Shown here: positions 1 to 64,000 of the stretch, in pieces | Layout of the letters: every line of letters starts with the position of its first letter | Position numbering within the stretch: the stretch's first letter is position 1 | DNA from: an uncultured Bacillota bacterium | Lineage (GTDB): Bacteria; Bacillota_I; Bacilli_A; RF39; UBA660 | Length of the DNA: 64,000 nucleotides | NCBI GenBank assembly: GCA_900317975.1 | Contig: ONIZ01000001.1 | Location: 135,479 to 199,478, forward strand | Direction: 5' to 3' | Made by a program: the position numbers and the translations under genes | Notes under the pieces: generated by a model | Told to the model about the DNA's origin: nothing | The model's database searches: none | What the model saw: only the letters and a program-made list of their open reading frames with translations

Positions 1-927
1 ATTACCAGTTGTTGGATTTGATACTTTAGGAATCTTTGCACTTATTTGTGTTGTTAATGTGCCTGCCAAATCTGCATCATTATTTAATGCATATGCAATT
101 TCTTGTAATGTATCTAATGCATCAGGAGCTGTTCCTATCAAATCAGCAAACTTAGTATATACTGCACCACCAGAAACAGGATTAGTATCATTCTCAGTTA
201 CTGTTGTTGATGTTGTTGGAACTGTTGGTATAGTTGGCTTGTTTAATATATAAGCATAACTAGTAGAATCAGAAATATTCCAGTCAGCCCTTATATTATT
301 ACGAGCATCAAGAGCCTGTTGGAGAGTTTCATTAGTTTGGTTTTTAAAAACAACTTTTATCCAATCCCAATTTGAAAACTGAGGAGCAATAGAATCCATT
401 TTAATAAGTTCAGGCCCTATAAATATATTCGTATCTATATCATTTGTAAATATTTTATTACCATAGATATATTCTTCTCCCATTGTATGAACCAAATTAC
501 TATCATTCGGAATTACTGGTTTATTTAATATATAAGTATAACTTGTAGAATCGCTTTCATTCCAATCTGATTTTACTAACTCTGGTATAGTTGGTTTGTT
601 TTGAATATATGCAGCACTTGATGAATTAGTTTCATTCCAATTTGGATTAGTTTCAATTGTTAAGAAATTTGAAAGATCTGGTTTATTCAATATATATGTT
701 TCTTTTGTAGAATCTGACTCATCCCAATCTGATTGAACATTTTCATATGATGTGCCTTCAATACCACTAAGACGATCATTAAGATCATTTATTCTTTGAG
801 ATATTGCATTATTGTTTTGCGGTATAATCTCTAATATAGCTTGAACAGTTTGGTCAGAAATTATATATGATACACCATTTATATTGATTGCTGATAATTT
901 ATTTACTGGATATACTGGATCTGCCAT
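1..927 (-). CDS. tail fibre protein, N-terminal 309 codons only. The ORF runs off the left window edge and is absent from the supplied ORF track.
   Basis: Manual minus-strand translation from the ATG at 927..925 gives MADPVYPVNKLSAININGVSYIISDQ..., with no stop down to position 1. It has four copies of an xDW(D/N)ESDSTxxxYI(L/Q)NKP-type module. It also has NDTNPVSGGAVYTKF and GTAPDALDTLQEIA motifs, which are shared with the neighbouring fibre genes. Confidence 0.7.
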   Translation of the reverse strand, partial: MADPVYPVNKLSAININGVSYIISDQTVQAILEIIPQNNNAISQRINDLNDRLSGIEGTSYENVQSDWDESDSTKETYILNKPDLSNFLTIETNPNWNETNSSSAAYIQNKPTIPELVKSDWNESDSTSYTYILNKPVIPNDSNLVHTMGEEYIYGNKIFTNDIDTNIFIGPELIKMDSIAPQFSNWDWIKVVFKNQTNETLQQALDARNNIRADWNISDSTSYAYILNKPTIPTVPTTSTTVTENDTNPVSGGAVYTKFADLIGTAPDALDTLQEIAYALNNDADLAGTLTTQISAKIPKVSNPTTGN

Positions 928-948
928 TACTTATAAAACATATTTATT

Positions 949-965
949 TATATAATTAAAAATAA
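949..965 (-). promoter_or_regulatory. motif A (plus-strand reading TATATAATTAAAAATAA; gene-sense TTATTTTTAATTATATA), copy 1
   Basis: Exact 17-mer, 21 nt upstream of the ATG at 927. No plus-strand gene lies to its right, so it must serve the minus-strand gene. Confidence 0.5.
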
Positions 966-978
966 TTTTTTTAGACGA

Positions 979-1008
979 AAAGAGAGCTATATTTCTATAA
1001 CTCTCTTT
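979..1008 (-). terminator. weak stem-loop downstream of the 1044..2120 gene
   Basis: aaagagag (979..986) pairs with ctctcttt (1001..1008) around a 14-nt loop. A short U run follows on the minus-strand transcript. Confidence 0.3.
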
Positions 1009-1043
1009 ATGTTTTTTCTTAAGTTGTATATTAACTATTTATA

Positions 1044-2120
1044 TTATGCATGTGCTGCACTTGTTACTCCATTTACTGCAAGAATAGTAGTTGTTGTGAA
1101 GTTCATTGTATAAGCATGAGTATTATCATCAAATGATGTTCCAACATAATGCATCATTGTTTCATAAGAATAATATGCAAGTTCTAAGTTTCCAGATGTA
1201 GGAGCTACACCATTGATTGTCTTTACTGCTGCAGTAGCAAGTTCATTGATTTCAGATTTGTCTGCCTTTTGATTTAAATATGCATAAGCAACGCCTGAAC
1301 TGATGACATTTGTTGAATTTTCTGTAGGAGCAGCATCAAATGTTAAAGCATCTTGTTTTGCATCAACATAAGTCTGTACATAAGATAATGTAGCATAGTC
1401 ATCCAATGTTGTTTCTAATGATGTAGAAGTTACATAACTTTGTTCACTTAATACAGCCTGTGTTACATAACCATCTAAACTAATTTGTGTAGTACCAATT
1501 AATTCCCAACTATAAGTATCATTAGTAGTATCATGTATTAAAATGTATTCATCTTTAACATTTCGACCTGAACCTTCATTAGGAATTAAATAAATGATAT
1601 ACATATTATCAGCTCCTGGATTTGCTGGTAATGCACCGACTGTTTCATACTTAAATTGATCAATTCCATTTATTAAACCATTAATTTCATCCTTAGAATA
1701 TGAATCATCGATTGTACGATAATAAGATGCAACGTAAGAAAGTTCTGCGTAAGGAGTTAGATCTGTAGCTGCTGGTTTATCAATTAAATCGTTGAAACTA
1801 CCAGTAAATGCAACAGCTGCTAAGTTTTCAGTATTTGCTTTAGCACTTAATCCAGTGTAAACAGCACCTGAACTAATAGCATTTGTTGAATTTTCTGTAG
1901 GAGCATTATCAAATGTCAAAGTGTCTTGCTTACCATTAATATATGATACTAATGTAGCTACTGTTCCATCAAATGTTGATGCTAAAGTATCAAGTGCAGG
2001 ATCATGAATCTGATATAACTTGTTATCAATGTTTAACTTTTCAAGCAAATTAAGACTTGAATTGGTATGTAAAGCATCAATTTGACTTTGAGCTGTGTTT
2101 GTTATAACTAATTCTGCCAT
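1044..2120 (-). CDS. tail fibre-like protein
   Basis: Internal duplication of TFD(N/A)APTENSTN(A/V)ISSG(A/V)xY. Coiled, repeat-rich composition. Sits between other fibre genes. Confidence 0.6.
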   Translation of the reverse strand: MAELVITNTAQSQIDALHTNSSLNLLEKLNIDNKLYQIHDPALDTLASTFDGTVATLVSYINGKQDTLTFDNAPTENSTNAISSGAVYTGLSAKANTENLAAVAFTGSFNDLIDKPAATDLTPYAELSYVASYYRTIDDSYSKDEINGLINGIDQFKYETVGALPANPGADNMYIIYLIPNEGSGRNVKDEYILIHDTTNDTYSWELIGTTQISLDGYVTQAVLSEQSYVTSTSLETTLDDYATLSYVQTYVDAKQDALTFDAAPTENSTNVISSGVAYAYLNQKADKSEINELATAAVKTINGVAPTSGNLELAYYSYETMMHYVGTSFDDNTHAYTMNFTTTTILAVNGVTSAAHA

Positions 2121-2172
2121 ATTTTTATCTTTTTATTTATATATTTTATATATTTTTGGTTTTATTTTGTTT

Positions 2173-2694
2173 TTAGTTATTTAACTGTAGTATGTTTCTA
2201 GCATATTTACTATGTAATTCATCATTTATCTTAAGTGTATTACCATCATAGTCATAGTGTAGATCATAGATAATCATATCTGTCTTCTTATATGGAACAT
2301 TTATCTTATTGTAGATCTTTTTTATCTTTTCATATAAAGTTGAACTTACAATGGTATCGTTTTCTTCATAAAGTTCCGAATCATCACATGTATTTATCTT
2401 TTCTTTTACTACCTTGTCATTTACAATATTCTTATATACTAAACGGTTTTCTTTATTGAAAAAATGTCCATATACAATCTTATAAGGAATCTTCAATTCA
2501 GTAGTTATAAGTCCAAGAATGTATAATGTTTGATTAATATAATAGTATTTTAGTTTCTTGTATGTACTAGCAATAGCATTATATACAATATTGTTTTCAA
2601 TCTTTCTTATATAGTATCTATTGTTGAACTTATCAAATCCTACTTTATTGAATTTTTCTCCGTATATTCTTGAATAATTATTGCTAACAATCAT
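2173..2694 (-). CDS. hypothetical protein (Y/N/K-rich), first gene of a minus-strand block
   Basis: 173-aa ORF with an ATG start. Motif A lies 23 nt upstream. Confidence 0.5.
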   Translation of the reverse strand: MIVSNNYSRIYGEKFNKVGFDKFNNRYYIRKIENNIVYNAIASTYKKLKYYYINQTLYILGLITTELKIPYKIVYGHFFNKENRLVYKNIVNDKVVKEKINTCDDSELYEENDTIVSSTLYEKIKKIYNKINVPYKKTDMIIYDLHYDYDGNTLKINDELHSKYARNILQLNN

Positions 2695-2717
2695 AATTCA
2701 TTAAAAATGAACTTAAA

Positions 2718-2734
2718 TATATAATTAAAAATAA
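2718..2734 (-). promoter_or_regulatory. motif A, copy 2
   Basis: Exact TATATAATTAAAAATAA, 23 nt upstream of the ATG at 2694. Confidence 0.5.
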
Positions 2735-2764
2735 AACAAATTTAGATTGAATTTTATTTGTCTA

Positions 2765-2787
2765 TTTGACTATTTTATTTTATAAAA
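2765..2787 (+). promoter_or_regulatory. motif B (consensus about TGAACTATATTTATA), copy 1
   Basis: tttgACTATtttattttataaaa, about 40 nt upstream of the ATG at 2808. Confidence 0.45.
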
Positions 2788-2807
2788 AATATTAAATTCA
2801 TTTAAAA

Positions 2808-3836
2808 ATGATTAATAATCAATTATTGTATATTGGACTAAACGGTTTAGCAGGATCAGGGAAAGACACACTTGCAAAAATGCTTAATGTAATACTAATG
2901 AAAGATTGGAAAAACATTGATGAATGTAAAGAATTCTATGATAAATTCTATGTTCGTCCTAATGTTTCTGCAACATATTATGAAAAGACAAAAGAATATG
3001 ACAATAAAGTAATATGTCTGGCTTTTGCTGATCAGTTAAAGACAATATGTTCTGATATCTTCGGTATTCCACTTAAATATTTCTATTTCAACAAATCAAC
3101 CGCATGGGTATGTATCAACCATAATTTTGAATATACGGAAATACGTCCTGATAATGTTGTTACCTGTGAAGACTATTTCTATAATATATCAGAATATAGT
3201 GAATCAGAAACAAAATATTGGATGTCATTACGTGATGTACTTGTCTATATAGGAACATATGTATTGCAATCCGAAGTCAATAAGAATGTATTTGTCAATA
3301 TTGTCTCAAACAAGATAAACAATCTTTTATTGAAGAATCATAGTTTGTCTTATGCTATCATAACAGATGTAAGATTCACTCATGAGATTGAATTCATCAG
3401 AAAGAATAACGGAATAACAATCAAGATAATCAGGGATAGTGTTGTTCCTTTGTCAAATATTGCAGAGCATGATCTTGATGATGAAGACAGATATGATTAT
3501 GTAATCTACAATAATGATACCTATGATGACTTGTTCAATCAGGTATGGGATATTGTCCATAGTAACAAAGAGTTTGAAAATGATGTTGTAGATATGACAA
3601 CCAGAGAAAATATCAACAACTATTTGAGAAAGATTGATGAAGATGAATATCAGGTTTGTTCTCCCTATGGTATACAACAAATTGGTCATGAAAATGGAGA
3701 GATATCAATGATAGACCTAAAGGGCGGTCCAACAATTTATATAGATCAAGAGATACCCGGTACATCTATCATACCATATAGTATTGTTATGGATGAAAAT
3801 ACAAGTAAGTTCATAATAAAAGGGAATAGCGATTAA
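2808..3836 (+). CDS. deoxynucleoside monophosphate kinase (T4 gp1-like) with a C-terminal extension of about 90 aa
   Basis: P-loop GLNGLAGSGKDTLAKML. Later segments (SLRDVLVYIGTYVL, IITDVRFTHEIEFIR, IKIIRD, AEHDLD) run in the same order as T4 gp1 (SGKDT ... RRLMQALGTD ... VPDTRQDHEMD ... HVVRP ... HITE), recalled from memory. Confidence 0.65.
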   Translation: MINNQLLYIGLNGLAGSGKDTLAKMLNVILMKDWKNIDECKEFYDKFYVRPNVSATYYEKTKEYDNKVICLAFADQLKTICSDIFGIPLKYFYFNKSTAWVCINHNFEYTEIRPDNVVTCEDYFYNISEYSESETKYWMSLRDVLVYIGTYVLQSEVNKNVFVNIVSNKINNLLLKNHSLSYAIITDVRFTHEIEFIRKNNGITIKIIRDSVVPLSNIAEHDLDDEDRYDYVIYNNDTYDDLFNQVWDIVHSNKEFENDVVDMTTRENINNYLRKIDEDEYQVCSPYGIQQIGHENGEISMIDLKGGPTIYIDQEIPGTSIIPYSIVMDENTSKFIIKGNSD

Positions 3837-3846
3837 CTATTCCCTT
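3820..3846. terminator. bidirectional stem-loop between convergent genes
   Basis: Perfect 10-bp stem, aagggaatag (3820..3829) with ctattccctt (3837..3846), and a 7-nt loop that contains the stop codon of 2808..3836. Confidence 0.55.
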
Positions 3847-3851
3847 AGTTT

Positions 3852-4430
3852 TTATACTTTATTTTGTGGTAATGGTTTTATGTTAGTAAATGGAAATATT
3901 TCCCAATTTGGATTCTTGCATTTCCATTTTGTTATGTCTCCAATTGTCTTTAGCCGTTCACAACCTTGAAACATACATTTTAGATCTATGTCTTCAGTTA
4001 TATTCCAATTAGATATGTCCCCAATGTCTATAAGACTCCTACAGTTATTGAACATAAATGCCATGCTTTTCACATTAGATATATCCCAATTTTCTAATCC
4101 TATTACTTTTCGAAGATATTTGCAACCACCAAACATTGCAGATAGATTTGTAACATGAGATATATCCCAATCAGATACATCAACTTCAACAATGTTCCAA
4201 GATGAAAATGTATTTGAAAGATTTTTAATATTTGATATATCCACATTATTCATATCAAGAATATTACTTTCTCCAATCTTATCACTTATTATATGTTGTA
4301 GTTCTGAAAAATTCTTTGGAACAAGATTTGATTGAATATTGTCTCTTGATAACCTGAATTTCTCAGTTATATACCCATGCAAACATGGGATCCTTTCAGC
4401 TTCTGAAATATAGTGATTTAGGTTTTTCAT
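3852..4430 (-). CDS. DUF285 / BspA-related 26-residue-repeat protein with a CTS-like N-terminus
   Basis: Repeats: VSDWDISHVTNLSAMFGGCKYL, LENWDISNVKSMAFMFNNCRSL, ISNWNITEDIDLKCMFQGCERL. N-terminus is MKNLNHYISE. Confidence 0.65.
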   Translation of the reverse strand: MKNLNHYISEAERIPCLHGYITEKFRLSRDNIQSNLVPKNFSELQHIISDKIGESNILDMNNVDISNIKNLSNTFSSWNIVEVDVSDWDISHVTNLSAMFGGCKYLRKVIGLENWDISNVKSMAFMFNNCRSLIDIGDISNWNITEDIDLKCMFQGCERLKTIGDITKWKCKNPNWEIFPFTNIKPLPQNKV

Positions 4431-5011
4431 ACGTAATCAAATAGATGCAGTATATGTTTTGAAGATATCATTTTCTTAGTGATCTTTGGATTATTCTTTT
4501 CTGCATATCTCTTTATTGTCTGTCCAAGATTAAGATGTCTTATGTTATGAAAGAATGATTTGTCAACATGCCAATTGAATAGACAACAGTTGTATTCTTT
4601 TATTTCTTTTATGATATTTTCATCAAACCATAATGTAGTCCATGGCTTCTTTATTCCATACCATATCAATGCTGGGTATATATGTTCTAGACCAGTTATT
4701 TCATCAATGAATGATTTCTTAACTTTTTCATTTCCTCTTTCAAGTATTATTCTGAAATAAGCATCAGGATATTTTTCTGAAAAATATTTGCATAAGTTGT
4801 CAATTGACAAGAAAGAGAAGTCTTTTAATGTTGCCTTGTCATGACAGAATGTCCAATGCTTGTTCTTCAATGTTATACGAATATCAAAGAATCTTACATT
4901 TTCTGCGTATTGTTCATCTAATGTCTTCTTTTGGCATCTCCAGACAAATGAAAACAATTCATTGAAGAAATTAGACTTTAGATATGTTAAAGAATCATGT
5001 GTACCTATCAT
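4427..5011 (-). CDS. PI-PLC X-domain-like phosphodiesterase (tentative)
   Basis: MIGTHDSLTY resembles the PI-PLC (I)PGTHDS motif. NVRFFDIRI followed by FCHD resembles GIRxxDIR ... HHG. The protein is short at 194 aa. Confidence 0.4.
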   Translation of the reverse strand: MIGTHDSLTYLKSNFFNELFSFVWRCQKKTLDEQYAENVRFFDIRITLKNKHWTFCHDKATLKDFSFLSIDNLCKYFSEKYPDAYFRIILERGNEKVKKSFIDEITGLEHIYPALIWYGIKKPWTTLWFDENIIKEIKEYNCCLFNWHVDKSFFHNIRHLNLGQTIKRYAEKNNPKITKKMISSKHILHLFDYV

Positions 5012-5030
5012 CTAAATATATAAATATATT

Positions 5031-6674
5031 TTATTTTTGAATTCTAAGTTCAGAATATTCATCTTCAAGTAGATGCTTCTTAGCAGGATTTACAAGATAT
5101 GCTAATTTGCTCATTAAGTCTCTATTCAACAATACCTTTTGTTTCTTCTTTCTATTGTCAACTAAAGCAAACTTAGCATTAAGGAGTTTTCTTGTTCCTA
5201 TTTGGATGCATGGGATCTCTACAACTGTTCTTTCTTCAGTCACTTGTCCAACAATAGCTTTAGATACATCTACTTTCTTGAAGTTATATTCTTTTCCTTC
5301 AATTGTTGCAATGACATCATCACCTTGTATAGATATCTTCTCACAGCCAATTGTTGATGCCTTTGCTCCATTTCCAGTATCAAATTTTGCTTCAAATGTT
5401 ATCTCTTCTTCATTTTCCATTGTGAATGTAATGTCTTCAAGATATCCAACTGATTTTGGTGACAATACTAATTCATTTATGTCATTTATATTGTCTAATA
5501 ATATTTTGCAGAAATTTTCATCAATTACATCACTTATACCTTCCGTACCAGGAGAAGCATTGAATTCAAGAACAACGTTGTCACCAATTTCTGGATTTGA
5601 TCCCTTGACAAGTGGCATGATGTCAACAGCACACCAAGGCATTCCAGATATCTTTGCTACTTTAAGAGCTATCTCTTCTTGTTCTTTAGTCAATTCAACC
5701 TTTTCAGCAACAGCACCTAAAGAGACATTTGAACGGAAGTCACCACCAATCTTCTTACGTTTCATCTGAGCAAGAATCTTCTGTTTTGTTCTCATTGTCA
5801 ATACATGTACTCTTATGTCACCACCATCTGCTTCTTCTTTCTTCTGTACTAATAGTTCTCTTTCTTCATCAATAGCAAATATAGCTTGAAGGATTGAAAG
5901 AATAGTCTTGCCGTTTACCATGAATACACCAGTACCACCATGACCATCCAGGATCTTTACAACATATTCATATTTTTCAGATTCATCAGAATTCTGATCT
6001 TTATATATGTCTTTCAATTTCTTCTTAAGACTATCCATTCCGTCCTTTATGTCATTCTTAGATACTAATGTGAACTTTGGTTGTGGTATCTCATATCTTT
6101 CCATTAATACTGCGGACTGGTATTTGTTGCATGCCTTCTTCAATGACTGAGCAGGATTGATTACAAATATACCCCAGTTCTGGATTTCTTTTATACATTC
6201 CATACATTCTTCAGACTCTTGAGCTCCAAGACGAACAATAGCAATAGTATCAATATTTGACTGATGATCAATAGTATACTTAAGCTTATCATCCCATATA
6301 TCTATCTTGTCATCAGTTGCTTTATAGTTAAGCTGTTCTGCTACAAATATTTCTAGTTTGATGTCTTTTCCCTTTATAGCATCTTCCAAGTTCTTTAATG
6401 TCTTGTTCTTAGATGCATCTCTTTCATTAGTGAAGAACAATATATTTTTAAAGAAATATTCTTTGTTAGCTCCTAATGGGTCCTTTTCTGATGGTTCTAT
6501 ATCTAACTCATTTGTAGCTGATTTGTCTTCTTGTGATTCACCAGGTTCTTCAAGATCTACTGGATCAATAGCAGAATCATCTTTTGGCAATAAGTCATCA
6601 TCTGCTTCTAAGACTCTATTTATGTCATTCAAATTAGTCAGATAAGTATGTAAATGTTCTTTAAACTTTTTCAT
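5031..6674 (-). CDS. RimK-like ATP-grasp ligase fused to a C-terminal retropepsin-like (PF05618, ATP-dependent zinc protease / RimB-like) domain
   Basis: ATP-grasp motifs: GHGGTGVFMV, GGDIRVHVL, GGDFRSNVSLGA, CAVDIMP, LEFNASPG. C-terminal AKFDTGNGAKAS ... ALVDNR ... LLNRDL matches the AKIDTGARTSS ... LTDR ... LLGR pattern. The N-terminal region of about 70 aa is acidic. Confidence 0.7.
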   Translation of the reverse strand: MKKFKEHLHTYLTNLNDINRVLEADDDLLPKDDSAIDPVDLEEPGESQEDKSATNELDIEPSEKDPLGANKEYFFKNILFFTNERDASKNKTLKNLEDAIKGKDIKLEIFVAEQLNYKATDDKIDIWDDKLKYTIDHQSNIDTIAIVRLGAQESEECMECIKEIQNWGIFVINPAQSLKKACNKYQSAVLMERYEIPQPKFTLVSKNDIKDGMDSLKKKLKDIYKDQNSDESEKYEYVVKILDGHGGTGVFMVNGKTILSILQAIFAIDEERELLVQKKEEADGGDIRVHVLTMRTKQKILAQMKRKKIGGDFRSNVSLGAVAEKVELTKEQEEIALKVAKISGMPWCAVDIMPLVKGSNPEIGDNVVLEFNASPGTEGISDVIDENFCKILLDNINDINELVLSPKSVGYLEDITFTMENEEEITFEAKFDTGNGAKASTIGCEKISIQGDDVIATIEGKEYNFKKVDVSKAIVGQVTEERTVVEIPCIQIGTRKLLNAKFALVDNRKKKQKVLLNRDLMSKLAYLVNPAKKHLLEDEYSELRIQK

Positions 6675-6707
6675 GTATATATTATCTCATATATTTTATT
6701 ATGTTTC

Positions 6708-6724
6708 TATATAATTAAAAATAA
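6708..6724 (-). promoter_or_regulatory. motif A, copy 3
   Basis: Exact 17-mer, 33 nt upstream of the ATG at 6674. Confidence 0.5.
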
Positions 6725-6726
6725 AA

Positions 6727-6746
6727 TTTGACTATTTTAATATTAT
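6727..6746 (+). promoter_or_regulatory. motif B, copy 2
   Basis: tttgACTATtttaatattat, immediately after motif A and upstream of 6813. Confidence 0.45.
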
Positions 6747-6812
6747 GATAAGCCACATATAAATATGTTGATGATCATATGAAAAATATAAATATATGTA
6801 AAATATAGTTAA

Positions 6813-7373
6813 ATGAAGTTAATAATTATAGAGGGAACAGACAATGTTGGAAAAGATACACTTATTTCAAGAATTATGGAAAACTACGATGTAATGACAC
6901 TCATTCATTGTGGTAAGCCAAAGTCAAAAGATCATCCAAATGAATCACAGGACAGTTTATTCAATTTCTATATAAAAAGTATAATAAACAAGAAATATAA
7001 TAATTCAGATGTCATTATTATGAACAGATCTCATATAGGTGAAGCAGTCTATGGAGTATTATATAGGAATAGGGACATAAATGAAGTATTGAAGAAGATT
7101 CATGATTGGAATGTTGAGCTTATGAAATGTCCAGACCTTGAAGTAAAGTATATACAATTATTAAGTACATCCGAAAGACTATTGAAGAACAATGAAGATG
7201 GACAGTCATTATCAAAGGGAAATAGTTCTAATATAATAAAAGAAACAGCATTGTTTACAGAAGCATATGTAAAGTCATTTTTAGACAAGAAACTTATATA
7301 TGTAGATGATAATGGAGAATTCAGGACAAAAGAAGATATATTTGATGAAGCATGGGATTTCATTAATAAATAA
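6813..7373 (+). CDS. thymidylate-kinase-like P-loop (d)NMP kinase
   Basis: MKLIIIEGTDNVGKDTL matches the Tmk-type IEGxDxxGK(T/S)T P-loop. Size is 186 aa. Confidence 0.55.
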   Translation: MKLIIIEGTDNVGKDTLISRIMENYDVMTLIHCGKPKSKDHPNESQDSLFNFYIKSIINKKYNNSDVIIMNRSHIGEAVYGVLYRNRDINEVLKKIHDWNVELMKCPDLEVKYIQLLSTSERLLKNNEDGQSLSKGNSSNIIKETALFTEAYVKSFLDKKLIYVDDNGEFRTKEDIFDEAWDFINK

Positions 7374-7397
7374 AAAGATATTAGATAAGAAGATATT

Positions 7398-8102
7398 ATG
7401 ATTAAGACAGAAGATATATTGAAACAGTTCAAAGAAAAGTATGATAATAAAGATTTTAGAATAATTGGCAATAATGTACAGCAAGCAAAGACAATTGAGT
7501 TACAGAATGTACAGTTTGAAGTAGATAAGCCATGGATAGTAAGAGAACCAAACTATGATTATTTCAATAGAGAGCTTGAATGGTATAAGTCAGAATCATT
7601 GAATGTGAATGATATCCCAGAAGGTGCTCCAACAATGTGGAAGTCTTGTGCAACACCAATAGGATATATTAATTCAAATTATGGGTGGATGATCTGGTCT
7701 AAAGACAACTATAATCAATTTGATCATTGTCTACAAAAACTAATTGAGGATCCACATACAAGAGAGGCATGTATGATATATAATAGACCATCAATGCAGG
7801 AAGACTATAATAAATTTGGCATGCATGATTTTTGTTGTACATATTCTGTTCAATGTTTCATAAATGAAGACAAAGAAGGAAAGAAGCATCTAAAATATAT
7901 TGTATATATGAGAAGTAATGATGCAGTATTTGGATTTGATAATGATGCATTATGGCATAAGTATGTTCAGCAAATGCTAAGGAATAGACTTAGTGAACAT
8001 TTTAATGAAGAATTCATAGCAGACAATATTATATGGAATGCAGGATCATTACATATTTATGAAAGACATTTCAAATATTTAGAGGATGGACAAAACGAGT
8101 GA
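7398..8102 (+). CDS. deoxycytidylate 5-hydroxymethyltransferase (T4 gp42-like, thymidylate synthase superfamily)
   Basis: Long colinear matches to T4 gp42 as recalled: RELEWYKSESLNVNDIP, INSNYGWMIWSKDNYNQFDHC, MIYNRPSMQEDYNKFGMHDFCCT, YMRSNDAVFGFDNDALW, IIWNAGSLHIYERHF. The nucleophile Cys and the Asp that replaces the ThyA Asn are both present. Confidence 0.8.
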   Translation: MIKTEDILKQFKEKYDNKDFRIIGNNVQQAKTIELQNVQFEVDKPWIVREPNYDYFNRELEWYKSESLNVNDIPEGAPTMWKSCATPIGYINSNYGWMIWSKDNYNQFDHCLQKLIEDPHTREACMIYNRPSMQEDYNKFGMHDFCCTYSVQCFINEDKEGKKHLKYIVYMRSNDAVFGFDNDALWHKYVQQMLRNRLSEHFNEEFIADNIIWNAGSLHIYERHFKYLEDGQNE

Positions 8103-8676
8103 CATAAAGAGAAAGTTGTTAGATGAGCTTAAAGCTAATAATGTAAAAGATTGCGGATATAATTGCCAAAGTGGAAGAAGATATGTAGAAGTAAAGAATG
8201 CATTGTTTGAAGTTAACAAAGATCGTATTTTTGAAAACATTCCTAAATTGTCTTATATGGATGATTCTTGGTATGTAGCAAATTATGAGCCTTTGCTAGA
8301 AAGGAATGATCAATATAATAAATGCATTAATAAGTTGATTGAGAATCCAGCATCACGTCAAGCAGTTCTCATATTAGTAGATCCTAAAGAATATGACAAT
8401 GAAGACAAAACATTCATATGTACAATGTATATGCATATCTTTCTCAATCATATAGAAGAAAATAAATATGAATTGGAATATATTGTGCATATGAGGTCAA
8501 ATGATGCTATAGAATTCATAACCGATCATCAATGGCACCAGAAAATTTATTTTCGAATTTTTAATGAATTAATTGAGAAAACGAACTATATTATAATAAA
8601 GAAACCTATTGTTTGGAATGCAGATACTATTCATCTATATGAGCAGTTTTGGGATCAAGCAATAGACAATTATTAA
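8086..8676 (+). CDS. divergent second gp42/ThyA-family paralog
   Basis: FICTMYMHIF (Cys), HMRSNDAIEFITDHQWH (RSND plus Asp), IVWNADTIHLYEQFW. It lacks the N-terminal segment of about 40 aa. It overlaps the upstream paralog by 17 nt. Confidence 0.6.
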   Translation: MDKTSDIKRKLLDELKANNVKDCGYNCQSGRRYVEVKNALFEVNKDRIFENIPKLSYMDDSWYVANYEPLLERNDQYNKCINKLIENPASRQAVLILVDPKEYDNEDKTFICTMYMHIFLNHIEENKYELEYIVHMRSNDAIEFITDHQWHQKIYFRIFNELIEKTNYIIIKKPIVWNADTIHLYEQFWDQAIDNY

Positions 8677-8695
8677 CTTATAATATATATAGAGT

Positions 8696-9379
8696 ATGAA
8701 ACATAAGATATCCGCATCAATAATGTGTGTAGACAACCTATTAGATCTACAGTCAGAAATAAAGACATTAGAAGACATAGGTATTGACTATTTGCATTTG
8801 GATGCGATGGATGGGCATTTTGTAAATAATATTACATTTGGCCCAGATATTTTCAATGCTGTTCAAAAATGTTCTTCAATTCCTTGTGACTATCATCTTA
8901 TGCTTGATAATCCATTACCATTCATACAAAGACTTGATCTTAACAATAATGATATTGTGACTATTCATGCTGAGATTGATTCACAAAGATTTGAAGAAGC
9001 ATTTGAATATTTGAAGACATTAAAGAAAAGAGGAGTAAAGATAGGAGTAGCAATCAATCCGGGTACATCAATAGAATCATTGGTGAAATACTTGGATGAT
9101 ATTGATGTGATATTAGTCATGCTTATCAATCCTGGTTTTGCTGGTCAACCTATTATTGATGGAATATTACAAAAGCCTGTATATATCAGGAAATATCTAG
9201 ATTCACTTAATCATAAGAAGATAATGATATCTGTTGATGGTGGTGTATCAGTGGAAAGAGCAAAATATCTTTCAAAGAATGGTATAGACATGTTTGTTGG
9301 TGGTACTTCTGGTCTGTTCATAAAGAATAGTGATTTGAAAAAGAATGCAGAAATATTGAGAAAGAACATAAACAATTAA
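8696..9379 (+). CDS. rpe: ribulose-phosphate 3-epimerase family protein
   Basis: SIMCVD ... HLDAMDGHFVNNITFGP ... YHLML ... INPGFAGQ ... SVDGGV ... VGGTS is colinear with E. coli Rpe. Confidence 0.8.
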   Translation: MKHKISASIMCVDNLLDLQSEIKTLEDIGIDYLHLDAMDGHFVNNITFGPDIFNAVQKCSSIPCDYHLMLDNPLPFIQRLDLNNNDIVTIHAEIDSQRFEEAFEYLKTLKKRGVKIGVAINPGTSIESLVKYLDDIDVILVMLINPGFAGQPIIDGILQKPVYIRKYLDSLNHKKIMISVDGGVSVERAKYLSKNGIDMFVGGTSGLFIKNSDLKKNAEILRKNINN

Positions 9380-9413
9380 GACATAAATAAAACATAATAA
9401 TTAGATAATATAT

Positions 9414-11075
9414 ATGAAAGTTTTTATTACAACATCTGGAATTGGATCAAGACTATTAGAGCTTACAAAATATACTAATAAGTCAATGATCAAAATAGGC
9501 AAGAAACCTGTTATATCTTATATTATTGATGAATATCCTGAAGATACAGAGTTTGTCATTTCTCTTGGATATTTTGGTGATCACATCAAACAATATCTTG
9601 AGTTAGCATATCCTGACAAGAAGATTACATTTGTAAATGTTGATAACTATGCTGGTCCAGGATCATCTCAAGTCTATTCACAATTACAAGCTGAACAATA
9701 TCTTCAAGAGCCATTTATCTATCATGATTGTGATACTATTGTTCAGAACCTTCAAGAGCAGATACCAATGGATTTCAAATATAATTTCTTAGTAGGTTAT
9801 GAGACAAATTCAGAGTTATATGATGCTTTTGATTATGATGTGAATACTAAGACAAATGACAAGTATGACTCATATAAGCTTATAAAGACATATATGAAGC
9901 CTGATTCATTAGTAGGTATGCTTTCATTCATTGGTATTTGTGGTATATATGACTATAAGACATTCTGGAAATATATGCATAAAGCTTATGAGAATGAGAC
10001 AGTTCCCTATGACTTCTTGGTCTATCACAAATATGGAATGTTCAAAAACAGTCTTAGAGCAATAAAAGTTGATAACTGGACAGATACTGGAAATATTGCT
10101 GGTGTAAAGAATGCAAGAAAGATGTTCAAGGATCAGTTCTCAATATTAGACAAGAATGATCAGGCTATCTTCATCATAAAAGACAAGGTAATCAAGTTCT
10201 TTGCTAAAGATGGAGTAGTAGACAATCTCCTTGTTCATTATAATGCTATAAAAGAATTCTGTCAGCCAATAACTCAGAAGACAAAGAACTTTATGTGCTA
10301 TGACTATATTGATGCAGAGAATGCTATAGACAAAATGAATCCTGTAAGATTTGAGTCATTTATGAACACACTTAAGGATTCAGGTTTCTGGGACAACAAG
10401 GAATGGATTGACAAAGAATTGTTCTTTACATGTATGCATAATTTCTATCTTAACAAGAACATACAACGTGTCAATCAGTTCAAGGAATTCTATCAGGTTA
10501 CAGAAGACAAAGACATCTATGTGAATGACATTCTTATTCCAAAAGAATGGACTATTGAAAGGATGCTTAATGAGATGACAAAACTTGATGAATGGAAGAA
10601 TAGTGTACCTTCTGGATGGCATGGTGATTTTGTATTAGACAATATATTATATGATAGTAAGAATGAAAAATATATATTGTTAGACTGGAGACCTAACTTT
10701 GGGGAAATCATAGAATACGGAGATAAAAACTATGACTTTGGAAAGATGAATCATAACATCACATTCAATTTCAATAGTGCTTATAATGATTTGTTCTCCA
10801 TTGATGAATCCGATCCAGATAATATCTATATTAATATATTATGCAACAATTATGTCTATGAATGCAAAGAGGTATTAAGAAAATTTGTAGAAGAAAACTA
10901 TAATGTAAGATTCCCTTATATTGAAATGATTACTGGAGCATGTTGGGTAAGTATGTCACCATTGTATTTCCTCAATCCAGTATCAAAGTTCTTGTTCTAT
11001 ATGGGTAAACTTACTCTTTATGTAAACTTAATGAAATTACTTGGAAATAAGATAACAACAAAATTTGACAAATAA
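9414..11075 (+). CDS. bifunctional sugar-phosphate nucleotidyltransferase (N-terminal) and APH/choline-kinase-fold kinase (C-terminal)
   Basis: N-terminus MKVFITTSGIGSRLLELTKYTNKSMIKIGKKPVISYII matches the GxGxRL ... K signature. C-terminus WHGDFVLDNILYD ... YILLDWRPNFG matches the HGDxxxxN plus D kinase motifs. Confidence 0.65.
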   Translation: MKVFITTSGIGSRLLELTKYTNKSMIKIGKKPVISYIIDEYPEDTEFVISLGYFGDHIKQYLELAYPDKKITFVNVDNYAGPGSSQVYSQLQAEQYLQEPFIYHDCDTIVQNLQEQIPMDFKYNFLVGYETNSELYDAFDYDVNTKTNDKYDSYKLIKTYMKPDSLVGMLSFIGICGIYDYKTFWKYMHKAYENETVPYDFLVYHKYGMFKNSLRAIKVDNWTDTGNIAGVKNARKMFKDQFSILDKNDQAIFIIKDKVIKFFAKDGVVDNLLVHYNAIKEFCQPITQKTKNFMCYDYIDAENAIDKMNPVRFESFMNTLKDSGFWDNKEWIDKELFFTCMHNFYLNKNIQRVNQFKEFYQVTEDKDIYVNDILIPKEWTIERMLNEMTKLDEWKNSVPSGWHGDFVLDNILYDSKNEKYILLDWRPNFGEIIEYGDKNYDFGKMNHNITFNFNSAYNDLFSIDESDPDNIYINILCNNYVYECKEVLRKFVEENYNVRFPYIEMITGACWVSMSPLYFLNPVSKFLFYMGKLTLYVNLMKLLGNKITTKFDK

Positions 11076-11078
11076 GAT

Positions 11079-11993
11079 ATGAAGATAGCCGGAATTACAG
11101 TTGCTTACAATGAAGGTAATATGGTGAAATATGTAATGCCATATTATGAGAAAATGGGTATTGATAAATTGATAGTCTATGACAATATGTCTACTGATGA
11201 CATGTGTGAAAAACTTTCTAAATATCCATTTGTGGAGATTCGTCATTTTGATACTAATGGGAAGTTTGATGACAGAAAGAATTCTGATCTCAAGGAAGAA
11301 GTGTCTTATGAATTACTTCAAGAAGGATATGATTGGGTATATACTGGAGACTTTGATGAAATAGTCTATTGTGAAGGTGATTTCAAGAAGGAACTTGAGA
11401 AAATTGAGGAATTAGGTGGAACAGTACTTTGTAGAGACATGATCCAGCCATTCAATCCATTGCCTTATGACTTTGATGAGACAAAACTTATTCATGAACA
11501 ATGTACTCATTTCCTTACATGGCATGACTGGTCAAGTACATGGGGTGGATCAAAGGTATTGTTGAGAAGTAAGAAAGTACCGAAGATAAAGTTGTCATTA
11601 GGTGCCCATGGAACAGGATTTCCAAAGAAGGGTATTGAGACAGATCCAGTATTGTTTGGCTATCCTTTCATCACATTCCATCTCAAATATGTTGACTTTA
11701 CTGCATTAGAGCATAATTCTCACGAAAAGCATGCAAGAATACAATGGAGATTAGATGTCCCAACATGTACAGCAGTAGATGCATCATTTACAAAACGTCT
11801 TTATTCTCGTACAATGGGTGATGCTGGTATAAAGAATACTATAGATAAATTAATGAAGAAGACAAGTAAACTTAATATTGCTCCTGGTTGGGAATCATTC
11901 AAGGAATACTATGATAAAAACTATAAGATGAATATGACTAAATTTAAAAATATTAAACACGTAAAAAGATTAGATTATGAACAGAACAGCTGA
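11079..11993 (+). CDS. GT-A fold glycosyltransferase (GT2-like)
   Basis: ITVAYNEGNMV ... LIVYDNMSTDD ... GDFDEIV (DxD-like). Confidence 0.5.
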   Translation: MKIAGITVAYNEGNMVKYVMPYYEKMGIDKLIVYDNMSTDDMCEKLSKYPFVEIRHFDTNGKFDDRKNSDLKEEVSYELLQEGYDWVYTGDFDEIVYCEGDFKKELEKIEELGGTVLCRDMIQPFNPLPYDFDETKLIHEQCTHFLTWHDWSSTWGGSKVLLRSKKVPKIKLSLGAHGTGFPKKGIETDPVLFGYPFITFHLKYVDFTALEHNSHEKHARIQWRLDVPTCTAVDASFTKRLYSRTMGDAGIKNTIDKLMKKTSKLNIAPGWESFKEYYDKNYKMNMTKFKNIKHVKRLDYEQNS

Positions 11994-13323
11994 AAAGAAC
12001 ATTTTGATCGGAAAAATTGGAAAATCAATTAAATTCAAGAACTTAGACATTAGAACGGGTGGTGATGCATGCATGATATTCTATTCATCAATTGCAAGAA
12101 TGAATCCTGAATATAACTTCTATTGGATTGGCCCAAACCAGATGAACAAGCTTAGTCAGGAGGAGTATGACTATATATTCCCTAACCATAACGTATTCTC
12201 TGCTTATGGATCAGATTATGACAACCCTAATGCACATCCATTCCAGCCAATATTGGATTATTTCAAAAATAATGACATAAAGATTGACTTCGCTTTGCTT
12301 ATGTCTGGAATGTGCTCAGGTCTCAATGTACCGAATTTCATGAAGAGTAAGAAGACTGGTGAATATGCTAAGATCTTGAATGCATTCAAAAACTATGTTG
12401 GTCCCTATATCTGGACACTTAATGAAACAAATGTGCCTTTCTATCTTATTTCAGAGGATGCAAGATATATTACAACAAATGCTACTGATCTCTGTAACAG
12501 GGAAAGACTTATCTTTACACAAACAAATGGTTATTTCAATCCTATTCCCCATATCACATCATTGACAGACTTCACATTGAAAGAAGATAGCTCAATCAAA
12601 TGTATCTATGGATATGTTGAGAGAATATTTATGATGGGTCTTAGTCATGACTGGAAAGAGAAGATTGATATTGACAGGAAACTTCATTCTACTGGAAACA
12701 GACTTATTGTTATCTCAAATGGATGTGGTCAGAAAGATATCAATAGAGCAAATGGCGGAAAGGGTTCAAGACTTCCTGAATACAAGAAATATATCATTGA
12801 CAATCTTAAGAATACCGAATATTCTGGTACAAAGATCTATGGACAGTGGGATGACAAGACATATGCTAAATATCCTGATACTGTCATTGACAAGCCACTT
12901 GTAGAACTTGAAGATGAAGTAGCAGATGCTCGTTATTCATTAGTATATTCTATCATGCCTGGGTTTGTTACTGTAAAAGCTTGGGAAATGATCATCAAGG
13001 GTCTTATCCCATTTATCCATCCCGATTATGACAAAGACAGACTTCTTGGACTTCCTGAATATTGTTATCTTAAGGATGAGAAAGACTTGTTGATAAAGAT
13101 GAGAGAACTTGATGCTCATGATGAATTATATCTACGCTTATTGAATAATTGCTTTAATTGCATATCAGAAGATGATCTCAATGGTAAGCGAATGAACAAT
13201 TTCATATTCAACAAGATTGCAGAAGATCTGGGATTTGAGTATAAAGAGAAAGAAGGATGTGAATCTATTTTTGATCATTTCTCAAAGACTGTATTTGATC
13301 CTTCAAAAGTTATAAATAAATAG
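11977..13323 (+). CDS. possible DNA beta-glucosyltransferase-like protein (T4 BGT-like, tentative)
   Basis: PFYLISEDARYIT resembles T4 BGT IYYLFTDIRLPF, which holds the catalytic Asp. VTVKAWEMIIKGLIPFIHPDYD resembles ITLRVWETMASDAVMLIDEEFD. Both comparisons are from memory. Overlaps the upstream GT by 17 nt. Confidence 0.4.
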   Translation: MNRTAEKNILIGKIGKSIKFKNLDIRTGGDACMIFYSSIARMNPEYNFYWIGPNQMNKLSQEEYDYIFPNHNVFSAYGSDYDNPNAHPFQPILDYFKNNDIKIDFALLMSGMCSGLNVPNFMKSKKTGEYAKILNAFKNYVGPYIWTLNETNVPFYLISEDARYITTNATDLCNRERLIFTQTNGYFNPIPHITSLTDFTLKEDSSIKCIYGYVERIFMMGLSHDWKEKIDIDRKLHSTGNRLIVISNGCGQKDINRANGGKGSRLPEYKKYIIDNLKNTEYSGTKIYGQWDDKTYAKYPDTVIDKPLVELEDEVADARYSLVYSIMPGFVTVKAWEMIIKGLIPFIHPDYDKDRLLGLPEYCYLKDEKDLLIKMRELDAHDELYLRLLNNCFNCISEDDLNGKRMNNFIFNKIAEDLGFEYKEKEGCESIFDHFSKTVFDPSKVINK

Positions 13324-13332
13324 ACAATATAT

Positions 13333-13824
13333 ATGAACAAGATAATTGTAATTAGCGATATTGATGGTTGCTTGACAGATGGAGGACTTTATTATACTGC
13401 TGATGGCAAAGTAATGAAGAAGTTTGGAGTTGGTGATCATGAAGGAGTAAAGCTTTTACGAAAGAACAATATAGATATCCTGTTTATCACTGCCGATAAG
13501 ACAGGATATCCTATTGTCAAACGTAGAATAGATGATATGAAATGTGATCTTGTTGTTGTAAATGAAATAGAACGATTAGACTTCATTAAAGAATATGTGA
13601 AAGAATATGAACAAGTGGTATTCTTTGGAGATGGTCTTGGGGATGCTAATGTGAAGAGCAAAATCCCAGAAATATATTTCATAACTCCAAGAAACGCCAG
13701 AAATGAAGCTAAATATGTTTCTGACTATATCACCGAAAACAAAGGTAGTGAAGGAGCTTTCTTAGATCTTGCTATACATGTTTCTTGGAAAACAAATACA
13801 TATTATAATAAACTATATGAATAG
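13333..13824 (+). CDS. KdsC-family HAD phosphatase (KDO-8-P / KDN-9-P phosphatase type)
   Basis: VISDIDGCLTDGGLYYTADGKVMKKFGVGDHEGVKLL ... FFGDGLGD is typical of the HAD-IIIA KdsC pattern. Confidence 0.75.
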   Translation: MNKIIVISDIDGCLTDGGLYYTADGKVMKKFGVGDHEGVKLLRKNNIDILFITADKTGYPIVKRRIDDMKCDLVVVNEIERLDFIKEYVKEYEQVVFFGDGLGDANVKSKIPEIYFITPRNARNEAKYVSDYITENKGSEGAFLDLAIHVSWKTNTYYNKLYE

Positions 13825-15109
13825 ACAAATAAGATGGGCAGCAATACAACCGCTTACTGGAGGTATGTATCTTGGGGCTGAAGAAGCTATAGGAAATAAA
13901 GCCGAATGGATCATGTCATTCAAAGGATTAGATACTGTCAAATATTCAAAGACTGATCCAACACAAATGACATCTGTTGGCAATGAATATAACCTATTGA
14001 AATATCTAGAAAAGAAAGGGAGATCTGTACCCTATTATGTCATTAATAGTCCAATGTTTGATATTGACATAAACAGTACAAATGTTGACATTACTTTAGA
14101 TGGTGACAAGGCAACTCCTGATTATAATGATATTGACATAATTGTTGGTGTTCCTGTTTGTTCAGGTCTTTCAATGGTCACAAGTGGTAGTGAAGAGACA
14201 AAGAAGCAGAGAAACTGCAATATGCAATGGATGGCTAATTATACATTACAAGTAATAAGGCCAAAGGTATATATATTTGAGAATGCTCCAACATTGATGA
14301 CAGAACGTGGTGAGTATCTAAGAGAATGGTTTAATGAATTAGCATCTTTGAATGGTTATTCTATTCTCTATTATAAGACAGATACTATTCTTCATAACAA
14401 TCCGCAAAAACGTCCTCGTACATTTGTCATTTTTGTAAAGCATAACAAGTATGAGGCACAACAAGATCCACCATTGTTTGATTGGGAAAAGAAACCTATA
14501 TCATTAGAAGATTTTTTGAACAATATACCAGAAGGACTTGAGCAAGATGTTCCTGTATCAACAAGCCCAAATAACTTCTATTTGAAAGACTTTATGAATG
14601 AAGAATATAATAATGACTGGAAGAAACTTATCAATGGATCCGTCATGAACTTCATCATCAAAGAAAAGAAATTAGACAAGTTGATTAAGCATACTGAAAA
14701 TAATGACAAATATGGAGATGAGAACAAGGAGAAGACATTGAAATATTTCAATCATATTAAGAAGAAGAAAGAAATGGGATTGAATTTCTATGGTAATGAT
14801 CTTGTATATTTCAAAGACAAACTTCCTTCTGTTCAATTTAGAGCAATCCCTAATATGGTACATATAACAAAGGACAGAATATATACTATAAGAGAATATC
14901 TTACATTTATGGGAATGCCTTATGACTTTATCTTATATGGAGACAAGTCTAATCTTCCAAAGATCGCTCAGAATGTTCCAGTAGGTACAGCAAAATTCAT
15001 AGTTGAACAAGCAGTAAAGATCATTGAGAACTGGGGACAAGAAAGAACAACAAATCATAATGCGTTATATCAAAACAATATAGAACAAAAGACAAGAAAC
15101 GGGGATTAA
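13817..15109 (+). CDS. DNA (cytosine-5)-methyltransferase-fold enzyme
   Basis: Motifs in order: PLTGGMYLG (I), GVPVCSGLS (IV), IFENAPTL (VI), QKRPRTFVIF (VIII), REYLTFMGMPYDF (IX), AQNVPVGTAKFI (X). I use the ATG at 13817, which overlaps the upstream stop as ATGAATAG. The track start at 13769 is a TTG. Confidence 0.75.
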   Translation: MNRQIRWAAIQPLTGGMYLGAEEAIGNKAEWIMSFKGLDTVKYSKTDPTQMTSVGNEYNLLKYLEKKGRSVPYYVINSPMFDIDINSTNVDITLDGDKATPDYNDIDIIVGVPVCSGLSMVTSGSEETKKQRNCNMQWMANYTLQVIRPKVYIFENAPTLMTERGEYLREWFNELASLNGYSILYYKTDTILHNNPQKRPRTFVIFVKHNKYEAQQDPPLFDWEKKPISLEDFLNNIPEGLEQDVPVSTSPNNFYLKDFMNEEYNNDWKKLINGSVMNFIIKEKKLDKLIKHTENNDKYGDENKEKTLKYFNHIKKKKEMGLNFYGNDLVYFKDKLPSVQFRAIPNMVHITKDRIYTIREYLTFMGMPYDFILYGDKSNLPKIAQNVPVGTAKFIVEQAVKIIENWGQERTTNHNALYQNNIEQKTRNGD

Positions 15110-15126
15110 TTTCCCTGTTTTTTTTT
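15097..15126 (+). terminator. rho-independent terminator
   Basis: aaacgggga (15097..15105) pairs with tccctgttt (15112..15120), including one G-U pair. The stem runs into a run of about nine T. Confidence 0.6.
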
Positions 15127-15152
15127 GTAAAATAATTGTGAATTTTTTCCGT

Positions 15153-15177
15153 AATGAACTATATTATATATGTAAAA
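15153..15177 (+). promoter_or_regulatory. motif B, copy 6
   Basis: aatgaACTATattatatatgtaaaa, about 30 nt upstream of the small ORF at 15198. Confidence 0.45.
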
Positions 15178-15197
15178 AATATTAAATATATATTATT

Positions 15198-15374
15198 ATG
15201 GAAAAAATTATCAATATTCTGATTTCAAGAGACAACATGGAATATGAAGATGCCAGAGCTCTTGTTATTGAGACTAGGGATGAGATCATTTCAAATCCTG
15301 ATTTAGCTGATGAGATCATTATGGACTATCTTGGTCTGGAACCTGATTATCTTGAAGATCTATTGTTTTCTTAA
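15198..15374 (+). CDS. small acidic hypothetical protein (58 aa), below the ORF-track size cutoff
   Basis: ATG at 15198 and TAA at 15372..15374. Translation is MEKIINILISRDNMEYEDARALVIETRDEIISNPDLADEIIMDYLGLEPDYLEDLLFS. It fills the gap between motif B and the lysozyme gene. Confidence 0.35.
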   Translation: MEKIINILISRDNMEYEDARALVIETRDEIISNPDLADEIIMDYLGLEPDYLEDLLFS

Positions 15375-15387
15375 ATATATATAAGAT

Positions 15388-16077
15388 ATGAAGGCAGAAA
15401 ATAAGATTATTGCTTTGTTTTTCTATGGTGCTATGGCTTACCAATTGTTCTATGTCAACAATACAGTAGCAGAAAACAAAACTAATGTTATTACAAGAGA
15501 CCAGGTGTTCAATGAATTAACAATGTTCAATGATGATGAACAACCAAAGAACATTGAACAAGTATCTTCTAAGAAAATTGTAAAGCATCATCCAAGAAAG
15601 AGATACAAGTTATCAAAGAAGGGAAAGAACTTCATTAAGAAACATGAGACTTGTGTACTTCATGCTTATAATGATCCAGACCCAAAACGTCGTTCAGTAG
15701 GTTGGGGACATCAGATTCAGCCAGGTGAGAACCTTGAACATATCACTAAAGCTAAAGCTGATGAGTTGTTTGAAAAAGATGTTGAATGGGTAAATGATGC
15801 AATCAACAGGCTTATTGCTCAACAAGACAACAGGTTTACTTATTCACAAGGATTTATTGATGGTCTTGGTAGTCTTATCTACAACTGTGGAGAACGTGGA
15901 GTTACTTTGACAGAGTTCTGGGCAAGATGGAAGAAATGCCGTTATGATGCCAGCTCACCAGAATATATCAATAGGAATGACTGGAACTATACTATTGCAG
16001 CAGTAAAGACAAGCAGGATCTCAGCTCCCGGTCATGTAGAAAGAAGATATAATGAGCATATGCTAATGTTAGACTAA
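15388..16077 (+). CDS. GH24 (T4-type) lysozyme with an N-terminal membrane anchor (SAR or signal-anchored endolysin)
   Basis: KKHETCVLHAYNDPDPKRRSVGWGH has the E-8aa-D-(S/T) catalytic spacing of T4 lysozyme. The N-terminus has the hydrophobic segment IIALFFYGAMAYQLFYV. Confidence 0.75.
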   Translation: MKAENKIIALFFYGAMAYQLFYVNNTVAENKTNVITRDQVFNELTMFNDDEQPKNIEQVSSKKIVKHHPRKRYKLSKKGKNFIKKHETCVLHAYNDPDPKRRSVGWGHQIQPGENLEHITKAKADELFEKDVEWVNDAINRLIAQQDNRFTYSQGFIDGLGSLIYNCGERGVTLTEFWARWKKCRYDASSPEYINRNDWNYTIAAVKTSRISAPGHVERRYNEHMLMLD

Positions 16078-16131
16078 TAAAATGTTAATATAAGTTAAAA
16101 ACTTTTATCAAATTTTGAATTATTATTAAAT

Positions 16132-16151
16132 AGTTGACTATATTATAAAAG
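16132..16151 (+). promoter_or_regulatory. motif B, copy 7
   Basis: agttgACTATattataaaag, upstream of 16230. Confidence 0.4.
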
Positions 16152-16229
16152 AAATAATAAAATATATAAAGAGATTTTACTTTAAGAATTATTATTTTAC
16201 AAATTTATTTAAACAAAAGACGTAGAAAG

Positions 16230-17282
16230 ATGAAGAAGTTTATTTTAAGTTTGATGCTGATGTTCAGCATGGTAATGGGTGTTTCCGCTCAGACCGCTAT
16301 TGAGACACCCAAGTTTTTTGACAATTGGTATGTTGGTGTAAATGCCGGCGCTACCACTAATTTAGAGTTCAATAAGGTTTTCCCAGTAAATGCAACTGTT
16401 GGTGCAGTACTTGGAAAAGAGTTTACTCCTGTATTTGGTGCACAGATTGAAGGTGTAACATGGCTTGGTGATGCTAATTTTGCTAATTCACATACTGCTT
16501 TCAAAGCAATTGATCTTTGTGTAAATGGAACAGTTAATTTTAGTAACTTGTTCTTTGGATATCTTGGAACACCTCGTAAGTTTGAAGTAAGTGGTGTAGC
16601 TGGTATCGGTTGGCTTCATATCTATGGTGACCACAATCTTGATGGCACTTATGGTCATGAAGACAATGATGAGTTTATAGCAAAGACTGCCGTAAATCTT
16701 GCTTGGAATCTTGGTAAGACAAGATCACATCAGTTATATGTACAGCCAGGTATCTATTGGAACTTGACAAATGGTCCTCGTGATTATGTACATTTCAATA
16801 GTAAGCATGCACAGGTTGGTGTATCTGTTGGTTATGTCTACAAATTCAAGACAAGCAATGGAACACATAATTTCAAGACTTATGATGTAGGCATGATGCA
16901 GGATGAAATTTCAAGATTGAATGATGCTCTTGCAGCTTGTGAGAATCGTCCTCCACGCGAAGTTACAAAGGAAGTTGCCGTAAGGGTTCCTGTACCTGCA
17001 TTTGAGGTAATTGAGTTTGAGCTTGGTTCTTATGAATTGTTAGATGAGGCAAAGGCTAAGCTTGATAAGATTGATGAGCGAATGACTGTAGAAATTACAG
17101 CTACAGCTTCTCCTGATGGAAAAGAACAATTTAATAAAGAGTTGTCAGACAAACGTGCTCAGGCAGTAGCAGACTATCTTAAGGGTAGAGGAGTTACTGT
17201 AAAGAGTGCCGAAGGTCAGGGAGTCAAGTTGAACAGATTAGCTATAGTTACATTTGTTCGTCCTGAAAGACCACGTAGATAA
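16230..17282 (+). CDS. OmpA-family outer membrane protein (signal peptide, beta-barrel and OmpA C-terminal domain)
   Basis: Signal peptide MKKFILSLMLMFSMVMGVSAQ. The N-terminal half is rich in G, Y, W and N, as in beta-barrels. C-terminal TATASPDGKEQFNKELSDKRAQAVADYLKGRGV matches the NxxLSxxRAxxV motif. The gene is visibly richer in G+C than its neighbours. Confidence 0.8.
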   Translation: MKKFILSLMLMFSMVMGVSAQTAIETPKFFDNWYVGVNAGATTNLEFNKVFPVNATVGAVLGKEFTPVFGAQIEGVTWLGDANFANSHTAFKAIDLCVNGTVNFSNLFFGYLGTPRKFEVSGVAGIGWLHIYGDHNLDGTYGHEDNDEFIAKTAVNLAWNLGKTRSHQLYVQPGIYWNLTNGPRDYVHFNSKHAQVGVSVGYVYKFKTSNGTHNFKTYDVGMMQDEISRLNDALAACENRPPREVTKEVAVRVPVPAFEVIEFELGSYELLDEAKAKLDKIDERMTVEITATASPDGKEQFNKELSDKRAQAVADYLKGRGVTVKSAEGQGVKLNRLAIVTFVRPERPRR

Positions 17283-17324
17283 CATCATTTGTTATATATT
17301 TTATATATTTTATTATACACAAAG

Positions 17325-17354
17325 AAAGAGTAGGATAACGTTATCCTACTCTTT
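17325..17354. terminator. bidirectional terminator between convergent genes
   Basis: Perfect 14-bp stem, aaagagtaggataa (17325..17338) with ttatcctactcttt (17341..17354), and a 2-nt loop. Confidence 0.7.
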
Positions 17355-17369
17355 GTTGATTATGTTTGA

Positions 17370-17765
17370 TTATAAATTTTCTTTATTTGTATATGAGAGT
17401 CCTGTTGTCTTGTCTTCAATGATTTTCTTTAATATAAGATATAGTCCGTAAATATAGTCTTTAGTTTGATTAATATCTATATGTATAGTATCATCAATGA
17501 AGTCTATGAATATCTTTAAGTTTCCACCAAATATAGGGTTATTGTCTTTATTCATATTCATATAGTCTTCAATTGATTTCTGGTTAAACCCAGGTGTTTT
17601 CCTGAAATAGTCAACAACATCTATAAATGATTTCTTTTCATCATCTTTCTTATTGAAATATGTATTAAGTTTCCAGAAGAAATTATCATCTATAGATTCT
17701 TCAATTTGTCTATGTCTTATATATTCATTATACTTTTTCATTTTTGTCTTCTTTATTGTCATCAT
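17370..17765 (-). CDS. hypothetical protein; an internal Met at 17741 gives the CTS-like N-terminus MKKYNEYIRH
   Basis: 131-aa ORF. It is the last gene of a three-gene minus-strand operon. Confidence 0.5.
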   Translation of the reverse strand: MMTIKKTKMKKYNEYIRHRQIEESIDDNFFWKLNTYFNKKDDEKKSFIDVVDYFRKTPGFNQKSIEDYMNMNKDNNPIFGGNLKIFIDFIDDTIHIDINQTKDYIYGLYLILKKIIEDKTTGLSYTNKENL

Positions 17766-18441
17766 ATTTGATTTCTTTAACAGCTACTGAACCAAATAAC
17801 TTGTTTTCTTTTACAAAGTCACAATCATTCAAAAGTTGATTATACAGTTCTTTATTTGCTTTCTCTTGACATTGTATTTTGACAAAATCTTTAGCTTTTA
17901 AGATATCTTTACTGTCTAAAAGAATTTCAACAACATTTTGGAGTTTTATAGATTTTTCATATTCGGTAATTATTTGAATCTTAAGTAAATCTAAGTCAAA
18001 ATCATTCTTTCTACCTTTTATCAATGCAACAATATCTTTTATCTCTTCATCTTCATAGCATAGACCATAGTATAAATCATTTTTGTTATTTTCTTTTGTC
18101 ACATAGTCTTCAATGAACTTATAGAATCCAAGTTTATCATCTTCATTTGGAATGACACCTTGTGGAGCTATAATTTTCTTTATATGCTTTTGATCAATAT
18201 ACATCATTTTGCATTTGTTTAGATCAAAATGCTTTTTAATATATTGCTTATATTTCTCTATACTATCTCCCTTAAATATCTTATCATATTCATCCGGATC
18301 ATAACGGAATCTGTCATATTTCTTAGTTGATGGAGAAAAAAGATTATTAAACCATTCTTTTATAGCATCCCAAATCTTTCCTTCATGTATCTCATCATTG
18401 TATTCTAATTCTTCTAATAAATATTGTTGTAAAGTCTTCAT
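17728..18441 (-). CDS. hypothetical protein with a T4-CTS-like N-terminus
   Basis: MKTLQQYLLE compares with the T4 internal-protein capsid targeting sequence MKTYQEFIAE. It shares an I(K/S)EWFxNLF motif with 18438..19097. Confidence 0.55.
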   Translation of the reverse strand: MKTLQQYLLEELEYNDEIHEGKIWDAIKEWFNNLFSPSTKKYDRFRYDPDEYDKIFKGDSIEKYKQYIKKHFDLNKCKMMYIDQKHIKKIIAPQGVIPNEDDKLGFYKFIEDYVTKENNKNDLYYGLCYEDEEIKDIVALIKGRKNDFDLDLLKIQIITEYEKSIKLQNVVEILLDSKDILKAKDFVKIQCQEKANKELYNQLLNDCDFVKENKLFGSVAVKEIKYDDNKEDKNEKV

Positions 18442-19097
18442 TTAAAATTCTTAAAGAAAATATTTTTATTGTTGTTTTGAACTTTATAACCTAATAATGT
18501 AGTCATAGTCTTCTTTATTTCAGGCAAAGATAGAATATATTTAGCACCATTGAAATTTTTGTTCTTCATATTTGTTTCAAAGATACTATAGATATACTTT
18601 TCTACTGCTTCTTTGTTGTCAATTGAATCAATCACTTCTACATTAAATACATTAACATAGTTTTCATCATTTTTTGTATCTTCATCAAACAATATTATAC
18701 CTATATACTTCTTGTTGTCTGTCTTCTCATCCATTATATAGAAATATCTGTCTATCTTTATTGGATATTCAATTTTCTTCTTGTTGTCAGGAGATTCATG
18801 AACAAAATATTCATTCTTTTTAGATATCAACTTAGATGTAATAGGGAACCCAATATTCTCATCATTAATTATCTTCATTTCATTCTTATCTGCTAATGTG
18901 TCTGATAATTTTGATGGACTATCAGGGCTTTTTATATTTTTGATATTCTTATTGTCTATTGTGAAAGTTACTTCATCGGGTGATAATTCTTGTTGTGATT
19001 TGAATAGATTCTTAAACCACTCAGATATCTTACCAAGTAATCCTTCATTAAGTGTTTCAATTTCTCTTTCTGTAATATATCTATTGAATGATTGCAT
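18438..19097 (-). CDS. hypothetical protein with a T4-CTS-like N-terminus, paralog of 17728..18441
   Basis: MQSFNRYITE, then GKISEWFKNLF. Motif A lies 18 nt upstream. Confidence 0.55.
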   Translation of the reverse strand: MQSFNRYITEREIETLNEGLLGKISEWFKNLFKSQQELSPDEVTFTIDNKNIKNIKSPDSPSKLSDTLADKNEMKIINDENIGFPITSKLISKKNEYFVHESPDNKKKIEYPIKIDRYFYIMDEKTDNKKYIGIILFDEDTKNDENYVNVFNVEVIDSIDNKEAVEKYIYSIFETNMKNKNFNGAKYILSLPEIKKTMTTLLGYKVQNNNKNIFFKNFK

Positions 19098-19115
19098 AAA
19101 AAATACTATATTAAT

Positions 19116-19132
19116 TATATAATTAAAAATAA
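19116..19132 (-). promoter_or_regulatory. motif A, copy 4
   Basis: Exact 17-mer, 18 nt upstream of the ATG at 19097. Confidence 0.5.
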
Positions 19133-19157
19133 TTTTTTATGATGAATTATATCACTT

Positions 19158-19177
19158 TATGAACTATTTTATTATTA
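19158..19177 (+). promoter_or_regulatory. motif B, copy 3
   Basis: tatgaACTATtttattatta, upstream of 19204. Confidence 0.45.
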
Positions 19178-19203
19178 ACTAAAACATTAAATTATAGAAT
19201 AAT

Positions 19204-19503
19204 ATGGAATGGATTAAACTTCATTGGAAAGAGATTGTGATGGTAGTATTAGCTATATTTTGTTTGAATAAATGTACACAATCATGTTCAAGACAGAATG
19301 AACTTAATACACAGCAAATACAAATGTCACGACTTGATTCAATCAATACAGTAATGATAGATTCAATTGCAAAGCTTAATACAATAATAAAAGTATATGA
19401 AGAGAAAGTTTCAGGTCTAAATCAGGCATTAAATATTCAAGATGAAGCCAATAAGAGACTTTCAGAAGCAAAAAAGAACATTAATGTAAATGTTAAGAAA
19501 TAA
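19204..19503 (+). CDS. N-terminally membrane-anchored coiled-coil protein (i-spanin-like architecture, speculative)
   Basis: Transmembrane segment IVMVVLAIFCL, followed by heptad-like sequence. Confidence 0.45.
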   Translation: MEWIKLHWKEIVMVVLAIFCLNKCTQSCSRQNELNTQQIQMSRLDSINTVMIDSIAKLNTIIKVYEEKVSGLNQALNIQDEANKRLSEAKKNINVNVKK

Positions 19504-19751
19504 TGAAAAAAGGAATAAAAATACCATTGATGAATTTGTGGTATGTAATATTGACATTAGTATTCATACTTGCAAAGAATAGTGGAATAATTGATTGGGG
19601 TCCATTATGGATATTGTCCCCTCTTTGGATCCCTTCAGCTATAGCATTATCTATTTGGGGTAGTGTAATGTTATTAAGGATATTACTAGAAATCATAGCA
19701 TTTATTAATTCATTATATAGAAAATATTTGTCAAAGCATAAAATTAAATAA
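19503..19751 (+). CDS. small polytopic membrane protein (holin-like architecture, speculative)
   Basis: 82 aa with two or three hydrophobic helices (LWYVILTLVFILA, WILSPLWIPSAIALSIWGSVMLL). TAATG overlap with the upstream gene. Confidence 0.45.
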   Translation: MKKGIKIPLMNLWYVILTLVFILAKNSGIIDWGPLWILSPLWIPSAIALSIWGSVMLLRILLEIIAFINSLYRKYLSKHKIK

Positions 19752-19754
19752 TTT

Positions 19755-20696
19755 ATGAAAATTACAATAGATACTAAAACAGGAGAAGTAAAAGTTGGTG
19801 GAAAGCCATTTAATGAAGCAAGTGAGGCAAACAAGAATCTTGCGGAAACTTATCTTAGGAAAGCAGTAAGAGAGAATACAATGCTTTCTGATTATGAAAT
19901 AGATTCTATGTGGATGTCTTATCGTTATTGTATTGGACGTCATACTATAGCATCTCATATGAGGGCTAATGATATTTGGAAGCATTGTAGAAATCGTATG
20001 ACTAAGGAACGTCAATTGTTCAATGCTTATGATATGAATAGAGAAATTGAACAGAGAATGGCATTCACATATCCATGCTTTAGATTTCCATTAACAAATC
20101 TTAACCGTATCTATACAACAGCGGTGGATATTGTTTGTGAATTCATGGAAGACTACAATATTCAGAGTAAGGAAGATTTTCTCAAATATAGAGATATTGA
20201 TGTCATTCTTGCAGATAATGAAAGAGGCTATAAGCTTGAGACAACAACATGGGAAGAATGGTTACGTCCTCAGGTATTGAAGATATGCCAGAATATTTAT
20301 GACAATAATGAATTGACTGAAGAAGAGGCATGGGCTATGTTTGAGAAATGGAATGAAGGTGACCAAGAAATGATAGATACATTTGACTGGAAATTCAAAC
20401 CATTGACAAAAGACATTCCTAATCCTGAAAACTTCTATTTCCTTGATTTTGAAGATCTATTTGTTTGGAATGATCTTGTACATTGTTTTGATCATGAGCA
20501 TTATCATAAGTCTGTTCTTGTAGATGGAACTGAATGTGAATGGTTCTGGACATGGACTGAGAAATCTGAAAAACGAGATGATGGATATTATTATAAAGCA
20601 TTCGGATACAAGAAGATTAGAGTTCCTGTAGACAAATGGAATGGAAGCTATACTACATGGATTCCTGATGAGGTAATTGAAAAAGATCTTTATTAA
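19755..20696 (+). CDS. hypothetical protein
   Basis: 313-aa ORF with an ATG start, tightly packed in a plus-strand operon. Confidence 0.55.
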   Translation: MKITIDTKTGEVKVGGKPFNEASEANKNLAETYLRKAVRENTMLSDYEIDSMWMSYRYCIGRHTIASHMRANDIWKHCRNRMTKERQLFNAYDMNREIEQRMAFTYPCFRFPLTNLNRIYTTAVDIVCEFMEDYNIQSKEDFLKYRDIDVILADNERGYKLETTTWEEWLRPQVLKICQNIYDNNELTEEEAWAMFEKWNEGDQEMIDTFDWKFKPLTKDIPNPENFYFLDFEDLFVWNDLVHCFDHEHYHKSVLVDGTECEWFWTWTEKSEKRDDGYYYKAFGYKKIRVPVDKWNGSYTTWIPDEVIEKDLY

Positions 20697-20713
20697 CTAA
20701 AATATAATAATTC

Positions 20714-21172
20714 ATGGAAAAACAGAACATAAAAGAAGAGTTATTTCGTAAGCATCTATCATGTTGGCCTCCCGAGAATGAAGCAGCAAAACTTTATCAT
20801 ATGTTTTTAAAGGAACACCCTGAATATGAAGATGCCCCAATTAGGTGTATAATTGATTCTAAGGAAATGGAAGAGGATCATTATGGAAATGGCGGTGGAG
20901 TTGAAAATACATTAATCATCTATAATGAAAGAGAAGAGACAGATGAAGAGTATGAGAGAAGAATTAAAGAATGTGAAAACCAATTAATTGATAAATATTC
21001 TAATGAAATTGTATTGGAGTTAACCCATCTTGAATCTTCTTTACGAAAACCATCAAATGACTATCTTAACAAGGATAGAATTATCAATGAATTAAAATCA
21101 AATATAGACAAATATTTTAAAAATCTTTATATTTTAGCTCACGAAAAAGATATTGATTACATTAAAAAATAA
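20714..21172 (+). CDS. hypothetical acidic protein
   Basis: 152-aa ORF in the operon. Confidence 0.5.
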   Translation: MEKQNIKEELFRKHLSCWPPENEAAKLYHMFLKEHPEYEDAPIRCIIDSKEMEEDHYGNGGGVENTLIIYNEREETDEEYERRIKECENQLIDKYSNEIVLELTHLESSLRKPSNDYLNKDRIINELKSNIDKYFKNLYILAHEKDIDYIKK

Positions 21173-21179
21173 ATAATTC

Positions 21180-21413
21180 ATGGATAAGAAAGACAAAAAT
21201 GGACAAGTGATTGAATATGATTCACAACCGTATGGAAATTGTTATTTTCAATATAAAGATATTCGAATAGAAATTGATGAAGATGTTAATTTAATTAGAA
21301 TTATGAAAGGTAATAATGTTATTAAGTATTGGTATGCACAAGATACAATACAAGCATCAAAACTACCAAAGTGTTGTGATATTATTAATGAATATATAAA
21401 AGTATTTGAATAA
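21180..21413 (+). CDS. hypothetical protein
   Basis: 77-aa ORF in the operon. Confidence 0.45.
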   Translation: MDKKDKNGQVIEYDSQPYGNCYFQYKDIRIEIDEDVNLIRIMKGNNVIKYWYAQDTIQASKLPKCCDIINEYIKVFE

Positions 21414-21414
21414 T

Positions 21415-21585
21415 ATGATATACGAAGGAGTTGACAAATTTGAATATAAAGTTCAAAAGATTAGTTTTAGATCTCTTGAAAAGACATTAAATGAATTAGG
21501 ATCGGATGGATGGGAACTAATCATGATAGATGAAGATAATTATATATTTAAGAGGAAGGTTACTGAAATCTTAATTAACGAATAA
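21415..21585 (+). CDS. small hypothetical protein (56 aa, DUF4177-like GWEL motif), below the ORF-track cutoff
   Basis: The ATG at 21415 comes 1 nt after the upstream stop. Translation is MIYEGVDKFEYKVQKISFRSLEKTLNELGSDGWELIMIDEDNYIFKRKVTEILINE. It ends inside the terminator stem. Confidence 0.4.
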   Translation: MIYEGVDKFEYKVQKISFRSLEKTLNELGSDGWELIMIDEDNYIFKRKVTEILINE

Positions 21586-21616
21586 AAAATGGAAGAACTT
21601 AAGTTCTTCCATTTTT
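21585..21616. terminator. bidirectional terminator
   Basis: Perfect 14-bp stem, aaaaatggaagaac (21585..21598) with gttcttccattttt (21603..21616), and loop ttaa. Confidence 0.7.
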
Positions 21617-21620
21617 CTTT

Positions 21621-22058
21621 TTAGTCCTTTTCAATATAGTATCTTTTTAGCTTCTTGTCATATTTGATAATATCTAAATCTCCTTCATATCTTACTTCTT
21701 TATCATTGTCATCCAAATAAGAAAAATATTCCTTTTTTGCTTCTACAGCAGGATGATAGATTAGAGGAATTTCAATTTGCTGTATTGATAATAGAAAATA
21801 TGTTGCATCTGGATTCTTCTTTATTTTTGAACGTAATCCATTATATATTTTCTCTTCCCCGTTTTCAATATATGTAAAATATGAGTTCCATCCGTCTTGG
21901 GCTTGAATCTCAGGAAAATAAGTCAATTCTACTTTTTCTTCTATTATCTTTGTTTGAGTCAAGAAACCATCAATAGTATTCTCGGAAATATTCTTTACAA
22001 CCTTTCCTACATAATATTTCTTATTTCCTTCTTCATCTATATAATAATATTTGCCCAT
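21621..22058 (-). CDS. hypothetical protein with Y-rich short repeats, paralog-like to 26347..26760
   Basis: YFTYIENGEEKIYNG and YFSYLDDNDKEVRYEG resemble YYTYMNEEGQEKRFDN and ENKEYFGDIYYD in 26347..26760. Confidence 0.5.
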   Translation of the reverse strand: MGKYYYIDEEGNKKYYVGKVVKNISENTIDGFLTQTKIIEEKVELTYFPEIQAQDGWNSYFTYIENGEEKIYNGLRSKIKKNPDATYFLLSIQQIEIPLIYHPAVEAKKEYFSYLDDNDKEVRYEGDLDIIKYDKKLKRYYIEKD

Positions 22059-22081
22059 TTGTTATTTACGATATTTTTAAG

Positions 22082-23716
22082 TTATAATGATGCTTTGATC
22101 TTCTTGATTTCCATATCAACGTAAGCTTTAATTGCTGCAGGAATATTTACATTTGCACTTACACCAATTACTTTGAACTTGCTAGTATCAAATGCATTTT
22201 CTCCACCGTTTTCGGTAATTGCAAAATCATTGTCTCCAAATTCAGAAGCAGGAGAAGCTAAGCCCCATGCCTTATGACCTTCACCTGCTCCAAATACTGT
22301 GAAGTTCCAAGGTGTTACATCATCTTTGCCTTCATATTGGAATTTGATCATTACATTAGCATCATCTTCAAAACTAATTGCTACCCATGGTAATTTTGCT
22401 CCTGGAGCATTAACTGTTCCTTCCCAACAATGTACACAATTTCCATTATATGCAACAGATTCAATTGTAAATACTAGTCCTGTAGATTCTGTCAAATTGA
22501 TATCATTAAACAATTCTAGATCTTGAGCTTCCATACCATAGAAAATAGGTGCATAATATGTTACATCATTGATGACAAGTTTCTGTGCTCTTTCACTTGC
22601 CCATGTTGCTCCACATTCAACAGCTTCATTACCAATATTTCCATGATAATATCTATCATTGAAGTTTACTGCTCTATTTTCTACTGCATTCCAAAGATCT
22701 TCTTCTGGATATTTCTGATAATATTTCTTCAATACACCGTTTTCATATGATTCTTGCCAGCTTTGAGCATTATTGATGAATTCATATTCTAATTCTGTTT
22801 CTTCACCAAATGTACCTAATTCAGCCTTTGTTGCATACTTATTGTCAGATTCTTCTTTAGTATAAGAATCTCCAACATTAGCTTTACCTGAGATATCTTG
22901 TTCAGTTAAATATTCACCTATAGGTTGGAATGCAGCATTTGCTTCATCTTTAGTATAAACATTTTCAATATTTGCCTTTGCAGCAATAGAATTAGTTAAT
23001 GCAGCTACAGCATCATCATTATTTGCGAGTTTCTCACCGATTTCCTGTAATGTATCAAGAGCTTCTGGAGCAGCACCAACAATCTTCTGAATTTCTTGAG
23101 TTACATATGCAGTTGTAGCAATATGTTGATTATCATTTAGTGTAACACCATCTATTGAATTAAGATTCATATGAATTTGAGCTGATCCAAAATCTGCAAC
23201 ATTCCATTTACTTACCATTGCGAGATTATATGTTGATACATTATCAGTAGCTGTACCAAGAATAGTATCATGATTCTTTAATACAATATGATGTCTTTCG
23301 GCTGAAGATGCTACCCAAGAAACTTTATCATCTAAATCGGTTTTTAAAGCATAGTTTTCTAAAGCTGATGCATCAAATGATCCATCTTTACCTTTTAATG
23401 ATGCAAGCCATTCTTCTTCAGTACCTTCAAAACCATTCTCTTGGGCAATTTCATAAGCAGATTTACCGTTTTCACCGGGTTGAGCTGCTGAAGTTCCAAG
23501 TTCTTTAATCCAAGATAATAATTCGCCAGTGGTATTGATTTCTTTTTCCTCACTAACTTCTGCCCCATTCCAATCGATATCAATAGCATTTACAACCTTA
23601 CCATCATCTGTTCCAATTTGACCTTTTACAACAATAGGAGATGTAGATAGTTCGATTCCTTCATTTTTTACTGCATTGAAAGTGATTCCATTCTGTGTTA
23701 TTTCTATGTTTGCCAT
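22082..23716 (-). CDS. tail fibre protein
   Basis: GENGKSAYEIAQENGFEGTEEEWLASLKGKDG is a common phage fibre motif. IVGAAPEALDTLQEIGEKLANNDDAV is shared with the gene at <1..927. Confidence 0.7.
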   Translation of the reverse strand: MANIEITQNGITFNAVKNEGIELSTSPIVVKGQIGTDDGKVVNAIDIDWNGAEVSEEKEINTTGELLSWIKELGTSAAQPGENGKSAYEIAQENGFEGTEEEWLASLKGKDGSFDASALENYALKTDLDDKVSWVASSAERHHIVLKNHDTILGTATDNVSTYNLAMVSKWNVADFGSAQIHMNLNSIDGVTLNDNQHIATTAYVTQEIQKIVGAAPEALDTLQEIGEKLANNDDAVAALTNSIAAKANIENVYTKDEANAAFQPIGEYLTEQDISGKANVGDSYTKEESDNKYATKAELGTFGEETELEYEFINNAQSWQESYENGVLKKYYQKYPEEDLWNAVENRAVNFNDRYYHGNIGNEAVECGATWASERAQKLVINDVTYYAPIFYGMEAQDLELFNDINLTESTGLVFTIESVAYNGNCVHCWEGTVNAPGAKLPWVAISFEDDANVMIKFQYEGKDDVTPWNFTVFGAGEGHKAWGLASPASEFGDNDFAITENGGENAFDTSKFKVIGVSANVNIPAAIKAYVDMEIKKIKASL

Positions 23717-23754
23717 ATTTGTTATATATGTTATATATTTTTATATTTATTAAT

Positions 23755-24678
23755 TTAACTTATCTTTATCTTAATAATACCTGTTTCAACTATTTTTGCT
23801 GATCTATAGACTTTATATCCTTCAATATTAGCCTCTGTATCAACTGTAGTAATATCTGCATCATTAAAGCCTGGATCTACAAATTGTACTGTCTTATCAT
23901 CTTTTACCAAAACATATACATAACCAGTAGCTGGTGCCTCATATGTAGATTCTTCAGGATATTCTTCAATCTCTTGAGCACCATTTGCCGTTGTATAATT
24001 ATCAGTAGTTATTTCAGTTTGTCCATAAGAGAAATAATATTTTGGAACTTCAGGAGTATCAGGTTCTTCTTGAATGTTTACACTTAATGTTTTTGTAAAT
24101 ATTGCTTCATTATATGTTTCAGTTTCCAGTAGATGAGCTGTCAAAATAGTTTCACCATTATTACCTGTTAAAGTAACAATACCATTACTATTAATTGTAG
24201 CAATATTTGTATTAGATGAAGTGAATTCAATTTGGTTTACTGTAATATTTGGAATAGCAATCACTAGTTCTGGTAATTCATCATTAGCATTTGTTATTTC
24301 CCAAGGATCAACATATTGATGTTCAGGTTGTATTCTCCAATACATATCTCCAATGGTAACATTATACTTAAATGATTTAGGATTAACATGAATAATATCC
24401 AACAGTTTTTCTTTTGATTCTGAACTAAGATTTGTCAATCCAGCAAAAGCACCATCTTTAACAGTTATTTCTTCATTTAATTCAATATTTACAATTTGTG
24501 GATTATTTGCAAATATATCATCAGGAATTATTTTTGTTACTTCATCATCAAAAAAGAATTTAACAGTAGCTTTTTCAACCCCATTACCTAATGTATATTT
24601 ACCATTATTAGCGTATAATTGAGTTAAATCAATCTCATTATCATTTACAATTATTTTCTTAAATAGATTAGTATTCAT
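23755..24678 (-). CDS. tail-associated protein with a partial BspA-type LRR and a Big_2-like domain
   Basis: IEFTSSNTNIATINSNGIVTLTGNNGETILTA is a Big_2 signature. The N-terminus has a DGAFAGLTNL-type repeat. Confidence 0.55.
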   Translation of the reverse strand: MNTNLFKKIIVNDNEIDLTQLYANNGKYTLGNGVEKATVKFFFDDEVTKIIPDDIFANNPQIVNIELNEEITVKDGAFAGLTNLSSESKEKLLDIIHVNPKSFKYNVTIGDMYWRIQPEHQYVDPWEITNANDELPELVIAIPNITVNQIEFTSSNTNIATINSNGIVTLTGNNGETILTAHLLETETYNEAIFTKTLSVNIQEEPDTPEVPKYYFSYGQTEITTDNYTTANGAQEIEEYPEESTYEAPATGYVYVLVKDDKTVQFVDPGFNDADITTVDTEANIEGYKVYRSAKIVETGIIKIKIS

Positions 24679-24703
24679 TTTTATATATTATGTATTATTT
24701 TTT

Positions 24704-26320
24704 TTAATTGCCATTTATAATTTGAATATCTCCATTAGTATCTGGTTCATATTCATTAATGATATCTGGATCTGCCTCTGGTTCTGCATTATTATTTATG
24801 ATTTGAATATCTCCATCATCAGTTTCAAATTCTATTTCAATGTCAGGAATTTCTTCAGGTAGAGGTTCTTGAATATTGATTACATAATTCAATATTGTTG
24901 CATTATAGTTTTCAGATCCTTCAAATGTTACTGTTATTGTAGCATTTCCTGTTGCATCCTTGAATGTAAGATTTCCTTCATTGTCTACAGTTACAAGATC
25001 TTCATTAGAAGAAATGAAAGTAACAGGTAATGAATGAGGATTGTTGATTTCTATCTTAGCAAGATCAATCTCATCTTTATATAATGTTACTGGAGAAACT
25101 GGCATTGCATTATTGAATGATATTCCAGAATCTTGCTTACTACCCTTTACAATTGTTATCATGACATCCATAAATGTTGCAGCATAAAGATCAGTACCCT
25201 TATATTGAATGCTTAATGCAACATTTCCTACACGTGATAAAGCTGGCGTAATCTTATGTTCTGCTTCGTTTATTGAAATCCATGAAGCATTTGAAGTAGC
25301 AACAATAGACAAATTACCATCTAATGGTAAGTTATTTGGATTTGAAATCCATTCAGTAATATCATAGATAGATCCTATTTCAATTGTTATATTTTTCTCT
25401 ATCATTGAAAGACCTGATGCATTCTTACGGAATGGTAATGAAAGAGAAGCAGAAAAATATGTTCCATCATAGTAAGGCTCTGTACAAGCATATATGATAA
25501 CATTACCAGATTTGTTTGCTTTGAATGTCATCTCACCAGTCTGATCAATACTTACAATATCACTATTTGATGAAAGATATGTAATCTTCTGATTTGTAGT
25601 ATTTTGTGGTAGTATATTGAATCCATAGATCTGTTTTACTTGATCCTGTGTAGATGCATATGTTGTCTCAAATGAACGCATATTAGCTCCATTATAAGTG
25701 AAATTGATTTCTTCAGGTTTTACTCTGAATCTCTCTTCAATGACATGTGAATAATCATGTACTTCATTCCACTGATCATAGTAATATTCTCCACCATCAG
25801 ATAGAAGTTCATAGTCAATCTCATCATAACCACCGATTTCATTCTTAGTAAAATATTGAACACTTCCATCAGTAACAATATGATCAAAATCTTCTACCTT
25901 TACAAATTTTGATCCATCTGGAATATAGCAAAATGTTGTAGGAGCAAGATCAGAAAAGAAGATTGTTGGTGGTACACGTGTTTCAGGATCTTCTTTTTTT
26001 GTAAACTGGATTTCTGTTAATGAGGTACATCCATTGAAAACATTTGGTCCAACATAATCAATAGTTTCTGGAAGTTCAATCTTCTTCAACTTTACACAGT
26101 TTTCAAATGCATTTCTTTTGATTGTTGTAATCATTGATGGGAATTCAACCTTTGTCAAATCATCACAATTCTTGAATGCATAAGCACAAATCTCATTAGT
26201 ATTTTCCAATCCAATCTTTACATTATGAACACCTGAACGAGTGAAATTATAAGTAAATGGAAATACAGTAGATTCATCTAAACTAATATTTACATCATCT
26301 ATTATTATTTTATTTACCAT
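24704..26320 (-). CDS. BspA-type leucine-rich-repeat (LRR_5) protein with two or three Big_2 Ig-like domains
   Basis: ICAYAFKNCDDLTKVEFPSMITTIKRNAFENCVKLKKIELPETIDYVGPNVFNGCTSLTEIQF. Also YLSSNSDIVSIDQTGEMTFKANKSGNVIIYA and FISSNEDLVTVDNEGNLTFKDATGNATITV. Confidence 0.7.
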   Translation of the reverse strand: MVNKIIIDDVNISLDESTVFPFTYNFTRSGVHNVKIGLENTNEICAYAFKNCDDLTKVEFPSMITTIKRNAFENCVKLKKIELPETIDYVGPNVFNGCTSLTEIQFTKKEDPETRVPPTIFFSDLAPTTFCYIPDGSKFVKVEDFDHIVTDGSVQYFTKNEIGGYDEIDYELLSDGGEYYYDQWNEVHDYSHVIEERFRVKPEEINFTYNGANMRSFETTYASTQDQVKQIYGFNILPQNTTNQKITYLSSNSDIVSIDQTGEMTFKANKSGNVIIYACTEPYYDGTYFSASLSLPFRKNASGLSMIEKNITIEIGSIYDITEWISNPNNLPLDGNLSIVATSNASWISINEAEHKITPALSRVGNVALSIQYKGTDLYAATFMDVMITIVKGSKQDSGISFNNAMPVSPVTLYKDEIDLAKIEINNPHSLPVTFISSNEDLVTVDNEGNLTFKDATGNATITVTFEGSENYNATILNYVINIQEPLPEEIPDIEIEFETDDGDIQIINNNAEPEADPDIINEYEPDTNGDIQIINGN

Positions 26321-26346
26321 GGTTCTTATATGTTATATATTATATA

Positions 26347-26760
26347 TTATTCTTCAAATAGTTTGATTTTCTTATTAAAGCATTTTGTTCTTTTGTCTAT
26401 TCCGTAATATTTGTCATTTTCACTATCATAATATATATCACCAAAATATTCTTTATTCTCATTATCAACAAAACGCTCTCTTTGGTAATTGACACTTGAA
26501 CAACCTTTGACAAAAGTTACTGGAAGTTTAGTCACATAGTTTTTCTTAGCAACATATTCATCACTTGATACTTTCAATATATTGTAACTAGAATTGTCAA
26601 ATCTTTTCTCTTGTCCTTCTTCATTCATATATGTATAATACACTGGTTGTTCTGGCTCTTTATGATGAAAATTGAGATAGATTCTTTCCTTTTTCTTAAT
26701 GATATTTTGCTTGATATTTGTCTTCTTATTACTTTTAACATCAAAAACTATGCTTGCCAT
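26347..26760 (-). CDS. hypothetical protein, first gene of the fibre block
   Basis: 137-aa ORF with Y-rich repeats, as in 21621..22058. Confidence 0.5.
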   Translation of the reverse strand: MASIVFDVKSNKKTNIKQNIIKKKERIYLNFHHKEPEQPVYYTYMNEEGQEKRFDNSSYNILKVSSDEYVAKKNYVTKLPVTFVKGCSSVNYQRERFVDNENKEYFGDIYYDSENDKYYGIDKRTKCFNKKIKLFEE

Positions 26761-26798
26761 AAATAAAATAGTGAAATTAATTTGTATATGTTCTTATT

Positions 26799-26814
26799 TT
26801 ATATTTAAAAATAA
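26799..26814 (-). promoter_or_regulatory. degenerate motif A (ttatatttaaaaataa)
   Basis: Lacks the AAT of the exact 17-mer. About 38 nt upstream of the ATG at 26760. Confidence 0.3.
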
Positions 26815-26857
26815 ATTATATTTTTAATTAAAATTATAGGTAATAACAAACAAGCAT

Positions 26858-27307
26858 ATGACATCATTCATCAAGAATATGAAGCCCAAGAAAGGGTTCT
26901 ATAAGCAAGGAATAGTCAATCCAAAATTGTTGAAGAAATATGCGGATTCTTTAAAGAATGAACCTATTATCTATAGAAGTGGATTAGAACTACAATTCAT
27001 CCAATATTGTGAAAATAATCCATCTATTATAAAATGGGCGTCTGAACCAATAGAGATTCCATATTTCTGTAGATTAGACCAAAAAGAACATAAATACTAT
27101 CCTGACTATATTCTAGAAAACAAGCAAGGGAACAAGGTCATCGTAGAAGTAAAGCCTTATAATCAGACAATAAAGCCAGATATGACAGATACTATTTGGC
27201 TGAAAGAAGCATGGGTAAAGAATATAGACAAATGGACTGCAGCAAAAGAATTTGCAGAAAAGCATAACATGAAATTCATTATAGTAACAGAAAAGTTCTT
27301 CACATAA
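26858..27307 (+). CDS. PD-(D/E)XK nuclease, T4 gp4-like head completion nuclease (tentative)
   Basis: YRSGLELQFIQYCENNPSIIKWASEPIEIPYF ... KYYPDYILENKQGNKVIVEVKP has the D ... E-x-K nuclease layout. Length is 149 aa, and I recall T4 gp4 as about 150 aa. Confidence 0.5.
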   Translation: MTSFIKNMKPKKGFYKQGIVNPKLLKKYADSLKNEPIIYRSGLELQFIQYCENNPSIIKWASEPIEIPYFCRLDQKEHKYYPDYILENKQGNKVIVEVKPYNQTIKPDMTDTIWLKEAWVKNIDKWTAAKEFAEKHNMKFIIVTEKFFT

Positions 27308-27328
27308 ATATATATATTCAATCATTAA

Positions 27329-28021
27329 ATGCCTTTTAAGATAATTGCCAAAGATACTACTCAACCTAATGATAATTCTAAATTAGATGGGATGCAGACA
27401 TTGCATGATATTGATAGATTCATATATGATGCAAAAAGTATTGAAGAATTCAGAATGGATGAAGCAATTGCTAGTCATCCGTTGATTCATCGTCCAACAA
27501 ACATTAGATCAAAATTGGCTTATGCAGATCTTCTCAAGGTATGTAAGCCTACAACTAAATATCTTCTTCCTGGGCAATGTGTCATATTTGGCTATGCTGA
27601 ACCTAAGTATAAGGAAGAACTTGAATACTATGACAAGACACCGTTCACAATGTTCTTGGGAATTACTCGTACAAATAATGGTGATATACGTGAAGTAGGA
27701 CTTAATCTTCATTACTATCCACCAAGAGTTCGTGCAAGAATTCTCCATACCACATATGAAGTATTTAAACATCATTTTCAGAAACATTTTAATGATCCAC
27801 CAGAAAAACCATCCGGATTCATTAACTATAATGCTTTGAAAAATATTTTAAAAAGAAATACAAAAATTGCTTTTGGTATAAAGATGTATATTCCAGTTCT
27901 AAGAGGCAAATCATATGTTCTTCCAACAAGACTATTACCTACTGCTTGTTGTACTGAAGGACACTTTTCAAAAGCAACATTAGCACAGATACATAAATAT
28001 TGGAGACAGTTCAAACAATAA
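27329..28021 (+). CDS. hypothetical protein. A T4 gp2-like DNA end protector is a speculative possibility based on position next to the gp4-like gene.
   Basis: 230-aa ORF. Contains a VGLNLHYYPPRVRARIL segment. Its last 24 nt belong to the tandem repeat at 27998..28138. Confidence 0.5.
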   Translation: MPFKIIAKDTTQPNDNSKLDGMQTLHDIDRFIYDAKSIEEFRMDEAIASHPLIHRPTNIRSKLAYADLLKVCKPTTKYLLPGQCVIFGYAEPKYKEELEYYDKTPFTMFLGITRTNNGDIREVGLNLHYYPPRVRARILHTTYEVFKHHFQKHFNDPPEKPSGFINYNALKNILKRNTKIAFGIKMYIPVLRGKSYVLPTRLLPTACCTEGHFSKATLAQIHKYWRQFKQ

Positions 28022-28138
28022 ATTTAAGTCTCCAGGTTCTAACAACATTTGTTATATATTGGAGACAGTTCAAACAATAAATTTAAGTCTCCAGGACAGT
28101 TCAAACAATAAATTTAAGTCTCCAGGTTCTAACAACAT
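27998..28138 (+). repeat. nested tandem direct repeats (59-bp period, with an internal 31-bp duplication) that copy the 3' end of the upstream gene
   Basis: tattggagacagttcaaacaataaatttaagtctccagg starts at 27998 and again at 28057. gacagttcaaacaataaatttaagtctccag is tandem at 28064 and 28095. ttctaacaacat closes copies 1 and 3. Each full copy contains the inverted repeat tggagac ... gtctcca. Confidence 0.85.
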
Positions 28139-28166
28139 AAATAAAATATATATAGAGGCAAAATTT

Positions 28167-29021
28167 ATGAAGGTAGCAATTTGTACTGTTGGTAGACTAG
28201 AAAATAGATATATCAATGAATTCGTTGATCATTATAGAAATATTGGAATTGATAAAATATTCATTCATGACAATAACTATGATGGAGAAGATCATTTTGA
28301 AGATGTATTACAACAAGATATAAATAGTGGATTAGTTGAAATTATTAATTACAGAAATAGACAAGTATGTCAACTAGAAGCTTATATGAAATGTTATGAA
28401 CTTCATAAAAATGAATATGATTGGATTCTTTTTATAGATTGTGATGAATTTCTTTATATGGAGCATTTTAATAATATTCATGAATTCTTAGCTCAACCGA
28501 AATTCAATAGTTTTCAAATGATTCATATCAATTGGATGATTTATGGTGATAATGATTTAGTATATTATGAAAATAAAAAATTAAAAGATCGATTTATTAA
28601 TCCAATATTACCTTTTAATTTTAAGACTACAGAAAATGATATGACATTTAATTGTCATATTAAATCAATTATTAGAGGAGGATTAGAAAGATTAATTTTT
28701 GTTTATAGTCCACATACACCTGAAAATAATTTTAAATGTTGTGATGCCACCGGTAATGTATGTCAGTCAAATAGTCCATTTCTTGTTCCGTATAACTTTA
28801 CTGAAGCACATTTCAAGCATTATGTTACAAAGACAATTGATGAATATTATCATATTAAAGTTAAAAGAGGATTTCCGGATGTAAATAAAGATTTCTTTAA
28901 AACTAATAATTGGATTGAACAATTTTTTAAGATAAATAAAATGACAATAGAAAAACAACTATATATAAGAGGACTATATAATAAAAATATTGTAAAAAAT
29001 GAAAAATTAAATGGAATTTAA
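28167..29021 (+). CDS. GT-A fold glycosyltransferase (GT2 / GT92-like)
   Basis: MKVAICTVGRLENRYINEFVDHYRNIGIDKIFIHDNNYDGED ... ILFIDCDEFL. I prefer the ATG at 28167. The track start at 28059 is a TTG inside the repeat. Confidence 0.6.
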   Translation: MKVAICTVGRLENRYINEFVDHYRNIGIDKIFIHDNNYDGEDHFEDVLQQDINSGLVEIINYRNRQVCQLEAYMKCYELHKNEYDWILFIDCDEFLYMEHFNNIHEFLAQPKFNSFQMIHINWMIYGDNDLVYYENKKLKDRFINPILPFNFKTTENDMTFNCHIKSIIRGGLERLIFVYSPHTPENNFKCCDATGNVCQSNSPFLVPYNFTEAHFKHYVTKTIDEYYHIKVKRGFPDVNKDFFKTNNWIEQFFKINKMTIEKQLYIRGLYNKNIVKNEKLNGI

Positions 29022-29070
29022 CCCATAGTATTTCTATTTTAATAATATTAAAAATATTTTTTTACAATAT

Positions 29071-29916
29071 ATGAATAATAGATTTTGTATTGTAATTCCT
29101 GTCTATAAAACAGATTTAAGTATAACAGAGGAATTATCATTTAGAAACTTTATCAATACTTTCAAAAACAAAGACAACAATATTTTCTTCATATGCCCAG
29201 ATGACCTTGATACAACTGCATATGATACTGTCATAAAAAATGAATTGTCTAAGAAAGATAAGTTATTGATAGAAAGAAAGAATTTTGATGCCAAATATTT
29301 CAAAAGTGAATTCACTTATAGTCAGTTATGTGTTAACTATGATTTCTATAGTTCATTTGATGATTATGACTATATGCTTATCTGGCAGTTTGATTGCTAT
29401 CTATTCAATGATAATATTGAAAAATGGTGTGATAAGGGATATGACTATATAGGAGCACCAATCATTTCTGAATATAGTGGATGGAAAAGCAATAATGATA
29501 TTGTATGGAAGCCAAAAGTCGGCAATGGCGGATTAAGCTTAAGAAAGATTAGTACATTCAAAGATGTCACAAATCCAGAAGGAGAATTCTTGACATACTA
29601 TAAGTCAACTTATAATAATAATTTGTTTGAAAAACTTAAGTTTGAAGATGTATATTTCTATAATGTGTTCCGTTATTATTGGGATGCTAATATTCCTTCA
29701 TGGGAAGAAGCTGGTCGATTTGCATTAGATATGAATCCAGAAGTATATGCTAATTTTGTTAATGATAAAGAATTCTTACCTATGGCTTGTCACGCATGGC
29801 CAAAGAATATTAGATTCTGGAAAGACAAAATAAAAGAAATAGACAATAACATAATAGATTATTGTGAAGAAAAATATAAAGAATTTTTTAAATTATATTA
29901 TGGAGAAAAAAAATGA
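29071..29916 (+). CDS. DUF5672-like putative glycosyltransferase
   Basis: YDYIGAPI ... VGNGGLSLRKI resembles the GNGGFSLR signature I associate with DUF5672. Called from memory. Confidence 0.4.
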   Translation: MNNRFCIVIPVYKTDLSITEELSFRNFINTFKNKDNNIFFICPDDLDTTAYDTVIKNELSKKDKLLIERKNFDAKYFKSEFTYSQLCVNYDFYSSFDDYDYMLIWQFDCYLFNDNIEKWCDKGYDYIGAPIISEYSGWKSNNDIVWKPKVGNGGLSLRKISTFKDVTNPEGEFLTYYKSTYNNNLFEKLKFEDVYFYNVFRYYWDANIPSWEEAGRFALDMNPEVYANFVNDKEFLPMACHAWPKNIRFWKDKIKEIDNNIIDYCEEKYKEFFKLYYGEKK

Positions 29917-30754
29917 TGTAAAGATTTGTATTTTATGTTTATGCTCTCATCATCAAATATTTCAATACCAAGTAATGGTAGATAAAAATACATGGATTAA
30001 ACATGCTCAAGAAGAAGGAATTGATGTATATAGATATGAAGGATCAAATAGAAATGAAATTATAGATGATATAATTTATTGTGATTGCGAAGATGATTTT
30101 TGGCATACATATGAAAAAACAATTTGTGCATTTCAGCAATTAGATATTGATAAATATGATTTTGTTGTCCGTACTAATCTTACAACATATATAAATCCAA
30201 AAATATTAATACAATATTGTCAATTCTTAAAAGATAATAATTATAATATTGCTAATGGCTGCTTATGTATAAAAGATAATATTATTAATTATCGTGGTAA
30301 TAGTTTAATATTAGATAATATGGTTTGTCATTATTTATTAGATCATATTCATCCAAATACTGAACATATTCAAGATGATGGAGTATTTCAAGAAGTATTT
30401 AAAAATATAGATAATTTAAAAATTCATTCTGTTCCATTTAGATATTATTGTAAAGAAGAATATTTTAAATATCATCCACAAACTATAAAAGAAATAACTA
30501 AAGAAAATCTTGAAGGAATTGTATTTATTAGTTATAGAATAACAGAAATTAATAAAATAAATACAGATAAATTACATGAAAAATATAGATATATTGAATT
30601 AGGAAGATGTTATGAAATAGATTCAGTATATAATCAATTAGAAAATAATAGTATTAAAGATAATTTTGGTTTAATATATGATGATGCTATTAATAAATTT
30701 AGATCAAATATAAATACTATTATTCAACATAATAATACATTAGTTTATGAATAA
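29900..30754 (+). CDS. hypothetical protein in the glycosyltransferase cluster
   Basis: The ATG at 29900 gives MEKKNDVKICILCL. It overlaps the upstream gene by 17 nt. The track start at 29864 is a GTG. Confidence 0.45.
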   Translation: MEKKNDVKICILCLCSHHQIFQYQVMVDKNTWIKHAQEEGIDVYRYEGSNRNEIIDDIIYCDCEDDFWHTYEKTICAFQQLDIDKYDFVVRTNLTTYINPKILIQYCQFLKDNNYNIANGCLCIKDNIINYRGNSLILDNMVCHYLLDHIHPNTEHIQDDGVFQEVFKNIDNLKIHSVPFRYYCKEEYFKYHPQTIKEITKENLEGIVFISYRITEINKINTDKLHEKYRYIELGRCYEIDSVYNQLENNSIKDNFGLIYDDAINKFRSNINTIIQHNNTLVYE

Positions 30755-30808
30755 TAAATATAATATTTAATATTAGATAAGTACTAGCAAACTTATAGAA
30801 CAAATATT

Positions 30809-30825
30809 TTATTTTTAATATATAA
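30809..30825 (+). promoter_or_regulatory. motif A in plus-sense orientation (ttatttttaatatataa, one base shorter)
   Basis: Reverse-complement orientation of the 17-mer, 32 nt upstream of the plus-strand ATG at 30858. Confidence 0.4.
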
Positions 30826-30857
30826 ATTCATAAACAAATATTTAAGATAATAGCAGT

Positions 30858-31856
30858 ATGAAGAAATTCAGTAAATCAATAAATGAAGGATGTGTAACTG
30901 CCGATGTTAATCCAGGCAATGCATATTCAAATACTGGTGTAATGAATCATCTTACTCCTGTTGGTAATATTGTGGCTCAAATAAGAAATTTGTTTGGCCC
31001 ATTGACAGGAATTGTTGCATCTGTTGCAGAAGATGGTTTTTCAGTTAAGCTTAATTCTTCTAAGTTTGTGTCAAAAGAAGAAGTGAACAAGATCTTGTAT
31101 GATATGACATCAATGAGAAATGTAAGTATTGATTCATTGATTAGACAAAGTGGTTTAAGTGTTCAAAAGCTTATTCCAATTGGTCAATATTTTGTTGTAT
31201 ATTATTCTCCCAATGACATAAAGGGAGCAAAGCCAGGAGTAGAACCTGAACCAGCTAATCTTCCATGTAGTGAAATGCGTACAATAGATGCTGAAGAAGT
31301 TGAAATGTTTGCATTCATTACAGAATCGGATGATGATGAAGAACTTAAAGACATCACAAAGGAAAAGATTAGTGAATTGATAAAAGCTAAAGACAAAGTA
31401 AAAGCAGCACAACAACTAGAACTTTTGGTAACTCAAGAAATGGAACTTCCAAGAGAATACTATTTTGCTGGTGTAAAATCTAAAGATGGCGATGAGTCTA
31501 TTGCTTTAAGATGGAAATATACAAGAAAACGTCCTCATAACAAATCATCCGAATCTGTAAGATCATTGTTGAATATCTTTGATGATTCAGAAGAAGGCAT
31601 ATGGGTACAGGACTTTGTAAAAGACTCAATGTTCCAATTACCTGATGAAGTAAAGAAGCTTATTGAATCTGTTCTTGAATTCCTTGGCGCAGAGAAAACA
31701 AATGATCCTGCAATCTGGTCATTGAAAAAATCTGAAAAGAAGGATGAAAAGAAAGATGATGACAAGAAAGAAGAGGACAAGAAATCAAACAAAGAAGAAT
31801 CAGATGATGAAGATGACAGTTCAAGAGGAGATTCTTCAGATGATTTATTAGGATAA
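30858..31856 (+). CDS. hypothetical protein with a CTS-like N-terminus and a highly charged K/E/D C-terminal tail
   Basis: N-terminus MKKFSKSINE. C-terminus KKSEKKDEKKDDDKKEEDKKSNKEESDDEDDSS. Confidence 0.55.
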   Translation: MKKFSKSINEGCVTADVNPGNAYSNTGVMNHLTPVGNIVAQIRNLFGPLTGIVASVAEDGFSVKLNSSKFVSKEEVNKILYDMTSMRNVSIDSLIRQSGLSVQKLIPIGQYFVVYYSPNDIKGAKPGVEPEPANLPCSEMRTIDAEEVEMFAFITESDDDEELKDITKEKISELIKAKDKVKAAQQLELLVTQEMELPREYYFAGVKSKDGDESIALRWKYTRKRPHNKSSESVRSLLNIFDDSEEGIWVQDFVKDSMFQLPDEVKKLIESVLEFLGAEKTNDPAIWSLKKSEKKDEKKDDDKKEEDKKSNKEESDDEDDSSRGDSSDDLLG

Positions 31857-32123
31857 AATAACAAATAATCAAAATAAATAATAAAATAAAAGCAACGATA
31901 TGAAAGGGGTATTATACTTCTAGTGAGAAGTGATTGATATTCTATAAAATTATTTATATTATATCAGATACCCTTTATCGTATTTTAATTTTTCACTGGA
32001 AGGAAATTTTAATACGTATAAGAAAGTCGAATAAAAATCAATTTTTGAGGCAGAAAAATTGGGTATGATTTTTTGAAGACTAAATGCATATGTTGACCGA
32101 GAAGATGTCCAATAATTATATGC

Positions 32124-32849
32124 ATGAAAAATAAAAATATCAAATACAATAATATGAGTAGAAAAATGAAATTTAAGAGAGTTTTATTATGCGCATTATT
32201 GATTTCATTACCTGTGTTATCAATGACAAATGTGAATAAAGCTAAAATATATACAAATGGAATTGACAACAAACAGGTAACAATGTGTTATGATAAATAT
32301 GATACTGCCAAGTTTGGAAAGATAGATTCAATTCTTTTTGCTAAAGATAGTTTGAAGAAAGATTCTATATATAAGTCAATATTGAAGACCAGACAAGACA
32401 GTATCAAAGAAATCTTGATTGATGAAGTTGACAAATATATGAGGAAAATAACTCCAAGATTCCATCAAAGTCTTCCTCGTGAATTTGTCAATCATTCTTT
32501 AGAATATGGTATTGATCTATCTTTTATGTTAGCTCAAACTCAACTAGAGACAATCTTTGGTACAGCAGGAGCAGGAAGAGAATCATCACGTAGATCTCTT
32601 TTTGGTGTAGCTGTCAGAAGATATTCATCATATCAAGAAGCAATCAATGACTATTGCAAACTGCTTAAGAAAAGCTATCTTGTAAAGGGAAGAACGGAAC
32701 ATCATCTTATGAAAAGATATACTACTGGTTCTGGTGCAAGATATGCAAGTAATCCACATTATGAAGTTGAACTGTCAAGAACATACAACAACATCATACG
32801 GAATACTAATATAGATGAAATACAAATGCAGATTCAGTCATTAGGATAA
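32124..32849 (+). CDS. secreted or membrane-anchored peptidoglycan hydrolase (glucosaminidase / FlgJ-like domain, tentative)
   Basis: Hydrophobic N-terminus VLLCALLISLPVLSM. LSFMLAQTQLETIFGTAGAGRESSRRSLFGV resembles the AQAxLESGxG ... NNLFGI pattern. The start could also be an internal Met at 32154 or 32166. Confidence 0.5.
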   Translation: MKNKNIKYNNMSRKMKFKRVLLCALLISLPVLSMTNVNKAKIYTNGIDNKQVTMCYDKYDTAKFGKIDSILFAKDSLKKDSIYKSILKTRQDSIKEILIDEVDKYMRKITPRFHQSLPREFVNHSLEYGIDLSFMLAQTQLETIFGTAGAGRESSRRSLFGVAVRRYSSYQEAINDYCKLLKKSYLVKGRTEHHLMKRYTTGSGARYASNPHYEVELSRTYNNIIRNTNIDEIQMQIQSLG

Positions 32850-32872
32850 AAAATATATAGATGATTTAGATT

Positions 32873-33586
32873 ATGAATAGCTGGAAGTCTTACAAGTATA
32901 TGTTCATACTTGGATTAGTTAGTTTCTTATTATTGATTTCTAATTTGTTTGCAATCAGACAATGCTCAAACAATGTTAGAAAGAATAATAACAATATCGT
33001 TGCTCTTACTGATTCTATCAAATATCACAAGACTAAGGCTAATGAGCTATATGTTTCTAAGACATTATTAGAAGGTGATCTCAACACATTGAAGATTGCT
33101 AATGACAGTTTGTATAATGTTATAAAAGACATGAAGGAGATAAAGCATCCATCATCTGTTGTATATATCAATCAAACTGTAGATAATGGAAAGAAAGATA
33201 CTGCTTGGATCATTGAAAAAGACACTTTAGTAAGATACCCAATTCTTACCAAAGAGTTCTCGTTTGACAATCAGTTTAGAGCATTGAATGGGAATGTCTT
33301 TCTTCAAGATTCTATTTTGGGTCTGAATATCAATAATGATAAGGTCTTCATGGATTATACAATTGCTATTGAGAAAAATCAAGTATTTGTAAAATCAAAT
33401 AATCCTTATATCCAATTCAACAAGATACAAGGCATTACTATTCCAGAGCCACGAAGACGTCTGACTTCATTAGTGATAGGACCTTCTGTAGGTTATGGAT
33501 ATGATTTGCAAGAGAAGAGATTTGCTCCTTCTATCAATCTATCTGTAACTTACGGAATTGATTTAATTAACTTATTAAAAAAATAA
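32873..33586 (+). CDS. N-terminally membrane-anchored protein
   Basis: Transmembrane segment YMFILGLVSFLLLISNLFAI, followed by a coiled-coil-like segment. Confidence 0.5.
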   Translation: MNSWKSYKYMFILGLVSFLLLISNLFAIRQCSNNVRKNNNNIVALTDSIKYHKTKANELYVSKTLLEGDLNTLKIANDSLYNVIKDMKEIKHPSSVVYINQTVDNGKKDTAWIIEKDTLVRYPILTKEFSFDNQFRALNGNVFLQDSILGLNINNDKVFMDYTIAIEKNQVFVKSNNPYIQFNKIQGITIPEPRRRLTSLVIGPSVGYGYDLQEKRFAPSINLSVTYGIDLINLLKK

Positions 33587-33630
33587 GAATAAACATAAAA
33601 ATATTAAAAAATAAATAATATATATAAATT

Positions 33631-34029
33631 ATGCAGATAACATCTAAATATAGTGAAAATGATAAGGTATGGTTCTATAATAATCATAAATATTATGAAG
33701 GTATAATAGTTGCAATAAGTAGTTGGAATGAAAATGATACTTTTATATATCGAATTCAACATAACAGTGCTAATGAATCATTTATGCTATATGTAAATGA
33801 ACATGACATCTATGAATCAGAATCAGATATTCCTCAACCTGAATTAATACATTATGAATTAATAGAACCAACAGATCCAATGGATGATATTACACCAGAT
33901 CCAATTGATGATCCTACGCCAGATTCAATTGATGATTCTAATACTCAAGATCCTAATGATCCAGTAGAGCCAATTGATGATCCTACACCAGATCCAGTAG
34001 ATCCTGAAAATTCAATAGATCCTGAATAA
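33631..34029 (+). CDS. hypothetical protein with a D/P-rich repeat tail
   Basis: DPMDDITPDPIDDPTPDSIDDS ... EPIDDPTPDPVDPENSIDPE. The DNA also shows near-duplicate ccaattgatgatcctac segments. Confidence 0.5.
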   Translation: MQITSKYSENDKVWFYNNHKYYEGIIVAISSWNENDTFIYRIQHNSANESFMLYVNEHDIYESESDIPQPELIHYELIEPTDPMDDITPDPIDDPTPDSIDDSNTQDPNDPVEPIDDPTPDPVDPENSIDPE

Positions 34030-34045
34030 TTTTATATATATTAAA

Positions 34046-34136
34046 ACACACAGAATGTCCTCTGTATGTATTCATTTCAAGGATATATAATTATATTAAA
34101 ACTTGATTTGATGCACACAGAGGACATTTAAGTGTG
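34046..34136 (+). other. long imperfect hairpin (12-bp core stem plus a 5-bp outer stem, about 51-nt loop)
   Basis: aatgtcctctgt (34054..34065) pairs with acagaggacatt (34117..34128). The outer cacac pairs with gtgtg (34132..34136). Confidence 0.6.
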
Positions 34137-34230
34137 GTTCTGATGAATATTTCTCTTATGTTCATGAATGTATAATTCTTAATTTTTATTTTAAAATTTT
34201 TTCATTTATTTTATAAAATTATTTAAAAAC

Positions 34231-34250
34231 ATTGTCTATATTAAATATAT
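34231..34250 (+). promoter_or_regulatory. motif B-like, copy 9 (TCTAT core)
   Basis: attgTCTATattaaatatat, upstream of the iterons and of 34359. Confidence 0.35.
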
Positions 34251-34266
34251 ATTAAGAGAAATTAAG

Positions 34267-34330
34267 ACATATAGTTAATATTACATATAGTTAATATTAC
34301 ATATAGTTAATATTACATATAATAAATATA
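34267..34330 (+). repeat. three exact tandem copies of the 16-mer acatatagttaatatt plus a degenerate fourth copy (iteron-like)
   Basis: Copies at 34267, 34283 and 34299. A degenerate copy, acatataataaatata, starts at 34315. The array ends 28 nt before the ATG at 34359. Confidence 0.85.
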
Positions 34331-34358
34331 TATAGCAGCGAATTACTGAAATATCATT

Positions 34359-34868
34359 ATGTTAGACTGGTTAAGTAAAGAACTATTAGAAACATATTGT
34401 TTTTCTAATATTGATGAAGACAGAACAAGGTCTAAAGAAGTGATTATTAACGGGCGTCCTTATATAAAGTATGGAGTTGAATGTGCTACAACTGTTGTTG
34501 CTTTGAAGTATAAGGTATTTGACCCAAGTATTAACCGTCATAAATTTGTCATATTATATGGCATAGCACGTCAAAATCCTGGGGATTTGATTATTACTGC
34601 AGAAGAAGGTAAAGAAATAGCTATGGAAAACGCATTAATCAACCCAGTAATGAAAGTTGAATATATGAATGATCCAGACGCTTTTACTGTTAATTTGTTT
34701 ATGAGAGCTTATGTTGCGGGCTTACCAGTAAAGTTTGTGAATACTAAGCAAGAACTTAAGTCATTAAACAAAGATCTCAAACTTTATAACAGAAAAACAG
34801 GAATGAAATCAAATGAGTATTATCATCAATACTATGTTGATTTTCGTAATAAATTTATGGAAGACTAA
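34359..34868 (+). CDS. hypothetical protein
   Basis: 169-aa ORF with an ATG start. Confidence 0.55.
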   Translation: MLDWLSKELLETYCFSNIDEDRTRSKEVIINGRPYIKYGVECATTVVALKYKVFDPSINRHKFVILYGIARQNPGDLIITAEEGKEIAMENALINPVMKVEYMNDPDAFTVNLFMRAYVAGLPVKFVNTKQELKSLNKDLKLYNRKTGMKSNEYYHQYYVDFRNKFMED

Positions 34869-34873
34869 CAATT

Positions 34874-35473
34874 ATGAGAGATGATAATATACAAGGATTT
34901 GGGTATGCTGAAATGTATGAATGGTATGAAGTTCCAGAACAACAAAACAAATTGGGAAGATTTGTTACATTTGACAAAAGAGATCCCAATAAGATAAAGT
35001 TAGCTACTGGAGATGACTTTATTATTGGAGTGACTACTGTTTGTGCTCAGGATACATCAGACAATCCAGATGAATGGAAATACTCTTATCTTTGTAATGA
35101 ATACGGAGACTTATATCTTCAAAAAGAACGATTAGCAGTTGGCGCAAAACAATATGATCAACTATTAGAATTGAACTATATCAAGACTTATCCATGGGAA
35201 CATTTCATTCGTATTGAGAACAAGTTCCTTGATAAGAATCGTAAATATGTTCAAAGAGCTAATCGTCAAGAATGGATACGAGTCAACCTTATTGGAAAGA
35301 CAATTGTAAGAGACAATGGGGAATGCAAGCCAGGAGAGTTCTGTGAAGCTTATACTGGAAAACTTAAAGAACTACAAGGAATAGCAGTCCCATCAACAAA
35401 TACATCAAAGAACAAGAAATTCTATGTATTAGAGCGATTAAGTAATAATACTGTTCTTATTCTGAACAAATAA
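34874..35473 (+). CDS. Peptidase_G2 / IMC-type autoproteolytic-domain-like protein (tentative)
   Basis: GFGYAEMYEWYE ... LGRFVTFD ... KIKLATGDDFIIGVTT ... DEWKYSYLCNEYG resembles the yaemfEW ... GrfVtl ... iiGvvS ... W pattern of pre-neck-appendage C-terminal domains. Called from memory. Confidence 0.4.
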   Translation: MRDDNIQGFGYAEMYEWYEVPEQQNKLGRFVTFDKRDPNKIKLATGDDFIIGVTTVCAQDTSDNPDEWKYSYLCNEYGDLYLQKERLAVGAKQYDQLLELNYIKTYPWEHFIRIENKFLDKNRKYVQRANRQEWIRVNLIGKTIVRDNGECKPGEFCEAYTGKLKELQGIAVPSTNTSKNKKFYVLERLSNNTVLILNK

Positions 35474-35483
35474 AGAGGAGATA

Positions 35484-36473
35484 ATGACTATGGATAGAAT
35501 AAGTGTAATTACAACATACTACAATGCAGAGAAATTTGTTATTGATGCTATAAATAGTGTAAACCAGCAAATAGTTGGTGATGATTTTGAAGTTGAATAT
35601 GTATTAGTAAATGACAAGACTCCAGACAATACTCATAAACTAGTACAGGATTTTGTCAATAAGGTTGGAAATCCTAAGATAGACTTCAAACTTGTGGAAC
35701 CTGATGAGAATCTTGGATGCGGTGGAGCAAGAAAGTTTGGTATTGATAATGCAACAGGTAACTATTTTATGTTCCTTGATGCTGATGACTACTATCTTCA
35801 TACTGACTTCATCCTTAGAGCTTATCATACTATAAAAGAAGAGAATGCAGACATCGTTGAATTTGGTATACTGTTCAATCAACCTAATGGACAGCAAATC
35901 AATAATACAGCACCACAGAAAATAGTAATAGAAAACAATCCTTCATTAGCAGAGATAGCATTGTTCAAAGACAATCTCATAAAGTTCAATGTATGGTCAA
36001 AGATATATACCAGAGAAATGGTTGAGTCTTATCCATATTCTACAGTAAGAACATTTGAAGATGTACGAACAATACCTATATGGATAAGCAATGCTAAGAA
36101 AATAGTAATAATGCCAAATACAGAAATCAATTACAGGGCTGCTGGAGGATCTATCATTCGTACTAATATGGTTGATACACGGCTTGGTACTATTACAGCA
36201 ATTGCAGAATTGTTTGAACGTTTCAAGGGAGATTTGAATGTAATGAAGGCAATGTATGGAAGAGCAATGGTAGACTTAGAAGCAATTCTTCATAATCATT
36301 CATCTAATGATGAAGGGTTCAATGAAATGTCAAGACTAAATACAAAGATGCTTGCTTACATATATCCTGACAAATACAAGACAATGACATTCCATATTGA
36401 GGATGAACAAAATATGCAAAATCAGGGAGGTAAGACTCCTCAAGAAAAAAAGGATGATTTGGAAATCATATAA
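35484..36473 (+). CDS. family 2 glycosyltransferase
   Basis: ISVITTYYNAEKFVIDAINSVNQQ ... EYVLVNDKTPDNT ... GCGGARKFGIDNATGNYFMFLDADDYY. An AAGAGGAG Shine-Dalgarno-like sequence lies upstream. Confidence 0.8.
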   Translation: MTMDRISVITTYYNAEKFVIDAINSVNQQIVGDDFEVEYVLVNDKTPDNTHKLVQDFVNKVGNPKIDFKLVEPDENLGCGGARKFGIDNATGNYFMFLDADDYYLHTDFILRAYHTIKEENADIVEFGILFNQPNGQQINNTAPQKIVIENNPSLAEIALFKDNLIKFNVWSKIYTREMVESYPYSTVRTFEDVRTIPIWISNAKKIVIMPNTEINYRAAGGSIIRTNMVDTRLGTITAIAELFERFKGDLNVMKAMYGRAMVDLEAILHNHSSNDEGFNEMSRLNTKMLAYIYPDKYKTMTFHIEDEQNMQNQGGKTPQEKKDDLEII

Positions 36474-36497
36474 AAATATATTTTAAGCTTAAAAAAT

Positions 36498-36962
36498 ATG
36501 AAAATGACAACAAATGATATTGTATTAAGACATAATTTTGTAAGTCAAATACAATTCAAAGATGGTAATTCACAACTTAGTAAAGATCTAAAGATCAAAC
36601 TTATGAGCATGCGTATTGAATACGGAAAGGTACATAAGGAATTTGATAATGATGTTCAAGAATTTACAAAGGGAATTATTTCAGAACGATTTAATGAACT
36701 TCAAAGAAAACAAGATCGTACTGAAGAAGAAAACACAGAATTAAACAACTTGACAGCAGAATATAATGCTATGACAGTTGACTATATCAATAAGCTTGCC
36801 GCTGAAACTCATGAAGTAAAAGAATATGCATTTAATATTGATGAATATTCTGAGATTCTTGAGACTAATTCTTCAAATGATGTAGAAATTAATGGGCAGA
36901 AAATCAAAGCACCAGATTTCTTAGAGGCAATTTATGAGATATTTGTAACAAAAGAGGAGTAG
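36498..36962 (+). CDS. hypothetical coiled-coil protein
   Basis: 154-aa ORF, last in the plus-strand block. Confidence 0.5.
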   Translation: MKMTTNDIVLRHNFVSQIQFKDGNSQLSKDLKIKLMSMRIEYGKVHKEFDNDVQEFTKGIISERFNELQRKQDRTEEENTELNNLTAEYNAMTVDYINKLAAETHEVKEYAFNIDEYSEILETNSSNDVEINGQKIKAPDFLEAIYEIFVTKEE

Positions 36963-36981
36963 TTAACTACTCCTCTTTTTT
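36951..36981. terminator. bidirectional terminator
   Basis: aaagaggagtag (36951..36962) pairs with ctactcctcttt (36967..36978). Loop is ttaa, followed by TTT. Confidence 0.7.
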
Positions 36982-37020
36982 ATTATATTTTATTATAATT
37001 ATAAACTATAAGCTATAATT

Positions 37021-37863
37021 TTAACCACCGATTGTTACAGTAAAATATCCTTCTCCAATAATTAGATCTCCATCAGCATTAGAAAGTTTTGTATCTGCTA
37101 AAGTTATATTAGCAGGAGATACGTCAACTAATAAAGTATCAGCAGAGCCTAATGTAGGTGTACCAGCAGGTGTTAATGTTCCAGTAAAAGTATATCTAGT
37201 TGTACCCGATATACTTCCACTAGTTCCAGATGTATATTCCACTAATATAGGACCACCTTGACCAGATGCTCTATATGTTATATATGTAGCAGGTGTATTA
37301 TAATTAATAGCAGTAACATCCCCAAGAGGAGAATACTTGTTACTAAAAGTATTGTAATTTATTTTATGCATAGTTAAAATAATCCATTGATGATTTTCGG
37401 CATTAAAAAACGGTAAATATGGAAATACAACATAAATATATGTCATGTATCCTTCATTAAATGCAAATGTTGATCCATCAGGTTTAATATGATCAAAATT
37501 AACAAATGTATAAGGAATAAATTCATATCCGTGTGTTGTCAATAAGTCTTGATATTGAGATACTGCTTCTGATCTAGATGTTGCAGTTATGATCCAACCC
37601 CATTGAACTCCTATAGCCCATTTAAAATTATTAATTAAATAACCTTGATATCTATTTGTTGCATTAGTTGATCTTAGAAATTGAATTCCAATCTTACATA
37701 CATATAAATTATTTATATTACACCATTGAACTTGGTATGATCTGCTAAATCCTCTTCCACTTAATGTTATTGTTTCAATTGAATTATTTGCAGGTCTAGT
37801 AGACTTAGGTAATAATATTCCACTTTCTCCATAATAAAAACTTAGTAAAGTTGCTGAAGACAT
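37021..37863 (-). CDS. fibre-operon protein. Its frame stays open upstream to 38010, so it may be the C-terminal part of a -1 frameshift fusion.
   Basis: 280-aa ORF. The 49 codons upstream of its first ATG contain no stop and no alternative start (see finding at 37861..38013). Confidence 0.55.
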   Translation of the reverse strand: MSSATLLSFYYGESGILLPKSTRPANNSIETITLSGRGFSRSYQVQWCNINNLYVCKIGIQFLRSTNATNRYQGYLINNFKWAIGVQWGWIITATSRSEAVSQYQDLLTTHGYEFIPYTFVNFDHIKPDGSTFAFNEGYMTYIYVVFPYLPFFNAENHQWIILTMHKINYNTFSNKYSPLGDVTAINYNTPATYITYRASGQGGPILVEYTSGTSGSISGTTRYTFTGTLTPAGTPTLGSADTLLVDVSPANITLADTKLSNADGDLIIGEGYFTVTIGG

Positions 37864-37988
37864 ATTTGATGATGCTGTTAACCAAGAAATATTTGATTGT
37901 GATCCACCAACACGTGTAGATGTTAAATCAACAGTATGTTGAAATATACAACTACCATTATGATAAACGGGGATTACTATATTATAAT

Positions 37989-38645
37989 TTAAATAACCGC
38001 CCCCCCGTAATTATAATACATTGTTGAATTACTATTATTAGATGTATAAGTCATCTTTATTATAGGTATATCTGTAGCAGAAGAGTTTGACATATTACCA
38101 TGATACCGTAGAGTTATAGCTCCTCTATAATATGGACCTAATGAAAATTGTCCTTGTGAATAGAAGAGCCCATTCTTTGGATTCATTTCATAATAATCTG
38201 TACTATTTGTATTTAATGGCTCTCGATTAAATGGATATAAATACAAACCACCAGCCTCAAAAATATTACCAAACCTATCAGCTCCTGAACTAGAGTCATC
38301 AATTGATAATCCTCCTGTATTATCTATATAGATATCAGCATCAATAAAACCTTGTGTCTGGAATGCGGTATCTCGCCAAGAATATAATTCTCCATCTTTT
38401 ATTAATATATTCTTGCTACTATCATAAAAATCACTAGTACTTAGTGGATCACCAGTATGATGGCAAACAAAAAAATGAACTTCATTTATTCCAGTAAAAT
38501 CAGCTTCATTAGCTTCAAAATATTTTCTTGGTATATATCTGTTAGAATCTGCAGAAACTTTAAATACTTTATTTGAAACTCCAGTATAATTTGTCATTAT
38601 TCTACCAATATCACTACCGGTTAAATATTTATCTGTTATTGCCAT
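37989..38645 (-). CDS. fibre-operon protein that ends just after a G7 tract
   Basis: 218-aa ORF ending ...YYNYGGAVI. It overlaps the giant fibre gene by 17 nt. Confidence 0.55.
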   Translation of the reverse strand: MAITDKYLTGSDIGRIMTNYTGVSNKVFKVSADSNRYIPRKYFEANEADFTGINEVHFFVCHHTGDPLSTSDFYDSSKNILIKDGELYSWRDTAFQTQGFIDADIYIDNTGGLSIDDSSSGADRFGNIFEAGGLYLYPFNREPLNTNSTDYYEMNPKNGLFYSQGQFSLGPYYRGAITLRYHGNMSNSSATDIPIIKMTYTSNNSNSTMYYNYGGAVI

Positions 38646-41600
38646 ATATTAATGTTTCTAAATAACTAATTTTCTTATCTTGTTCTTTTACCTTTTCAAT
38701 TAATGCACCTACTAATTTAGATAATGCTGAATTATAGTTAACTGAATATGTATAACTTTCATAACTATAGTCTACTGCTTCAGGTATAACATATGATAGT
38801 TCTTGAGCAATAAAACCTGTAGCATGCTTATTAGAAGAAATCCAGTCAAATTCTTTTACAATGTTAGAATAAGAACTAAATATATTATTTATGAATTCAT
38901 CAGATATTGGTTTTATGTTTTTCTTCAATTTCTTATCTGATGCTGAATATACATCATTACCCTTAAAATATGGTGCACCAGCATAAATAGATAGAATTGT
39001 ACCTGAACTTGAACCTTGACTTGTGCTACCTAATAAATAATATTGGGTACTTGATGAAGCCGTTATAATATATATTTGATCTGCTTCAGATGCCAGTCCA
39101 TTAAAATAATTTGCAGTAATTGTACCTGTTGATGGATTTGCTTTAATACTAGAACAAAAACGAGTTTCATCAGTAATTGTTGCAGTTGCAGTTGTATACT
39201 TGAACAACATTGGATAATTATAGTTTCCTGTTGTTTGCCATTGTTTTACTTTAGGCGGGATCCAAGCAAATGTTCCAGCTGTATATGATAGCATATATGA
39301 ACTATTTGCATCATTTTTGGCTGGTGCTGTTATAAAGCCTGTTGCACCTGCGCCTGTTTGATATAATAATTGATTCTTAGCACCTCCTGATATATTTGTA
39401 GCATTTGTAGCATTTGTTGCATTTGTTGCATTAACTGCATTAGTAGCACTTGTAGCAGATGAAGCTAAAGCATCTAAAGTACAATTTAATGTTCCCGTTA
39501 AGTTAACTGTATTAGAACCAATTGTAGTTGTTGTTGGTAATGCAGTAGCACCTGCAGAAGTAGATGAATATAGATTAAAATAATTATATCCATTACCACC
39601 CCATGAGCCTCCATCAATAAACTTAAATGCTAATGAATTATATCGGCCGGTTAATTTTGCCCATACTTCAAATGTCACAGAATCAGATCCATTAAAGTAT
39701 AATAGTTTAAAATTATCTAATGGTAATCCACTTGAAAGCGCATGGAATTTTATAGCAGACGCAGCATATTGATTAGAACTACTATTACATTGTACATATA
39801 ATATTCCTGATATAGTTGATTGTCTTCCACATGATACATGTAATTTTATCCATCTATAATTAGTTCCTGTTAAGTTAATATCTGCAATCTTATAATAATC
39901 ATCTGCAGCTGCAGTAGAATTATATACTACTGAATATAATTTAGTCACTGTTGGCACTCCACTGGATAAATATATAGGCTGTACACTATTACCAACAGAA
40001 GCTGTTCCAAGTTTAGTTGCAGTTGTAGCAGTACCTAAGAATGATGGGGCTGTAATGCTTCCCTTAACCCATAGATTACCAGTATTAGAGCTTAACTCCA
40101 TCATATTTGAGATAGCTGAACCAGCAGCATTAGCAGAGCTTTCCCATATCCATCCATAACCAGCAGCATTTTCTATAATACTTCTCATAGCCCATGATGT
40201 TACAACTGTTCCAGCTGGATGTGCCGCACCACCAGGAGACTTATCTTTATTAGACATATATTCAATCCATGTGTTATATGCTCTATTATAGAAATGTATA
40301 CCATACGATGTTTTATGATATTGAGTATCTAAATATAATGCTCCTCTTATATAGCTATTGCCATTTACATCTAATGTTTCTGCTGGTACACGTATTCCTA
40401 CACCAAGTTTTGGATTAATTGAAACTCCTTGTCCTGCATTTACTAAATCAATATATACTTCATCACCACCTCCAGAGGTATTATTACTAATACGCATATC
40501 TAATGATTCATTACCAGAAGTTGCCGCTGAACCTATTCTAAAATTAACAGAATCATTATATGCACGTGTTATTTGAATTGGCCATTGAGTAGCATTACCT
40601 CCAAATATTCCAGTATAAGCATAGACATTCTTCCATTTTAATGTAGATGATCCAATATTATAAGTATTATTTATTGCTGGTGTAATAGAATTATAGTTAT
40701 CAAATACAGTTTTCCATACTCCCCATGTTCCACTGCTTTGACCTCTTATTTGCATCATTCTACCAGATGCATTTGCAGATGTTGGTAAGAAAAGCTGAGC
40801 ATCCCATCCAGCATTATTATCCCAGTTAAAATGTAATATATGACCATCAGACAATGGCTTATTAGAAGTTGTAGAACTAGTTACTTTAAATGATATTATA
40901 CTTCCATCTCCTAATGTTGTCTTATTAATATCTGTTGTTGAGTATCGATCTTCATATAAACTTAGTTTTGTAGCATTGGTTGCATTAGCAGCATTATAAT
41001 TAACAGCAGGATTTTCTTTTGTTATTTCTACGGTTCCACTTAATGTTGTTTCAAGACCAATTTCCCATCCATTATTCCATTTATCATAATCATCTCCACC
41101 ATGTCCAACATGAATATCTTTTAGCCAAACTCTTACATAAGACCATGCAGTATTAGTTTCTCCAATCCAGACAATATTTCTTGTACCTCCACTATCATGA
41201 CCAAATCTAACTGTTAAATTTCCATAATCATTCAAGTCATCTCTTAGTGAATATACACTAGTATTTTTCCATAGACCATCAGTATATACATATCCATTAA
41301 TATGATATGTTGAAGATCTTGAGGTGACATAATTATATATTTCAACAGTAAACTTCATCATTGTTGCTTGTTTATATCCAGTAATTGGAAGTTTAATAGC
41401 AATTGCACCACTACCACTATTTGGTCCTTTAAAATAATGGGCATTTGGATAAACAACCGTATGATTATCTCCGACACTTAATGCATATGAAGTTCCTTCA
41501 ACATGAGATGTACCAGTTACATATAGATTATATGATGGTGTTGTTCCTGTATCTATAGCAGTATTAACATAAAGTGATTGTTTTTTCATTTGTACTGTTG

Positions 41601-44600
41601 GTACTTCAATTGCAGAACTATACCAGTTACTACTATCTGTTAAATCATTACCGCATTTAAATATGAAACTTGTAATAGCATTCTTATTAGCAAAAACCAA
41701 TGCTTCATTACCATTAGTCATATATTCAATTTTTGAATTATAGTTTGCATTACCGGGTCTGAAATTAATTGCTACTTTATTAGGTGTAAATGTCAATAGA
41801 CCTTCATTTGTAGTTCCAAGATTTGTGTAAGAAACACCAAGATAATTTGTATTAGTAATACCAACTACAGCAAGTGTTTTAGAACCCGGATTCCATGTAA
41901 AATAATCAAATGATTTATATAATTGATTTGCTGTTGAAGTTGTTTGGGTTCTTGTATTTGCCCATACTATAGGATAATTAGTATTTGAAGTAATATTATG
42001 GTTTACTATAACATTAGTAGCATTTGTAGCATTTAATGATGTTGTAACATCCTCACTAACAAATTGTGTTTCATCAGCAGGAATAGTAGTAAATATATAA
42101 GTATTATCTACAGTATTACTACTACTTGTAAATAAATTCCAATTATCACTATGAGCTGCCCAAGAACCACTGTCTAATAATCGAATTCTTGCGTGATACC
42201 ATTTTGCAGGAACTTTATAATATAATTTACATATCAAACTATTTGCAGTAACTTTCGTTGTTAATATAAAATCGTCAGGAGTTAAATGTAAATCTTTTAC
42301 AATCCATTTAGCATGTGTGGTAGAAGTGTTAATAGTACTAGCACCAGATTCAACTCTAGCTTGTACATATAATATTCCTCTAGCCCTTTCATAATAACCC
42401 GATACTAAAAATGTTGCAGTAATATTTCTAGTACTTGTATTATTTTCTATTTTTGCTTCAGCCATTAAATGATATGGATTAGTAACACCAGCACCACCAT
42501 CATATCCATTTCCGTAAATAAGATATTTTGCAAATGTAGAAGTACCAGTTAAATCACCCTTGAATGTTCCATTTAATATTGTCTCATCCATCCAAAGTGA
42601 TGGTATTTTCTCTATAGAATTAAGAGTCTTATAATATGTTAAATATGTTGCAGTACCTGTAGCTACTCCTGATTTTAATTCATACGTCATTTCTGTAGGT
42701 ACACCGGCTGCTAGATATATTCCTTTAGTAGCAGATCCTTTATTAGCTGTTCCAAGTTTAGTTGCTGTATCGGCATTACCTTTTAATGCACCTTGGAAAC
42801 AAGTAGCATATGCTGTAGCAGTTGCTGGATTAATTTTAACATTAGTATTATAATATGTAGTATCAGCCGTACCAGATGTTCCATTTGCGGTTTTTCTGAC
42901 TAATATAGGCATTGCATAGTTATATGTTGTTGATGTTTGTATTACTTTAGTGTCGGTATTAGAATCAGATGGCATTGTCATTGTTCTTGTACTCCAACTG
43001 GTTATATGACCATTTGCATCATATGTTATAGTTGGTATAGTAAATGTTCCGCCAAATGATAACGTCGCAGTAGCACTACCCGCAGCAGTACCGGCTGTTA
43101 TATTATTAGTATGTCCAAATTTATTTGATGCTAATGTTATTCCCTTTTCTGCCCCATAAGGAGATAATCCTGTTATATCGCTAGCAGTAACATTAGTACT
43201 TCCCATAATATGTCCTTGAGTATCATATGATATTTTATAAAAACCAGATGCTTTTGTACCACTAAACAACGTGTTATGTGATATAGTAAGATCATTATTA
43301 GATGAAGATACAGTTATACTGGTGCCATTTTTTACATTCATTGCTCCGGTATCAGTTGCAGTTCCTTTCCATGCTGTGCCATTAACTGTAATATTACGCC
43401 ATGTGTTATTATCTGTTGGTGTTATCCAAGTTGGGGCTTTATTTGGTCCTTCACTTTTTAGAATTTGGCCTACTGTACCGGATACTATAGGAGCATATGC
43501 AATTATTGTTGTACCACTTTTAGCTGCTCCATTTAATGTTACATTAGTACCTCCTGCATATGCTGTACATTGCGCAACTCTTCCATAAGGACTTAAATAT
43601 ATTGGAGTAAAAGCATTACCAAGAGCATTATTATTTCCTGCATGAACAGCATACATGTCTGCATTAAAACTTGGTAAATAGAATGTCTTATTATATCCAA
43701 CATTATACTGAATTACATTTGTATAGTTAGCTGTTGTACCATATAATCTTAATACACCTCGAGCATTATTAAAACCATTTTGTACAGGTGTATTATCATT
43801 AGATACATTTGCTGTTTCAACATTTACAATATTATTTCCTAATTCTAATAATCCTTCTCCTACTGTTCCCTTCTTAGATGCTGTTGATGCAGTACCTAAT
43901 ACACTAATGGTCATTTTACCATATTGATTATTCTTTCCATAAACAACAAATCCACTTGTATTAACAGTTCCCATATTACTTAAAAACCATGAAGAAGTTT
44001 CAAAAGTATTAGGAGAAAATGTTGTTCCATCTATATAAAGTCTTGGTTTGATAGTTCTTGAAGCATATTCATAATCGTCATGATTAGTATTTGTTGCTCC
44101 TGTAATTGTAAGTCTACCTTTATAGTTATTAATAATTCTTGCAGAAAAATCTAGACCAGTATATGCATAGTGAAAATCTATATATGGAGTATCATGAGAT
44201 AATTCTATTGATCCAATATTGATGAATGTTCCTTTTGCTGCACTATTTGTTGCTGTATAATTTGTGGCACCAACTAATAATGATGTTGTAAAAAATCCAG
44301 ATTTAAATCTAAAATTAGTAAGTCCAATTGTATAAGCATCATTAGTTTGGGCAGTTATATTTTGAAATACACTTAATCCTTGTACTTGAAATTTTCCACT
44401 TTGAGCTGGAACCGCAGTACCATTTATATTGATTGTTGATCCATTTGTAAATATACCTGTCCCAGGACTGATTGCATTAACCGCACTATAGAAAGCTATT
44501 CTATTTGCACTAGCACTATTATTTATTGTAGAATTAATTATATAAGATATTTGAGTAGCTCGTCCATTTTCAGCTACATATATTGGTCTGTTTGTTGCTC

Positions 44601-47226
44601 CTATAATATTATTATTTGGACCATGTATAGCATACATATCTCCATTAGCACTAAAATTAGGTAAATAAAAGTTTTTATCAGCAGTTGTTGCTTGAGAATA
44701 TATATTTGTATAATGATTATTTGTACTATATAATCTTATATTACCTCTTGCATTATGTGCACCACCATCAGTTGTGTTTGTTCTATCAACAAATGATATA
44801 TTATTTCCTAATTCAAGTGTTGCAATACCTATAGCTCCATTTGTGCCTGGAGTAACAATATTATTATCATCATCTAATACATTTACAGTTGTTTTTGTAC
44901 CAAGTTGCTGAATATAAAACTTGGCATATTTTGAATTGTAGGAATACAAATGAAATCCGTATTGTCCTCCTAAGGCATTGGTGTTAAGACCTTGAGGAAT
45001 ATTTATTAATACTGAAGTAGCTCCTTCAATATGACTACTTGAATATAAGACATTATCAGAGACAAGTCTTGGGCGTATAGTTCTATTATTATATATAAGT
45101 GTTCCAATGGAATTTCCTGTAACACCAGTAAATGTAATTCTTCCAGCAGAATCATTTATTAATCTTGCAGAATAATTACCTTTATTTACATTATTATATA
45201 GAAAATCAATATATGGAGTTACATATGATAGTTCAATTCTACCAGTTCCAATATATGTTCCCTGTACAGCACCATTTGTAGTAATTTCTCCAGTAGTAGC
45301 ATTTCCAGTAACATTAAATCCGGTACTGCCAACTAATATTCCAGTACTATAATAAGAAAATGACCATCTATTAGCTGACGTTCCTAATGTATAAGCATCA
45401 TTTACTGCAGGATATACATTTCCTTTTATACTCCAATGATTAGATATATTACTAATAAAAGCATCTCCATTATTAGAACCATTTTTTGTTATAAATAAAT
45501 TACCATTATTATTTCCAATAAACCAACTTGTTGTCGAAGTTCCAATATTGCCTATATTATCATTACCACATAAAAGTATTGTTGCCCAATTATTAATCAT
45601 ATGTAAACGGATTCCTTGATTATAATTATTTGCTTGAGCTGTTGGAAATATATTTAATGAACCGTTATTTGTAAAATATGCTATTTTTTTAGCTCCAGTA
45701 GCAGTATAGAAATAAAATTGATCTAAATCATCCGTACCTACAGACCAATTCTTATTATTATTTGATGAATAATTAATACATGCATAAGGTTTATTTGTAT
45801 CTACAGACTTAATACCTAATATATCTCCATTACCATTTATTTGTAATTTTTTAATATTAGGATTCCATGTCAAATAACTATGCGTTTTATATAATTGATT
45901 ACTTTGTGCATTATTAGTGTTTGCTTCATTAGACCACACTATTGGATAATTGGTATTTAATGAATAACTATTAGTTACAATAACATTGGTTACATTATCT
46001 GCTGTTCCTTTTAGCCAGCCTTGAAAATAAGTAGCATATGCTGTAGCAGTTGCTGGATTAACTGTAATACCTGAATTTCTACCAACATAATTAGCAGTAT
46101 TATTTGGAGATTCTGAATATGTAAATAATAATTGATATGTTGATTTATTTCCTGTTCTTTCATATTGAATGACCTTTTCATCAGTATTGGCATCTGTAAC
46201 TGTATCCCAAACAAATTTACTTCCATCATATTTAAGATATGTATTAGAAGATGGCGCATCAATAAATTTAGTTATATTAGGGGCTGATTGGTAAGCTATC
46301 TTATTTGCATCACCACCAGCTATATTTGTAGCTTTACTTGCAGTAGTAGCAGTGTTTGCACTATTTGCACTATTTGCATGATTAGCACTATTAGCATTAT
46401 TTGCATTAATAGCATAAGGTACAGTTACATTAGAACTTTTTATTGTATAATTACCAATTTGAATATATGAATAAACACTATTGCCTGATATCCCAATATA
46501 AGATGTTTGTAATAAATTACTGGCATGAAATCCATCTAACTTATCAGCATTATCAGCATTAGTAGCATGATTAGCATTATTTGCATCAGTAGCATAAGGT
46601 ACAGTTACATTAGAACTTTTTATTCCTGCTCCATTACCAATTTTAACATATGAATAAATACTATTACCTGATACACCAATATAAGATGTTTGTAATAAAT
46701 TACTGGCATGAAATCCATCTAACTTATCAGCATTATCAGCATTAGTAGCATAATTAGCGCTATTTGCATTACCAGCATAAGGTACAGTTATATTAGAACT
46801 TTTTATTGTCTTATTACCAATTTGAATATATGAATAAACATTATTGCCTGACACACCAATATAAGATGTTTGTAATAAAGTATTGGCATGAAATCCATCT
46901 ACTGTATCAGCATCAGTAGCATAAGGTACAGTTATATTACTACTCCTTCCTGCCCCATTGCCAATTTGAACATATGAATAAATATTATTACCTGACACGC
47001 CAATATAAGATGTTTGTAATAAAGTATTGGCGTGAAATCCATCTAACTTATCCGCATTATCAGCATTAATAGCAAACAATGCTTGATTAGCAGTATTAGC
47101 ACTATTGGCACTATTTACATTTAGTAAACTTTCTTTTTTATAACCTCCTCCTCCTAACAAAACATAGGAATTATTTGCACCTCCCGGTATACCACCATGA
47201 TAAGAACCATCTTTGAATTTTCCCAT
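38629..47226 (-). CDS. giant tail fibre (2865 aa) with a C-terminal S74 intramolecular chaperone autoproteolysis domain
   Basis: The last approximately 103 aa are SDKKLKKNIKPISDEF ... TGFIAQELSYVIPEAV ... KKISYLETLI, the endosialidase-chaperone signature (about 38632..38940). There are four N-terminal repeats and several internal large duplications. Confidence 0.85.
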   Translation of the reverse strand: MGKFKDGSYHGGIPGGANNSYVLLGGGGYKKESLLNVNSANSANTANQALFAINADNADKLDGFHANTLLQTSYIGVSGNNIYSYVQIGNGAGRSSNITVPYATDADTVDGFHANTLLQTSYIGVSGNNVYSYIQIGNKTIKSSNITVPYAGNANSANYATNADNADKLDGFHASNLLQTSYIGVSGNSIYSYVKIGNGAGIKSSNVTVPYATDANNANHATNADNADKLDGFHASNLLQTSYIGISGNSVYSYIQIGNYTIKSSNVTVPYAINANNANSANHANSANSANTATTASKATNIAGGDANKIAYQSAPNITKFIDAPSSNTYLKYDGSKFVWDTVTDANTDEKVIQYERTGNKSTYQLLFTYSESPNNTANYVGRNSGITVNPATATAYATYFQGWLKGTADNVTNVIVTNSYSLNTNYPIVWSNEANTNNAQSNQLYKTHSYLTWNPNIKKLQINGNGDILGIKSVDTNKPYACINYSSNNNKNWSVGTDDLDQFYFYTATGAKKIAYFTNNGSLNIFPTAQANNYNQGIRLHMINNWATILLCGNDNIGNIGTSTTSWFIGNNNGNLFITKNGSNNGDAFISNISNHWSIKGNVYPAVNDAYTLGTSANRWSFSYYSTGILVGSTGFNVTGNATTGEITTNGAVQGTYIGTGRIELSYVTPYIDFLYNNVNKGNYSARLINDSAGRITFTGVTGNSIGTLIYNNRTIRPRLVSDNVLYSSSHIEGATSVLINIPQGLNTNALGGQYGFHLYSYNSKYAKFYIQQLGTKTTVNVLDDDNNIVTPGTNGAIGIATLELGNNISFVDRTNTTDGGAHNARGNIRLYSTNNHYTNIYSQATTADKNFYLPNFSANGDMYAIHGPNNNIIGATNRPIYVAENGRATQISYIINSTINNSASANRIAFYSAVNAISPGTGIFTNGSTININGTAVPAQSGKFQVQGLSVFQNITAQTNDAYTIGLTNFRFKSGFFTTSLLVGATNYTATNSAAKGTFINIGSIELSHDTPYIDFHYAYTGLDFSARIINNYKGRLTITGATNTNHDDYEYASRTIKPRLYIDGTTFSPNTFETSSWFLSNMGTVNTSGFVVYGKNNQYGKMTISVLGTASTASKKGTVGEGLLELGNNIVNVETANVSNDNTPVQNGFNNARGVLRLYGTTANYTNVIQYNVGYNKTFYLPSFNADMYAVHAGNNNALGNAFTPIYLSPYGRVAQCTAYAGGTNVTLNGAAKSGTTIIAYAPIVSGTVGQILKSEGPNKAPTWITPTDNNTWRNITVNGTAWKGTATDTGAMNVKNGTSITVSSSNNDLTISHNTLFSGTKASGFYKISYDTQGHIMGSTNVTASDITGLSPYGAEKGITLASNKFGHTNNITAGTAAGSATATLSFGGTFTIPTITYDANGHITSWSTRTMTMPSDSNTDTKVIQTSTTYNYAMPILVRKTANGTSGTADTTYYNTNVKINPATATAYATCFQGALKGNADTATKLGTANKGSATKGIYLAAGVPTEMTYELKSGVATGTATYLTYYKTLNSIEKIPSLWMDETILNGTFKGDLTGTSTFAKYLIYGNGYDGGAGVTNPYHLMAEAKIENNTSTRNITATFLVSGYYERARGILYVQARVESGASTINTSTTHAKWIVKDLHLTPDDFILTTKVTANSLICKLYYKVPAKWYHARIRLLDSGSWAAHSDNWNLFTSSSNTVDNTYIFTTIPADETQFVSEDVTTSLNATNATNVIVNHNITSNTNYPIVWANTRTQTTSTANQLYKSFDYFTWNPGSKTLAVVGITNTNYLGVSYTNLGTTNEGLLTFTPNKVAINFRPGNANYNSKIEYMTNGNEALVFANKNAITSFIFKCGNDLTDSSNWYSSAIEVPTVQMKKQSLYVNTAIDTGTTPSYNLYVTGTSHVEGTSYALSVGDNHTVVYPNAHYFKGPNSGSGAIAIKLPITGYKQATMMKFTVEIYNYVTSRSSTYHINGYVYTDGLWKNTSVYSLRDDLNDYGNLTVRFGHDSGGTRNIVWIGETNTAWSYVRVWLKDIHVGHGGDDYDKWNNGWEIGLETTLSGTVEITKENPAVNYNAANATNATKLSLYEDRYSTTDINKTTLGDGSIISFKVTSSTTSNKPLSDGHILHFNWDNNAGWDAQLFLPTSANASGRMMQIRGQSSGTWGVWKTVFDNYNSITPAINNTYNIGSSTLKWKNVYAYTGIFGGNATQWPIQITRAYNDSVNFRIGSAATSGNESLDMRISNNTSGGGDEVYIDLVNAGQGVSINPKLGVGIRVPAETLDVNGNSYIRGALYLDTQYHKTSYGIHFYNRAYNTWIEYMSNKDKSPGGAAHPAGTVVTSWAMRSIIENAAGYGWIWESSANAAGSAISNMMELSSNTGNLWVKGSITAPSFLGTATTATKLGTASVGNSVQPIYLSSGVPTVTKLYSVVYNSTAAADDYYKIADINLTGTNYRWIKLHVSCGRQSTISGILYVQCNSSSNQYAASAIKFHALSSGLPLDNFKLLYFNGSDSVTFEVWAKLTGRYNSLAFKFIDGGSWGGNGYNYFNLYSSTSAGATALPTTTTIGSNTVNLTGTLNCTLDALASSATSATNAVNATNATNATNATNISGGAKNQLLYQTGAGATGFITAPAKNDANSSYMLSYTAGTFAWIPPKVKQWQTTGNYNYPMLFKYTTATATITDETRFCSSIKANPSTGTITANYFNGLASEADQIYIITASSSTQYYLLGSTSQGSSSGTILSIYAGAPYFKGNDVYSASDKKLKKNIKPISDEFINNIFSSYSNIVKEFDWISSNKHATGFIAQELSYVIPEAVDYSYESYTYSVNYNSALSKLVGALIEKVKEQDKKISYLETLIYGNNR
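46411..47064 (-). repeat. four tandem coding repeats of 48 to 61 aa at the fibre N-terminus
   Basis: NADKLDGFHA(N/S)(T/N)LLQTSYIG(V/I)SGNxxYSY(V/I)(Q/K)IGN ... SSN(I/V)TVPYA occurs four times. The repeats are obvious at DNA level too. Confidence 0.85.
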
Positions 47227-47253
47227 ATATTAAATGTAAAAATAATAAAATTA

Positions 47254-47270
47254 TATATAATTAAAAATAA
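47254..47270 (-). promoter_or_regulatory. motif A, copy 5
   Basis: Exact 17-mer, 27 nt upstream of the ATG at 47226. Confidence 0.5.
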
Positions 47271-47284
47271 AATTCAGTTTTCTA

Positions 47285-47306
47285 TTTAACTATATTTATA
47301 TATAAA
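47285..47306 (+). promoter_or_regulatory. motif B, copy 4
   Basis: tttaACTATatttatatataaa. The flank tctattt is shared with copy 1. Confidence 0.45.
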
Positions 47307-47345
47307 GATAAATAAAGATAAATATATTTTAATAGATATTAACGT

Positions 47346-48116
47346 ATGAAAATCTACAATTCATTTGGTATTAAACCAACAAATACTTATGTGTCAGCAG
47401 GTTCTGACTATTATATCCCAAATATCAAGACAGAAGAGCAAAAAGAAAGAGCATTGAAAGCGTTTGAAAAGTCTTATAAGAAAACAACAGATGAAATTAA
47501 TGAAATATATGATGTTATTTATAAGGCAATTGAAGATACACATATAGATCAATCTCAAGTAACTAATCTTGTTCATCTTTATTTAGCATTCTATAATCCA
47601 GTAATTGAAGCACTTGATAAACTAGAAGACAATATTGATTATTTTATTAAACAGCATGTTCTTTATGATGAAAAGAAAAAAGTAGTAGGATTGAAAATGG
47701 ATCTTAATGATACTTTGTTTATCAATTCAGGAATTAAGATTGCTTTAGATACTGTTCTTAGTGATCATGTAGCTCCTAATAGTTCAGCAACAGTAAATGA
47801 TTTGAGATTGCTTGGTATTGGTATTGCTGGTCTTTATGTAAACAAATCAGGAAAGGGAAATGCTGGATTTGATGTACGTAGCTGCTTGGTGGATGAAGAT
47901 TATTCTGGATTTGTTCATTTATCAATGGCTTATACAAAAGATTTAATCACACAAGGAGAAAACTATATATATTGTGGAGATAAATTAGTTCAAATGATGC
48001 TTATTCCAGTTTTCCATACTCAATATGAAGAAATTGATGAGAATGAATATAATAAAATAATGAGTGAATCGGAAAGAGGAGATGGTGGATTTGGTAGTTC
48101 AGATATCAAGCATTAA
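47346..48116 (+). CDS. dut: trimeric-type dUTPase-superfamily enzyme with a large insertion between motifs I and II
   Basis: Motif I SAGSDYYIP, motif II FDVRSCL, motif III VDEDYSGFV, motif IV GDKLVQMMLIPV, motif V RGDGGFGSSD. An insertion of about 110 aa follows motif I. Confidence 0.75.
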   Translation: MKIYNSFGIKPTNTYVSAGSDYYIPNIKTEEQKERALKAFEKSYKKTTDEINEIYDVIYKAIEDTHIDQSQVTNLVHLYLAFYNPVIEALDKLEDNIDYFIKQHVLYDEKKKVVGLKMDLNDTLFINSGIKIALDTVLSDHVAPNSSATVNDLRLLGIGIAGLYVNKSGKGNAGFDVRSCLVDEDYSGFVHLSMAYTKDLITQGENYIYCGDKLVQMMLIPVFHTQYEEIDENEYNKIMSESERGDGGFGSSDIKH

Positions 48117-48161
48117 ATTATTTTAAGTTTTTTCTTAATATTTAATTGAAATAATCTTAAT

Positions 48162-48180
48162 ATGTTACTATATTGATATT
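48162..48180 (+). promoter_or_regulatory. motif B, copy 8
   Basis: atgttACTATattgatatt, about 20 nt upstream of the ATG at 48201. Confidence 0.4.
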
Positions 48181-48200
48181 GTAATTAAAATATTAAGATT

Positions 48201-48572
48201 ATGAAAGTTCTTTTTATTAATGTATTTCGGCCAGCTGATTTCCCAGATTGTACAAACAATGGTCTTTCGGCAAGAGTAAGTAATGCAGAATTGTTTATGG
48301 ATTGCTCGCATTCTGAAGCAATTGAATGGTGTAAAGAACATCATAAGGATCCAGCCAAACAGTTTATTTTAATTAATAGAAGTCTTTGGGGAGAAGATCA
48401 TTCTTATGCTGAACCGTTGATCAAGCCTTCAAATAGGATGCAAGTCTTTGGTGGTAATTTCCTTTATACATCAGATTCAAGAATGTACAAGACAGGAGGA
48501 GTAGCTAAATTGCCAATTCCCATTCATGACAGATTTGAGACTTATGAAGAATTCGATGCATTAAGTAGATAG
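48201..48572 (+). CDS. hypothetical protein
   Basis: 123-aa ORF. Confidence 0.5.
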   Translation: MKVLFINVFRPADFPDCTNNGLSARVSNAELFMDCSHSEAIEWCKEHHKDPAKQFILINRSLWGEDHSYAEPLIKPSNRMQVFGGNFLYTSDSRMYKTGGVAKLPIPIHDRFETYEEFDALSR

Positions 48573-48584
48573 ACATATATACAA

Positions 48585-48618
48585 CAGAAAAGAAGAAGCT
48601 AGTCTTCTTCTTTTTCTG
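48585..48618. terminator. bidirectional stem-loop that overlaps the stop of the minus-strand gene
   Basis: cagaaaagaagaag pairs with cttcttctttttctg, with one bulge. Loop is ctagt. Confidence 0.5.
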
Positions 48619-49225
48619 TGTCTATAAATACAAAATCTAGATTTGAATATTTTATTTCTACTTTGAATGTTTGTGATTGTGCTAATGGAACATTATAGTT
48701 AAGATCTAGCATATCTATACCATTTATTACAGGATCATATACAATTATTTTTGAGTATATTTCTCCAATATTGTTGAATATATTTATAGATATCTGATCA
48801 GGCATTTCTTTATATTCTGTATCTCTTGAATATTGATAGAAGAAGTTTTCAAACATCAAGAAATAGTTCACATACCCAAGTGTATGCCTGAATATGATGT
48901 TCAATGTCTTGTCAATTAAAGCTATAGGGTTCTTTTCTGCTCTATATGTGTATTCTGAAGATGTATGCATGAATTGATTTGGCTTCTTTCTCCATTCTTT
49001 TCTAATAGGCTCTCCAGTACCAGTCTGTTGCTGTTGTACTGTTCCTTCATTAAACCCTAATATTTGCACTGATTGAATGGTCTCATTAAGAAAATCAATA
49101 GGTCTATATAGATAACTTTTGTTCTTACTAATGATCTTACTATACTTTTCATTCAATTCTGGTGCTATGAAATTATCTGGTAACTTCAATTCAAAAAGAT
49201 CTTGTCTTCCGGGTAATGTAAACAT
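48599..49225 (-). CDS. hypothetical tail-associated protein (immediately downstream of the tape-measure-like gene)
   Basis: 208-aa ORF, assigned by position only. Confidence 0.5.
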   Translation of the reverse strand: MFTLPGRQDLFELKLPDNFIAPELNEKYSKIISKNKSYLYRPIDFLNETIQSVQILGFNEGTVQQQQTGTGEPIRKEWRKKPNQFMHTSSEYTYRAEKNPIALIDKTLNIIFRHTLGYVNYFLMFENFFYQYSRDTEYKEMPDQISINIFNNIGEIYSKIIVYDPVINGIDMLDLNYNVPLAQSQTFKVEIKYSNLDFVFIDTEKEED

Positions 49226-49257
49226 ATTTTATTATATTATCTTCTTATATTTATATT

Positions 49258-52200
49258 TTAGTGTTTGCCCTGGCCATTTGCTTTATTTTTAATATTGTAC
49301 TTATTTGCATCTTGTGCTTGTTTCGCGCTATCAGGGGTTGTTCCACCTTGTCCGTTTGGGTTATTTGGAGGAACTACCTTAATTGGATTACCTGGTGTGC
49401 TTCCTCCTGTATCTCCTCCTTCATCTCCATTATCAGGGTTTGGTGTATCATCAGGTGCTTGTGATTTGACCACAATATTCAATGGTTGCTGTATAAGTGT
49501 TTGAACATTCTTGATAGCTTCTGTAATCTTGCTATGACGACGGATTTGGATTTCATCTGCCTTATTAATTGTTTCTTTAGATTCTTCAAGTCTATTTGCA
49601 AGTTCATTCAATACATAACTTAATCTATTAGCTAATGCATCTGTCAAATTATCTAAGTTACCCATCTTCTTAGCAAGTTCATTCAATTCTCTTACTAATT
49701 GAGTTAAAGCATTTGTTCTTCGAAGATCTATACTATTTATAGTCTTTACATATTTTGCTAATAGATCAGTATTTGCTTTGAATGTATTAGTGCTCTTTTG
49801 ACTAGACATTGAACTGTATATTTGTTCAATTGATATTCTCAATGTAGATGCATTCATCAATGCCATTGGATTGAATCTAATTACAGTATCAATATATTTT
49901 CCTAATGATTCACTAACAATATCTAGATTTGTCTTGCCCCATGATGTCTCTATATCTATGTCAAATACCTTTGCTAAATTTGTTAAGTTTTGTTGTAATG
50001 CAGATATAATGGTTGGTTCTATTTTCTTAGAATTTTCCATTGTTACCACTATTTGGTCAATTGCTGCTTTAAAATTATTTATAGAGTCAATTGTATTTTT
50101 ATTGACCGATAACTTAATACCAGTCAACAATGTATTTAATGTAGCATTAACAGTATTAATATCTATCAATACATTCTTTAATAATGAATTATCTGCCTCC
50201 CATGTTCTAAATAATGTCAATATTGGATCATAGAATTTTTCTAATATGTCAGTTATGATATTGGTTCCCTTTTTATTATCTTTAATGTAATTAATCTTTG
50301 CCAAATCAATCTTCCCAGTATAAGAATCAATTATTTCTGCAGATATATCAATTATTTCTTGTACAGTATCAGCAACATCTTGTAAAGAATTGACTATTAT
50401 TTGATTGCTTTCTTCATTTTGCTTACGAACATTTTCATTATATAGTTGTTTAATTGTTTGATCTGCTGATTGTCCAGATATAAGATCTTGTAGTTTTACA
50501 AATGAAATGAAAATATCATGTATATCAGCAAATAGTCCTATTGTAGATTCAATATTTGCTTTTGATTGTTGTTTATATTTGAATAACTGAGATATAACAT
50601 CTGTATTTTCAAGTATTGGTTTGAAACTATTGATGACTGACTTTATTGTTGTTGTTATTTCAGTAATTGCTGACTGTATTTGAGCAGATGTATTTATAAG
50701 ATTCTTTAATGTGACATCATCAATTGCTATTGCCTTTTCATTCTTTGCGGTATCTTCATCAAATATTGTCAATAGACTTGATATTATGTGTCTTGCTTTT
50801 GATTTTGCTTGTGTTATTTGATCTTCTTTAAATGAAATATATCCTTTAGCATTTCCATCTTTGTCATAGCCATTAGCAATCTTCATTTCTGCTATTTCTT
50901 TTAATGTGTTTGCAGATTTTTTGATGATTTTGTTGATTGAATCATTTACATGAAGTATGCCTGGTAATTTTTGATCAATTTGTTGCTTTTGTAAAGTATC
51001 GTATGATGATATTAAGCTTTTTCCTATAGAAGTTATCATATCAGGAATTGTTTTCTTAATATTGTCAATAACAGTTTTGATATTTATCTTTTCATATTCT
51101 ATGACTTGGCCCTGATCATTTATTTTCTTAGGTATTTGGGCTGTTCCAATCTTTACAACAGAATCAACAATATTTGCAACTATTTTAGTAATACCAGATA
51201 TTGAAGAAACAGCTTGACCAAATAATGAGTCTTTACCTTCTTTGAACAAATGCGGGTTCTTTTCTACAACACCTATTAATGTAGTTGATACTGAAGTAAC
51301 TATTTGTTTTATTGTTGTTGATAAAGCTGTTTGTATTTCAGTCATATTAAGTTTTTCCCATTTATCTGGTTGACCAGTCTTAGGATCATAATGAGATGGA
51401 ACTAATGCATTAGCAATCTTTACAATTGCATCGGTAGTATTACTTACAATCTTAGATATACCACTAACAGAATCAACAACTTCCTTAAGATTACCTGTTG
51501 GTTGATTATCAGCAGTAAATAAGAATTGCTTATATGGATTTTTACTAAATGTATCTACTAATGCTTTTCCGATACCAATTGCAATTGCAGCAACATTAAT
51601 AGCAGCATTTTTGTAATCATCCTCTTTCATTTCTCTGAATTCAATTGGCTTACCTGTCTTAGGATCCCATTTATAAGGTATTTGATTATTTGCTAACTTT
51701 ATTATTCCATCAGCCATTCCTGAAACAAGTTCATTAACTGGCATAATAGATTCTAATACAGTCTTCATTGTACCATCAGTAAATCTTTCATCACCAGCAT
51801 ATTTTACTAATGAATCTAATATGCTTGTAATGATAGAACCAATAGCTTCTCCTGATGCTCTAAAATCTTCCGGTGTTACATCAACATAACTAATTGGATG
51901 TCCTTTATCATCCCAATCATTAGGAACTTGTAGTTTTGCTATATCTTTTATTCCCTTACCGACATTTGCTATTAGTTCAGATACTTTGAATGATGTTTCT
52001 ACAACTGTTCCTATTTTTGAATTTTTCTTTCCTATTCCAAATACACCATCATTACCATCAAATAATGAGCCTACTGTTATGCCATCTTCTCCATCAATTG
52101 GTTTATAATATAGGTTAGCTAATGAAGAAATAACTGCAGTCAATATATTTCCTACGCTTTTGCCCATATCATTAAAATCATTACTATTTAATGTTTTATA

Positions 52201-55200
52201 TTCAGTTGGGTGTCCCTTATCATCCCAATCTATAGGAATTTGTAGTTTTGCAATATCTTTGATGCCTTGTCCAACATTTCCAATTAATTCAGAAATTCTA
52301 AATGACAAATCAATAACTTGAGATATCTTTGATTTTGTAGCACCTAATCCAAATAATCCATTAGAATCTCCAGCAAGTAAATTATCCCATTCTGCTTTTG
52401 ATATACCTGAATTATTATCATTCAAAAATTCACCACTGGCAATCTTTCCTAATGTAGTAAACATTGTTGTGAGTACTGTTGTAATGTTTGTTCCTGCATC
52501 AGTAAAATCTTTTTTCCTTAATTGTCTAAATGATATTGGTTTTCCTTGATCATTCCATTCAATAGGTATTTGTAGTTGAGCAATATTTCCAACAGCTTCA
52601 CCAACAGAACTTATTACTTTACTAACCTTCATTGACAAATTCATTATTCTAGATAATGGATCTTCACCAATCAATCCTAATACAAATGAATTTGCAAAAC
52701 TAAATCCAGAACCTTCTAATTCAGTATAAACCTTATTAAGTTCTTTAACCATTGTTGTCAATATTGTTCCAACATGCTGACCAGCTAAATCAAAATCAGT
52801 TTCTCGTAATTGTCTATATCTAACAATATTTCCTTTTTCATCCCATTCAGCTGGGATTTGAAGTTTTGCTATTTCATAAATTGATTTTCCAACTGTTCCT
52901 GTGATATATGCTATCTTTCTTGATATTGACATTAAGTAAAGAAGTTTCATTTCCATCTTACCTGCACCAACAACTTTACCAATTGCTTTTCCAATCCAAT
53001 TATTACCAACAGCATTAGCAATTTCGCTATCTGATGGCATTGAGACTTTATTTGGAATATTCATGAAGTTTTCAATATTTGAAGATATTGTATCTATTCC
53101 AGATTTTAGATCAATGTTTTGTATTGACTTAACTGCTTCTGCCATCATTGAGACAGTATCTGTTATTCCTCTTATAGTTCTTCTAATAGGTATTACACTA
53201 AATGCGGTTGCTACAGCAATAGGAGCAATTTTAGATATTCCTTCAAACAATTTGAGCATTGAACCAGCCTTAGGATCTTTATTTGTAACAGTCAAAGACA
53301 ATTTATTGATACTATCTGTTATAGTATTTCCATGTTTCTTCATGATGTCATTAACATAAGCAATAGAACTACCATAGATGAACAGTATTTCACCCATAGC
53401 TATTAATGTAGCTCCACCTGCCGCAACTGGAATACCGATTAATGGATTTGCTACAAGTGAACCAATTGCCCAGAAGAATGCCCCATAAGCTCCAACAGAA
53501 GCAACAAATAAAGCCATGTTAGCAAAAAATTCTCCAAAACTTATTTCATTGAAAAGACTATTTAGATAGAATAATGAACTGCCATATATTGCAAGAGTGA
53601 GACTCATAAGAATAAGTATACCATTAGCAAGTAGCATATCTGTTTTGTCTATGCCTTTAGCTGCTAATGACATTAATTTAAGTGTACCAACCATTATAAG
53701 TTCCATAAGGCCAACCTTAGCAACCGTATCAAATCCTATTTTCATTTGATCAATCAACCAAACTACTCCGCTAAATACTCCTAATGATAGACTTATTTCG
53801 CCAATTATTATTGATGCTTCTCTAACTTCCTTTTCTTTTAATGATATCTTAGATTTTCCTGTTAACAACTCATAGAATTTACCTAAAGCAAACATTAATG
53901 CTGTCATGACTGCAACTTTTACAAGAACCAATGCTTCTGTAGGATCCTCAAATGGGAACATCTCATCAATAGCTTTTACAACACCAGCAAATATAAGTAA
54001 TGATCCAGATATGAGAGCTAATGTTTTTGCTCCTTCTTGTACATCCTTCTGGTGTTCATCAAGTGTCTTCATTATAGCTATTATTGACCATGTAAATCCT
54101 GCTAATAAAGCAGCATAGCCACCAACAACTAATGGTCCATATTGACTCATAAATGTCGCACCACTTAAGATGATGAAATGCATAGCACCAACAAATAGCA
54201 TGAATCCCATAAGTCCTGATCCCTTGGTTGCTGAAGTAAGAGATCCCGCTATGCCACCTTTACTTATTCCCATTACAGATAAAGTCTTGATTGCCTGAAT
54301 AGCAGCAATTGGAATTAGCATCATATCAACAAAGGCAGTAATAAGACCAGCATAAAGAATTGCAGATCCCCAGGCATTAGCAGTCTTCATATATGCTGTA
54401 CCTGTCAATAGAATACCATGCATTACTGCAACAAACAAGGAGAATGGTTTAAGACTATCTAAAGCCCTTTTATCAAAACCATCTGTTATTCTTTTAGAAG
54501 CTAATCCCATACCAGCAATAAATCCATCAAATACTGCCGCGTATTCAGCACCAGCTAGTACTCCGTATTTCTTTGTAAACAATATACCTGTTGTCAATAT
54601 ACCATGCATTGTTGCTAAGAATATTGAGAACGGTTTGAGACTATCTAATGTTTTCTTGTTAAATAATTCAATAATTGTTTCGGATACTTTACCCATGTAT
54701 TTAATGAATCCTAACAATACAGTAGCATATTCAATAGCAGCCAATGCTCCAAATTTCTTTATGAATGTTGCCCCCATTACTAAGCATCCTGTACAAACAG
54801 CAAGGAATAGACTAAATTGCTCCATTTGAGCTGCAGTAGAAGATTTAAGTAATGAATTGATTGGCTTTGTTGCAGCAATAACACCAACAATAAATAATGC
54901 TAATAGTTTTGTATAGTCTAAAGCATATTTTGCCATCATGCCGTTCTTCATTGACATAAACAATGACCCTACTAATAGGCATGTTGTAGTGGTGAACATA
55001 AATAATGCAAATGTCTTTAATGATGCTAATGCCGTTCCCTTTACAAGATTAAACAATAAGAATGGAGCAATTACACCAGCTTCAAATAGCATCAATAATC
55101 CTGTAAATTCTAATGCCGCTTTAACATATTTGCCTCCCTTCAATTCCATGAACAAAGCACCAACTAGTAAAATGATTGTACAAGATACAATTACAGAATT

Positions 55201-57555
55201 AAATGCTTTAAGACCACTGAATATTTGTCCATTGATCATGCTAAATAATAAGAACGGAGCAACTACTAATGCTTCAAATGTCATTAACAATAGACCAAAT
55301 GCTAATGCATTGACAACAAATTTACCACCACCCATTTCTATGAATAATGCACCAATTGAAAGTACTATAGTACAAACTATTATTAATGAGGTAAATTCAG
55401 TTATTGATCTATCTACACCATCTGAATACTGAGAATATAGAATGAATGGAGCAATGACTAATGCCTCAAATGCCATTAATACTAAGCCAAATTTCAAAGC
55501 ATTTTCAACCATCTTACCATTACTCATACTCATAAACAAAGCACCAACCAATAAGATAGTTGTACATGTTATAAGGAATGAGTTGAAATCTCTTAATGTT
55601 GGGAACAACTTATTTGCTTCATTTTTGAATATCATGAATGGTAATACTACTAATGCTTCAAATATCATTAGAACAACACCAAACTTCAATGCATTCTTGA
55701 CAAGTGCTCCATTACTTAATCCCATGAACAAAGCACCAATGAGCATTACCATTGTACAAGTAACAACAAATGAATTTAGATCTTTTAGTCCCTTTATTGC
55801 ATCTGAACTGTATTTCTTAAACAATAATATTGGGGCAATTATTAATGATTCAAATACGGCTAATGTTACGCCAAACAATAATGCATTTTCAACAAACTTA
55901 CCACCACCCATCATCATAAATAATGCACCAATTGACATTACAATAGTAGAAGTTATCATGAATGAGTTAAGTCCTTCTATTGTTACCAATGATTCTTTGA
56001 TTTCCTTTTGATGATTATTTACATCTACAGCAGTTTCAACAATTGTATGATTAACATTTTTGATTTTTTGTGCAGCTGCTTCCGCTTGATCTGCTGACTG
56101 CCCAAGAACACTTATCTTTTGAATCATTTCATTGAACAAATCAATATTTTCTTTCAATGATTTGACATTTTCTTTGTCAAAATCAAAGAATGTTTGAATA
56201 ATGTTCATGAAATTCGTCAACGCTTTAACAGTTTTCTTGTCATCACTTAACTTAACTAATTTCAAAAGACTATCAAGTGCATCATCATTTAATCCTGATA
56301 TAATAAGTTCAACTTGCATCTTTTGATCAGGTAATTTGTTCTTAAGAAGTGACTTATTTGCCTTTATTAGATCTCCAATACTTGTCTTTAGATCATTAAC
56401 AATTGTCTTAAATTCAGGATCAACATTAGTTGTAACTGTATTAGGAATTAGTTCATCAAACTTTAAAGTCTTTAGATTCTCTAAATTGTCATTTAATGTT
56501 GATAAATTAGCTGAAATATTAGATAAAAAGTTTAAACCAACAAGTGAGTCATTATACATTTTTAATTTATCAATAAATGTTGTTATTGTTTGAATATAAC
56601 TATCATATGCCGGTTGAACTAACTTATCTAATAATGTCTGATTATTAATATTAATTTTCTCAATTAAGCTTTCTGATATTGTTTTATTTATATCATTTAA
56701 TGATTTTATAATATTATTAATAATATTTTGATCAATAACAGCTGATTTATTAGTTTCATCATTATTTATCGGTTTTATATTATTGAATTGATTAAAAAAC
56801 TTTGACAAATTAAATGAACTTAAAGCTGTACATAATGTATCTATCTTATTATTAATATCATTTAATTTTTGTTCACTATTTTTAAATAAATCTTTAATAT
56901 CTAATACTTTTAGTAATTGATTAATTCCTTGAATATGTTTATCACTGATTGTAGTTAAACCGTCAATACTATTCTTTAATGTATCAATATGTGTTATAAT
57001 TTCTGGGTCTATTATACCTGTTGATACATTAGAAGATACATCTGGCTGTTCTAACTTTTTATTTAATATTTGTTCAAATTGAGTATAATTACTTGCTATA
57101 GCATTAAGACTATTAACTAAATTACTATTTAATGCTTGTATTGATTCGGTATTTGTACTCATTAGTTTACCAAATTCTACAAATGATGTATTAATAAACT
57201 TATCTAATGATGAATCAATACTATTTACAGCTGATTTAATAGTCTTTCCATCATCCTTTGAACCAATAGCATCTTTAATCTCATCTAATAAAGAATATAT
57301 AGAATTATTATTTCCTAATATTGAAGTTCCACCCGCCTTCTGCTTTGATTTGTTTCCTAAATCTGTTGGGTTCTTAACCTGATCATCACCAACATAGAAA
57401 CTAGCCATTGTTTTACTAATTCCTTCTGATAAGTTTTGAAGAAGATCTTTTATTGTTGCTTCTACACCAGGTATAGCTCCAGCTTTTATAATTTCTTCTG
57501 GATTTCCCGCTCTTTTATTTCCAAATCTTGAAGTATTATTTTCTTTCTTGGCCAT
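49258..57555 (-). CDS. giant tape-measure-like protein (2765 aa): N-terminal coiled coil, a long multi-helix hydrophobic array, eight soluble repeats, and a basic G/P-rich tail
   Basis: Assigned from its size, extended heptad-like low-complexity sequence, internal tandem repeats and tail-module context. Confidence 0.65.
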   Translation of the reverse strand: MAKKENNTSRFGNKRAGNPEEIIKAGAIPGVEATIKDLLQNLSEGISKTMASFYVGDDQVKNPTDLGNKSKQKAGGTSILGNNNSIYSLLDEIKDAIGSKDDGKTIKSAVNSIDSSLDKFINTSFVEFGKLMSTNTESIQALNSNLVNSLNAIASNYTQFEQILNKKLEQPDVSSNVSTGIIDPEIITHIDTLKNSIDGLTTISDKHIQGINQLLKVLDIKDLFKNSEQKLNDINNKIDTLCTALSSFNLSKFFNQFNNIKPINNDETNKSAVIDQNIINNIIKSLNDINKTISESLIEKININNQTLLDKLVQPAYDSYIQTITTFIDKLKMYNDSLVGLNFLSNISANLSTLNDNLENLKTLKFDELIPNTVTTNVDPEFKTIVNDLKTSIGDLIKANKSLLKNKLPDQKMQVELIISGLNDDALDSLLKLVKLSDDKKTVKALTNFMNIIQTFFDFDKENVKSLKENIDLFNEMIQKISVLGQSADQAEAAAQKIKNVNHTIVETAVDVNNHQKEIKESLVTIEGLNSFMITSTIVMSIGALFMMMGGGKFVENALLFGVTLAVFESLIIAPILLFKKYSSDAIKGLKDLNSFVVTCTMVMLIGALFMGLSNGALVKNALKFGVVLMIFEALVVLPFMIFKNEANKLFPTLRDFNSFLITCTTILLVGALFMSMSNGKMVENALKFGLVLMAFEALVIAPFILYSQYSDGVDRSITEFTSLIIVCTIVLSIGALFIEMGGGKFVVNALAFGLLLMTFEALVVAPFLLFSMINGQIFSGLKAFNSVIVSCTIILLVGALFMELKGGKYVKAALEFTGLLMLFEAGVIAPFLLFNLVKGTALASLKTFALFMFTTTTCLLVGSLFMSMKNGMMAKYALDYTKLLALFIVGVIAATKPINSLLKSSTAAQMEQFSLFLAVCTGCLVMGATFIKKFGALAAIEYATVLLGFIKYMGKVSETIIELFNKKTLDSLKPFSIFLATMHGILTTGILFTKKYGVLAGAEYAAVFDGFIAGMGLASKRITDGFDKRALDSLKPFSLFVAVMHGILLTGTAYMKTANAWGSAILYAGLITAFVDMMLIPIAAIQAIKTLSVMGISKGGIAGSLTSATKGSGLMGFMLFVGAMHFIILSGATFMSQYGPLVVGGYAALLAGFTWSIIAIMKTLDEHQKDVQEGAKTLALISGSLLIFAGVVKAIDEMFPFEDPTEALVLVKVAVMTALMFALGKFYELLTGKSKISLKEKEVREASIIIGEISLSLGVFSGVVWLIDQMKIGFDTVAKVGLMELIMVGTLKLMSLAAKGIDKTDMLLANGILILMSLTLAIYGSSLFYLNSLFNEISFGEFFANMALFVASVGAYGAFFWAIGSLVANPLIGIPVAAGGATLIAMGEILFIYGSSIAYVNDIMKKHGNTITDSINKLSLTVTNKDPKAGSMLKLFEGISKIAPIAVATAFSVIPIRRTIRGITDTVSMMAEAVKSIQNIDLKSGIDTISSNIENFMNIPNKVSMPSDSEIANAVGNNWIGKAIGKVVGAGKMEMKLLYLMSISRKIAYITGTVGKSIYEIAKLQIPAEWDEKGNIVRYRQLRETDFDLAGQHVGTILTTMVKELNKVYTELEGSGFSFANSFVLGLIGEDPLSRIMNLSMKVSKVISSVGEAVGNIAQLQIPIEWNDQGKPISFRQLRKKDFTDAGTNITTVLTTMFTTLGKIASGEFLNDNNSGISKAEWDNLLAGDSNGLFGLGATKSKISQVIDLSFRISELIGNVGQGIKDIAKLQIPIDWDDKGHPTEYKTLNSNDFNDMGKSVGNILTAVISSLANLYYKPIDGEDGITVGSLFDGNDGVFGIGKKNSKIGTVVETSFKVSELIANVGKGIKDIAKLQVPNDWDDKGHPISYVDVTPEDFRASGEAIGSIITSILDSLVKYAGDERFTDGTMKTVLESIMPVNELVSGMADGIIKLANNQIPYKWDPKTGKPIEFREMKEDDYKNAAINVAAIAIGIGKALVDTFSKNPYKQFLFTADNQPTGNLKEVVDSVSGISKIVSNTTDAIVKIANALVPSHYDPKTGQPDKWEKLNMTEIQTALSTTIKQIVTSVSTTLIGVVEKNPHLFKEGKDSLFGQAVSSISGITKIVANIVDSVVKIGTAQIPKKINDQGQVIEYEKINIKTVIDNIKKTIPDMITSIGKSLISSYDTLQKQQIDQKLPGILHVNDSINKIIKKSANTLKEIAEMKIANGYDKDGNAKGYISFKEDQITQAKSKARHIISSLLTIFDEDTAKNEKAIAIDDVTLKNLINTSAQIQSAITEITTTIKSVINSFKPILENTDVISQLFKYKQQSKANIESTIGLFADIHDIFISFVKLQDLISGQSADQTIKQLYNENVRKQNEESNQIIVNSLQDVADTVQEIIDISAEIIDSYTGKIDLAKINYIKDNKKGTNIITDILEKFYDPILTLFRTWEADNSLLKNVLIDINTVNATLNTLLTGIKLSVNKNTIDSINNFKAAIDQIVVTMENSKKIEPTIISALQQNLTNLAKVFDIDIETSWGKTNLDIVSESLGKYIDTVIRFNPMALMNASTLRISIEQIYSSMSSQKSTNTFKANTDLLAKYVKTINSIDLRRTNALTQLVRELNELAKKMGNLDNLTDALANRLSYVLNELANRLEESKETINKADEIQIRRHSKITEAIKNVQTLIQQPLNIVVKSQAPDDTPNPDNGDEGGDTGGSTPGNPIKVVPPNNPNGQGGTTPDSAKQAQDANKYNIKNKANGQGKH
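50761..52953 (-). repeat. eight tandem coding repeats of 82 to 110 aa
   Basis: Anchor IAKLQIPxxWDxKGxPxxYxxLxxxDF occurs at about aa 1565, 1661, 1771 and 1875. Degenerate copies occur at 1957, 2051, 2140 and 2225. Confidence 0.75.
54046..55971 (-). repeat. about ten tandem coding copies of a 62 to 65-aa two-helix hydrophobic hairpin module
   Basis: Modules start at aa 529, 593, 657, 721, 785, 849, 914, 976 and 1038, with a less regular copy at 1117. Example: LNSFxxTxTxVMxIGALFMxxxxGKxVENALKFGxVLMxFEALVxAPFxLF. Confidence 0.8.
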
Positions 57556-57596
57556 AGTTAAAATTTTCTAAATCAATATTGAAATATATTATTCTA

Positions 57597-57613
57597 TATA
57601 TAATTAAAAATAA
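57597..57613 (-). promoter_or_regulatory. motif A, copy 6
   Basis: Exact 17-mer, 41 nt upstream of the ATG at 57555. Confidence 0.5.
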
Positions 57614-57647
57614 CTTTATTATATAAATTTTATTGAAATTTTCTTAT

Positions 57648-57671
57648 AATGAACTATATTTATAATATAAA
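57648..57671 (+). promoter_or_regulatory. motif B, copy 5
   Basis: aatgaACTATatttataatataaa, about 15 nt upstream of the ATG at 57686. Confidence 0.45.
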
Positions 57672-57685
57672 AAATTAAAGTATAT

Positions 57686-58057
57686 ATGAAGAAAAATTTT
57701 TCAGATTTTGAGTTGCATTTGGTTTCAAAAGTGCTTGGTCCACAGTTTAAGGTAAGATTTAATAAATGTGGTAATATTACAGTTGAGCATGCTACACCAT
57801 CACGAGAATTTTGGACATTATATTATGTTAATCATAATTATCTTTGGAGAAAACATGATGGATATGGTTATTGTTATCCTTTGCACATGATAAATAGACA
57901 CCGAATAGGTCCCATTCAGAAGTATGTATCATGTGGAAAGACTTATTATTGTTGTCAAAGAGAATTCAATATCAAATGGTGTGAGTTCTATAGTTTCAAT
58001 AATGCCCTTGAATATTTTGTAAATTATCTTAATAAGTATAGACATATCAAAGTATGA
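57686..58057 (+). CDS. hypothetical Cys-rich protein
   Basis: 123-aa ORF. Confidence 0.5.
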   Translation: MKKNFSDFELHLVSKVLGPQFKVRFNKCGNITVEHATPSREFWTLYYVNHNYLWRKHDGYGYCYPLHMINRHRIGPIQKYVSCGKTYYCCQREFNIKWCEFYSFNNALEYFVNYLNKYRHIKV

Positions 58058-58542
58058 ACAAGAATCATTTTAAGTATTACATTTATACCCGTTATGAGTA
58101 TTATTCACCATCAGGAAAGACCTTTACAGATTGGTTTATAGATAGTGAGGGATATACTGATAAGAATAAAGCCGATGAATATTTGAAGAAGCAGAAAGAG
58201 CTGGGAAAGGCTACATTCAAAAGTACTAAGCTTAAGCATGAATATGAACTTAGATATCAGGATGAGACACTTGTTGTCCAAAGAAGATTGCATCGCCCAA
58301 AAGGTCGTCCAAAGAAGACAGACAAAGAATATTTAGACAAAATCATAAAAGAATTGAATAAAAGTGGTAGTATTGTTATAAATAATGATGTAAAGAACTA
58401 TATTTATAATAACAAGGAAGAAAACCAATATATTGAAGAACATATCAAAGACAAAACAAAGTATTTGAGATATTGGTATGATGAAGAAGGAATATTGACA
58501 TTATTTTTGAAAGATAGAGAGACAGAAAAGGTATATGATTAA
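58054..58542 (+). CDS. hypothetical protein with an AT-hook-like motif
   Basis: HRPKGRPKKT. ATGA start/stop overlap with the upstream gene. Confidence 0.5.
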   Translation: MNKNHFKYYIYTRYEYYSPSGKTFTDWFIDSEGYTDKNKADEYLKKQKELGKATFKSTKLKHEYELRYQDETLVVQRRLHRPKGRPKKTDKEYLDKIIKELNKSGSIVINNDVKNYIYNNKEENQYIEEHIKDKTKYLRYWYDEEGILTLFLKDRETEKVYD

Positions 58543-58564
58543 TTATTATATATAAAAGAAAACT

Positions 58565-58831
58565 ATGGGAAAATATAATGAGATTAAAGATAATTTTGTG
58601 AACAACTTCTTTGATAAGATCTTTACACATTCTACAGTTTCAGTAAAGAAGCATATATTTGAGAAAATGAGAGAATATTGTCCATTTGATATTATGCCAT
58701 CATCAGATTTCAATACATTACGAATTGACTTAGGAGATGATATTGTATTAAGTTTTAATATTGAATGGAATGAACGAGAGACAAATCACGGACATATATA
58801 TACATTAAACAGAGTATACTATGACAATTAA
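58565..58831 (+). CDS. hypothetical protein
   Basis: 88-aa ORF. Confidence 0.45.
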   Translation: MGKYNEIKDNFVNNFFDKIFTHSTVSVKKHIFEKMREYCPFDIMPSSDFNTLRIDLGDDIVLSFNIEWNERETNHGHIYTLNRVYYDN

Positions 58832-59207
58832 ATTTAAAAGTAAATCAATAAAAGAAAAGGATGCTGTTACATATGATCCTGAACAGTTTCAAGATGTTGG
58901 TGTATTGACTGTTGGAAATGAATATATCTTTCCTATGAAGAAAGTGGAAGAGAATTCAAATGTTGCTTTCATTGGATATATTGGACAAACAGAAACATTA
59001 GTCATTCAATATAAAGCAATGAAGAAGACACCAGATGGATATGATATTGGATTTAGGACAGAAAATGTTGGATTCTTTTATCATAATGTTCCTGAAAATG
59101 TTTGGAAAAATTTAGTGAAAGCAAAATCAAAATCAAACTATATCAATAAGAACATTAAGAAAAACTACCTATTTCACACGGAACAAATAGAAAATGGAGA
59201 TCATTAA
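58821..59207 (+). CDS. KTSC-domain-like protein
   Basis: VAFIGYIGQTETLVIQYK ... FFYHNVPENVWKNLVKAKSKSNYINKNIKKNY matches the KTSC pattern (igY ... tL ... Y.Y..VP..v...l..a.S.G.y.n..I). Confidence 0.5.
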   Translation: MTIKFKSKSIKEKDAVTYDPEQFQDVGVLTVGNEYIFPMKKVEENSNVAFIGYIGQTETLVIQYKAMKKTPDGYDIGFRTENVGFFYHNVPENVWKNLVKAKSKSNYINKNIKKNYLFHTEQIENGDH

Positions 59208-59219
59208 GATCTCCATTTT
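59191..59219. terminator. bidirectional terminator
   Basis: Perfect 12-bp stem, aaaatggagatc (59191..59202) with gatctccatttt (59208..59219). The loop attaa contains the stop codon. Confidence 0.7.
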
Positions 59220-59233
59220 TGTATGTATATAAT

Positions 59234-62200
59234 TTAGAATTCACTTTCAGCTTCTTGTATTTTAGTTGTAAAATTAGACCATGATGGATGATTCTTATAA
59301 ACTTCTTCACACCCAGGTTCCACATATATTTTTTGAATATGTTCTGATATTTCTATTGAACCATTATATATTGTATTACCATCTGATTCAACTGCTTGTG
59401 GTGGTACTTTTGCTCTAATACGTATAGTTTTTAATTTATCATTATAAGTTAAACCGGAATAATAATAAATTTTTTCTATGTTTGATCCTAATGTTAGTCT
59501 TTCTAGATCTGGCATATTCCATATTGCATTATGTCCAATATATTTTACATGATTGCCAGTATCAAGAAATGGTAATTTAGCAACAGAACAGAAAATATGA
59601 TCAGCAAAATCTTCAACTGTATTTGGAATAGCTGTATTTGCGCATCCACGAACCATAGTATTCTTTAAATATACATGATTACCATATACAAGATGTTCTT
59701 TATTTAAATCATCATTAGTCAATATAATAGCATTACAATTACCCCTTGAATCAAACCATTCATTGTCAGGATGAACTTTAAATGTCGTTATCATCGATGC
59801 GCTTTCGGCAAATGCAATATTTATTTTTGAAACTGTTGAAGAAATATATATTTCACACCCATTTGGATTACTAATTCCATTAAATGTGCTATTATTAATT
59901 TCTTGTATATTTGTTCCGATAATTATTTTTCTAATATTTTGTTGTGTAACTTTATAAGTAATAGCATCTTGATCATTTGATCTTGAATCTTTAATATTAT
60001 TTCCAAATAAATTACTAGAACTAATTTTGTTTAATTGTTGAGATTGCCCAGATTGTGGATTAATATATATTTCTTTTATTTCTCCATCAATTTCTGCATA
60101 TATTCGTGTTTCTGGAATCTCTTCCCAATATTCATCTTCAATAGGAATAAAATAATCTTTTTCAATTTCTTTATCATCTAATACTGGATATAGATTGTCT
60201 TCATATTCTTTGTTTATTCTAAAGTTTCCTATTGTTCTATATTCATAGTTATTCAATCCATCAATAGTATAGTTCAATAATACATTATAGTATCCTTTAG
60301 TATACATATTATTGTAGTTATTATTTTGAATAATCATAATATTTGGATTAGCATTTACCTTAGTAATGTTCTGTAGATCATTTATATGCTTTATCTCCCA
60401 TTTTTCATGAAGATCAATATTGAACAATTGGTTGTCATTAGTCAAAGTAACAATAACTAGATCATCATCATTGAAGTGATTCATACCATTTGCTTTGATA
60501 ATGTCCATTCTATTTACTAAAGGTTTCTCAAGACTAAATCCGCTATATTTGATTGAATAGTTTGTATATGTATATTCTGATTGATGTATCTTCAGTTCTT
60601 CTTCAGTATTATAATATACAGGATATCTAGAAATAAGTACTATATACCAATATGTAGGGTGTTTTAAGTCACCAGGTTTTAATGCACCTTCTAAATTTCT
60701 ATTATGCTCATCAATATCATTTTTAGTATAATATATTGGTTCTATTTTCCAATCATCTATAGTCTTTTCATATGCATCATCTCCTTCTTGGGCATTATCA
60801 ATTTCTTCTTGAGTATAATGTTCACCATCTACTTTAATTGTTCCATATTGTAATGCACCAGAAAGTTTAAGATTATTTTCATTTATTTCTATAATATTAT
60901 ATTCTTCATATTCATCATGCATTAGATAAGCATCATAGTCAGGAATCTCATTTATCTGTATAGCAAACTCATATGAATGCAATTCTGGGAATAGTAATGT
61001 ATAAAGTTCAATGTTCTTTGGATTATTATCATATTCAAGTTTCACATCATCTTTATACAGCTCAAATATATGGATCTTGTTATAGTATTTCTTATTATAA
61101 GGTATTGTTATCTTTCCTCTATAATATTGACTATAGAACTCTCTCATTAACTGTTTGTCATATAATTCTTGAAGTTCTTGTCTTTTCTGTTCTATTTCTT
61201 CTGTTTCAATAGATAAGTTATCAATTTCCTTTTGTGTCTCTTCAATTGATGCATCATATATTGTCTTAAGTTTTTCTAAGAATGACAATACCTTTTTGTT
61301 CTGACCATCTACTTCAATCATAAGATTATTTGTTTCATCATTTTTGTCTATTAAGAACAGACTATTGATAGATACTAGATCAGGTTGATACATAAATGAA
61401 TTGAAATGTATGTCATTACCATTTATTGATAATATTTGCTTAAACATTGTCTTATTGTCTTTCAAGAAATACCTGTAATAAAGTTTACCGAATTCCAGAT
61501 AGATATTAGGCTTCTTTACAGTAAATACATATTCAAACCATTTGTTGTTTACAAGCATATTGATCTTAAACTCACATTTTAACCAGTCAATATTTTTCTT
61601 GAACAGTCTTGGTACTAATATGAGATTTCTATAATATTCATTAATGTTTTGATAGAAATTGAATTTGTCATCATCAATAAGAATACCATAGTCAATAGCA
61701 TAGAGATTTGAATCACTTATAAACTTAAGTTGTCCATCATATATAATATAGTTATTTGAACTGTCTTCTAATCCAAACTTATTATATAACTTATCAACAT
61801 ATATGTAGTTATCATCAATCAATGCATATTTTCTATAGTTGTTTGTGGCAAGTAATGAATCAATATCAGCATAGACTCCATATTTGTCAACATATTCTTG
61901 CAATACTTCTTTATATGGTCTTCTATATGTATATGATAGTATAAGATAACAACGGAAATAATATGAGCTAATGTCTACATATCTATTAGATGCATTTAGA
62001 CGTGTTGGCTCATCGTATTTTGATAATTTGTAATGAGTAGCATATTCTGGTAATGTCTCTCTATATTCATCATTTTCATCTTTACCCAGATATTGAAGAG
62101 GCTTGAGATGAACACTATCAATTAGTATATATTCTCCCTTGTCATATTGTGTATATCTTGAGTCTACTTTGATGATCTTTATTGGAATAGTTATACAATT

Positions 62201-64000
62201 TTCATTCACATAGTATAAGTCTTCAAAGTCATAATTGTTATTATAATTGCTAAATTCATTGAACTTTGAATCTATAAGATGAGTTGTCTTATAATAGAGT
62301 AATTCATTTGATTCTGGAAATTCAACAATAACATCATCATTAGATATATATACATTTGAAGGTGTTTCTTTAGTAAATGCAAATGAAGACATCTTTATGT
62401 CATTAGCATATACTTTTCTTTCTATAGATGCTCTATTTATCTTTACATGTACAGGAAGGAAATATGTCTGATAGTAATAAGCTAAACAGTCAAGTTTTAA
62501 TGCTAATTCACGGAATATGAAGTCATAATAAGGCTTATAGAAAGTAAGATGTTCATGTTGTACTTCTTCAACTTTATCAAATAAGTTTTCAAGATATGGA
62601 TTTCCTTCACCAACAAAGTCAGCATTCCAGTTTTGAAAATTATATATTCCTGTCTCCATATTCTCTTTCAAAGACAAGGACACCATATTTGATTCATTGA
62701 AGAATCTATAAGTATATTTTAAGTCATTGTCTATTGTGAAATAGTCTAATATGTATTGGTCTTGAAAGTCGTTATCAGTCTTCAATAGTTTACTTATTTC
62801 TATTTTGTCACCCCATCCGAACCAATATAGAGACTTAAGCATTGAATTGAAATTACCGCATTCTCCTCTTATGCCCATATAGTTCAAAAGAAGTTCTTTC
62901 ATCTTGTCTTTCAATAGTTTCTCATCAACTGTCTTGTTGTATATTGATGATTGATAGAATGCTTTCACAATGTCTTTAGGGAAACGGAATCCCATGTTTT
63001 GTCCATTGATAATCAATTCTTCACATTCATCTACAAATGTTCCTCCAATAGTTATAGGTGTATATTCTGTTGCAAGTTTGAATACTGGTCTGTCTTCATC
63101 TACCCCATCCTCTGTAACAGTTACCTTACTACTTAAATCAAACCAAATATCTCTTACATCAGTTTTTTCTTCTGCATTTGGACGTATATTTAAAGATATT
63201 GCTTCATCAATAGTTAATGTTCTATCTGGTTTTAAACGTTTATCAACATATCTGTATTGTTGTTCTTGGTCATCATAGCCATAGCATTCAACCCATTGCG
63301 CTTCATGCTCTTCATCAGTTTCTTTTTCAAATTTAGTAATAATATCATCTGTATTACCATGTGTTCTTTTATAATCCAGATAATCACTTATATATTTACC
63401 ATCATGGTTAAATCCTATTTCACTTTCACAATAACAACAATGTTGATATAAATGACACTTAAAACGATATATTTTATCTTTACTTAGATATTCACCTTCC
63501 TTAAATTTAAATATAACATGGAAAGATTCTTCCGGATATCCAGGTTTTCTGGGTAGGTTAAAACCAAATTTTTTCTTAAAGTTTCTTTGTCTTGTTATTT
63601 CAGTTCCTTCAAAAAATTGGTTATTACTATGAGGAGTAATGATTTCTACTTCAACTACATCACCATCATATTCAACATTTTCTCCTATTTTATATTCTGG
63701 ATAGATTGTCTTCACCAAAGTTTCTGTTGGCCCATTAACTTCAAATATCTCTATTTTGTCAAATGTCTGTTTCAAAAGATCATCATAATATTCTTCCTTA
63801 GATGCCGTTATTGTCTTTGTCTTTGGGGTATTGTCAGGGTTTACATCTTGAACATTTGTAGAATAATTGCACTTTATCATTATATTAGACAAGAATGTGC
63901 CTTCAAACTTACTATACCCAACAACATAGAATGGGAACATTATATATTTCTTGTCCTCATTATATACTATAAGACTATTGTCAATATTTTGTATATCAAA
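59234..64000 (-). CDS. very large tail or baseplate-associated protein with a C-terminal BspA-type LRR_5 domain. It may continue beyond the right window edge.
   Basis: The first Met is at 63940, but the frame stays open through 64000 (FDIQNIDNSLIVYNEDKKYI precedes it). The C-terminus has the LRR_5 signature IIIGTNIQEINNSTFNG ... YIGHNAIWNMPDLERLTLGSNIEKI. Confidence 0.7.
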   Translation of the reverse strand, partial: FDIQNIDNSLIVYNEDKKYIMFPFYVVGYSKFEGTFLSNIMIKCNYSTNVQDVNPDNTPKTKTITASKEEYYDDLLKQTFDKIEIFEVNGPTETLVKTIYPEYKIGENVEYDGDVVEVEIITPHSNNQFFEGTEITRQRNFKKKFGFNLPRKPGYPEESFHVIFKFKEGEYLSKDKIYRFKCHLYQHCCYCESEIGFNHDGKYISDYLDYKRTHGNTDDIITKFEKETDEEHEAQWVECYGYDDQEQQYRYVDKRLKPDRTLTIDEAISLNIRPNAEEKTDVRDIWFDLSSKVTVTEDGVDEDRPVFKLATEYTPITIGGTFVDECEELIINGQNMGFRFPKDIVKAFYQSSIYNKTVDEKLLKDKMKELLLNYMGIRGECGNFNSMLKSLYWFGWGDKIEISKLLKTDNDFQDQYILDYFTIDNDLKYTYRFFNESNMVSLSLKENMETGIYNFQNWNADFVGEGNPYLENLFDKVEEVQHEHLTFYKPYYDFIFRELALKLDCLAYYYQTYFLPVHVKINRASIERKVYANDIKMSSFAFTKETPSNVYISNDDVIVEFPESNELLYYKTTHLIDSKFNEFSNYNNNYDFEDLYYVNENCITIPIKIIKVDSRYTQYDKGEYILIDSVHLKPLQYLGKDENDEYRETLPEYATHYKLSKYDEPTRLNASNRYVDISSYYFRCYLILSYTYRRPYKEVLQEYVDKYGVYADIDSLLATNNYRKYALIDDNYIYVDKLYNKFGLEDSSNNYIIYDGQLKFISDSNLYAIDYGILIDDDKFNFYQNINEYYRNLILVPRLFKKNIDWLKCEFKINMLVNNKWFEYVFTVKKPNIYLEFGKLYYRYFLKDNKTMFKQILSINGNDIHFNSFMYQPDLVSINSLFLIDKNDETNNLMIEVDGQNKKVLSFLEKLKTIYDASIEETQKEIDNLSIETEEIEQKRQELQELYDKQLMREFYSQYYRGKITIPYNKKYYNKIHIFELYKDDVKLEYDNNPKNIELYTLLFPELHSYEFAIQINEIPDYDAYLMHDEYEEYNIIEINENNLKLSGALQYGTIKVDGEHYTQEEIDNAQEGDDAYEKTIDDWKIEPIYYTKNDIDEHNRNLEGALKPGDLKHPTYWYIVLISRYPVYYNTEEELKIHQSEYTYTNYSIKYSGFSLEKPLVNRMDIIKANGMNHFNDDDLVIVTLTNDNQLFNIDLHEKWEIKHINDLQNITKVNANPNIMIIQNNNYNNMYTKGYYNVLLNYTIDGLNNYEYRTIGNFRINKEYEDNLYPVLDDKEIEKDYFIPIEDEYWEEIPETRIYAEIDGEIKEIYINPQSGQSQQLNKISSSNLFGNNIKDSRSNDQDAITYKVTQQNIRKIIIGTNIQEINNSTFNGISNPNGCEIYISSTVSKINIAFAESASMITTFKVHPDNEWFDSRGNCNAIILTNDDLNKEHLVYGNHVYLKNTMVRGCANTAIPNTVEDFADHIFCSVAKLPFLDTGNHVKYIGHNAIWNMPDLERLTLGSNIEKIYYYSGLTYNDKLKTIRIRAKVPPQAVESDGNTIYNGSIEISEHIQKIYVEPGCEEVYKNHPSWSNFTTKIQEAESEF

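Follow-up and report, generated by a model that had tools for sequence, protein, structure and literature searches.

A repeated 17-nucleotide word as an almost certain promoter class, probably read by the phage's own sigma factor, in an uncultured 410-kb phage

What is the role of a 17-nucleotide word that recurs unchanged in front of gene blocks of a very large gut phage, and what would read it? The window (the whole stretch of DNA analyzed, 64 kb) belongs to C82, a phage contig of 410 kb in which the word, termed here motif A, almost certainly represents a real promoter class. All six exact copies listed in a preliminary description of the window are present, reading TATATAATTAAAAATAA on the plus strand at 949, 2718, 6708, 19116, 47254 and 57597, although chance predicts none; the exact 17-mer never occurs in 100 dinucleotide-preserving shuffles. 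The spacing of 18-41 nt to the first ATG is likewise confirmed (21, 23, 33, 18, 27 and 41 nt in coordinate order), and both a degenerate copy before 26760 and a shorter one on the opposite strand before gene 30858 were found as described. The features of the window are as follows.

949..965, minus strand: exact motif A (TTATTTTTAATTATATA in gene sense), 21 nt before ATG 927 of the tail-fibre-like gene 1-927
2718..2734, minus strand: exact motif A, 23 nt before ATG 2694; heads 2173-2694 and 1044-2120
6708..6724, minus strand: exact motif A, 33 nt before ATG 6674; heads 5031-6674, 4427-5011 and 3852-4430
19116..19132, minus strand: exact motif A, 18 nt before ATG 19097; heads 18438-19097, 17728-18441 and 17370-17765
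26798..26814, minus strand: degenerate motif A, TTATTTTTAAATATAAA, 2 mismatches, 37 nt before ATG 26760
30809..30824, plus strand: motif A variant one base shorter, TTATTTTTAATATATA, 33 nt before ATG 30858
47254..47270, minus strand: exact motif A, 27 nt before ATG 47226 of a 2865-aa protein (38629-47226)
57597..57613, minus strand: exact motif A, 41 nt before ATG 57555 of a 2765-aa protein (49258-57555), followed by gene 48599-49225
57633..57660, plus strand: example of motif B, TTGAAA-N14-ACTATATT, the contrasting class heading plus-strand genes
59234..64000, minus strand: giant gene (1714 aa), partly in the window; its block runs off the right end
Other motif B copies in the window: ACTATATT at 15158, 16137, 19105, 47289 and 48167; CTATTTTA at 2770, 6732, 19164 and 29034

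A copy heads each minus-strand block of the window, as had been claimed, with the qualification that the copy at 949 is block-internal, since it is located between two co-directional genes. Gene 1-927 runs off the window (best match to tail-fibre PHROGs, 3.7e-11), and a strong hairpin (-15.3 kcal/mol) lies just upstream of its motif in gene sense. No function is assigned to the genes at 2173-2694 and 1044-2120; their intergenic region is divergent with the plus-strand gene 2808, a dNMP kinase with a B-type promoter (TTGAAT at 2747, CTATTTTA at 2770). The block behind 6708 begins with a RimK-type ATP-grasp gene (5031-6674) and ends with a DUF285 gene (3852-4430). The three genes behind 19116 have no assigned function, and this copy stands back to back with the plus-strand ACTATATT box at 19105-19112. 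The degenerate copy precedes 26347-26760, 24704-26320 (BspA-LRR and Big_2 domains), 23755-24678, 22082-23716 (tail-fibre-like) and 21621-22058, and the protein of gene 30858 (332 aa) gave no family match. At its C-terminus, the 2865-aa protein has an endosialidase-chaperone domain of the kind usual in tail fibres and spikes. Behind its gene come 37989-38645 and 37021-37863, and the region ahead of it is divergent with the plus-strand ACTATATT box at 47289. Similarly, the region at 57597 is divergent with the full B-type promoter of the plus-strand gene 57686 (TTGAAA at 57633, ACTATATT at 57653). The giant gene 59234 has its exact copy 408 nt past the window end (coordinate 64408), 29 nt before the ATG. 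A separate shared 14-mer, ATATGTTATATATT, was also found where reported, at 23726 and 26328, directly upstream of ATGs 23716 and 26320, in these two copies only.

When the search is extended to the whole contig, as the preliminary description had proposed, C82 proves to hold 14 exact copies plus 13 that differ at one position; the remaining 102 contigs of its genome bin have neither. Copies as often inside genes and in random orientation, which had been named as the observation that would count against a promoter, are not seen among them: all 27 are intergenic, and 25 have a same-strand ATG within 53 nt downstream. The intergenic DNA of C82 contains 14, 27 and 39 sites at up to zero, one and two mismatches, against 0.01, 0.5 and 4.9 expected from a third-order Markov model trained on the same DNA. 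A relaxed pattern yields 34 sites (33 intergenic, 32 oriented, median 29 nt to the ATG), and of the occurrences of the core in co-directional intergenic regions, 32 are in sense and 4 in antisense. The restriction to the minus strand thus holds only inside the window; across C82 the motif appears on both strands, co-oriented with its gene as an A+T-rich, -10-like element 13-53 nt before the ATG. This strictly gene-oriented, intergenic and promoter-like placement bears out the earlier argument for a promoter and against a symmetric operator, and transcription would presumably start at these sites. A scan of IMG/VR for the exact 17-mer was uninformative (mostly single chance matches in A+T-rich contigs), and a megablast of 4 kb against GenBank phages produced no match.

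The invariant block is a contiguous 17 nt with sharp boundaries. Its flanks are not conserved among the aligned copies, and the 40 nt upstream contain no information content over 27 aligned sites and no -35 element. The two ends of the block differ in their conservation. Three related phages retain the 5' part, TTATTTTTA(A), ahead of orthologous genes, and the 3' part, ATTATATA, is specific to the C82 lineage. The core is associated with orthologues at Fisher p = 5e-6 in relative G003 and 8e-4 in G001; among the window genes, it is kept before the orthologues of the ATP-grasp gene (G001 and G003), of the gene behind 19116..19132 (G003), of that behind 57597..57613 (G001) and of the giant gene 59234 (G001). 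In G001, at 40% G+C, only 9-10 nt of the motif are retained, and TTATTTTTA is the top oriented upstream 10-mer, with 9 of 9 copies intergenic. These relatives were found via the sigma gene described below, so that the co-occurrence of sigma factor and motif A in them is partly by construction. Lak-A1 and LR756500 (about 22% protein identity) are too distant to be usable for comparison, with 5-6 one-mismatch copies only and no analogue obvious by eye.

Throughout C82, motif A heads the genes for a tail sheath (5e-96), a tail tube-like protein, tail-fibre-like proteins, giants of 1.5-3.2 thousand aa and DUF285 arrays. The designation of these blocks as virion blocks is therefore apt for the tail sheath, tail tube and tail-fibre-like genes; "virion only" is too narrow, because a homing endonuclease gene, a DnaK operon and the ATP-grasp enzyme gene, none of them shown to be virion genes, likewise stand behind the motif. 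Two further candidates were considered. A conserved 428-aa protein behind an exact copy is at most a possible major capsid protein (AlphaFold pLDDT 79, no significant PDB match, no HK97 fold). The string TTATTATTATATA was rejected as another late motif of general use, since it belongs to one gene only.

Motif A and motif B divide the genes sharply by function. The latter is bipartite, TTGAAT-N14-ACTATATTA, and heads dNMP kinase, thymidylate-synthase-like, methylase, helicase and sigma genes in C82 and its relatives. In sigma-70-type bipartite promoters, a -35 hexamer precedes the -10 hexamer by 16-18 nt; motif A lacks a -35, while the TTGAAT of motif B keeps a constant spacing. The contig codes for a single sigma-70-family protein (248436-249674) with regions 2 and 4 (PF04542, 5.7e-7; phrog_351, 3.9e-25). 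Its region 2 aligns to SigA structures, and the alignment suggests that the residues reading the -10 element are changed relative to sigma A. In C82 and the relatives alike, this gene is located behind motif B.

It is thus reasonably likely, judging from sequence, that motif A is a phage promoter class for tail, fibre and particle-type genes, plus a few others, read by the host core RNA polymerase together with the phage sigma factor after the motif B genes. The recognition determinant would be a single extended -10-like element, TTATTTTTA(A), without a -35 partner, which in the C82 lineage extends into the invariant ATTATATA, probably covering the region where the DNA melts and the transcript starts. 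The first transcribed base would lie shortly past the motif, by a few bases, giving leaders of about 10-50 nt. The reader is probably the phage's own divergent sigma factor. Since its gene is under motif B, the likeliest cascade runs from motif B genes (nucleotide metabolism, replication, sigma) to the sigma factor and then to motif A genes, for which the timing would be late.

The anatomy of the two motifs also accommodates a different assignment, which we consider unlikely, whereby another phage protein helps to read motif A or reads it alone, as an activator replacing the -35 contact or as an RNA polymerase that escaped recognition, and the phage sigma factor serves motif B. Promoters of single-subunit polymerases, or sites for activators, typically take the form of a sharply bounded, contiguous block such as these 17 nt, and motif A resembles T7-class promoters in being near-invariant over about 17-23 nt upstream of genes. 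Region 4 of sigma factors normally reads the -35 element; on anatomy alone, motif B, with the -35/-10 geometry expected for a factor carrying regions 2 and 4, therefore suits the two-domain sigma better than motif A, and most of the approximately 480 phage genes lack a known function. However, no polymerase gene of the T7 class was found: Pfam models for beta, beta' and T7-like RNA polymerases matched only the host contig or nothing, with no match on C82, and no catalytic signatures of polymerase motifs A and C were found on the contig. The profile for T7-like polymerases, PF00940, was silent over the genome, but so were its controls, which makes this weak evidence. A lone DADYDGD match proved to be the TOPRIM motif of a topoisomerase-like protein, and the giant proteins contain no polymerase domains. 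Moreover, the 9-10 nt kept in the 40% G+C relative correspond in size to a -10-type element, and motif B, ahead of the sigma gene, must fire before this sigma exists, unless the factor is packaged in the virion.

Recognition by the host primary sigma factor without any phage factor, in which case motif A would be a strong -10-only promoter differing from motif B in strength or regulation and not in enzyme, appears improbable. Promoters of the Bacteroidota primary sigma factor carry TTTG at -33 and TAnnTTTG at -7. Recognition of this kind may hold because TATTTTTA, within the core T-TATTTTTA-A, matches TAnnTTT- and is one base off the -7 box (7 of 8 positions identical). The C82 mRNAs have no Shine-Dalgarno signals, a trait of Bacteroidota and their phages but not of the Bacilli bin that holds the contig; the distant kin of C82 are the Lak, PAU and Tenacibaculum phages, and the cores of motif B (CTATWTTA) and motif A are alike. 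Yet the last core base is A instead of G and no TTTG lies 19-21 nt upstream, in agreement with the earlier statement that the motif departs from the Bacteroides consensus. Canonical TTTG-N19-21-TAnnTTTG promoters are almost absent from the 410 kb of C82 (1 site, versus 6-7 in a crAss-like contig of the same bin), and TA..TTTG shows no sense bias. The sharp division of gene functions, 17 invariant bases far in excess of what a housekeeping -10 element needs, and a phage-borne sigma factor expressed from motif B also argue against this view. The placement of the contig in a Bacilli genome bin is no basis for naming a host, and CRISPR-spacer-like matches between C82 and the bin are only chance A+T-rich 22-27-mers.

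It is very improbable that motif A, T-rich as it is and placed directly after strong hairpins in four copies, with the hairpin T-run merging into it, is a terminator part, an operator, a leader element acting in the RNA, or a site of recombination or homing. Hairpins of -8 kcal/mol or stronger precede only 4 of 34 motif A sites, no more than at motif B sites (7 of 35), which speaks against an intrinsic terminator; the unrelated flanks exclude a repeated or mobile cassette, and the variable ATG distance excludes a fixed ribosome-site element. The motif has no dyad symmetry, and for six window copies the intergenic region is divergent, with no gene ending upstream.

The preferred reading, that of a promoter served by the phage sigma factor, may be set against known late systems. 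T4 late promoters carry TATAAATA at about -10 and depend on gp55, gp33 and gp45. Like motif A, they comprise a single A+T-rich element in the -10 region without a -35 and head late virion and homing endonuclease genes. The proposed likeness of the TATATA end to T4 stands in part: most copies end in TATATA, and five have the T4-like TATAAA, but the clade-conserved determinant is the upstream TTATTTTTA(A), the TATATA end being lineage-specific. Furthermore, TATAAATA in the co-directional intergenic regions of C82 has no orientation bias (21 sense versus 14 antisense). As to the gp55-like late sigma system that had been suggested, T4 gp55 and gp45 had no match at E <= 10 when C82, translated in six frames, was searched by phmmer, a limit that very distant homologues would escape, and among the T4 queries only gp47 matched. 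The candidate reader is instead a sigma-70-family protein with both region 2 and region 4.

A closer parallel is found in an unrelated lineage, the Staphylococcus Kayvirus phage vB_SauM-515A1, in which many early promoters have sigma-70-type -35 and -10 boxes, and fewer late promoters have one long -10-type box without a -35, as mapped experimentally (PMC7698491). Morphogenesis genes, and also a homing endonuclease gene, stand behind the late class of this phage, which encodes a sigma factor (PMC7698491). C82 shares the two-class arrangement, the long -10-type box without a -35 before morphogenesis genes and a homing endonuclease gene, and the phage sigma. The boxes themselves differ, TGTTATATTA in Kayvirus as opposed to TTATTTTTA(ATTATATA) in C82, where the motif is invariant over 17 nt and known from sequence alone.

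The strategy of late-type promoters served by a phage sigma factor is thus familiar, while the signal sequence itself was not found described in the literature searched; nor was any description found there of the transcription program of such very large gut phages, none of which is cultured. More tentatively, TTATTTTTA(A) could be what a clade-specific sigma factor recognizes, one common to a large and so far unstudied set of gut phages with genomes of 200-430 kb; the element would be set apart from the early core CTATWTTA by only its leading base, one extra T and the loss of the -35, as a minimal sigma switch. In that case ATTATATA could be an additional contact point for the sigma, a second factor or an unrecognized polymerase. 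One conserved neighboring protein has hundreds of database homologues. The two-motif grammar, with motif B for metabolism, replication and sigma genes and motif A for tail, fibre and particle-type genes, would allow hundreds of genes of unknown function to be sorted into expression classes from sequence. Motif A could also point to proteins that are likely to be injected or part of the virion, the ATP-grasp enzyme and the DUF285 arrays among them, and one sigma gene with one element of 10-17 nt forms a concrete pair for testing in vitro.

The 17-mer TATATAATTAAAAATAA (motif A, a candidate late promoter) occurs in six exact copies in the window, all of them read on the plus strand (949, 2718, 6708, 19116, 47254 and 57597), as the preliminary description had reported; read on the minus strand it is TTATTTTTAATTATATA, with 18-41 nt between its end and the first ATG of the minus-strand genes. 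The degenerate copy was likewise found, at 26798, with 2 mismatches and 37 nt before the ATG at 26760, as was the one-base-shorter copy, at 30809-30824 of the plus strand and 33 nt before the ATG at 30858. That such invariance exceeds chance is borne out by the absence of the 17-mer from 100 dinucleotide-preserving shuffles. Across C82, the phage contig which contains the window, 14 exact and 13 one-mismatch copies are present, while the other 102 contigs of the genome bin contain zero copies of either kind. The observed 14, 27 and 39 sites (up to 0, 1 and 2 mismatches) compare with 0.01, 0.5 and 4.9 expected from a third-order Markov model trained on the intergenic sequence of this contig. 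All 27 copies with at most one mismatch are intergenic, in a contig whose intergenic share is just 10%, and 25 of them have a same-strand ATG within 53 nt downstream. A relaxed pattern (TTATTTTTAA, a spacer of 0-2 nt and TATAWW) returned 34 sites on C82; 33 of them fall between genes, 32 have the correct orientation, and the median distance to the ATG is 29 nt. An equal occurrence inside genes or in random orientation was not found on the contig as a whole: the copies are intergenic, and the 9-mer core, counted between co-directional genes, is sense-biased (32 sense versus 4 antisense). The restriction to the minus strand, also part of the early account, reflects the local gene layout of the window, since motif A is found on both strands of C82.

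A separate 14-mer, ATATGTTATATATT (gene sense AATATATAACATAT), had been described as shared by two start regions. Its two copies, the only ones in the window, were confirmed at 23726-23739 and 26328-26341, with 9 and 7 nt between their ends and the ATGs at 23716 and 26320, respectively. The word may act as an internal promoter, reflect a translation-start context common to the two genes, or be due to chance.

The genes headed by motif A are distributed within and beyond the window.

Genes and gene blocks headed by motif A
Window 1-927, minus strand: tail-fibre-like gene, motif A upstream
Window: 2865-aa protein with a C-terminal endosialidase-chaperone domain, motif A upstream
Window: trio of ATP-grasp, unknown and DUF285 genes, motif A upstream
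Window: giant proteins of 2765 aa and 1714 aa, each headed by motif A
Window: block with a BspA-LRR/Ig protein and a tail-fibre-like protein, headed by degenerate motif A
C82 outside the window: tail sheath gene (phrog_34521, 5e-96), directly after motif A
C82 outside the window: tail tube-like gene, then a 3234-aa protein, directly after motif A
C82 outside the window: 1490-aa protein, directly after motif A
C82 outside the window: operon with DnaK, directly after motif A
C82 250339-257188, 266330-272510 and 291053-295736: three arrays of DUF285/phrog_3649-type paralogues (150-280 aa), each headed by motif A
C82 117176-120814: homing endonuclease gene (phrog_3339, 1.9e-44), one-mismatch copy
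C82 214263-215549 (window coordinates 78785-80071, outside the window): 428-aa protein, behind an exact copy

The proposal that motif A marks virion blocks thus stands in part: particle-type genes are enriched behind it, but the homing endonuclease and the DnaK operon are also included, and the set extends beyond proven virion genes. The homing endonuclease gene lies just upstream of a gene which codes for the C-terminal portion of NrdD; the arrangement recalls the intron or homing-endonuclease insertions of T4 nrdD. A lone DUF285/phrog_3649-type copy is located within the window at 3852-4430. The 428-aa protein has 387 database homologues at E <= 1e-5, the best 120 of which are 53-98% identical, some on contigs as long as 428 kb. 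Conservation extends to its leader, AAATATACCAAATAAAA, and in several relatives the gene carries its own upstream word, TTTTATTATTATATA, instead of motif A. Its AlphaFold model (pLDDT 79) has no match in the PDB and is not HK97-like. Just left of the window, the minus-strand block which includes gene 1-927 also encodes an 1883-aa protein (C82 127580-133231), in which a glycoside hydrolase family 2 TIM barrel is combined with chitobiase/Fn3-associated domains. This protein is probably a polysaccharide depolymerase carried on the tail.

Homologues of the sigma gene of C82 (described below) were found on six IMG/VR contigs at 51-72% identity; relatives were chosen via this gene, and three of the six contigs were analyzed in full. 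In G001 (74 kb, 40% G+C), the top oriented 10-mer upstream of genes is TTATTTTTAA, and all nine copies of the core TTATTTTTA are intergenic, most of them 21-79 nt before a called ATG, while ATTATATA does not follow the core. G003 (376 kb) and G002 likewise carry this core ahead of start codons. Orthologues were defined as reciprocal best hits (~50% amino-acid identity). In G003 the core lies upstream of 11 of the 21 orthologues of genes with the C82 core, compared to 10 of 126 comparison orthologues (Fisher p = 5e-6); in G001 the counts are 5 of 7 and 2 of 31 (p = 8e-4). The core is kept at the ATP-grasp gene of the window, the 2765-aa and 1714-aa giants, a 219-aa gene and the tail sheath gene. 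Comparison of these sequences thus identifies TTATTTTTA(A) as the clade-level determinant, and the 3' ATTATATA of the 17-mer as a lineage-specific part.

C82 (410,106 bp, 29% G+C), of which the window covers bases 135479-199478, is a very large phage. Its genes include those for tail sheath, tail tube-like and tail-fibre-like proteins, for nucleotide metabolism and for replication, as well as one for an 1130-aa protein whose distant relatives occur in jumbo phages only (PAU, Lak, Tenacibaculum pT24/PTm and Chryseobacterium MA9V-2). The bin in which it was placed comprises 1.9 Mb in 103 contigs, and the closest relatives of its rpoB are uncultured gut Bacilli MAGs. A Shine-Dalgarno-like word precedes 6% of C82 genes versus 57-78% on the Bacilli contigs of the bin, C82 lacks the G peak at -12 to -6, as does C78, a crAss-like contig of the same bin, and a search for spacer-like matches found no link between C82 and the rest of the bin. 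C82 therefore probably does not infect the Bacilli organism and was probably mis-binned.

A second, contrasting class of promoter-like sites, motif B, conforms to tATTGAATTtTt-N-ACTATATTAt.a.TGTAAtt, in which TTGAAT and TATATT are separated by 16 nt; relaxed forms read CTATWTTW, and their upstream box may be present or missing. Across C82 it has about 50-80 copies which lie between genes and are oriented, and CTATATTA alone appears 44 times in sense versus 2 in antisense. Examples in the window are as follows.

Window 15128-15175: motif B
Window 16107-16150: motif B
Window 48137-48180: motif B
Window 57633-57675: motif B

Plus-strand genes of the window behind motif B code for a dNMP kinase, a thymidylate-synthase-like protein, a methyltransferase and OmpA, and outside the window a helicase gene follows it; in divergent regions, motifs A and B stand back to back. 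The plus-strand cluster at 2808-15109 includes genes for a dNMP kinase, a PPK2/thymidylate-kinase-like protein, a thymidylate-synthase-like protein, a C5 cytosine methyltransferase, a weak nucleotidyl-transferase match and a family-2 glycosyltransferase, which suggests a pathway of DNA base hypermodification.

The candidate reader of motif A is the one sigma-70-family protein of C82 (248436-249674, GTG start, 412 aa), with PF04542 region 2 at 5.7e-7, a weak match to region 4 and phrog_351 at 3.9e-25. Its region 2.1-2.2 aligns to SigA structures; the equivalent of region 2.3-2.4 appears to come after a ~60-aa insertion, and the positions which read the -10 element in primary sigmas seem to carry different residues. 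Upstream of the gene lie a B-type box in C82 and full motif B in G002, G003 and G004; motif A is never present there in these four contigs. The leader (C82 248390-248440) could fold, immediately upstream of the start codon, into a short CCC(C)...GGG(G) hairpin. A similar pairing is also possible in relatives L215-L218, and it may serve in translational control of the sigma. In the most likely order of events, the host holoenzyme would read motif B and express the metabolism and replication genes along with the phage sigma, which would redirect the core polymerase to the -35-less TTATTTTTA(A) and switch on tail, fibre and other late-type genes. Motif A itself is very probably a promoter; the whole statement, with late-type genes and the phage sigma as reader, is somewhat favored. 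Weak points of this scheme are that the sigma has a region 4 and motif A lacks a matching -35, and that the sigma gene itself was the route by which the relatives were chosen.

Reading through a phage activator or polymerase is unlikely: on C82, neither beta, beta' nor a T7-like polymerase was detected, a scan for polymerase catalytic motifs gave no candidate, and the giant proteins contain no polymerase domains. The single DADYDGD was rejected, as it is a TOPRIM motif. Slightly less likely still is reading by a host sigma alone. Motif A fits neither the bipartite sigma-70 promoter type nor the Bacteroidota sigma A type; in agreement with the early remark that it is unlike the latter, TTTG-N19-21-TAnnTTTG occurs once on C82 versus 6-7 times on the crAss-like contig. 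The aligned sites carry no information content in the 40 nt upstream or 60 nt downstream, and thus neither a -35 element nor a larger repeated cassette. A non-promoter element is highly improbable: strong upstream hairpins accompany 4 of 34 motif A sites, so that the T-run is not generally part of a terminator, and a terminator reading was dismissed, since motif B sites have such hairpins at least as often (7 of 35).

In architecture and logic, the promoter reading of motif A matches known phage late promoters (T4, Kayvirus). The suggested likeness to the T4 late system in particular was not sustained, since TATAAATA is not enriched on C82; phmmer queries of the contig with T4 gp55 and gp45, a search for a gp55-like late sigma which could miss very distant homologues, returned no match. 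The closest analogue is the experimentally mapped programme of Staphylococcus Kayvirus, in which early promoters are of the sigma-70 type and the late ones consist of a long -10 box, TGTTATATTA, with no -35; one late promoter precedes a homing endonuclease gene, and the phage encodes its own sigma (PMC7698491). The sequence of motif A, the phage clade and the 17-nt invariance were not found in the literature searched. The main use of motif A is to sort the genes of a large uncultured phage group by expression class.

Follow-up and report, generated by a model that had tools for sequence, protein, structure and literature searches.

Results

The DNA analysed here, a stretch of 64 kb referred to below as the window, comes from a large uncultivated phage and carries an operon of plus-strand genes (6813-15109) that overlap or stand tightly packed and that are closed by a terminator-like hairpin followed by a T-run (15101..15115, plus strand). 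Upstream of the operon, a plus-strand gene (2808..3836) is accompanied directly on its 3′ side by a bidirectional hairpin (3820-3846) and a minus-strand block (3852-6674) encoding a DUF285 protein, an unknown protein and a RimK-type ATP-grasp enzyme. Every gene listed in the initial annotation was located by an ORF check at the coordinates given there, and its description of a plus-strand run with one minus-strand block was correct. The arrangement is not a chance one: two IMG/VR contigs (157 kb and 193 kb) and other metagenome contigs show the same gene order at 47-84% protein identity. The RimK-family alpha-L-glutamate ligase gene (5031..6674, minus strand; Pfam RimK, E 8e-23; NCBIfam rimK_fam/MptN-like scores below cutoffs) is divergent from the operon and adjoins the Tmk-like kinase and TS1 genes in relatives (59-76% identity); its product is a possible member of the modification system only.

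The product of 2808..3836 matched Pfam DNMK (E 4e-11) and phrog_139 (E 1e-35), as expected for the gp1-like deoxynucleoside monophosphate kinase proposed in the initial annotation, and is predicted to convert hmdCMP to hmdCDP. The first gene of the operon (6813..7373, plus strand), which is syntenic in relatives, encodes a Tmk-like P-loop nucleotide kinase, an assignment upheld by a match to phrog_761 (E 1e-13) and by homology to the RB69 nucleotide kinase gp45 (blastp E 6e-5). A dUTPase-superfamily gene had also been reported at 47346..48116 (plus strand). A C-terminal dUTPase fold is present there, but the match is weak and confined to that domain (Pfam dUTPase, E 3e-5, residues 159-252; NCBIfam dut, E 2e-7, under the cutoff). 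This product is possibly a dCTPase/dUTPase feeding or protecting a modified-nucleotide pool, although it is only weakly tied to the system.

Two thymidylate synthase (TS) homologues follow the Tmk-like kinase gene. TS1 (7398..8102, plus strand) is a T4 gp42-type dCMP hydroxymethylase (5-hydroxymethyl-dCMP synthase) by phmmer against 1b49/1b5e (E 4e-61) and is 47.8% identical to T4 gp42 over 230 aa, as against 25% to RB69 gp48 (blastp). In E. coli ThyA numbering, E58, W80, D143, C146, D169 and D177 are all present in TS1, as in T4 gp42, and D143, D169 and D177 were likewise retained in all 11 full-length TS homologues sampled beside the GT-B gene in relatives. Asp at the cytosine-selecting position 177 together with Asp143 marks a hydroxymethylase and disfavours an ordinary dUMP methylase. 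The substitution D169N is diagnostic of the RB69-type 5-hydroxy-dCMP synthases (PMC13326640); TS1, with the Cys146/Asp143/Asp169/Asp177 signature and no D169N, is therefore of the 5-hydroxymethyl-dCMP synthase type, in keeping with the strong gp42-like hydroxymethylase recognised earlier at this position.

TS2 (8086..8676, plus strand), whose start overlaps the end of TS1, is a short paralog with E 2e-8 to T4 gp42. Its AlphaFold2 model (pLDDT 92.3) has the TS fold, and the best Foldseek match was T4 dCMP hydroxymethylase (TMq 0.75), with the HY126 AfhB hydroxylase at rank 11; the second divergent gp42 paralog of the initial annotation was thus substantiated. In TS2 the nucleotide site, the catalytic Cys and Asp169 are kept, but E58 is missing, as is the folate-side segment with W80/W82. 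Its family comprises about 38 clusters, all of roughly 185-208 aa, in which E58 and W80 are lost, whereas the Cys, Asp177 and the residues that bind the nucleotide do not vary. TS2 lies downstream of TS1 in all of three other large phage contigs, directly so in two.

Three further genes could serve sugar activation. The product of 8696..9379 (plus strand) belongs to the ribulose-phosphate 3-epimerase (Rpe) family (Pfam E 8e-50; motifs HLDAMDGHF, NPGFAGQ and VDGG). It exceeded the cutoff of NCBIfam NF004076 (191.6 bits; cutoff 165; Rpe subfamily), which agrees with the original assignment, and fell below the respective cutoffs of TIGR01163 (183.8 bits) and the AlsE model (181 bits), scores that do not separate Rpe from allulose-6-phosphate 3-epimerase. 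The gene at 9414..11075 (plus strand) encodes an N-terminal sugar-1-phosphate nucleotidyltransferase fused to a C-terminal APH/choline-kinase-like sugar kinase, with the motifs GIGSRL and HGDFVLDN...LLDW; a homologue matched NTP_transf_3 and, weakly, APH. The fusion is homologous to RB69 gp53:52 over its full length (hhalign, family alignment A3: probability 96.5%, E 9e-10, 470 columns) and hence of the AfhE type, so that the nucleotidyltransferase-kinase fusion described earlier was recovered. AfhE-type enzymes are arabinose-5-phosphate 1-kinases and UDP-arabinose pyrophosphorylases that work with an HAD phosphatase (PMC13326640). The HAD phosphatase of the window (13333..13824, plus strand) is of the KdsC/YrbI type, as had been proposed (phmmer against PDB: 2p9j, E 1e-18; 3e81, E 1e-15; 1j8d, E 1e-13; NCBIfam KDN-9-P phosphatase and KdsC models below cutoffs), and is predicted to strip the distal phosphate from a sugar bisphosphate or the phosphate from a sugar phosphate. 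It replaces the AfhF/gp51-like phosphatase of other cassettes; among fusion-containing loci the two kinds never occurred together.

The kinase/pyrophosphorylase homologue, phosphatase and epimerase bear out the claim of a phage-encoded sugar-activation route. The further claim that the host does not supply this sugar was not supported: both compounds between which Rpe converts are normal metabolites of the host, and the sugar might be one that the host has too. Neither an arabinose-5-phosphate isomerase nor any other SIS isomerase was found within the 64-kb window, and the related 157- and 193-kb contigs were not among the matches of a SIS scan. With no SIS isomerase and an Rpe acting on host metabolites only, the route from the Rpe product to an activated sugar is incomplete.

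The GT-B glycosyltransferase (11977..13323, plus strand; a family of 343 members) was modelled by AlphaFold2 with pLDDT 91.6. T4 beta-glucosyltransferase (BGT; 1bgt/1c3j/1bgu) was among its top Foldseek matches (E ~1e-6, target-normalised TM 0.64-0.67), in line with the possible T4 BGT-like enzyme of the initial annotation; the sequence likeness was weak (blastp E 2e-4; hhalign probability 24% over 62 columns). K334/E337 align with R269/E272 of BGT as a conserved nucleotide-binding K/E pair, and the enzyme is predicted to be an hmC-DNA glycosyltransferase. In diverse viral contigs it recurs in linkage with the sugar cassette and with synthases of the hydroxymethyl type, an hm-type TS accompanying it in every locus with enough flanking sequence, and the same core occurs in the cultured Enterococcus phage 9183 and Pseudoalteromonas phage vB_Psh_XG4. 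The adjacent GT-A gene (11079..11993, plus strand; Pfam Glyco_tranf_2_4, E 1e-12, as annotated) is predicted to attach a second sugar; it is present in L003/L032 and missing in four of five distinct close relatives (L002/L034, L030, L031 and L033) and is therefore accessory.

The SIS-Rpe-fusion-KdsC cassette is not specific to DNA modification, since it is also found in glycan clusters. In aquatic contigs (L036 and L105) the four genes sit in ordinary-looking glycan clusters of GT2, GT4 and sugar O-methyltransferase (TylF/FkbM) genes, with no TS or GT-B gene within 8 kb. The DNA might accordingly contain hmC, possibly glucosylated from host UDP-glucose, while the epimerase, fusion, phosphatase and GT-A build a glycan of virion proteins or of the host envelope. 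More GT2 genes do lie among the lysis and tail-fibre genes of the window, and jumbo-phage sugar clusters have been interpreted as surface polysaccharide modification (Iyer et al., PMC7824862). We nevertheless regard this alternative as unlikely, because the cassette of the window is flanked, within a single operon, by TS1/TS2 on one side and by the GT-B and methyltransferase genes on the other, because SIS-Rpe-fusion cassettes adjoin a T4 BGT-like transferase in 6 of 10 loci on IMG/VR viral contigs, and because the homologous module of RB69, DLP3 and HY126 feeds DNA arabinosylation (PMC13326640). As for the four additional GT-like genes reported elsewhere in the window, 28059-29021 and 35484-36473 are GT2 genes, but 29071-29916 is a DUF5672 gene and 29864-30754 had no match in the Pfam search; the other GT genes have lysis and tail-fibre genes around them and no evident tie to DNA.

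The last operon gene encodes a C5 cytosine DNA methyltransferase-family enzyme (13817..15109, plus strand; Pfam DNA_methylase, E 6e-21), within an ORF of 13769-15109 whose likely ATG at 13817 overlaps the upstream stop codon. Motifs I, II, IV (PVC), VI (ENA), VIII (QKRPR), IX and X (QNVP) are conserved family-wide, as befits the C5-MTase fold noted earlier. Its gene accompanies that of the GT-B more constantly than any other (15 of 20 viral loci) and is also found alone in S-TIM5-like cyanophages. Full replacement of cytosine by hydroxymethylcytosine would leave this catalytically complete enzyme without a substrate. These observations, and a window with no identified dCTPase, would suit partial or no substitution, with 5-methylcytosine as the main protection and the TS homologues serving nucleotide supply. 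This is very improbable, for the Asp177 and Asp143 of TS1 mark a hydroxymethylase, a gp1-like kinase is present, and the GT-B and sugar cassette would be left unexplained.

TS2 and/or the methyltransferase might instead perform a new cytosine C5 chemistry, giving a second, non-glycosyl modified cytosine beside glycosyl-hmC; another nucleophile could, for example, take the place of the hydroxymethyl oxygen by way of a Cys-adduct intermediate. The conservation of the TS2 family despite loss of E58 and W80, its position downstream of TS1 and the paradoxical linkage of the methyltransferase to hm-type synthases are consistent with such chemistry, and C5 methyltransferases activate 5hmC in vitro for thiol exchange. 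The proposal is pure inference, however, and appears quite improbable: TS2 is missing from close relatives that retain the rest of the operon, and with SAM-type motifs and Asn304 kept in the methyltransferase, ordinary methylation is simpler.

Discussion

The operon (6813-15109) and the dNMP kinase gene (2808-3836) are best explained, with a probability of about 0.62, as a phage DNA cytosine hypermodification system producing glycosyl-hydroxymethylcytosine DNA with a self-activated sugar; all enzyme activities proposed are assigned by homology. TS1 would convert dCMP to 5-hydroxymethyl-dCMP with methylene-tetrahydrofolate, the gp1-like and/or Tmk-like kinase would phosphorylate the product, and the hydroxymethylated nucleotide would enter phage DNA in place of dC. 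In parallel, the Rpe-family epimerase would yield a ketose phosphate, the AfhE-like kinase domain may phosphorylate a sugar phosphate at its anomeric position, the distal phosphate would be taken off by the KdsC-type phosphatase, and the nucleotidyltransferase domain of the fusion would form an NDP-sugar. After replication, the GT-B would place the sugar on the hydroxymethyl group in DNA, to which the optional GT-A may add a second, and the methyltransferase would, most conservatively, methylate leftover unsubstituted cytosines. By analogy with the Afh pathway, a pentose is the most likely sugar, and D-arabinose would be a first guess.

With the T4 hmC/glucosyl-hmC system (gp42, gp1, gp56, alpha-/beta-glucosyltransferases) the window shares the gp42 signature, a gp1-like kinase and a BGT-like GT-B with the nucleotide-binding basic/Glu pair. 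T4 uses host UDP-glucose and has no sugar-activation genes, whereas the window encodes activation as well as a second TS paralog, a C5 methyltransferase and a GT-A, all three of which T4 lacks. Neither a clear dCTPase nor a MazG-type dCTPase was found in the 64-kb window.

The Afh pathway (RB69, DLP3, HY126) has in common with the window a bifunctional kinase/pyrophosphorylase, homologous from end to end, an HAD phosphatase step, the RB69 gp45-homologous Tmk-like kinase and a cluster built around a TS homologue. Arabinosyl-5-hydroxycytosine of the RB69/DLP3 type, with TS1 or TS2 as a flavin-dependent dCMP hydroxylase and the sugar ether-bonded to 5-hydroxycytosine, would accommodate these shared enzymes, the loss of folate-side residues in TS2 and the rank of HY126 AfhB among its structural matches. 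We give it very little credence: the Afh base enzyme is of the flavin hydroxylase type (Asn169), whereas both TS1 and TS2 keep Asp169, TS1 is far closer to T4 gp42 than to RB69 gp48, and the T4 BGT-like GT-B had no significant blastp similarity to RB69 gp46/47, the RB69/DLP3 transferases being described as GT4-type-like (PMC13326640). The phosphatase, too, had no detectable similarity to RB69 gp51, an Rpe-family epimerase stands in place of the arabinose-5-phosphate isomerase, and the optional GT-A is a further departure from the Afh pathway.

Glycosyl-hydroxymethylcytosine, the preferred reading, also touches on two other kinds of cluster. In methyltransferase-TET(5mYOX)-glycosyltransferase clusters (Burke 2021, PMC8256090; Pyle 2023) a C5 methyltransferase lies beside DNA glycosyltransferases, as in the window, partner sugar-modifying enzymes set the donor, and GT-B types are often near TS homologues (PMC8256090; bioRxiv 10.1101/2023.12.21.572611). 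A search of the 64-kb window found no TET/JBP dioxygenase; hydroxymethylcytosine would instead be made there by a synthase acting on the nucleotide, and the methyltransferase then has no obvious role. The CmoX/CmoA/CmoY 5-carboxymethylcytosine system (PMC12783734) likewise has, in a phage hypermodification setting, an enzyme of the C5 methyltransferase fold and an ATP-dependent ligase gene close by (RimK-like in the window). CmoX, however, has SPPC and a carboxy-SAM-binding Arg at M.HhaI position 304, whereas the window enzyme has PVC and keeps Asn there; the window ligase is ATP-grasp and that of the CmoX system AMP-forming, and CmoA was not found in the window.

The initial annotation had considered the gene combination undescribed, a view that is partly outdated. 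A hydroxymethyl-type base with Rpe, a KdsC-type phosphatase and a T4 BGT-like transferase was indeed not found in the literature searched, but a homologous kinase-pyrophosphorylase fusion with an HAD phosphatase and a sugar-phosphate isomerase is known to produce UDP-arabinose in RB69, DLP3 and HY126 (PMC13326640), and phage glycosyltransferase clusters that lie beside TS homologues and have epimerases and APH-type kinases nearby were surveyed by Pyle et al. (bioRxiv 10.1101/2023.12.21.572611). Replacement of cytosine and its decoration with a sugar would thus be a variant of a known anti-restriction strategy.

Organization of the gene cluster

Family searches of the plus strand identified genes for a gp1-like dNMP kinase (2808-3836), a Tmk-like kinase (6813-7373), two thymidylate synthase (TS) homologues (7398-8102, TS1, and 8086-8676, TS2), an Rpe-family epimerase (8696-9379), a GT-A glycosyltransferase (11079-11993) and a C5 DNA methyltransferase (13769-15109, ATG at 13817; Pfam E 6e-21). 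Most gene families named in the initial annotation were thereby supported, and its ORF coordinates matched ORFs in the window exactly. For the two genes with a weak or no Pfam match, the proposed KdsC-type phosphatase (13333-13824) was recovered as KdsC/YrbI-type by phmmer against PDB sequences, and the Foldseek search recommended earlier, run on the product of 11977-13323, returned a GT-B fold with T4 β-glucosyltransferase (BGT) among the best matches. The plus-strand genes from 6813 to 15109 are tightly spaced or overlapping (TS1/TS2, GT-A/GT-B, and the phosphatase stop codon with the methyltransferase ATG at 13817), and the block is closed by a terminator-like hairpin at 15101-15115. The intervening minus-strand block encodes a DUF285 protein (3852-4430), of which multiple copies recur in relatives, an unknown protein and a RimK-family ATP-grasp ligase. 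A perfect hairpin of 10-11 bp at 3820-3846, flanked by T-runs on both strands and lying between the convergent dNMP kinase and DUF285 genes, is likely a bidirectional terminator. A sigma-70 promoter scan was uninformative at the GC content of the window (about 30%), with 105 sites found against 93 expected, and no match was obtained when the region was compared by megablast with 50,697 phage records. All functions described here were assigned from sequence and predicted structure, in a 64-kb window from a genome of some 140-190 kb; scans for related loci were pattern-based, and divergent genes can escape them.

The RimK-family ligase (α-L-glutamate ligase type; 5031-6674, minus strand) scored much as do MptN and CofF, which are cofactor glutamate ligases. 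In many contigs of related large phages, a homologue with 59-76% identity is transcribed divergently beside the Tmk-like and TS1 genes; the enzyme may act in glutamylation of a cofactor, for example folate, or may take part in the modification system.

Prediction of the modified base

TS1 matched the T4 dCMP hydroxymethylase structures 1b49 and 1b5e (phmmer E 4e-61), with 47.8% identity to T4 gp42 over 230 aa and only 25% to RB69 gp48. In an alignment with T4 gp42, RB69 gp48 and E. coli ThyA, TS1 carried Asp143, Cys146, Asp169 and Asp177 (ThyA numbering), as does T4 gp42; in this signature Cys146 is catalytic, Asp177 selects cytosine, the acidic residue at 143 admits water, and Asp169 is retained. 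The ThyA numbering used is supported by 17 of 17 known landmark residues, which lay where expected. Similarity to the T4 hydroxymethylase fold and the residue signature thus both upheld the earlier assignment of 7398-8102 as a strong gp42-like enzyme. The same four residues were found in all 11 full-length TS homologues that adjoin the same GT-B gene in relatives. Because TS1 and these eleven homologues show the T4 hydroxymethylase signature, the base is predicted from sequence to be 5-hydroxymethylcytosine (hmC) and not 5-hydroxycytosine.

The competing possibility, hydroxycytosine of the RB69 type, derives from the report of Lee et al. (PMC13326640) that RB69, DLP3 and their relatives lack arabosyl-hmC and contain arabinosyl-5-hydroxycytosine, with the 5-hydroxycytosine formed by a flavin-dependent TS homologue; the diagnostic feature of that enzyme is an Asn where Asp169 would otherwise stand. 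Both TS1 and TS2 have Asp169; a flavin-dependent 5-hydroxy-dCMP synthase (RB69 gp48/HY126 AfhB) was ruled out, and RB69-type chemistry was rejected, on this residue.

TS2 falls into a separate family comprising about 38 clusters, with members of roughly 185-208 aa throughout, in which Arg126, Cys146, Arg166, Ser167, Asp169 and Asp177 are invariant and Glu58 and the Trp80/Trp82 segment, on the folate side of the pocket, are missing. Its predicted model adopted a TS fold nearest to T4 dCMP hydroxymethylase. Three further large contigs, whose sugar cassettes differ, also have TS2 downstream of TS1, and in two of them TS2 follows TS1 directly. Its start codon overlaps the TS1 stop codon in the window, in contig L029 (TS2 at 9001-9582) and in an NCBI contig of 245.8 kb, and five small ORFs separate the two genes in contig L028 (TS2 at 9001-9579). 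Such an overlap points to coupled translation and may indicate a TS1:TS2 heterodimer; TS2 could be such a partner, or an enzyme with different chemistry. An association of TS2 with GT-A was considered and discarded, as it held in the close clade (two loci with both, four with neither) and failed in three more distant contigs. The puzzle posed by TS2 is that of a conserved short TS paralog whose folate side is gone, and a further rival to the reading developed here is that TS2 or the methyltransferase performs new chemistry. In the most radical form of the reading, discussed below, that this lineage makes an undescribed cytosine derivative, new folate-independent chemistry by TS2 together with the linked C5 methyltransferase would produce a second modified cytosine in the same genome.

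Predicted sugar-activation genes

The nucleotidyltransferase-kinase fusion (9414-11075, 553 aa) combines the nucleotidyltransferase motif GxGxRL in its N-terminal part with the kinase motif HGD...N...D (HGDxxxxN...D) in its C-terminal part, and its family profile aligned with the concatenated RB69 gp53 and gp52 sequences over 470 columns (hhalign probability 96.5%, E 9e-10). By these profile comparisons the fusion has the domain architecture of AfhE and is homologous to it over the full length; at only about 22% identity to the RB69 counterpart, arabinose 5-phosphate as substrate and UDP-arabinose as product lie beyond what the similarity specifies. In HY126, AfhE phosphorylates arabinose 5-phosphate at C1, the HAD phosphatase AfhF then strips the 5-phosphate, and AfhE makes UDP-arabinose (PMC13326640). 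The best match to the fusion in cultured collections, marine virus AG-345-E15, was set aside, having nothing else in common with the window.

No homologue of the AfhF/RB69 gp51-type phosphatase was found in the window. The product of 13333-13824 matched structures of KdsC and KDN-9-P phosphatase (phmmer E 1e-18 to 1e-13) and showed the features of KdsC/YrbI enzymes of HAD subfamily IIIA, including DIDGCLTD at the DxDxT nucleophile motif, with NCBIfam scores under the equivalog cutoffs. Of the 80 metagenome loci retrieved through the fusion, 18 had a KdsC-like phosphatase, 17 a gp51-like one and none both, so the KdsC-type enzyme looks like a non-orthologous replacement for the AfhF step.

The Rpe-family epimerase was well supported at family level (Pfam E 8e-50; NF004076 191.6 bits against a cutoff of 165) and retains the metal-binding and catalytic motifs, and the two equivalog models, Rpe (183.8 bits) and AlsE (181.2 bits), were nearly tied and both below cutoff. 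Rpe-like genes were present in 20 of the 80 fusion loci, and in 14 of these 20 a gene for an HxlB-like SIS isomerase lay just upstream, so that SIS, Rpe and fusion genes follow one another in that order, in most cases with a gene for a KdsC-like phosphatase immediately after them. The cassette in this fixed four-gene order (14/80 loci) is seen, for example, at 6725-10104 of L036, 5869-10069 of L105 and 4079-7451 of L013. The Rpe loci with no upstream SIS gene were those of the window's own clade (L030-L034) and a truncated contig (L047). No SIS isomerase, including an arabinose-5-phosphate isomerase (KdsD/RB69 gp55), was detected in the window by tblastn with RB69 gp55 or by Pfam scans of its ORFs, and the two related contigs of 157 and 193 kb were absent from the matches of a pattern scan of viral contigs built on a SIS alignment. 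The window clade is on this account an incomplete form of a widespread four-gene cassette. Our guess, from comparison with the pathways above, is that the sugar may be arabinose, in which case the host would provide the isomerase; ribose, xylulose or a hexose of the allose/psicose type are other possible candidates.

Beyond the window, the four-gene cassette is widespread in aquatic and gut metagenomes, and its NDP-sugar product appears to be uncharacterised. The main rival explanation, that the sugar genes serve a glycan other than DNA, draws on two aquatic loci (L036 and L105) in which the same cassette sits amid GT2/GT4 genes and sugar O-methyltransferases with no TS nearby; it is opposed by the position of the cassette inside the window operon and by its repeated linkage to GT-B in viruses. 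In ten viral loci recovered with SIS, a BGT-like glycosyltransferase gene lay directly beside the cassette in six.

Glycosyltransferases

The AlphaFold2 model of the GT-B enzyme (11977-13323; pLDDT 91.6) showed a GT-B fold, for which six BGT entries were among the top 11 Foldseek matches (TM up to 0.67, target-normalised), with GT4 enzymes scoring similarly. Blastp against T4 BGT gave E 2e-4 over 149 aa. Profile alignment by hhalign was weak (probability 24%, 62 columns), placing the invariant K334/E337 on the nucleotide-binding R269/E272 of BGT, and no equivalent of the catalytic Asp100 was identified. The BGT-like transferase considered possible in the initial annotation therefore stood at the level of fold, with BGT as a close structural match, but the similarity was weak at profile level.

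The GT-B family comprises at least 343 proteins, on contigs up to 404 kb. In 20 IMG/VR loci, an hm-type TS was found near GT-B wherever the upstream flank sufficed, and in 15 of the loci a nearby C5 methyltransferase belonged to the same family as that of the window. The sugar genes between TS and GT-B vary, consisting of Rpe, fusion and KdsC; of a stand-alone nucleotidyltransferase with a HAD protein; or of a HAD-kinase fusion with a cytidylyltransferase and a GDP-mannose-dehydratase-like enzyme, this last set having been assigned by eye from translations. Such modular linkage of sugar genes in viral loci argues that the cassette would supply the donor of GT-B and that hmC DNA would be the acceptor. 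GT-A is accessory, being present in the window and in L003/L032 and absent from L002/L034, L030, L031 and L033; a scan of viral contigs for GT-A relatives returned nothing.

A second group of GT-like genes (28059-30754 and 35484-36473; GT2/GT92, DUF5672, one ORF with no match, and GT2) sits amid genes for a glucosaminidase, a Peptidase_G2 domain protein and tail-fibre-like proteins. Four such genes had been noted in the initial annotation as lying elsewhere in the window; the surroundings of the group point to virion or host glycans, which are more likely than DNA to be the target.

C5 methyltransferase

The motifs PLTGG (I), PVC (IV), ENA (VI), QKRPR (VIII) and QNVP (X) were conserved in 15 family members, and motifs I, II, IV, VI, VIII, IX and X are kept in the family, as is the Asn that gives way to Arg in CmoX. 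Residues were numbered on an M.HhaI reference, whose known landmark residues lay where expected. CmoX carboxymethyl chemistry was rejected, since VPVC stands in place of SPPC and Asn is kept at the M.HhaI Asn304 position, with no Arg corresponding to Arg350; the CmoX structure 8YF3 was absent among the PDB sequence matches of the enzyme. With its motifs retained, including the Asn that distinguishes it from CmoX, the protein resembles a conventional SAM-dependent cytosine methyltransferase.

If hmC fully replaced cytosine, this enzyme would be left with no substrate, and the puzzle is that all motifs are present, yet the gene is tied to genomes expected to have no unmodified cytosine. One rival answer is that 5mC is the main mark; the simplest way to reconcile the methyltransferase with hmC is partial substitution. 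The same methyltransferase family (28% identity) occurs in S-TIM5-like cyanophages, as in cyanophage S-TIM61 (OP053361.1, 7977-9194), with no BGT-like glycosyltransferase annotated nearby, and is therefore not confined to glycosylation clusters.

Other genes in the window

Three giant ORFs lie on the minus strand (38629-47226, 49258-57555 and 59234-63940; 2865, 2765 and 1568 aa). At its C terminus the product of the first carries a Peptidase_S74 intramolecular-chaperone domain, which is characteristic of tail-fibre or spike proteins; the other two had no Pfam match. The window also encodes a TnsA-like/endonuclease I-like nuclease (26858-27307, plus strand) and a BspA-type leucine-rich-repeat protein with Big_2 domains (24704-26320, minus strand).

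Comparison with known systems and significance

The system works like a hybrid, in which the base side (gp42, gp1 and a BGT-like transferase) is shared with T4 and the sugar side (an AfhE-like fusion and a phosphatase step) with the arabinosyl-5-hydroxycytosine (Afh) pathway of RB69 and HY126. It is not the Afh pathway as defined, because the window has neither the hydroxylase signature nor AfhF nor the isomerase. Nor is it a methyltransferase-TET-glycosyltransferase cluster: Pfam scans of the window ORFs gave no match to a TET/JBP (5mYOX) dioxygenase, and the TET route was ruled out on this basis.

The combination had been put forward earlier as undescribed. Its general kind is already known, since Pyle et al. 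(bioRxiv 10.1101/2023.12.21.572611) noted that phage GT-B genes often adjoin TS homologues, methyltransferases, epimerases and APH-type kinases; in the literature collection searched, no paper joined a 3-epimerase with phage hmC glycosylation. No pentosyl-hmC is currently validated, because the 'arabinosyl-hmC' of RB69 was re-assigned to 5-hydroxycytosine (PMC13326640). We give a probability of about 40% to the reading that this lineage makes a cytosine derivative undescribed in any DNA, namely hmC bearing a phage-made pentose or rare sugar, and a disaccharide where GT-A is present.

Two cultured relatives make the predictions directly testable. Pseudoalteromonas phage vB_Psh_XG4 (PP712099.1, 1-14215) has an hm-type TS, a gp51-like phosphatase, a BGT-like glycosyltransferase and a C5 methyltransferase, and Enterococcus phage 9183 (MT939241.1, 22742-41845) has the first three together with a nucleotidyltransferase-kinase fusion. 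From the hm-type TS, gp51-like phosphatase and BGT-like glycosyltransferase, glycosylated hmC is predicted in the DNA of both phages, for neither of which was a report of this base found. PMC11322646 did not bear out the existence of published glycosylated cytosines for enterococcal phages of this type.

The sugar module occurs in very large phages of gut/rumen type and of marine origin, on contigs up to 435 kb. Hypermodifications of phage DNA block restriction enzymes and CRISPR nucleases, and are a source of DNA-labelling enzymes. The phage sugar-activation route, a kinase/pyrophosphorylase fusion with a phosphatase that was described only recently, is a swappable module, which pairs with 5-hydroxycytosine and also with classical hmC synthases and BGT-like transferases.

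Follow-up and report, generated by a model that had tools for sequence, protein, structure and literature searches.

Phage enzymes of the thymidylate synthase (ThyA) fold determine the chemistry of the modified base from which all later steps of a hypermodification pathway proceed. The closest described relative of the two proteins considered here is the dCMP hydroxymethylase (dCH) gp42 of phage T4 (EC 2.1.2.8; PDB entries 1b49, 1b5e and 6a9a), in which Glu60, conserved in all TS, CH and dCH enzymes, is required to open methylene-THF, Asp145 activates the substrate water, Tyr96 together with Ser94 constitutes the general base, and mutation of either Asp145 or Ser94 abolishes activity; the pterin is held in place chiefly through contacts with the substrate and with water molecules, and Arg123 provides a phosphate contact that is donated across the dimer (PMC6400193). 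A second group, the flavin-dependent 5-hydroxy-dCMP (5hodCMP) synthases RB69 gp48, DLP3 gp80 and HY126 AfhB (PDB entries 9iqu and 9iqc), also displays the ThyA fold and acts on dCMP, but has given up folate chemistry in favour of flavin to produce 5-hydroxycytosine, as was shown in 2025–2026 (Lee et al. NAR 2026, PMC13326640).

The stretch of DNA analysed here, referred to as the window, comprises 64,000 nucleotides; its carrier is a very large uncultured phage of the rumen/gut megaphage type. A first-pass annotation of the window had described two tandem genes of the gp42/ThyA family overlapping by 17 nucleotides, and both were found as described, on the forward strand. Their positions and those of their principal motifs are as follows.

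7398..8102, + strand: ORF1, 234 aa, gp42-type dCMP hydroxymethylase, predicted 5hmdCMP synthase
7836..7838, + strand: ORF1 Cys147 codon (TGT), equivalent to T4 Cys148, invariant in the ORF1 ortholog alignment
8086..8102, + strand: 17 nt shared by the end of ORF1 and the beginning of ORF2, which is read in the +1 frame with respect to ORF1
8086..8676, + strand: ORF2, 196 aa, Asp-type member of the short family, a ThyA-fold paralog from which the folate flap is missing
8269..8292, + strand: ORF2 Trp62–Pro69 (WYVANYEP), deletion junction, holding the invariant Tyr63, Tyr67 and Pro69
8356..8358, + strand: ORF2 Arg91, equivalent to T4 Arg123 and E. coli Arg126, cross-dimer phosphate contact, invariant in the close and distant alignments
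8419..8421, + strand: ORF2 Cys112 codon (TGT), nucleophile, equivalent to T4 Cys148, invariant
8494..8526, + strand: ORF2 Arg137–Asp147 (RSNDAIEFITD), with the phosphate-binding Arg/Ser, Asp140 (T4 Asp171, E. coli Asp169) and Asp147 (T4 Asp179, cytosine-specifying)

ORF1 is colinear with the T4 enzyme, as had been proposed: residues 18–229 match residues 22–225 of PDB entry 1b49 (E = 4e-61), the identity to T4 gp42 is 50% over 209 aa and the score against Pfam PF00303 is 51.5 bits (cut-off 24.3). Equivalents of T4 Glu60, Trp82, Ser94, Tyr96, Asp145, Cys148, Asp171, Phe174, Asp179, Tyr218 and Arg220 are all kept, and Glu59, Met80/Trp81, Ser93/Tyr95, Asp144, Asp175, Phe178 and Asp183 of ORF1 are invariant among eight orthologs. 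The phosphate-binding Arg-Ser pair corresponds to Arg172/Ser173, and the arginine given by the other subunit to Arg122. Judged from its sequence, every residue needed for folate-dependent hydroxymethylation is present in ORF1, which would be the ordinary folate-dependent dCMP hydroxymethylase of the phage. The position of a second cross-subunit arginine is occupied by Glu in ORF1 and by Gln in ORF2; the resulting 'TRE' motif of ORF1 was considered as a sign of partner dependence and proved uninformative, since it is also found in long genes that have no adjacent short gene.

ORF2 is a genuine member of the ThyA/dCMP hydroxymethylase superfamily. It scores 26.4 bits against PF00303 (cut-off 24.3), matches PDB entry 1b49 at E = 2e-8 (E = 1e-16 for the profile of its family) and is 30% identical to ORF1 (BLASTP, E = 3e-25). 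Its AF2 model (pLDDT 93.2, pTM 0.88) has T4 dCH (1b49) as the best Foldseek match (TM 0.78, E = 2.6e-12, probability 1.0), followed by the CMP hydroxymethylase MilA and by the dCMP hydroxylase AfhB (TM 0.63), and hundreds of TS structures are matched at E ≤ 1e-3. The FICT, MRSND and IEFITD motifs noted in the first-pass annotation are all present. The possibility that the catalytic Cys and the cytosine-specifying Asp had been wrongly matched was examined by HMM alignment and the correspondences hold: Cys112 aligns with T4 Cys148, Asp147 with T4 Asp179 and MRSND with T4 Arg168–Asp171, and neither Cys112 nor Asp147 varies in an alignment of 35 close members of the family or in one of 28 distant members. 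Among these 28 short-family sequences, with a mean identity of 32%, Arg91, Arg137 and Tyr67 are likewise invariant, and Ser138, Thr113 and Trp62 are conserved in at least 90%. Asp140 is invariant in the ORF2 clade (35 sequences). The phosphate-binding Arg-Ser of ThyA and the cross-subunit Arg are represented in ORF2 by Arg137/Ser138 and Arg91, and the β-sheet core that forms the ThyA dimer interface is retained in the model. The RSND..F loop is one residue shorter, with Glu143-Phe144 clade-invariant at this point.

The short length of ORF2 had been attributed to the absence of about 40 N-terminal residues, which is incorrect. The N-termini of ORF1 and ORF2 align from residue 1, ORF2 29–65 aligns with T4 29–66 and ORF2 75–191 with T4 107–225, placing the loss of approximately 30 residues inside the protein, in a gap that spans T4 residues ~67–106. 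Because the deletion had been placed at the N-terminus, the loss of the cofactor flap was overlooked: the folate-binding flap residues Ile81, Trp82 and Val85 of T4 fall within the deleted segment and, in the ORF2 model, a helix formed by residues 60–66 leads directly into another formed by residues 68–86. T4 Phe174 is the residue removed by the one-residue deletion in the RSND loop. The position of Glu60 is occupied by Asp59, in a column that varies widely (D, G, S, T, P, E, K, H), that of Asp145 by Thr109, also in a variable column, and T4 Ser94 is without a conserved counterpart in the short family. The residues of the pocket for the PABA moiety of folate, Ile81, Trp82, Phe174 and probably Tyr56, are thus deleted or unconserved in the ORF2 family. 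As to whether its pockets are intact, a point raised in the first-pass annotation, the residues of ORF2, as placed by the alignments, suggest a divided answer, the folate pocket being apparently lost together with the flap and the nucleotide and covalent-catalysis pocket apparently kept.

This pattern bears on several readings of the protein. A dUMP-specific duplicate, the pair then covering both hmC and hmU, had been among the ideas first put forward, and a ThyA-family paralog adjoining an hmC-type enzyme is what it would call for; nevertheless, the specificity position (Asn177 in ThyA) was found to be occupied by Asp instead of Asn in each of the short-family sequences inspected, and the folate pocket for hydroxymethyl transfer is absent, which makes this idea scarcely credible.

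An ORF2 that still depends on a pterin or folate bound in a reduced pocket, be it as a redundant hydroxymethylase, as a dCMP methylase or as a user of a simple pterin devoid of the PABA-glutamate tail, is improbable, given the state of the PABA pocket and the absence of conserved counterparts of Glu60, Asp145 and Ser94. Some pterin might still bind, since Asp140, at the position that recognizes the pterin ring (E. coli Asp169, T4 Asp171), is invariant in the 35 sequences of the ORF2 clade and the pterin of T4 dCH is itself positioned mainly by substrate and waters (PMC6400193). The invariant Tyr67 also lies near the Tyr96 position: MAFFT aligns Tyr67 of the N-Y-[DE]-P motif with the N-Y-G motif (T4 Tyr96) of the long proteins, while the helix register places it three residues later.

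The loss of Glu60 and Asp145 could also mean that there is no turnover at all and that nucleotide binding alone is left. ORF2 would then be a non-catalytic nucleotide binder, acting as a sensor or scaffold in a dNTP-synthesizing complex, or a copy heading for loss. Several residues essential in T4 dCH are indeed missing, and most family members have no Pfam match on record. On the other hand, an invariant nucleophilic Cys is unusual in a pseudo-enzyme, and purifying selection on ORF2 is as strong as that on ORF1: in two pairs of genomes, dN/dS was 0.146 and 0.133 for the short gene, against 0.208 and 0.161 for its long counterpart. The family is moreover old, diverse and constant in length. 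A decaying duplicate is ruled out by this diversity and by the low dN/dS, and we regard the non-catalytic alternative as a whole as quite improbable.

Clustering at 90% identity divides the short family into 37 groups; at 50% identity, about 35 clusters cover the whole profile and are clearly set apart from the canonical proteins of 230–250 aa. Its members were seen only in phage metagenome sequences: among GenBank phages, the search for a close ORF2 homolog returned only canonical gp42 at less than 30% identity, no short form was found in BFVD and no ORF2-like short gene in GTDB genomes, and literature searches yielded no description of a short or tandem ThyA paralog. In the neighbour-joining tree the monophyly of the family has bootstrap support below 50%, and for this reason the claim of monophyly rests on the two shared deletions. 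Two types can be told apart by the loop motif, which reads RSND in ORF1 and ORF2 and RSNN in an Asn-type sister clade.

The two types also differ in their linkage to the long gene. Where the contig extends far enough upstream to tell, which is so for 17 distinct short genes of the Asp type, each of them directly follows a gp42-type gene on the same strand, while none of 21 Asn-type genes adjoins a long gene. Eleven of the 17 are spaced −17 to +18 nt from their long neighbour and the other six 376–1567 nt; five small ORFs separate the two genes in one relative (L001) and a 437-aa ORF in another (L100). A frameshifted ORF1–ORF2 fusion, which was also considered, is ruled out by these differences in spacing and frame.

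A natural heterodimer of the ThyA type, one of the three ideas of the first-pass annotation, would account for this arrangement. ORF2 would donate Arg91 to the active site of ORF1, and its own flap-less pocket would serve as a regulatory or half-site nucleotide site. Half-of-the-sites behaviour is known for thymidylate synthase, and the ORF2 pocket would be a fixed version of it. The consistent position downstream of the long gene, with close spacing in most cases, suits translational coupling, the cross-subunit Arg91 is invariant and the interface β-sheet core is kept in the model; furthermore, three large contigs with an unlinked Asn-type gene also hold an ORF1-like long gene. Yet the invariance of Cys112, Asp147, Arg137 and Tyr67 would be superfluous in a partner with a structural role alone, and the existence of the unlinked Asn-type clade speaks against such a role as well. 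The inserts found in six relatives, and the distance of ~200 kb between the Asn-type short gene and the long gene in sister-clade contigs, also count against the heterodimer, and gene order among related phages may merely reflect common descent. Co-variation between partners is not visible, because ORF1 is 76–80% identical to long genes whose sole short partner is only 34% identical to ORF2. The heterodimer is therefore regarded as unlikely, although the linkage and the frequent overlap of start and stop suit it as well as they suit an independent enzyme. The autonomy of the short-protein pocket is backed by the Asn-type clade, which never adjoins a long gene.

On balance, we lean towards ORF2 being a further enzyme of a DNA-glycosylation cluster, one that modifies a cytosine nucleotide independently of folate. 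Of the three ideas initially advanced, that of a second enzyme making a different adduct has the best support, to which the presence of other second ThyA-fold genes in related phages also contributes. ORF2 would be a lineage-specific paralog, belonging to a separate family of short ThyA-fold proteins that emerged from the gp42-like radiation and lost its cofactor flap through the internal deletion. The ThyA core fold is kept, and the shared-site dimer is likely to be retained because the cross-subunit Arg91 is invariant. Co-translated with ORF1, the protein would still bind a cytosine deoxynucleotide through Arg137/Ser138, Asp147 and Tyr185, and Cys112 would still attack C6. The canonical methylene-THF reaction is presumably beyond its reach, because the PABA pocket is lost or unconserved, as are Glu60, which protonates N10, and Asp145, which activates the water, and ORF2 is for this reason read as a folate-independent, C5-directed enzyme. 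Its substrate may be dCMP, used in parallel with ORF1, or the ORF1 product 5hmdCMP, from which the exocyclic methylene intermediate would be re-formed.

The surroundings of the pair provide the context for this reading.

2808..3836, + strand: T4 gp1-type dNMP kinase, for the step from hm-dCMP to the diphosphate (phrog_139, PF21448)
5031..6674, − strand: RimK-family ATP-grasp ligase, divergent, syntenic with the kinase and long-gene unit
6813..7373, + strand: Tmk-like nucleotide kinase, directly upstream of ORF1 (phrog_761; 26% identity to RB69p045)
8696..9379, + strand: ribulose-phosphate 3-epimerase family protein, encoded next after ORF2 (PF00834, E = 8e-50; NF004076 above cut-off)
9414..11075, + strand: bifunctional protein with an N-terminal sugar-1-phosphate nucleotidyltransferase and a C-terminal APH-type kinase, in the layout of AfhE and RB69 gp52:53
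11079..11993, + strand: GT2-like glycosyltransferase (PF13704)
13333..13824, + strand: HAD phosphatase resembling KdsC/KDN-9-phosphate phosphatase, AfhF-like role

The Tmk-like kinase accompanies the long gene in every relative, and the C-terminal domain of the bifunctional protein matches RB69p052 (E = 1e-6). The cluster parallels the base-glycosylation clusters of RB69 and DLP3. No gene in the neighbourhood suggests a candidate co-substrate for ORF2.

More tentatively, and with a probability that we place well below even, the short flap-less family may represent a new catalytic class of the thymidylate synthase superfamily, responsible for an undescribed cytosine nucleotide modification, or else the first natural ThyA-family heterodimer. 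As a new class, its conserved Cys/Tyr/Asp/Arg core would carry out a folate-free reaction, for which conceivable routes are the trapping of the exocyclic methylene of 5hmdCMP by a new nucleophile, the direct addition of an aldehyde to C5, and hydroxylation through a pterin or flavin hydroperoxide. If either possibility is true, megaphage DNA would carry a second cytosine derivative beside glycosylated 5hmC; if ORF2 is an enzyme, an undescribed modified cytosine is predicted in very large gut or rumen phages. Such a base would bear on the evasion of restriction and CRISPR, on misreads in sequencing chemistries and on nucleotide-modifying enzymes for biotechnology. A further branch of the ThyA fold in which the cofactor wall has been deleted while the nucleophile is intact and selection is strong suggests that the superfamily includes a further reaction or a further way of assembling, and the split between Asp and Asn types, with its all-or-none linkage, offers a ready comparative design.

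Comparison with known systems places ORF1 and ORF2 differently. In fold, length and its full set of catalytic and cofactor residues, T4 gp42 equals ORF1. With ORF2 it shares the core fold (TM 0.78), the nucleophilic Cys, the RS-x-D motif, the cross-subunit Arg, the cytosine-specifying Asp and the His/Tyr pair that holds the 3′-OH, whereas ORF2 lacks the Ile81/Trp82/Val85 flap, Phe174 and conserved equivalents of Glu60, Ser94 and Asp145. Unlike T4 gp42, ORF2 displays a clade-invariant Glu143 at the position of E. coli Gly173 and T4 Gly175, and a conserved N-terminal loop motif, TGY-D-C-x-S-G, is new relative to the T4 enzyme. E. coli ThyA (PDB 2tsc and others) has in common with ORF2 the superfamily, the obligate shared-site dimer and the Cys146/Arg166/Arg126′ chemistry; it differs in that Asn177 is replaced by Asp, Trp80, Trp83 and Glu58 are absent from ORF2 and ORF2 has no C-terminal lid. 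MilA (PDB entries 5b6d and 5jnh), the second-best structural match of ORF2, also combines the ThyA fold with a cytosine nucleotide substrate and an Asp at the specificity position, but is a full-length (about 320 aa), folate-dependent enzyme of which the ORF2 family profile matches only the central 65 residues (E = 5e-4).

The clusters of the 5hodCMP synthases, with a Tmk-like kinase, an AfhE-type nucleotidyltransferase-kinase, a HAD phosphatase and glycosyltransferases, have the same layout as that of the window. An Asn at the position of E. coli Asp169 is diagnostic of these synthases and is found in the Asn-type sister clade of ORF2, whereas ORF1 and ORF2 keep Asp and RB69 gp48 reads RSQN. 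In structure, ORF2 is less similar to AfhB than to T4 dCH, and phmmer searches with either ORF or with a short protein of the Asn type did not reach AfhB. Placement of ORF2 in the flavin hydroxylase lineage is not supported, in view of its Asp at the Asp169 position and of RB69 gp48, which is of full length, without the flap deletion, and falls outside the group formed by gp42-like and short-family proteins in the neighbour-joining tree. The 5hodCMP synthases are instead relevant by analogy, as a precedent for a change of both cofactor and chemistry within the ThyA fold of the kind that ORF2 may represent.

Two ThyA-fold genes lie in tandem in this window of 30% G+C, and inspection of the sequence confirms the coordinates that the first-pass annotation had given them:

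7398..8102, + strand: ORF1, long gene of the gp42 type, 234 aa
8086..8676, + strand, +1 frame: ORF2, short ThyA-fold paralogue, 196 aa, starting 17 nt ahead of the ORF1 stop

ORF1 carries the full signature of a folate-dependent 5hmdCMP synthase. T4 dCMP hydroxymethylase (T4 dCH, gp42; PDB entry 1b49) matches it over its whole length (residues 18-229 against 22-225, E=4e-61), with 50% identity over 209 residues, and the residues with roles in the T4 enzyme are retained as E59, W81, S93, Y95, D144, C147, D175, F178, D183, Y221 and R223, all invariant in eight orthologues. The position of E. coli D169 is occupied by Asp, the signature of a hydroxymethylase rather than of a 5-hydroxy-dCMP (5hodCMP) synthase (Lee et al., 2026; PMC13326640). 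The second cross-subunit arginine of T4 gp42 and ThyA (SRR) is replaced in the ORF1 clade by an invariant glutamate (TRE; ORF1 residues 122-124, window 7761-7769). This motif was rejected as a sign of partner dependence, because it is also found in long genes without a neighbouring short gene.

ORF2 scores barely above the Pfam thymidylate-synthase cut-off (26.4 versus 24.3 bits). T4 dCH matches its C-terminal two thirds (E=2e-8), while the match with ORF1 is full-length (30% identity, E=3e-25). The motifs previously quoted for ORF2 are present in the sequence, and the alignments bear out the proposed Cys and Asp correspondences, C112 being equivalent to T4 C148 and D147 to T4 D179; R137-D140 aligns with T4 R168-D171. 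The supposed N-terminal truncation of ORF2 was mistaken: over their first ~60 residues the two proteins can be aligned from Met1 onwards. The ORF2-family profile aligns with T4 dCH in two blocks (29-65 with T4 29-66 and 75-191 with T4 107-225), and the missing residues are therefore internal, at about T4 67-106. A second deletion removes one residue from the loop after RSND. In an AlphaFold2 model obtained with 35 family sequences as input (pLDDT 93.2, pTM 0.88), a short helix (60-66) is predicted to continue straight into a long helix (68-86), corresponding to T4 ~100-118. Foldseek ranked T4 dCH (1b49) as the closest structure to this model (TM 0.78, E 2.6e-12); MilA came next, and then AfhB, the flavin-dependent dCMP hydroxylase of phage HY126.

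In the structure of T4 dCH with dCMP and THF, the PABA pocket is formed by Y56, I81, W82 and F174, and the pterin is held by I81, V85 and Y218; E60, conserved in all TS/CH/dCH enzymes, serves N10 protonation through a water molecule, S94 and Y96 bind the water responsible for C5 deprotonation, D145 activates the water that ends up as the hydroxyl, and R123 and R124 of the other subunit contact the phosphate across the dimer; the C148S, D179N, S94N, Y96F and D145N mutants are inactive (PMC6400193). ORF2 is devoid of the folate-binding flap and of the residues that operate on methylene-THF. The counterparts of T4 I81, W82 and V85 are deleted, F174 is the residue missing from the shortened loop, and the E60, S94, D145 and R220 columns are variable in the ORF2 clade, with no conserved counterparts. 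C112, R91, R137/S138, D140, D147 and Y185 are kept. Tyr67, invariant and located at the deletion junction, is a candidate replacement for T4 Tyr96. The clade also has an invariant Glu143-Phe144 pair, with Glu143 at the E. coli Gly173 position, one of 12 residues within 6 Å of C5 (PMC13326640), and a conserved N-terminal loop motif, G24-Y25-x-C27-x-x-G30.

ORF2 has kept an intact ThyA structure under selection, and the core that binds the nucleotide and supplies the nucleophile is conserved. F41, Y63, Y67, Q76, R91, C112, V134, R137 and D147 are invariant in the short family (n=28, mean identity 32%), and for unsaturated pairs the dN/dS of the short gene was 0.146 and 0.133, compared with 0.208 and 0.161 for the long gene of the same genomes. 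A search of 5.8 billion proteins yielded 37 ORF2-like clusters (184-208 aa, identity down to 34%, contigs up to 274 kb), most of them with no Pfam hit on record; among 1.84 billion representatives, ~35 clusters at 50% identity (166-220 aa) covered the whole profile with E < ~1e-24. Matches beyond the short family were canonical gp42-like proteins of 230-250 aa, aligned only at profile positions ~73-192. Six contigs, of up to 410 kb, carry the identical ORF2 sequence, and their sample names indicate rumen or gut metagenomes; no close homologue was found in GenBank phages, BFVD or GTDB genomes. ORF2 is nearer to ORF1 than to T4 gp42 (85 versus 50 bits), and the short proteins cluster within the gp42-like radiation of a neighbour-joining tree, with RB69 gp48 outside. 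The short group has a bootstrap value of less than 50%, and its two shared deletions are a better argument for a single origin than the tree. No model of the short family exists in Pfam, PHROGs or NCBIfam, and the searched literature describes neither this family nor a tandem gp42 pair. Within this well known superfamily, the interest of the ORF2 family lies in the deletion of the cofactor wall while the nucleophile remains strongly constrained, soon after the discovery that the ThyA fold can switch cofactor.

Loci of relatives were pooled from ENA/Logan, IMG/VR and JGI metagenomes, and their ThyA-like ORFs were sorted into long and short by two HMMs. A long gene lies directly upstream, on the same strand, of all 17 Asp-type short genes (motif RS[NS]D, the type of ORF2; counting distinct sequences that have 900 nt or more upstream), and of none of the 21 Asn-type genes (motif RSNN; distinct sequences, checked within 1-10 kb). 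Eleven Asp-type pairs are spaced by -17, -14, -8 (five cases), 3, 5, 13 and 18 nt; the other six are 376-1567 nt apart, with extra ORFs inserted. The RSNN of the Asn-type clade (loci L010-L015 and L117-L153) is the 5hodCMP-synthase signature, and on three contigs (236, 376 and 435 kb) such a gene lies ~200 kb from an ORF1 orthologue (75-80% identity). At locus L012, the Asn-type gene (9989-10627) is 2 kb downstream of ThyX, beside genes for a ClpP-like protease and for a protein like nucleoside 2-deoxyribosyltransferase. A 168-kb viral contig (L037) carries a full-length ThyA-like ORF with the Asn signature RASN (2229-3017) that extends into the 5' end of a gp42-type gene (3001-3708), the divergent copy there being upstream. 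These large phages therefore repeatedly combine a gp42-type gene with another, divergent gene of the ThyA fold.

L100 is the window's closest relative, and an insert sits there exactly between the long and short genes, at a site equivalent to the ORF1/ORF2 junction (window ~8083-8140). It encodes a Cys-rich 437-aa ORF (706-2019), with two CxxC...CxxxC modules, a nuclease-like C-terminus and a weak DUF7487 match, and a 52-aa ORF; the long gene has a diverged patch at its insert-side end, with QRSQD replacing MRSND. These features recall the insertion of a homing endonuclease accompanied by a co-conversion tract.

ORF1 and ORF2 may form a heterodimer, a possibility favoured by the strict linkage of short to long gene, but the conserved catalytic pocket, the insertions separating the two genes, the unlinked sister clade and the lack of partner co-variation all argue against an obligatory structural role for ORF2. 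We infer that ORF2 is active on a cytosine deoxynucleotide, since Cys112, Asp147, Arg137, Arg91 and Tyr67 would otherwise vary at 32% family identity, and that its chemistry is other than canonical. The earlier suggestion that the pair divides hmC and hmU between its members is contradicted by the invariant Asp. Three routes would be chemically natural for a dCH paralogue that lacks folate and is encoded beside the 5hmdCMP-making enzyme. Attack of the Cys on C6 of 5hmdCMP could lead to loss of water and re-formation of the exocyclic methylene, which would capture a different nucleophile. Alternatively, an aldehyde could be added directly to the activated C5; cofactor-free aldehyde addition at C5 has been reported for DNA C5-methyltransferases. 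Finally, ORF2 could have switched cofactor, as shown for the 5hodCMP synthases, whose diagnostic Asn is shared by the Asn-type sister clade.

The surrounding genes are as follows:

2808..3836: T4 gp1-type dNMP kinase
3852-4430, - strand: DUF285 (Mycoplasma-type) protein
5031..6674, - strand: RimK-family ATP-grasp gene
6813..7373: Tmk-like kinase (phrog_761; 26% identity to RB69p045)
8696..9379: ribulose-phosphate 3-epimerase
9414..11075: AfhE-like fusion of nucleotidyltransferase and APH-type kinase (C-domain versus RB69p052, E=1e-6)
11079..11993: GT2-like transferase
11977-13323: 448-aa ORF with no family match
13333..13824: KdsC-like HAD phosphatase
13769-15109, + strand: C5-cytosine DNA methyltransferase-like ORF, TTG start
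26858-27307, + strand: TnsA-like endonuclease
28059-29021, 29071-29916 and 35484-36473: three further glycosyltransferase-like genes (GT2/GT92, DUF5672, GtrB-like)
38629-47226, 49258-57555 and 59234-63940, - strand: giant ORFs of 2865, 2765 and 1568 aa

The glycosylation capacity is large for a single phage region. The RimK-family ORF, whose N-terminus is extended by an acidic segment of ~170 aa and whose C-terminus bears an additional domain, has its best NCBIfam matches, all below cut-off, in MptN, RimK and CofF (alpha-L-glutamate ligases of cofactors and proteins); it is the syntenic, divergently oriented neighbour of the kinase and gp42-type unit in every relative examined, even where no short gene is adjacent. 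The methyltransferase-like ORF (TIGR00675, 55 bits, below cut-off; phrog_116) lies inside a cluster expected to swap cytosine for a modified base, and a similar gene is syntenic in locus L005 and in the NCBI contig holding P0019.

Together with ORF1 and ORF2, the dNMP kinase, Tmk-like kinase, epimerase, AfhE-like fusion, GT2-like transferase and HAD phosphatase make up a cluster with a layout like that of the base-glycosylation clusters in RB69, DLP3 and RL38J1, and its sugar-activation set (8696-13824) is similar to the arabinose pathway (AfhE/AfhF) of RB69 and HY126. However, a ribulose-phosphate 3-epimerase is found where those phages carry an arabinose-5-phosphate isomerase, which suggests that the sugar made is a different pentose, or is reached by a different route.
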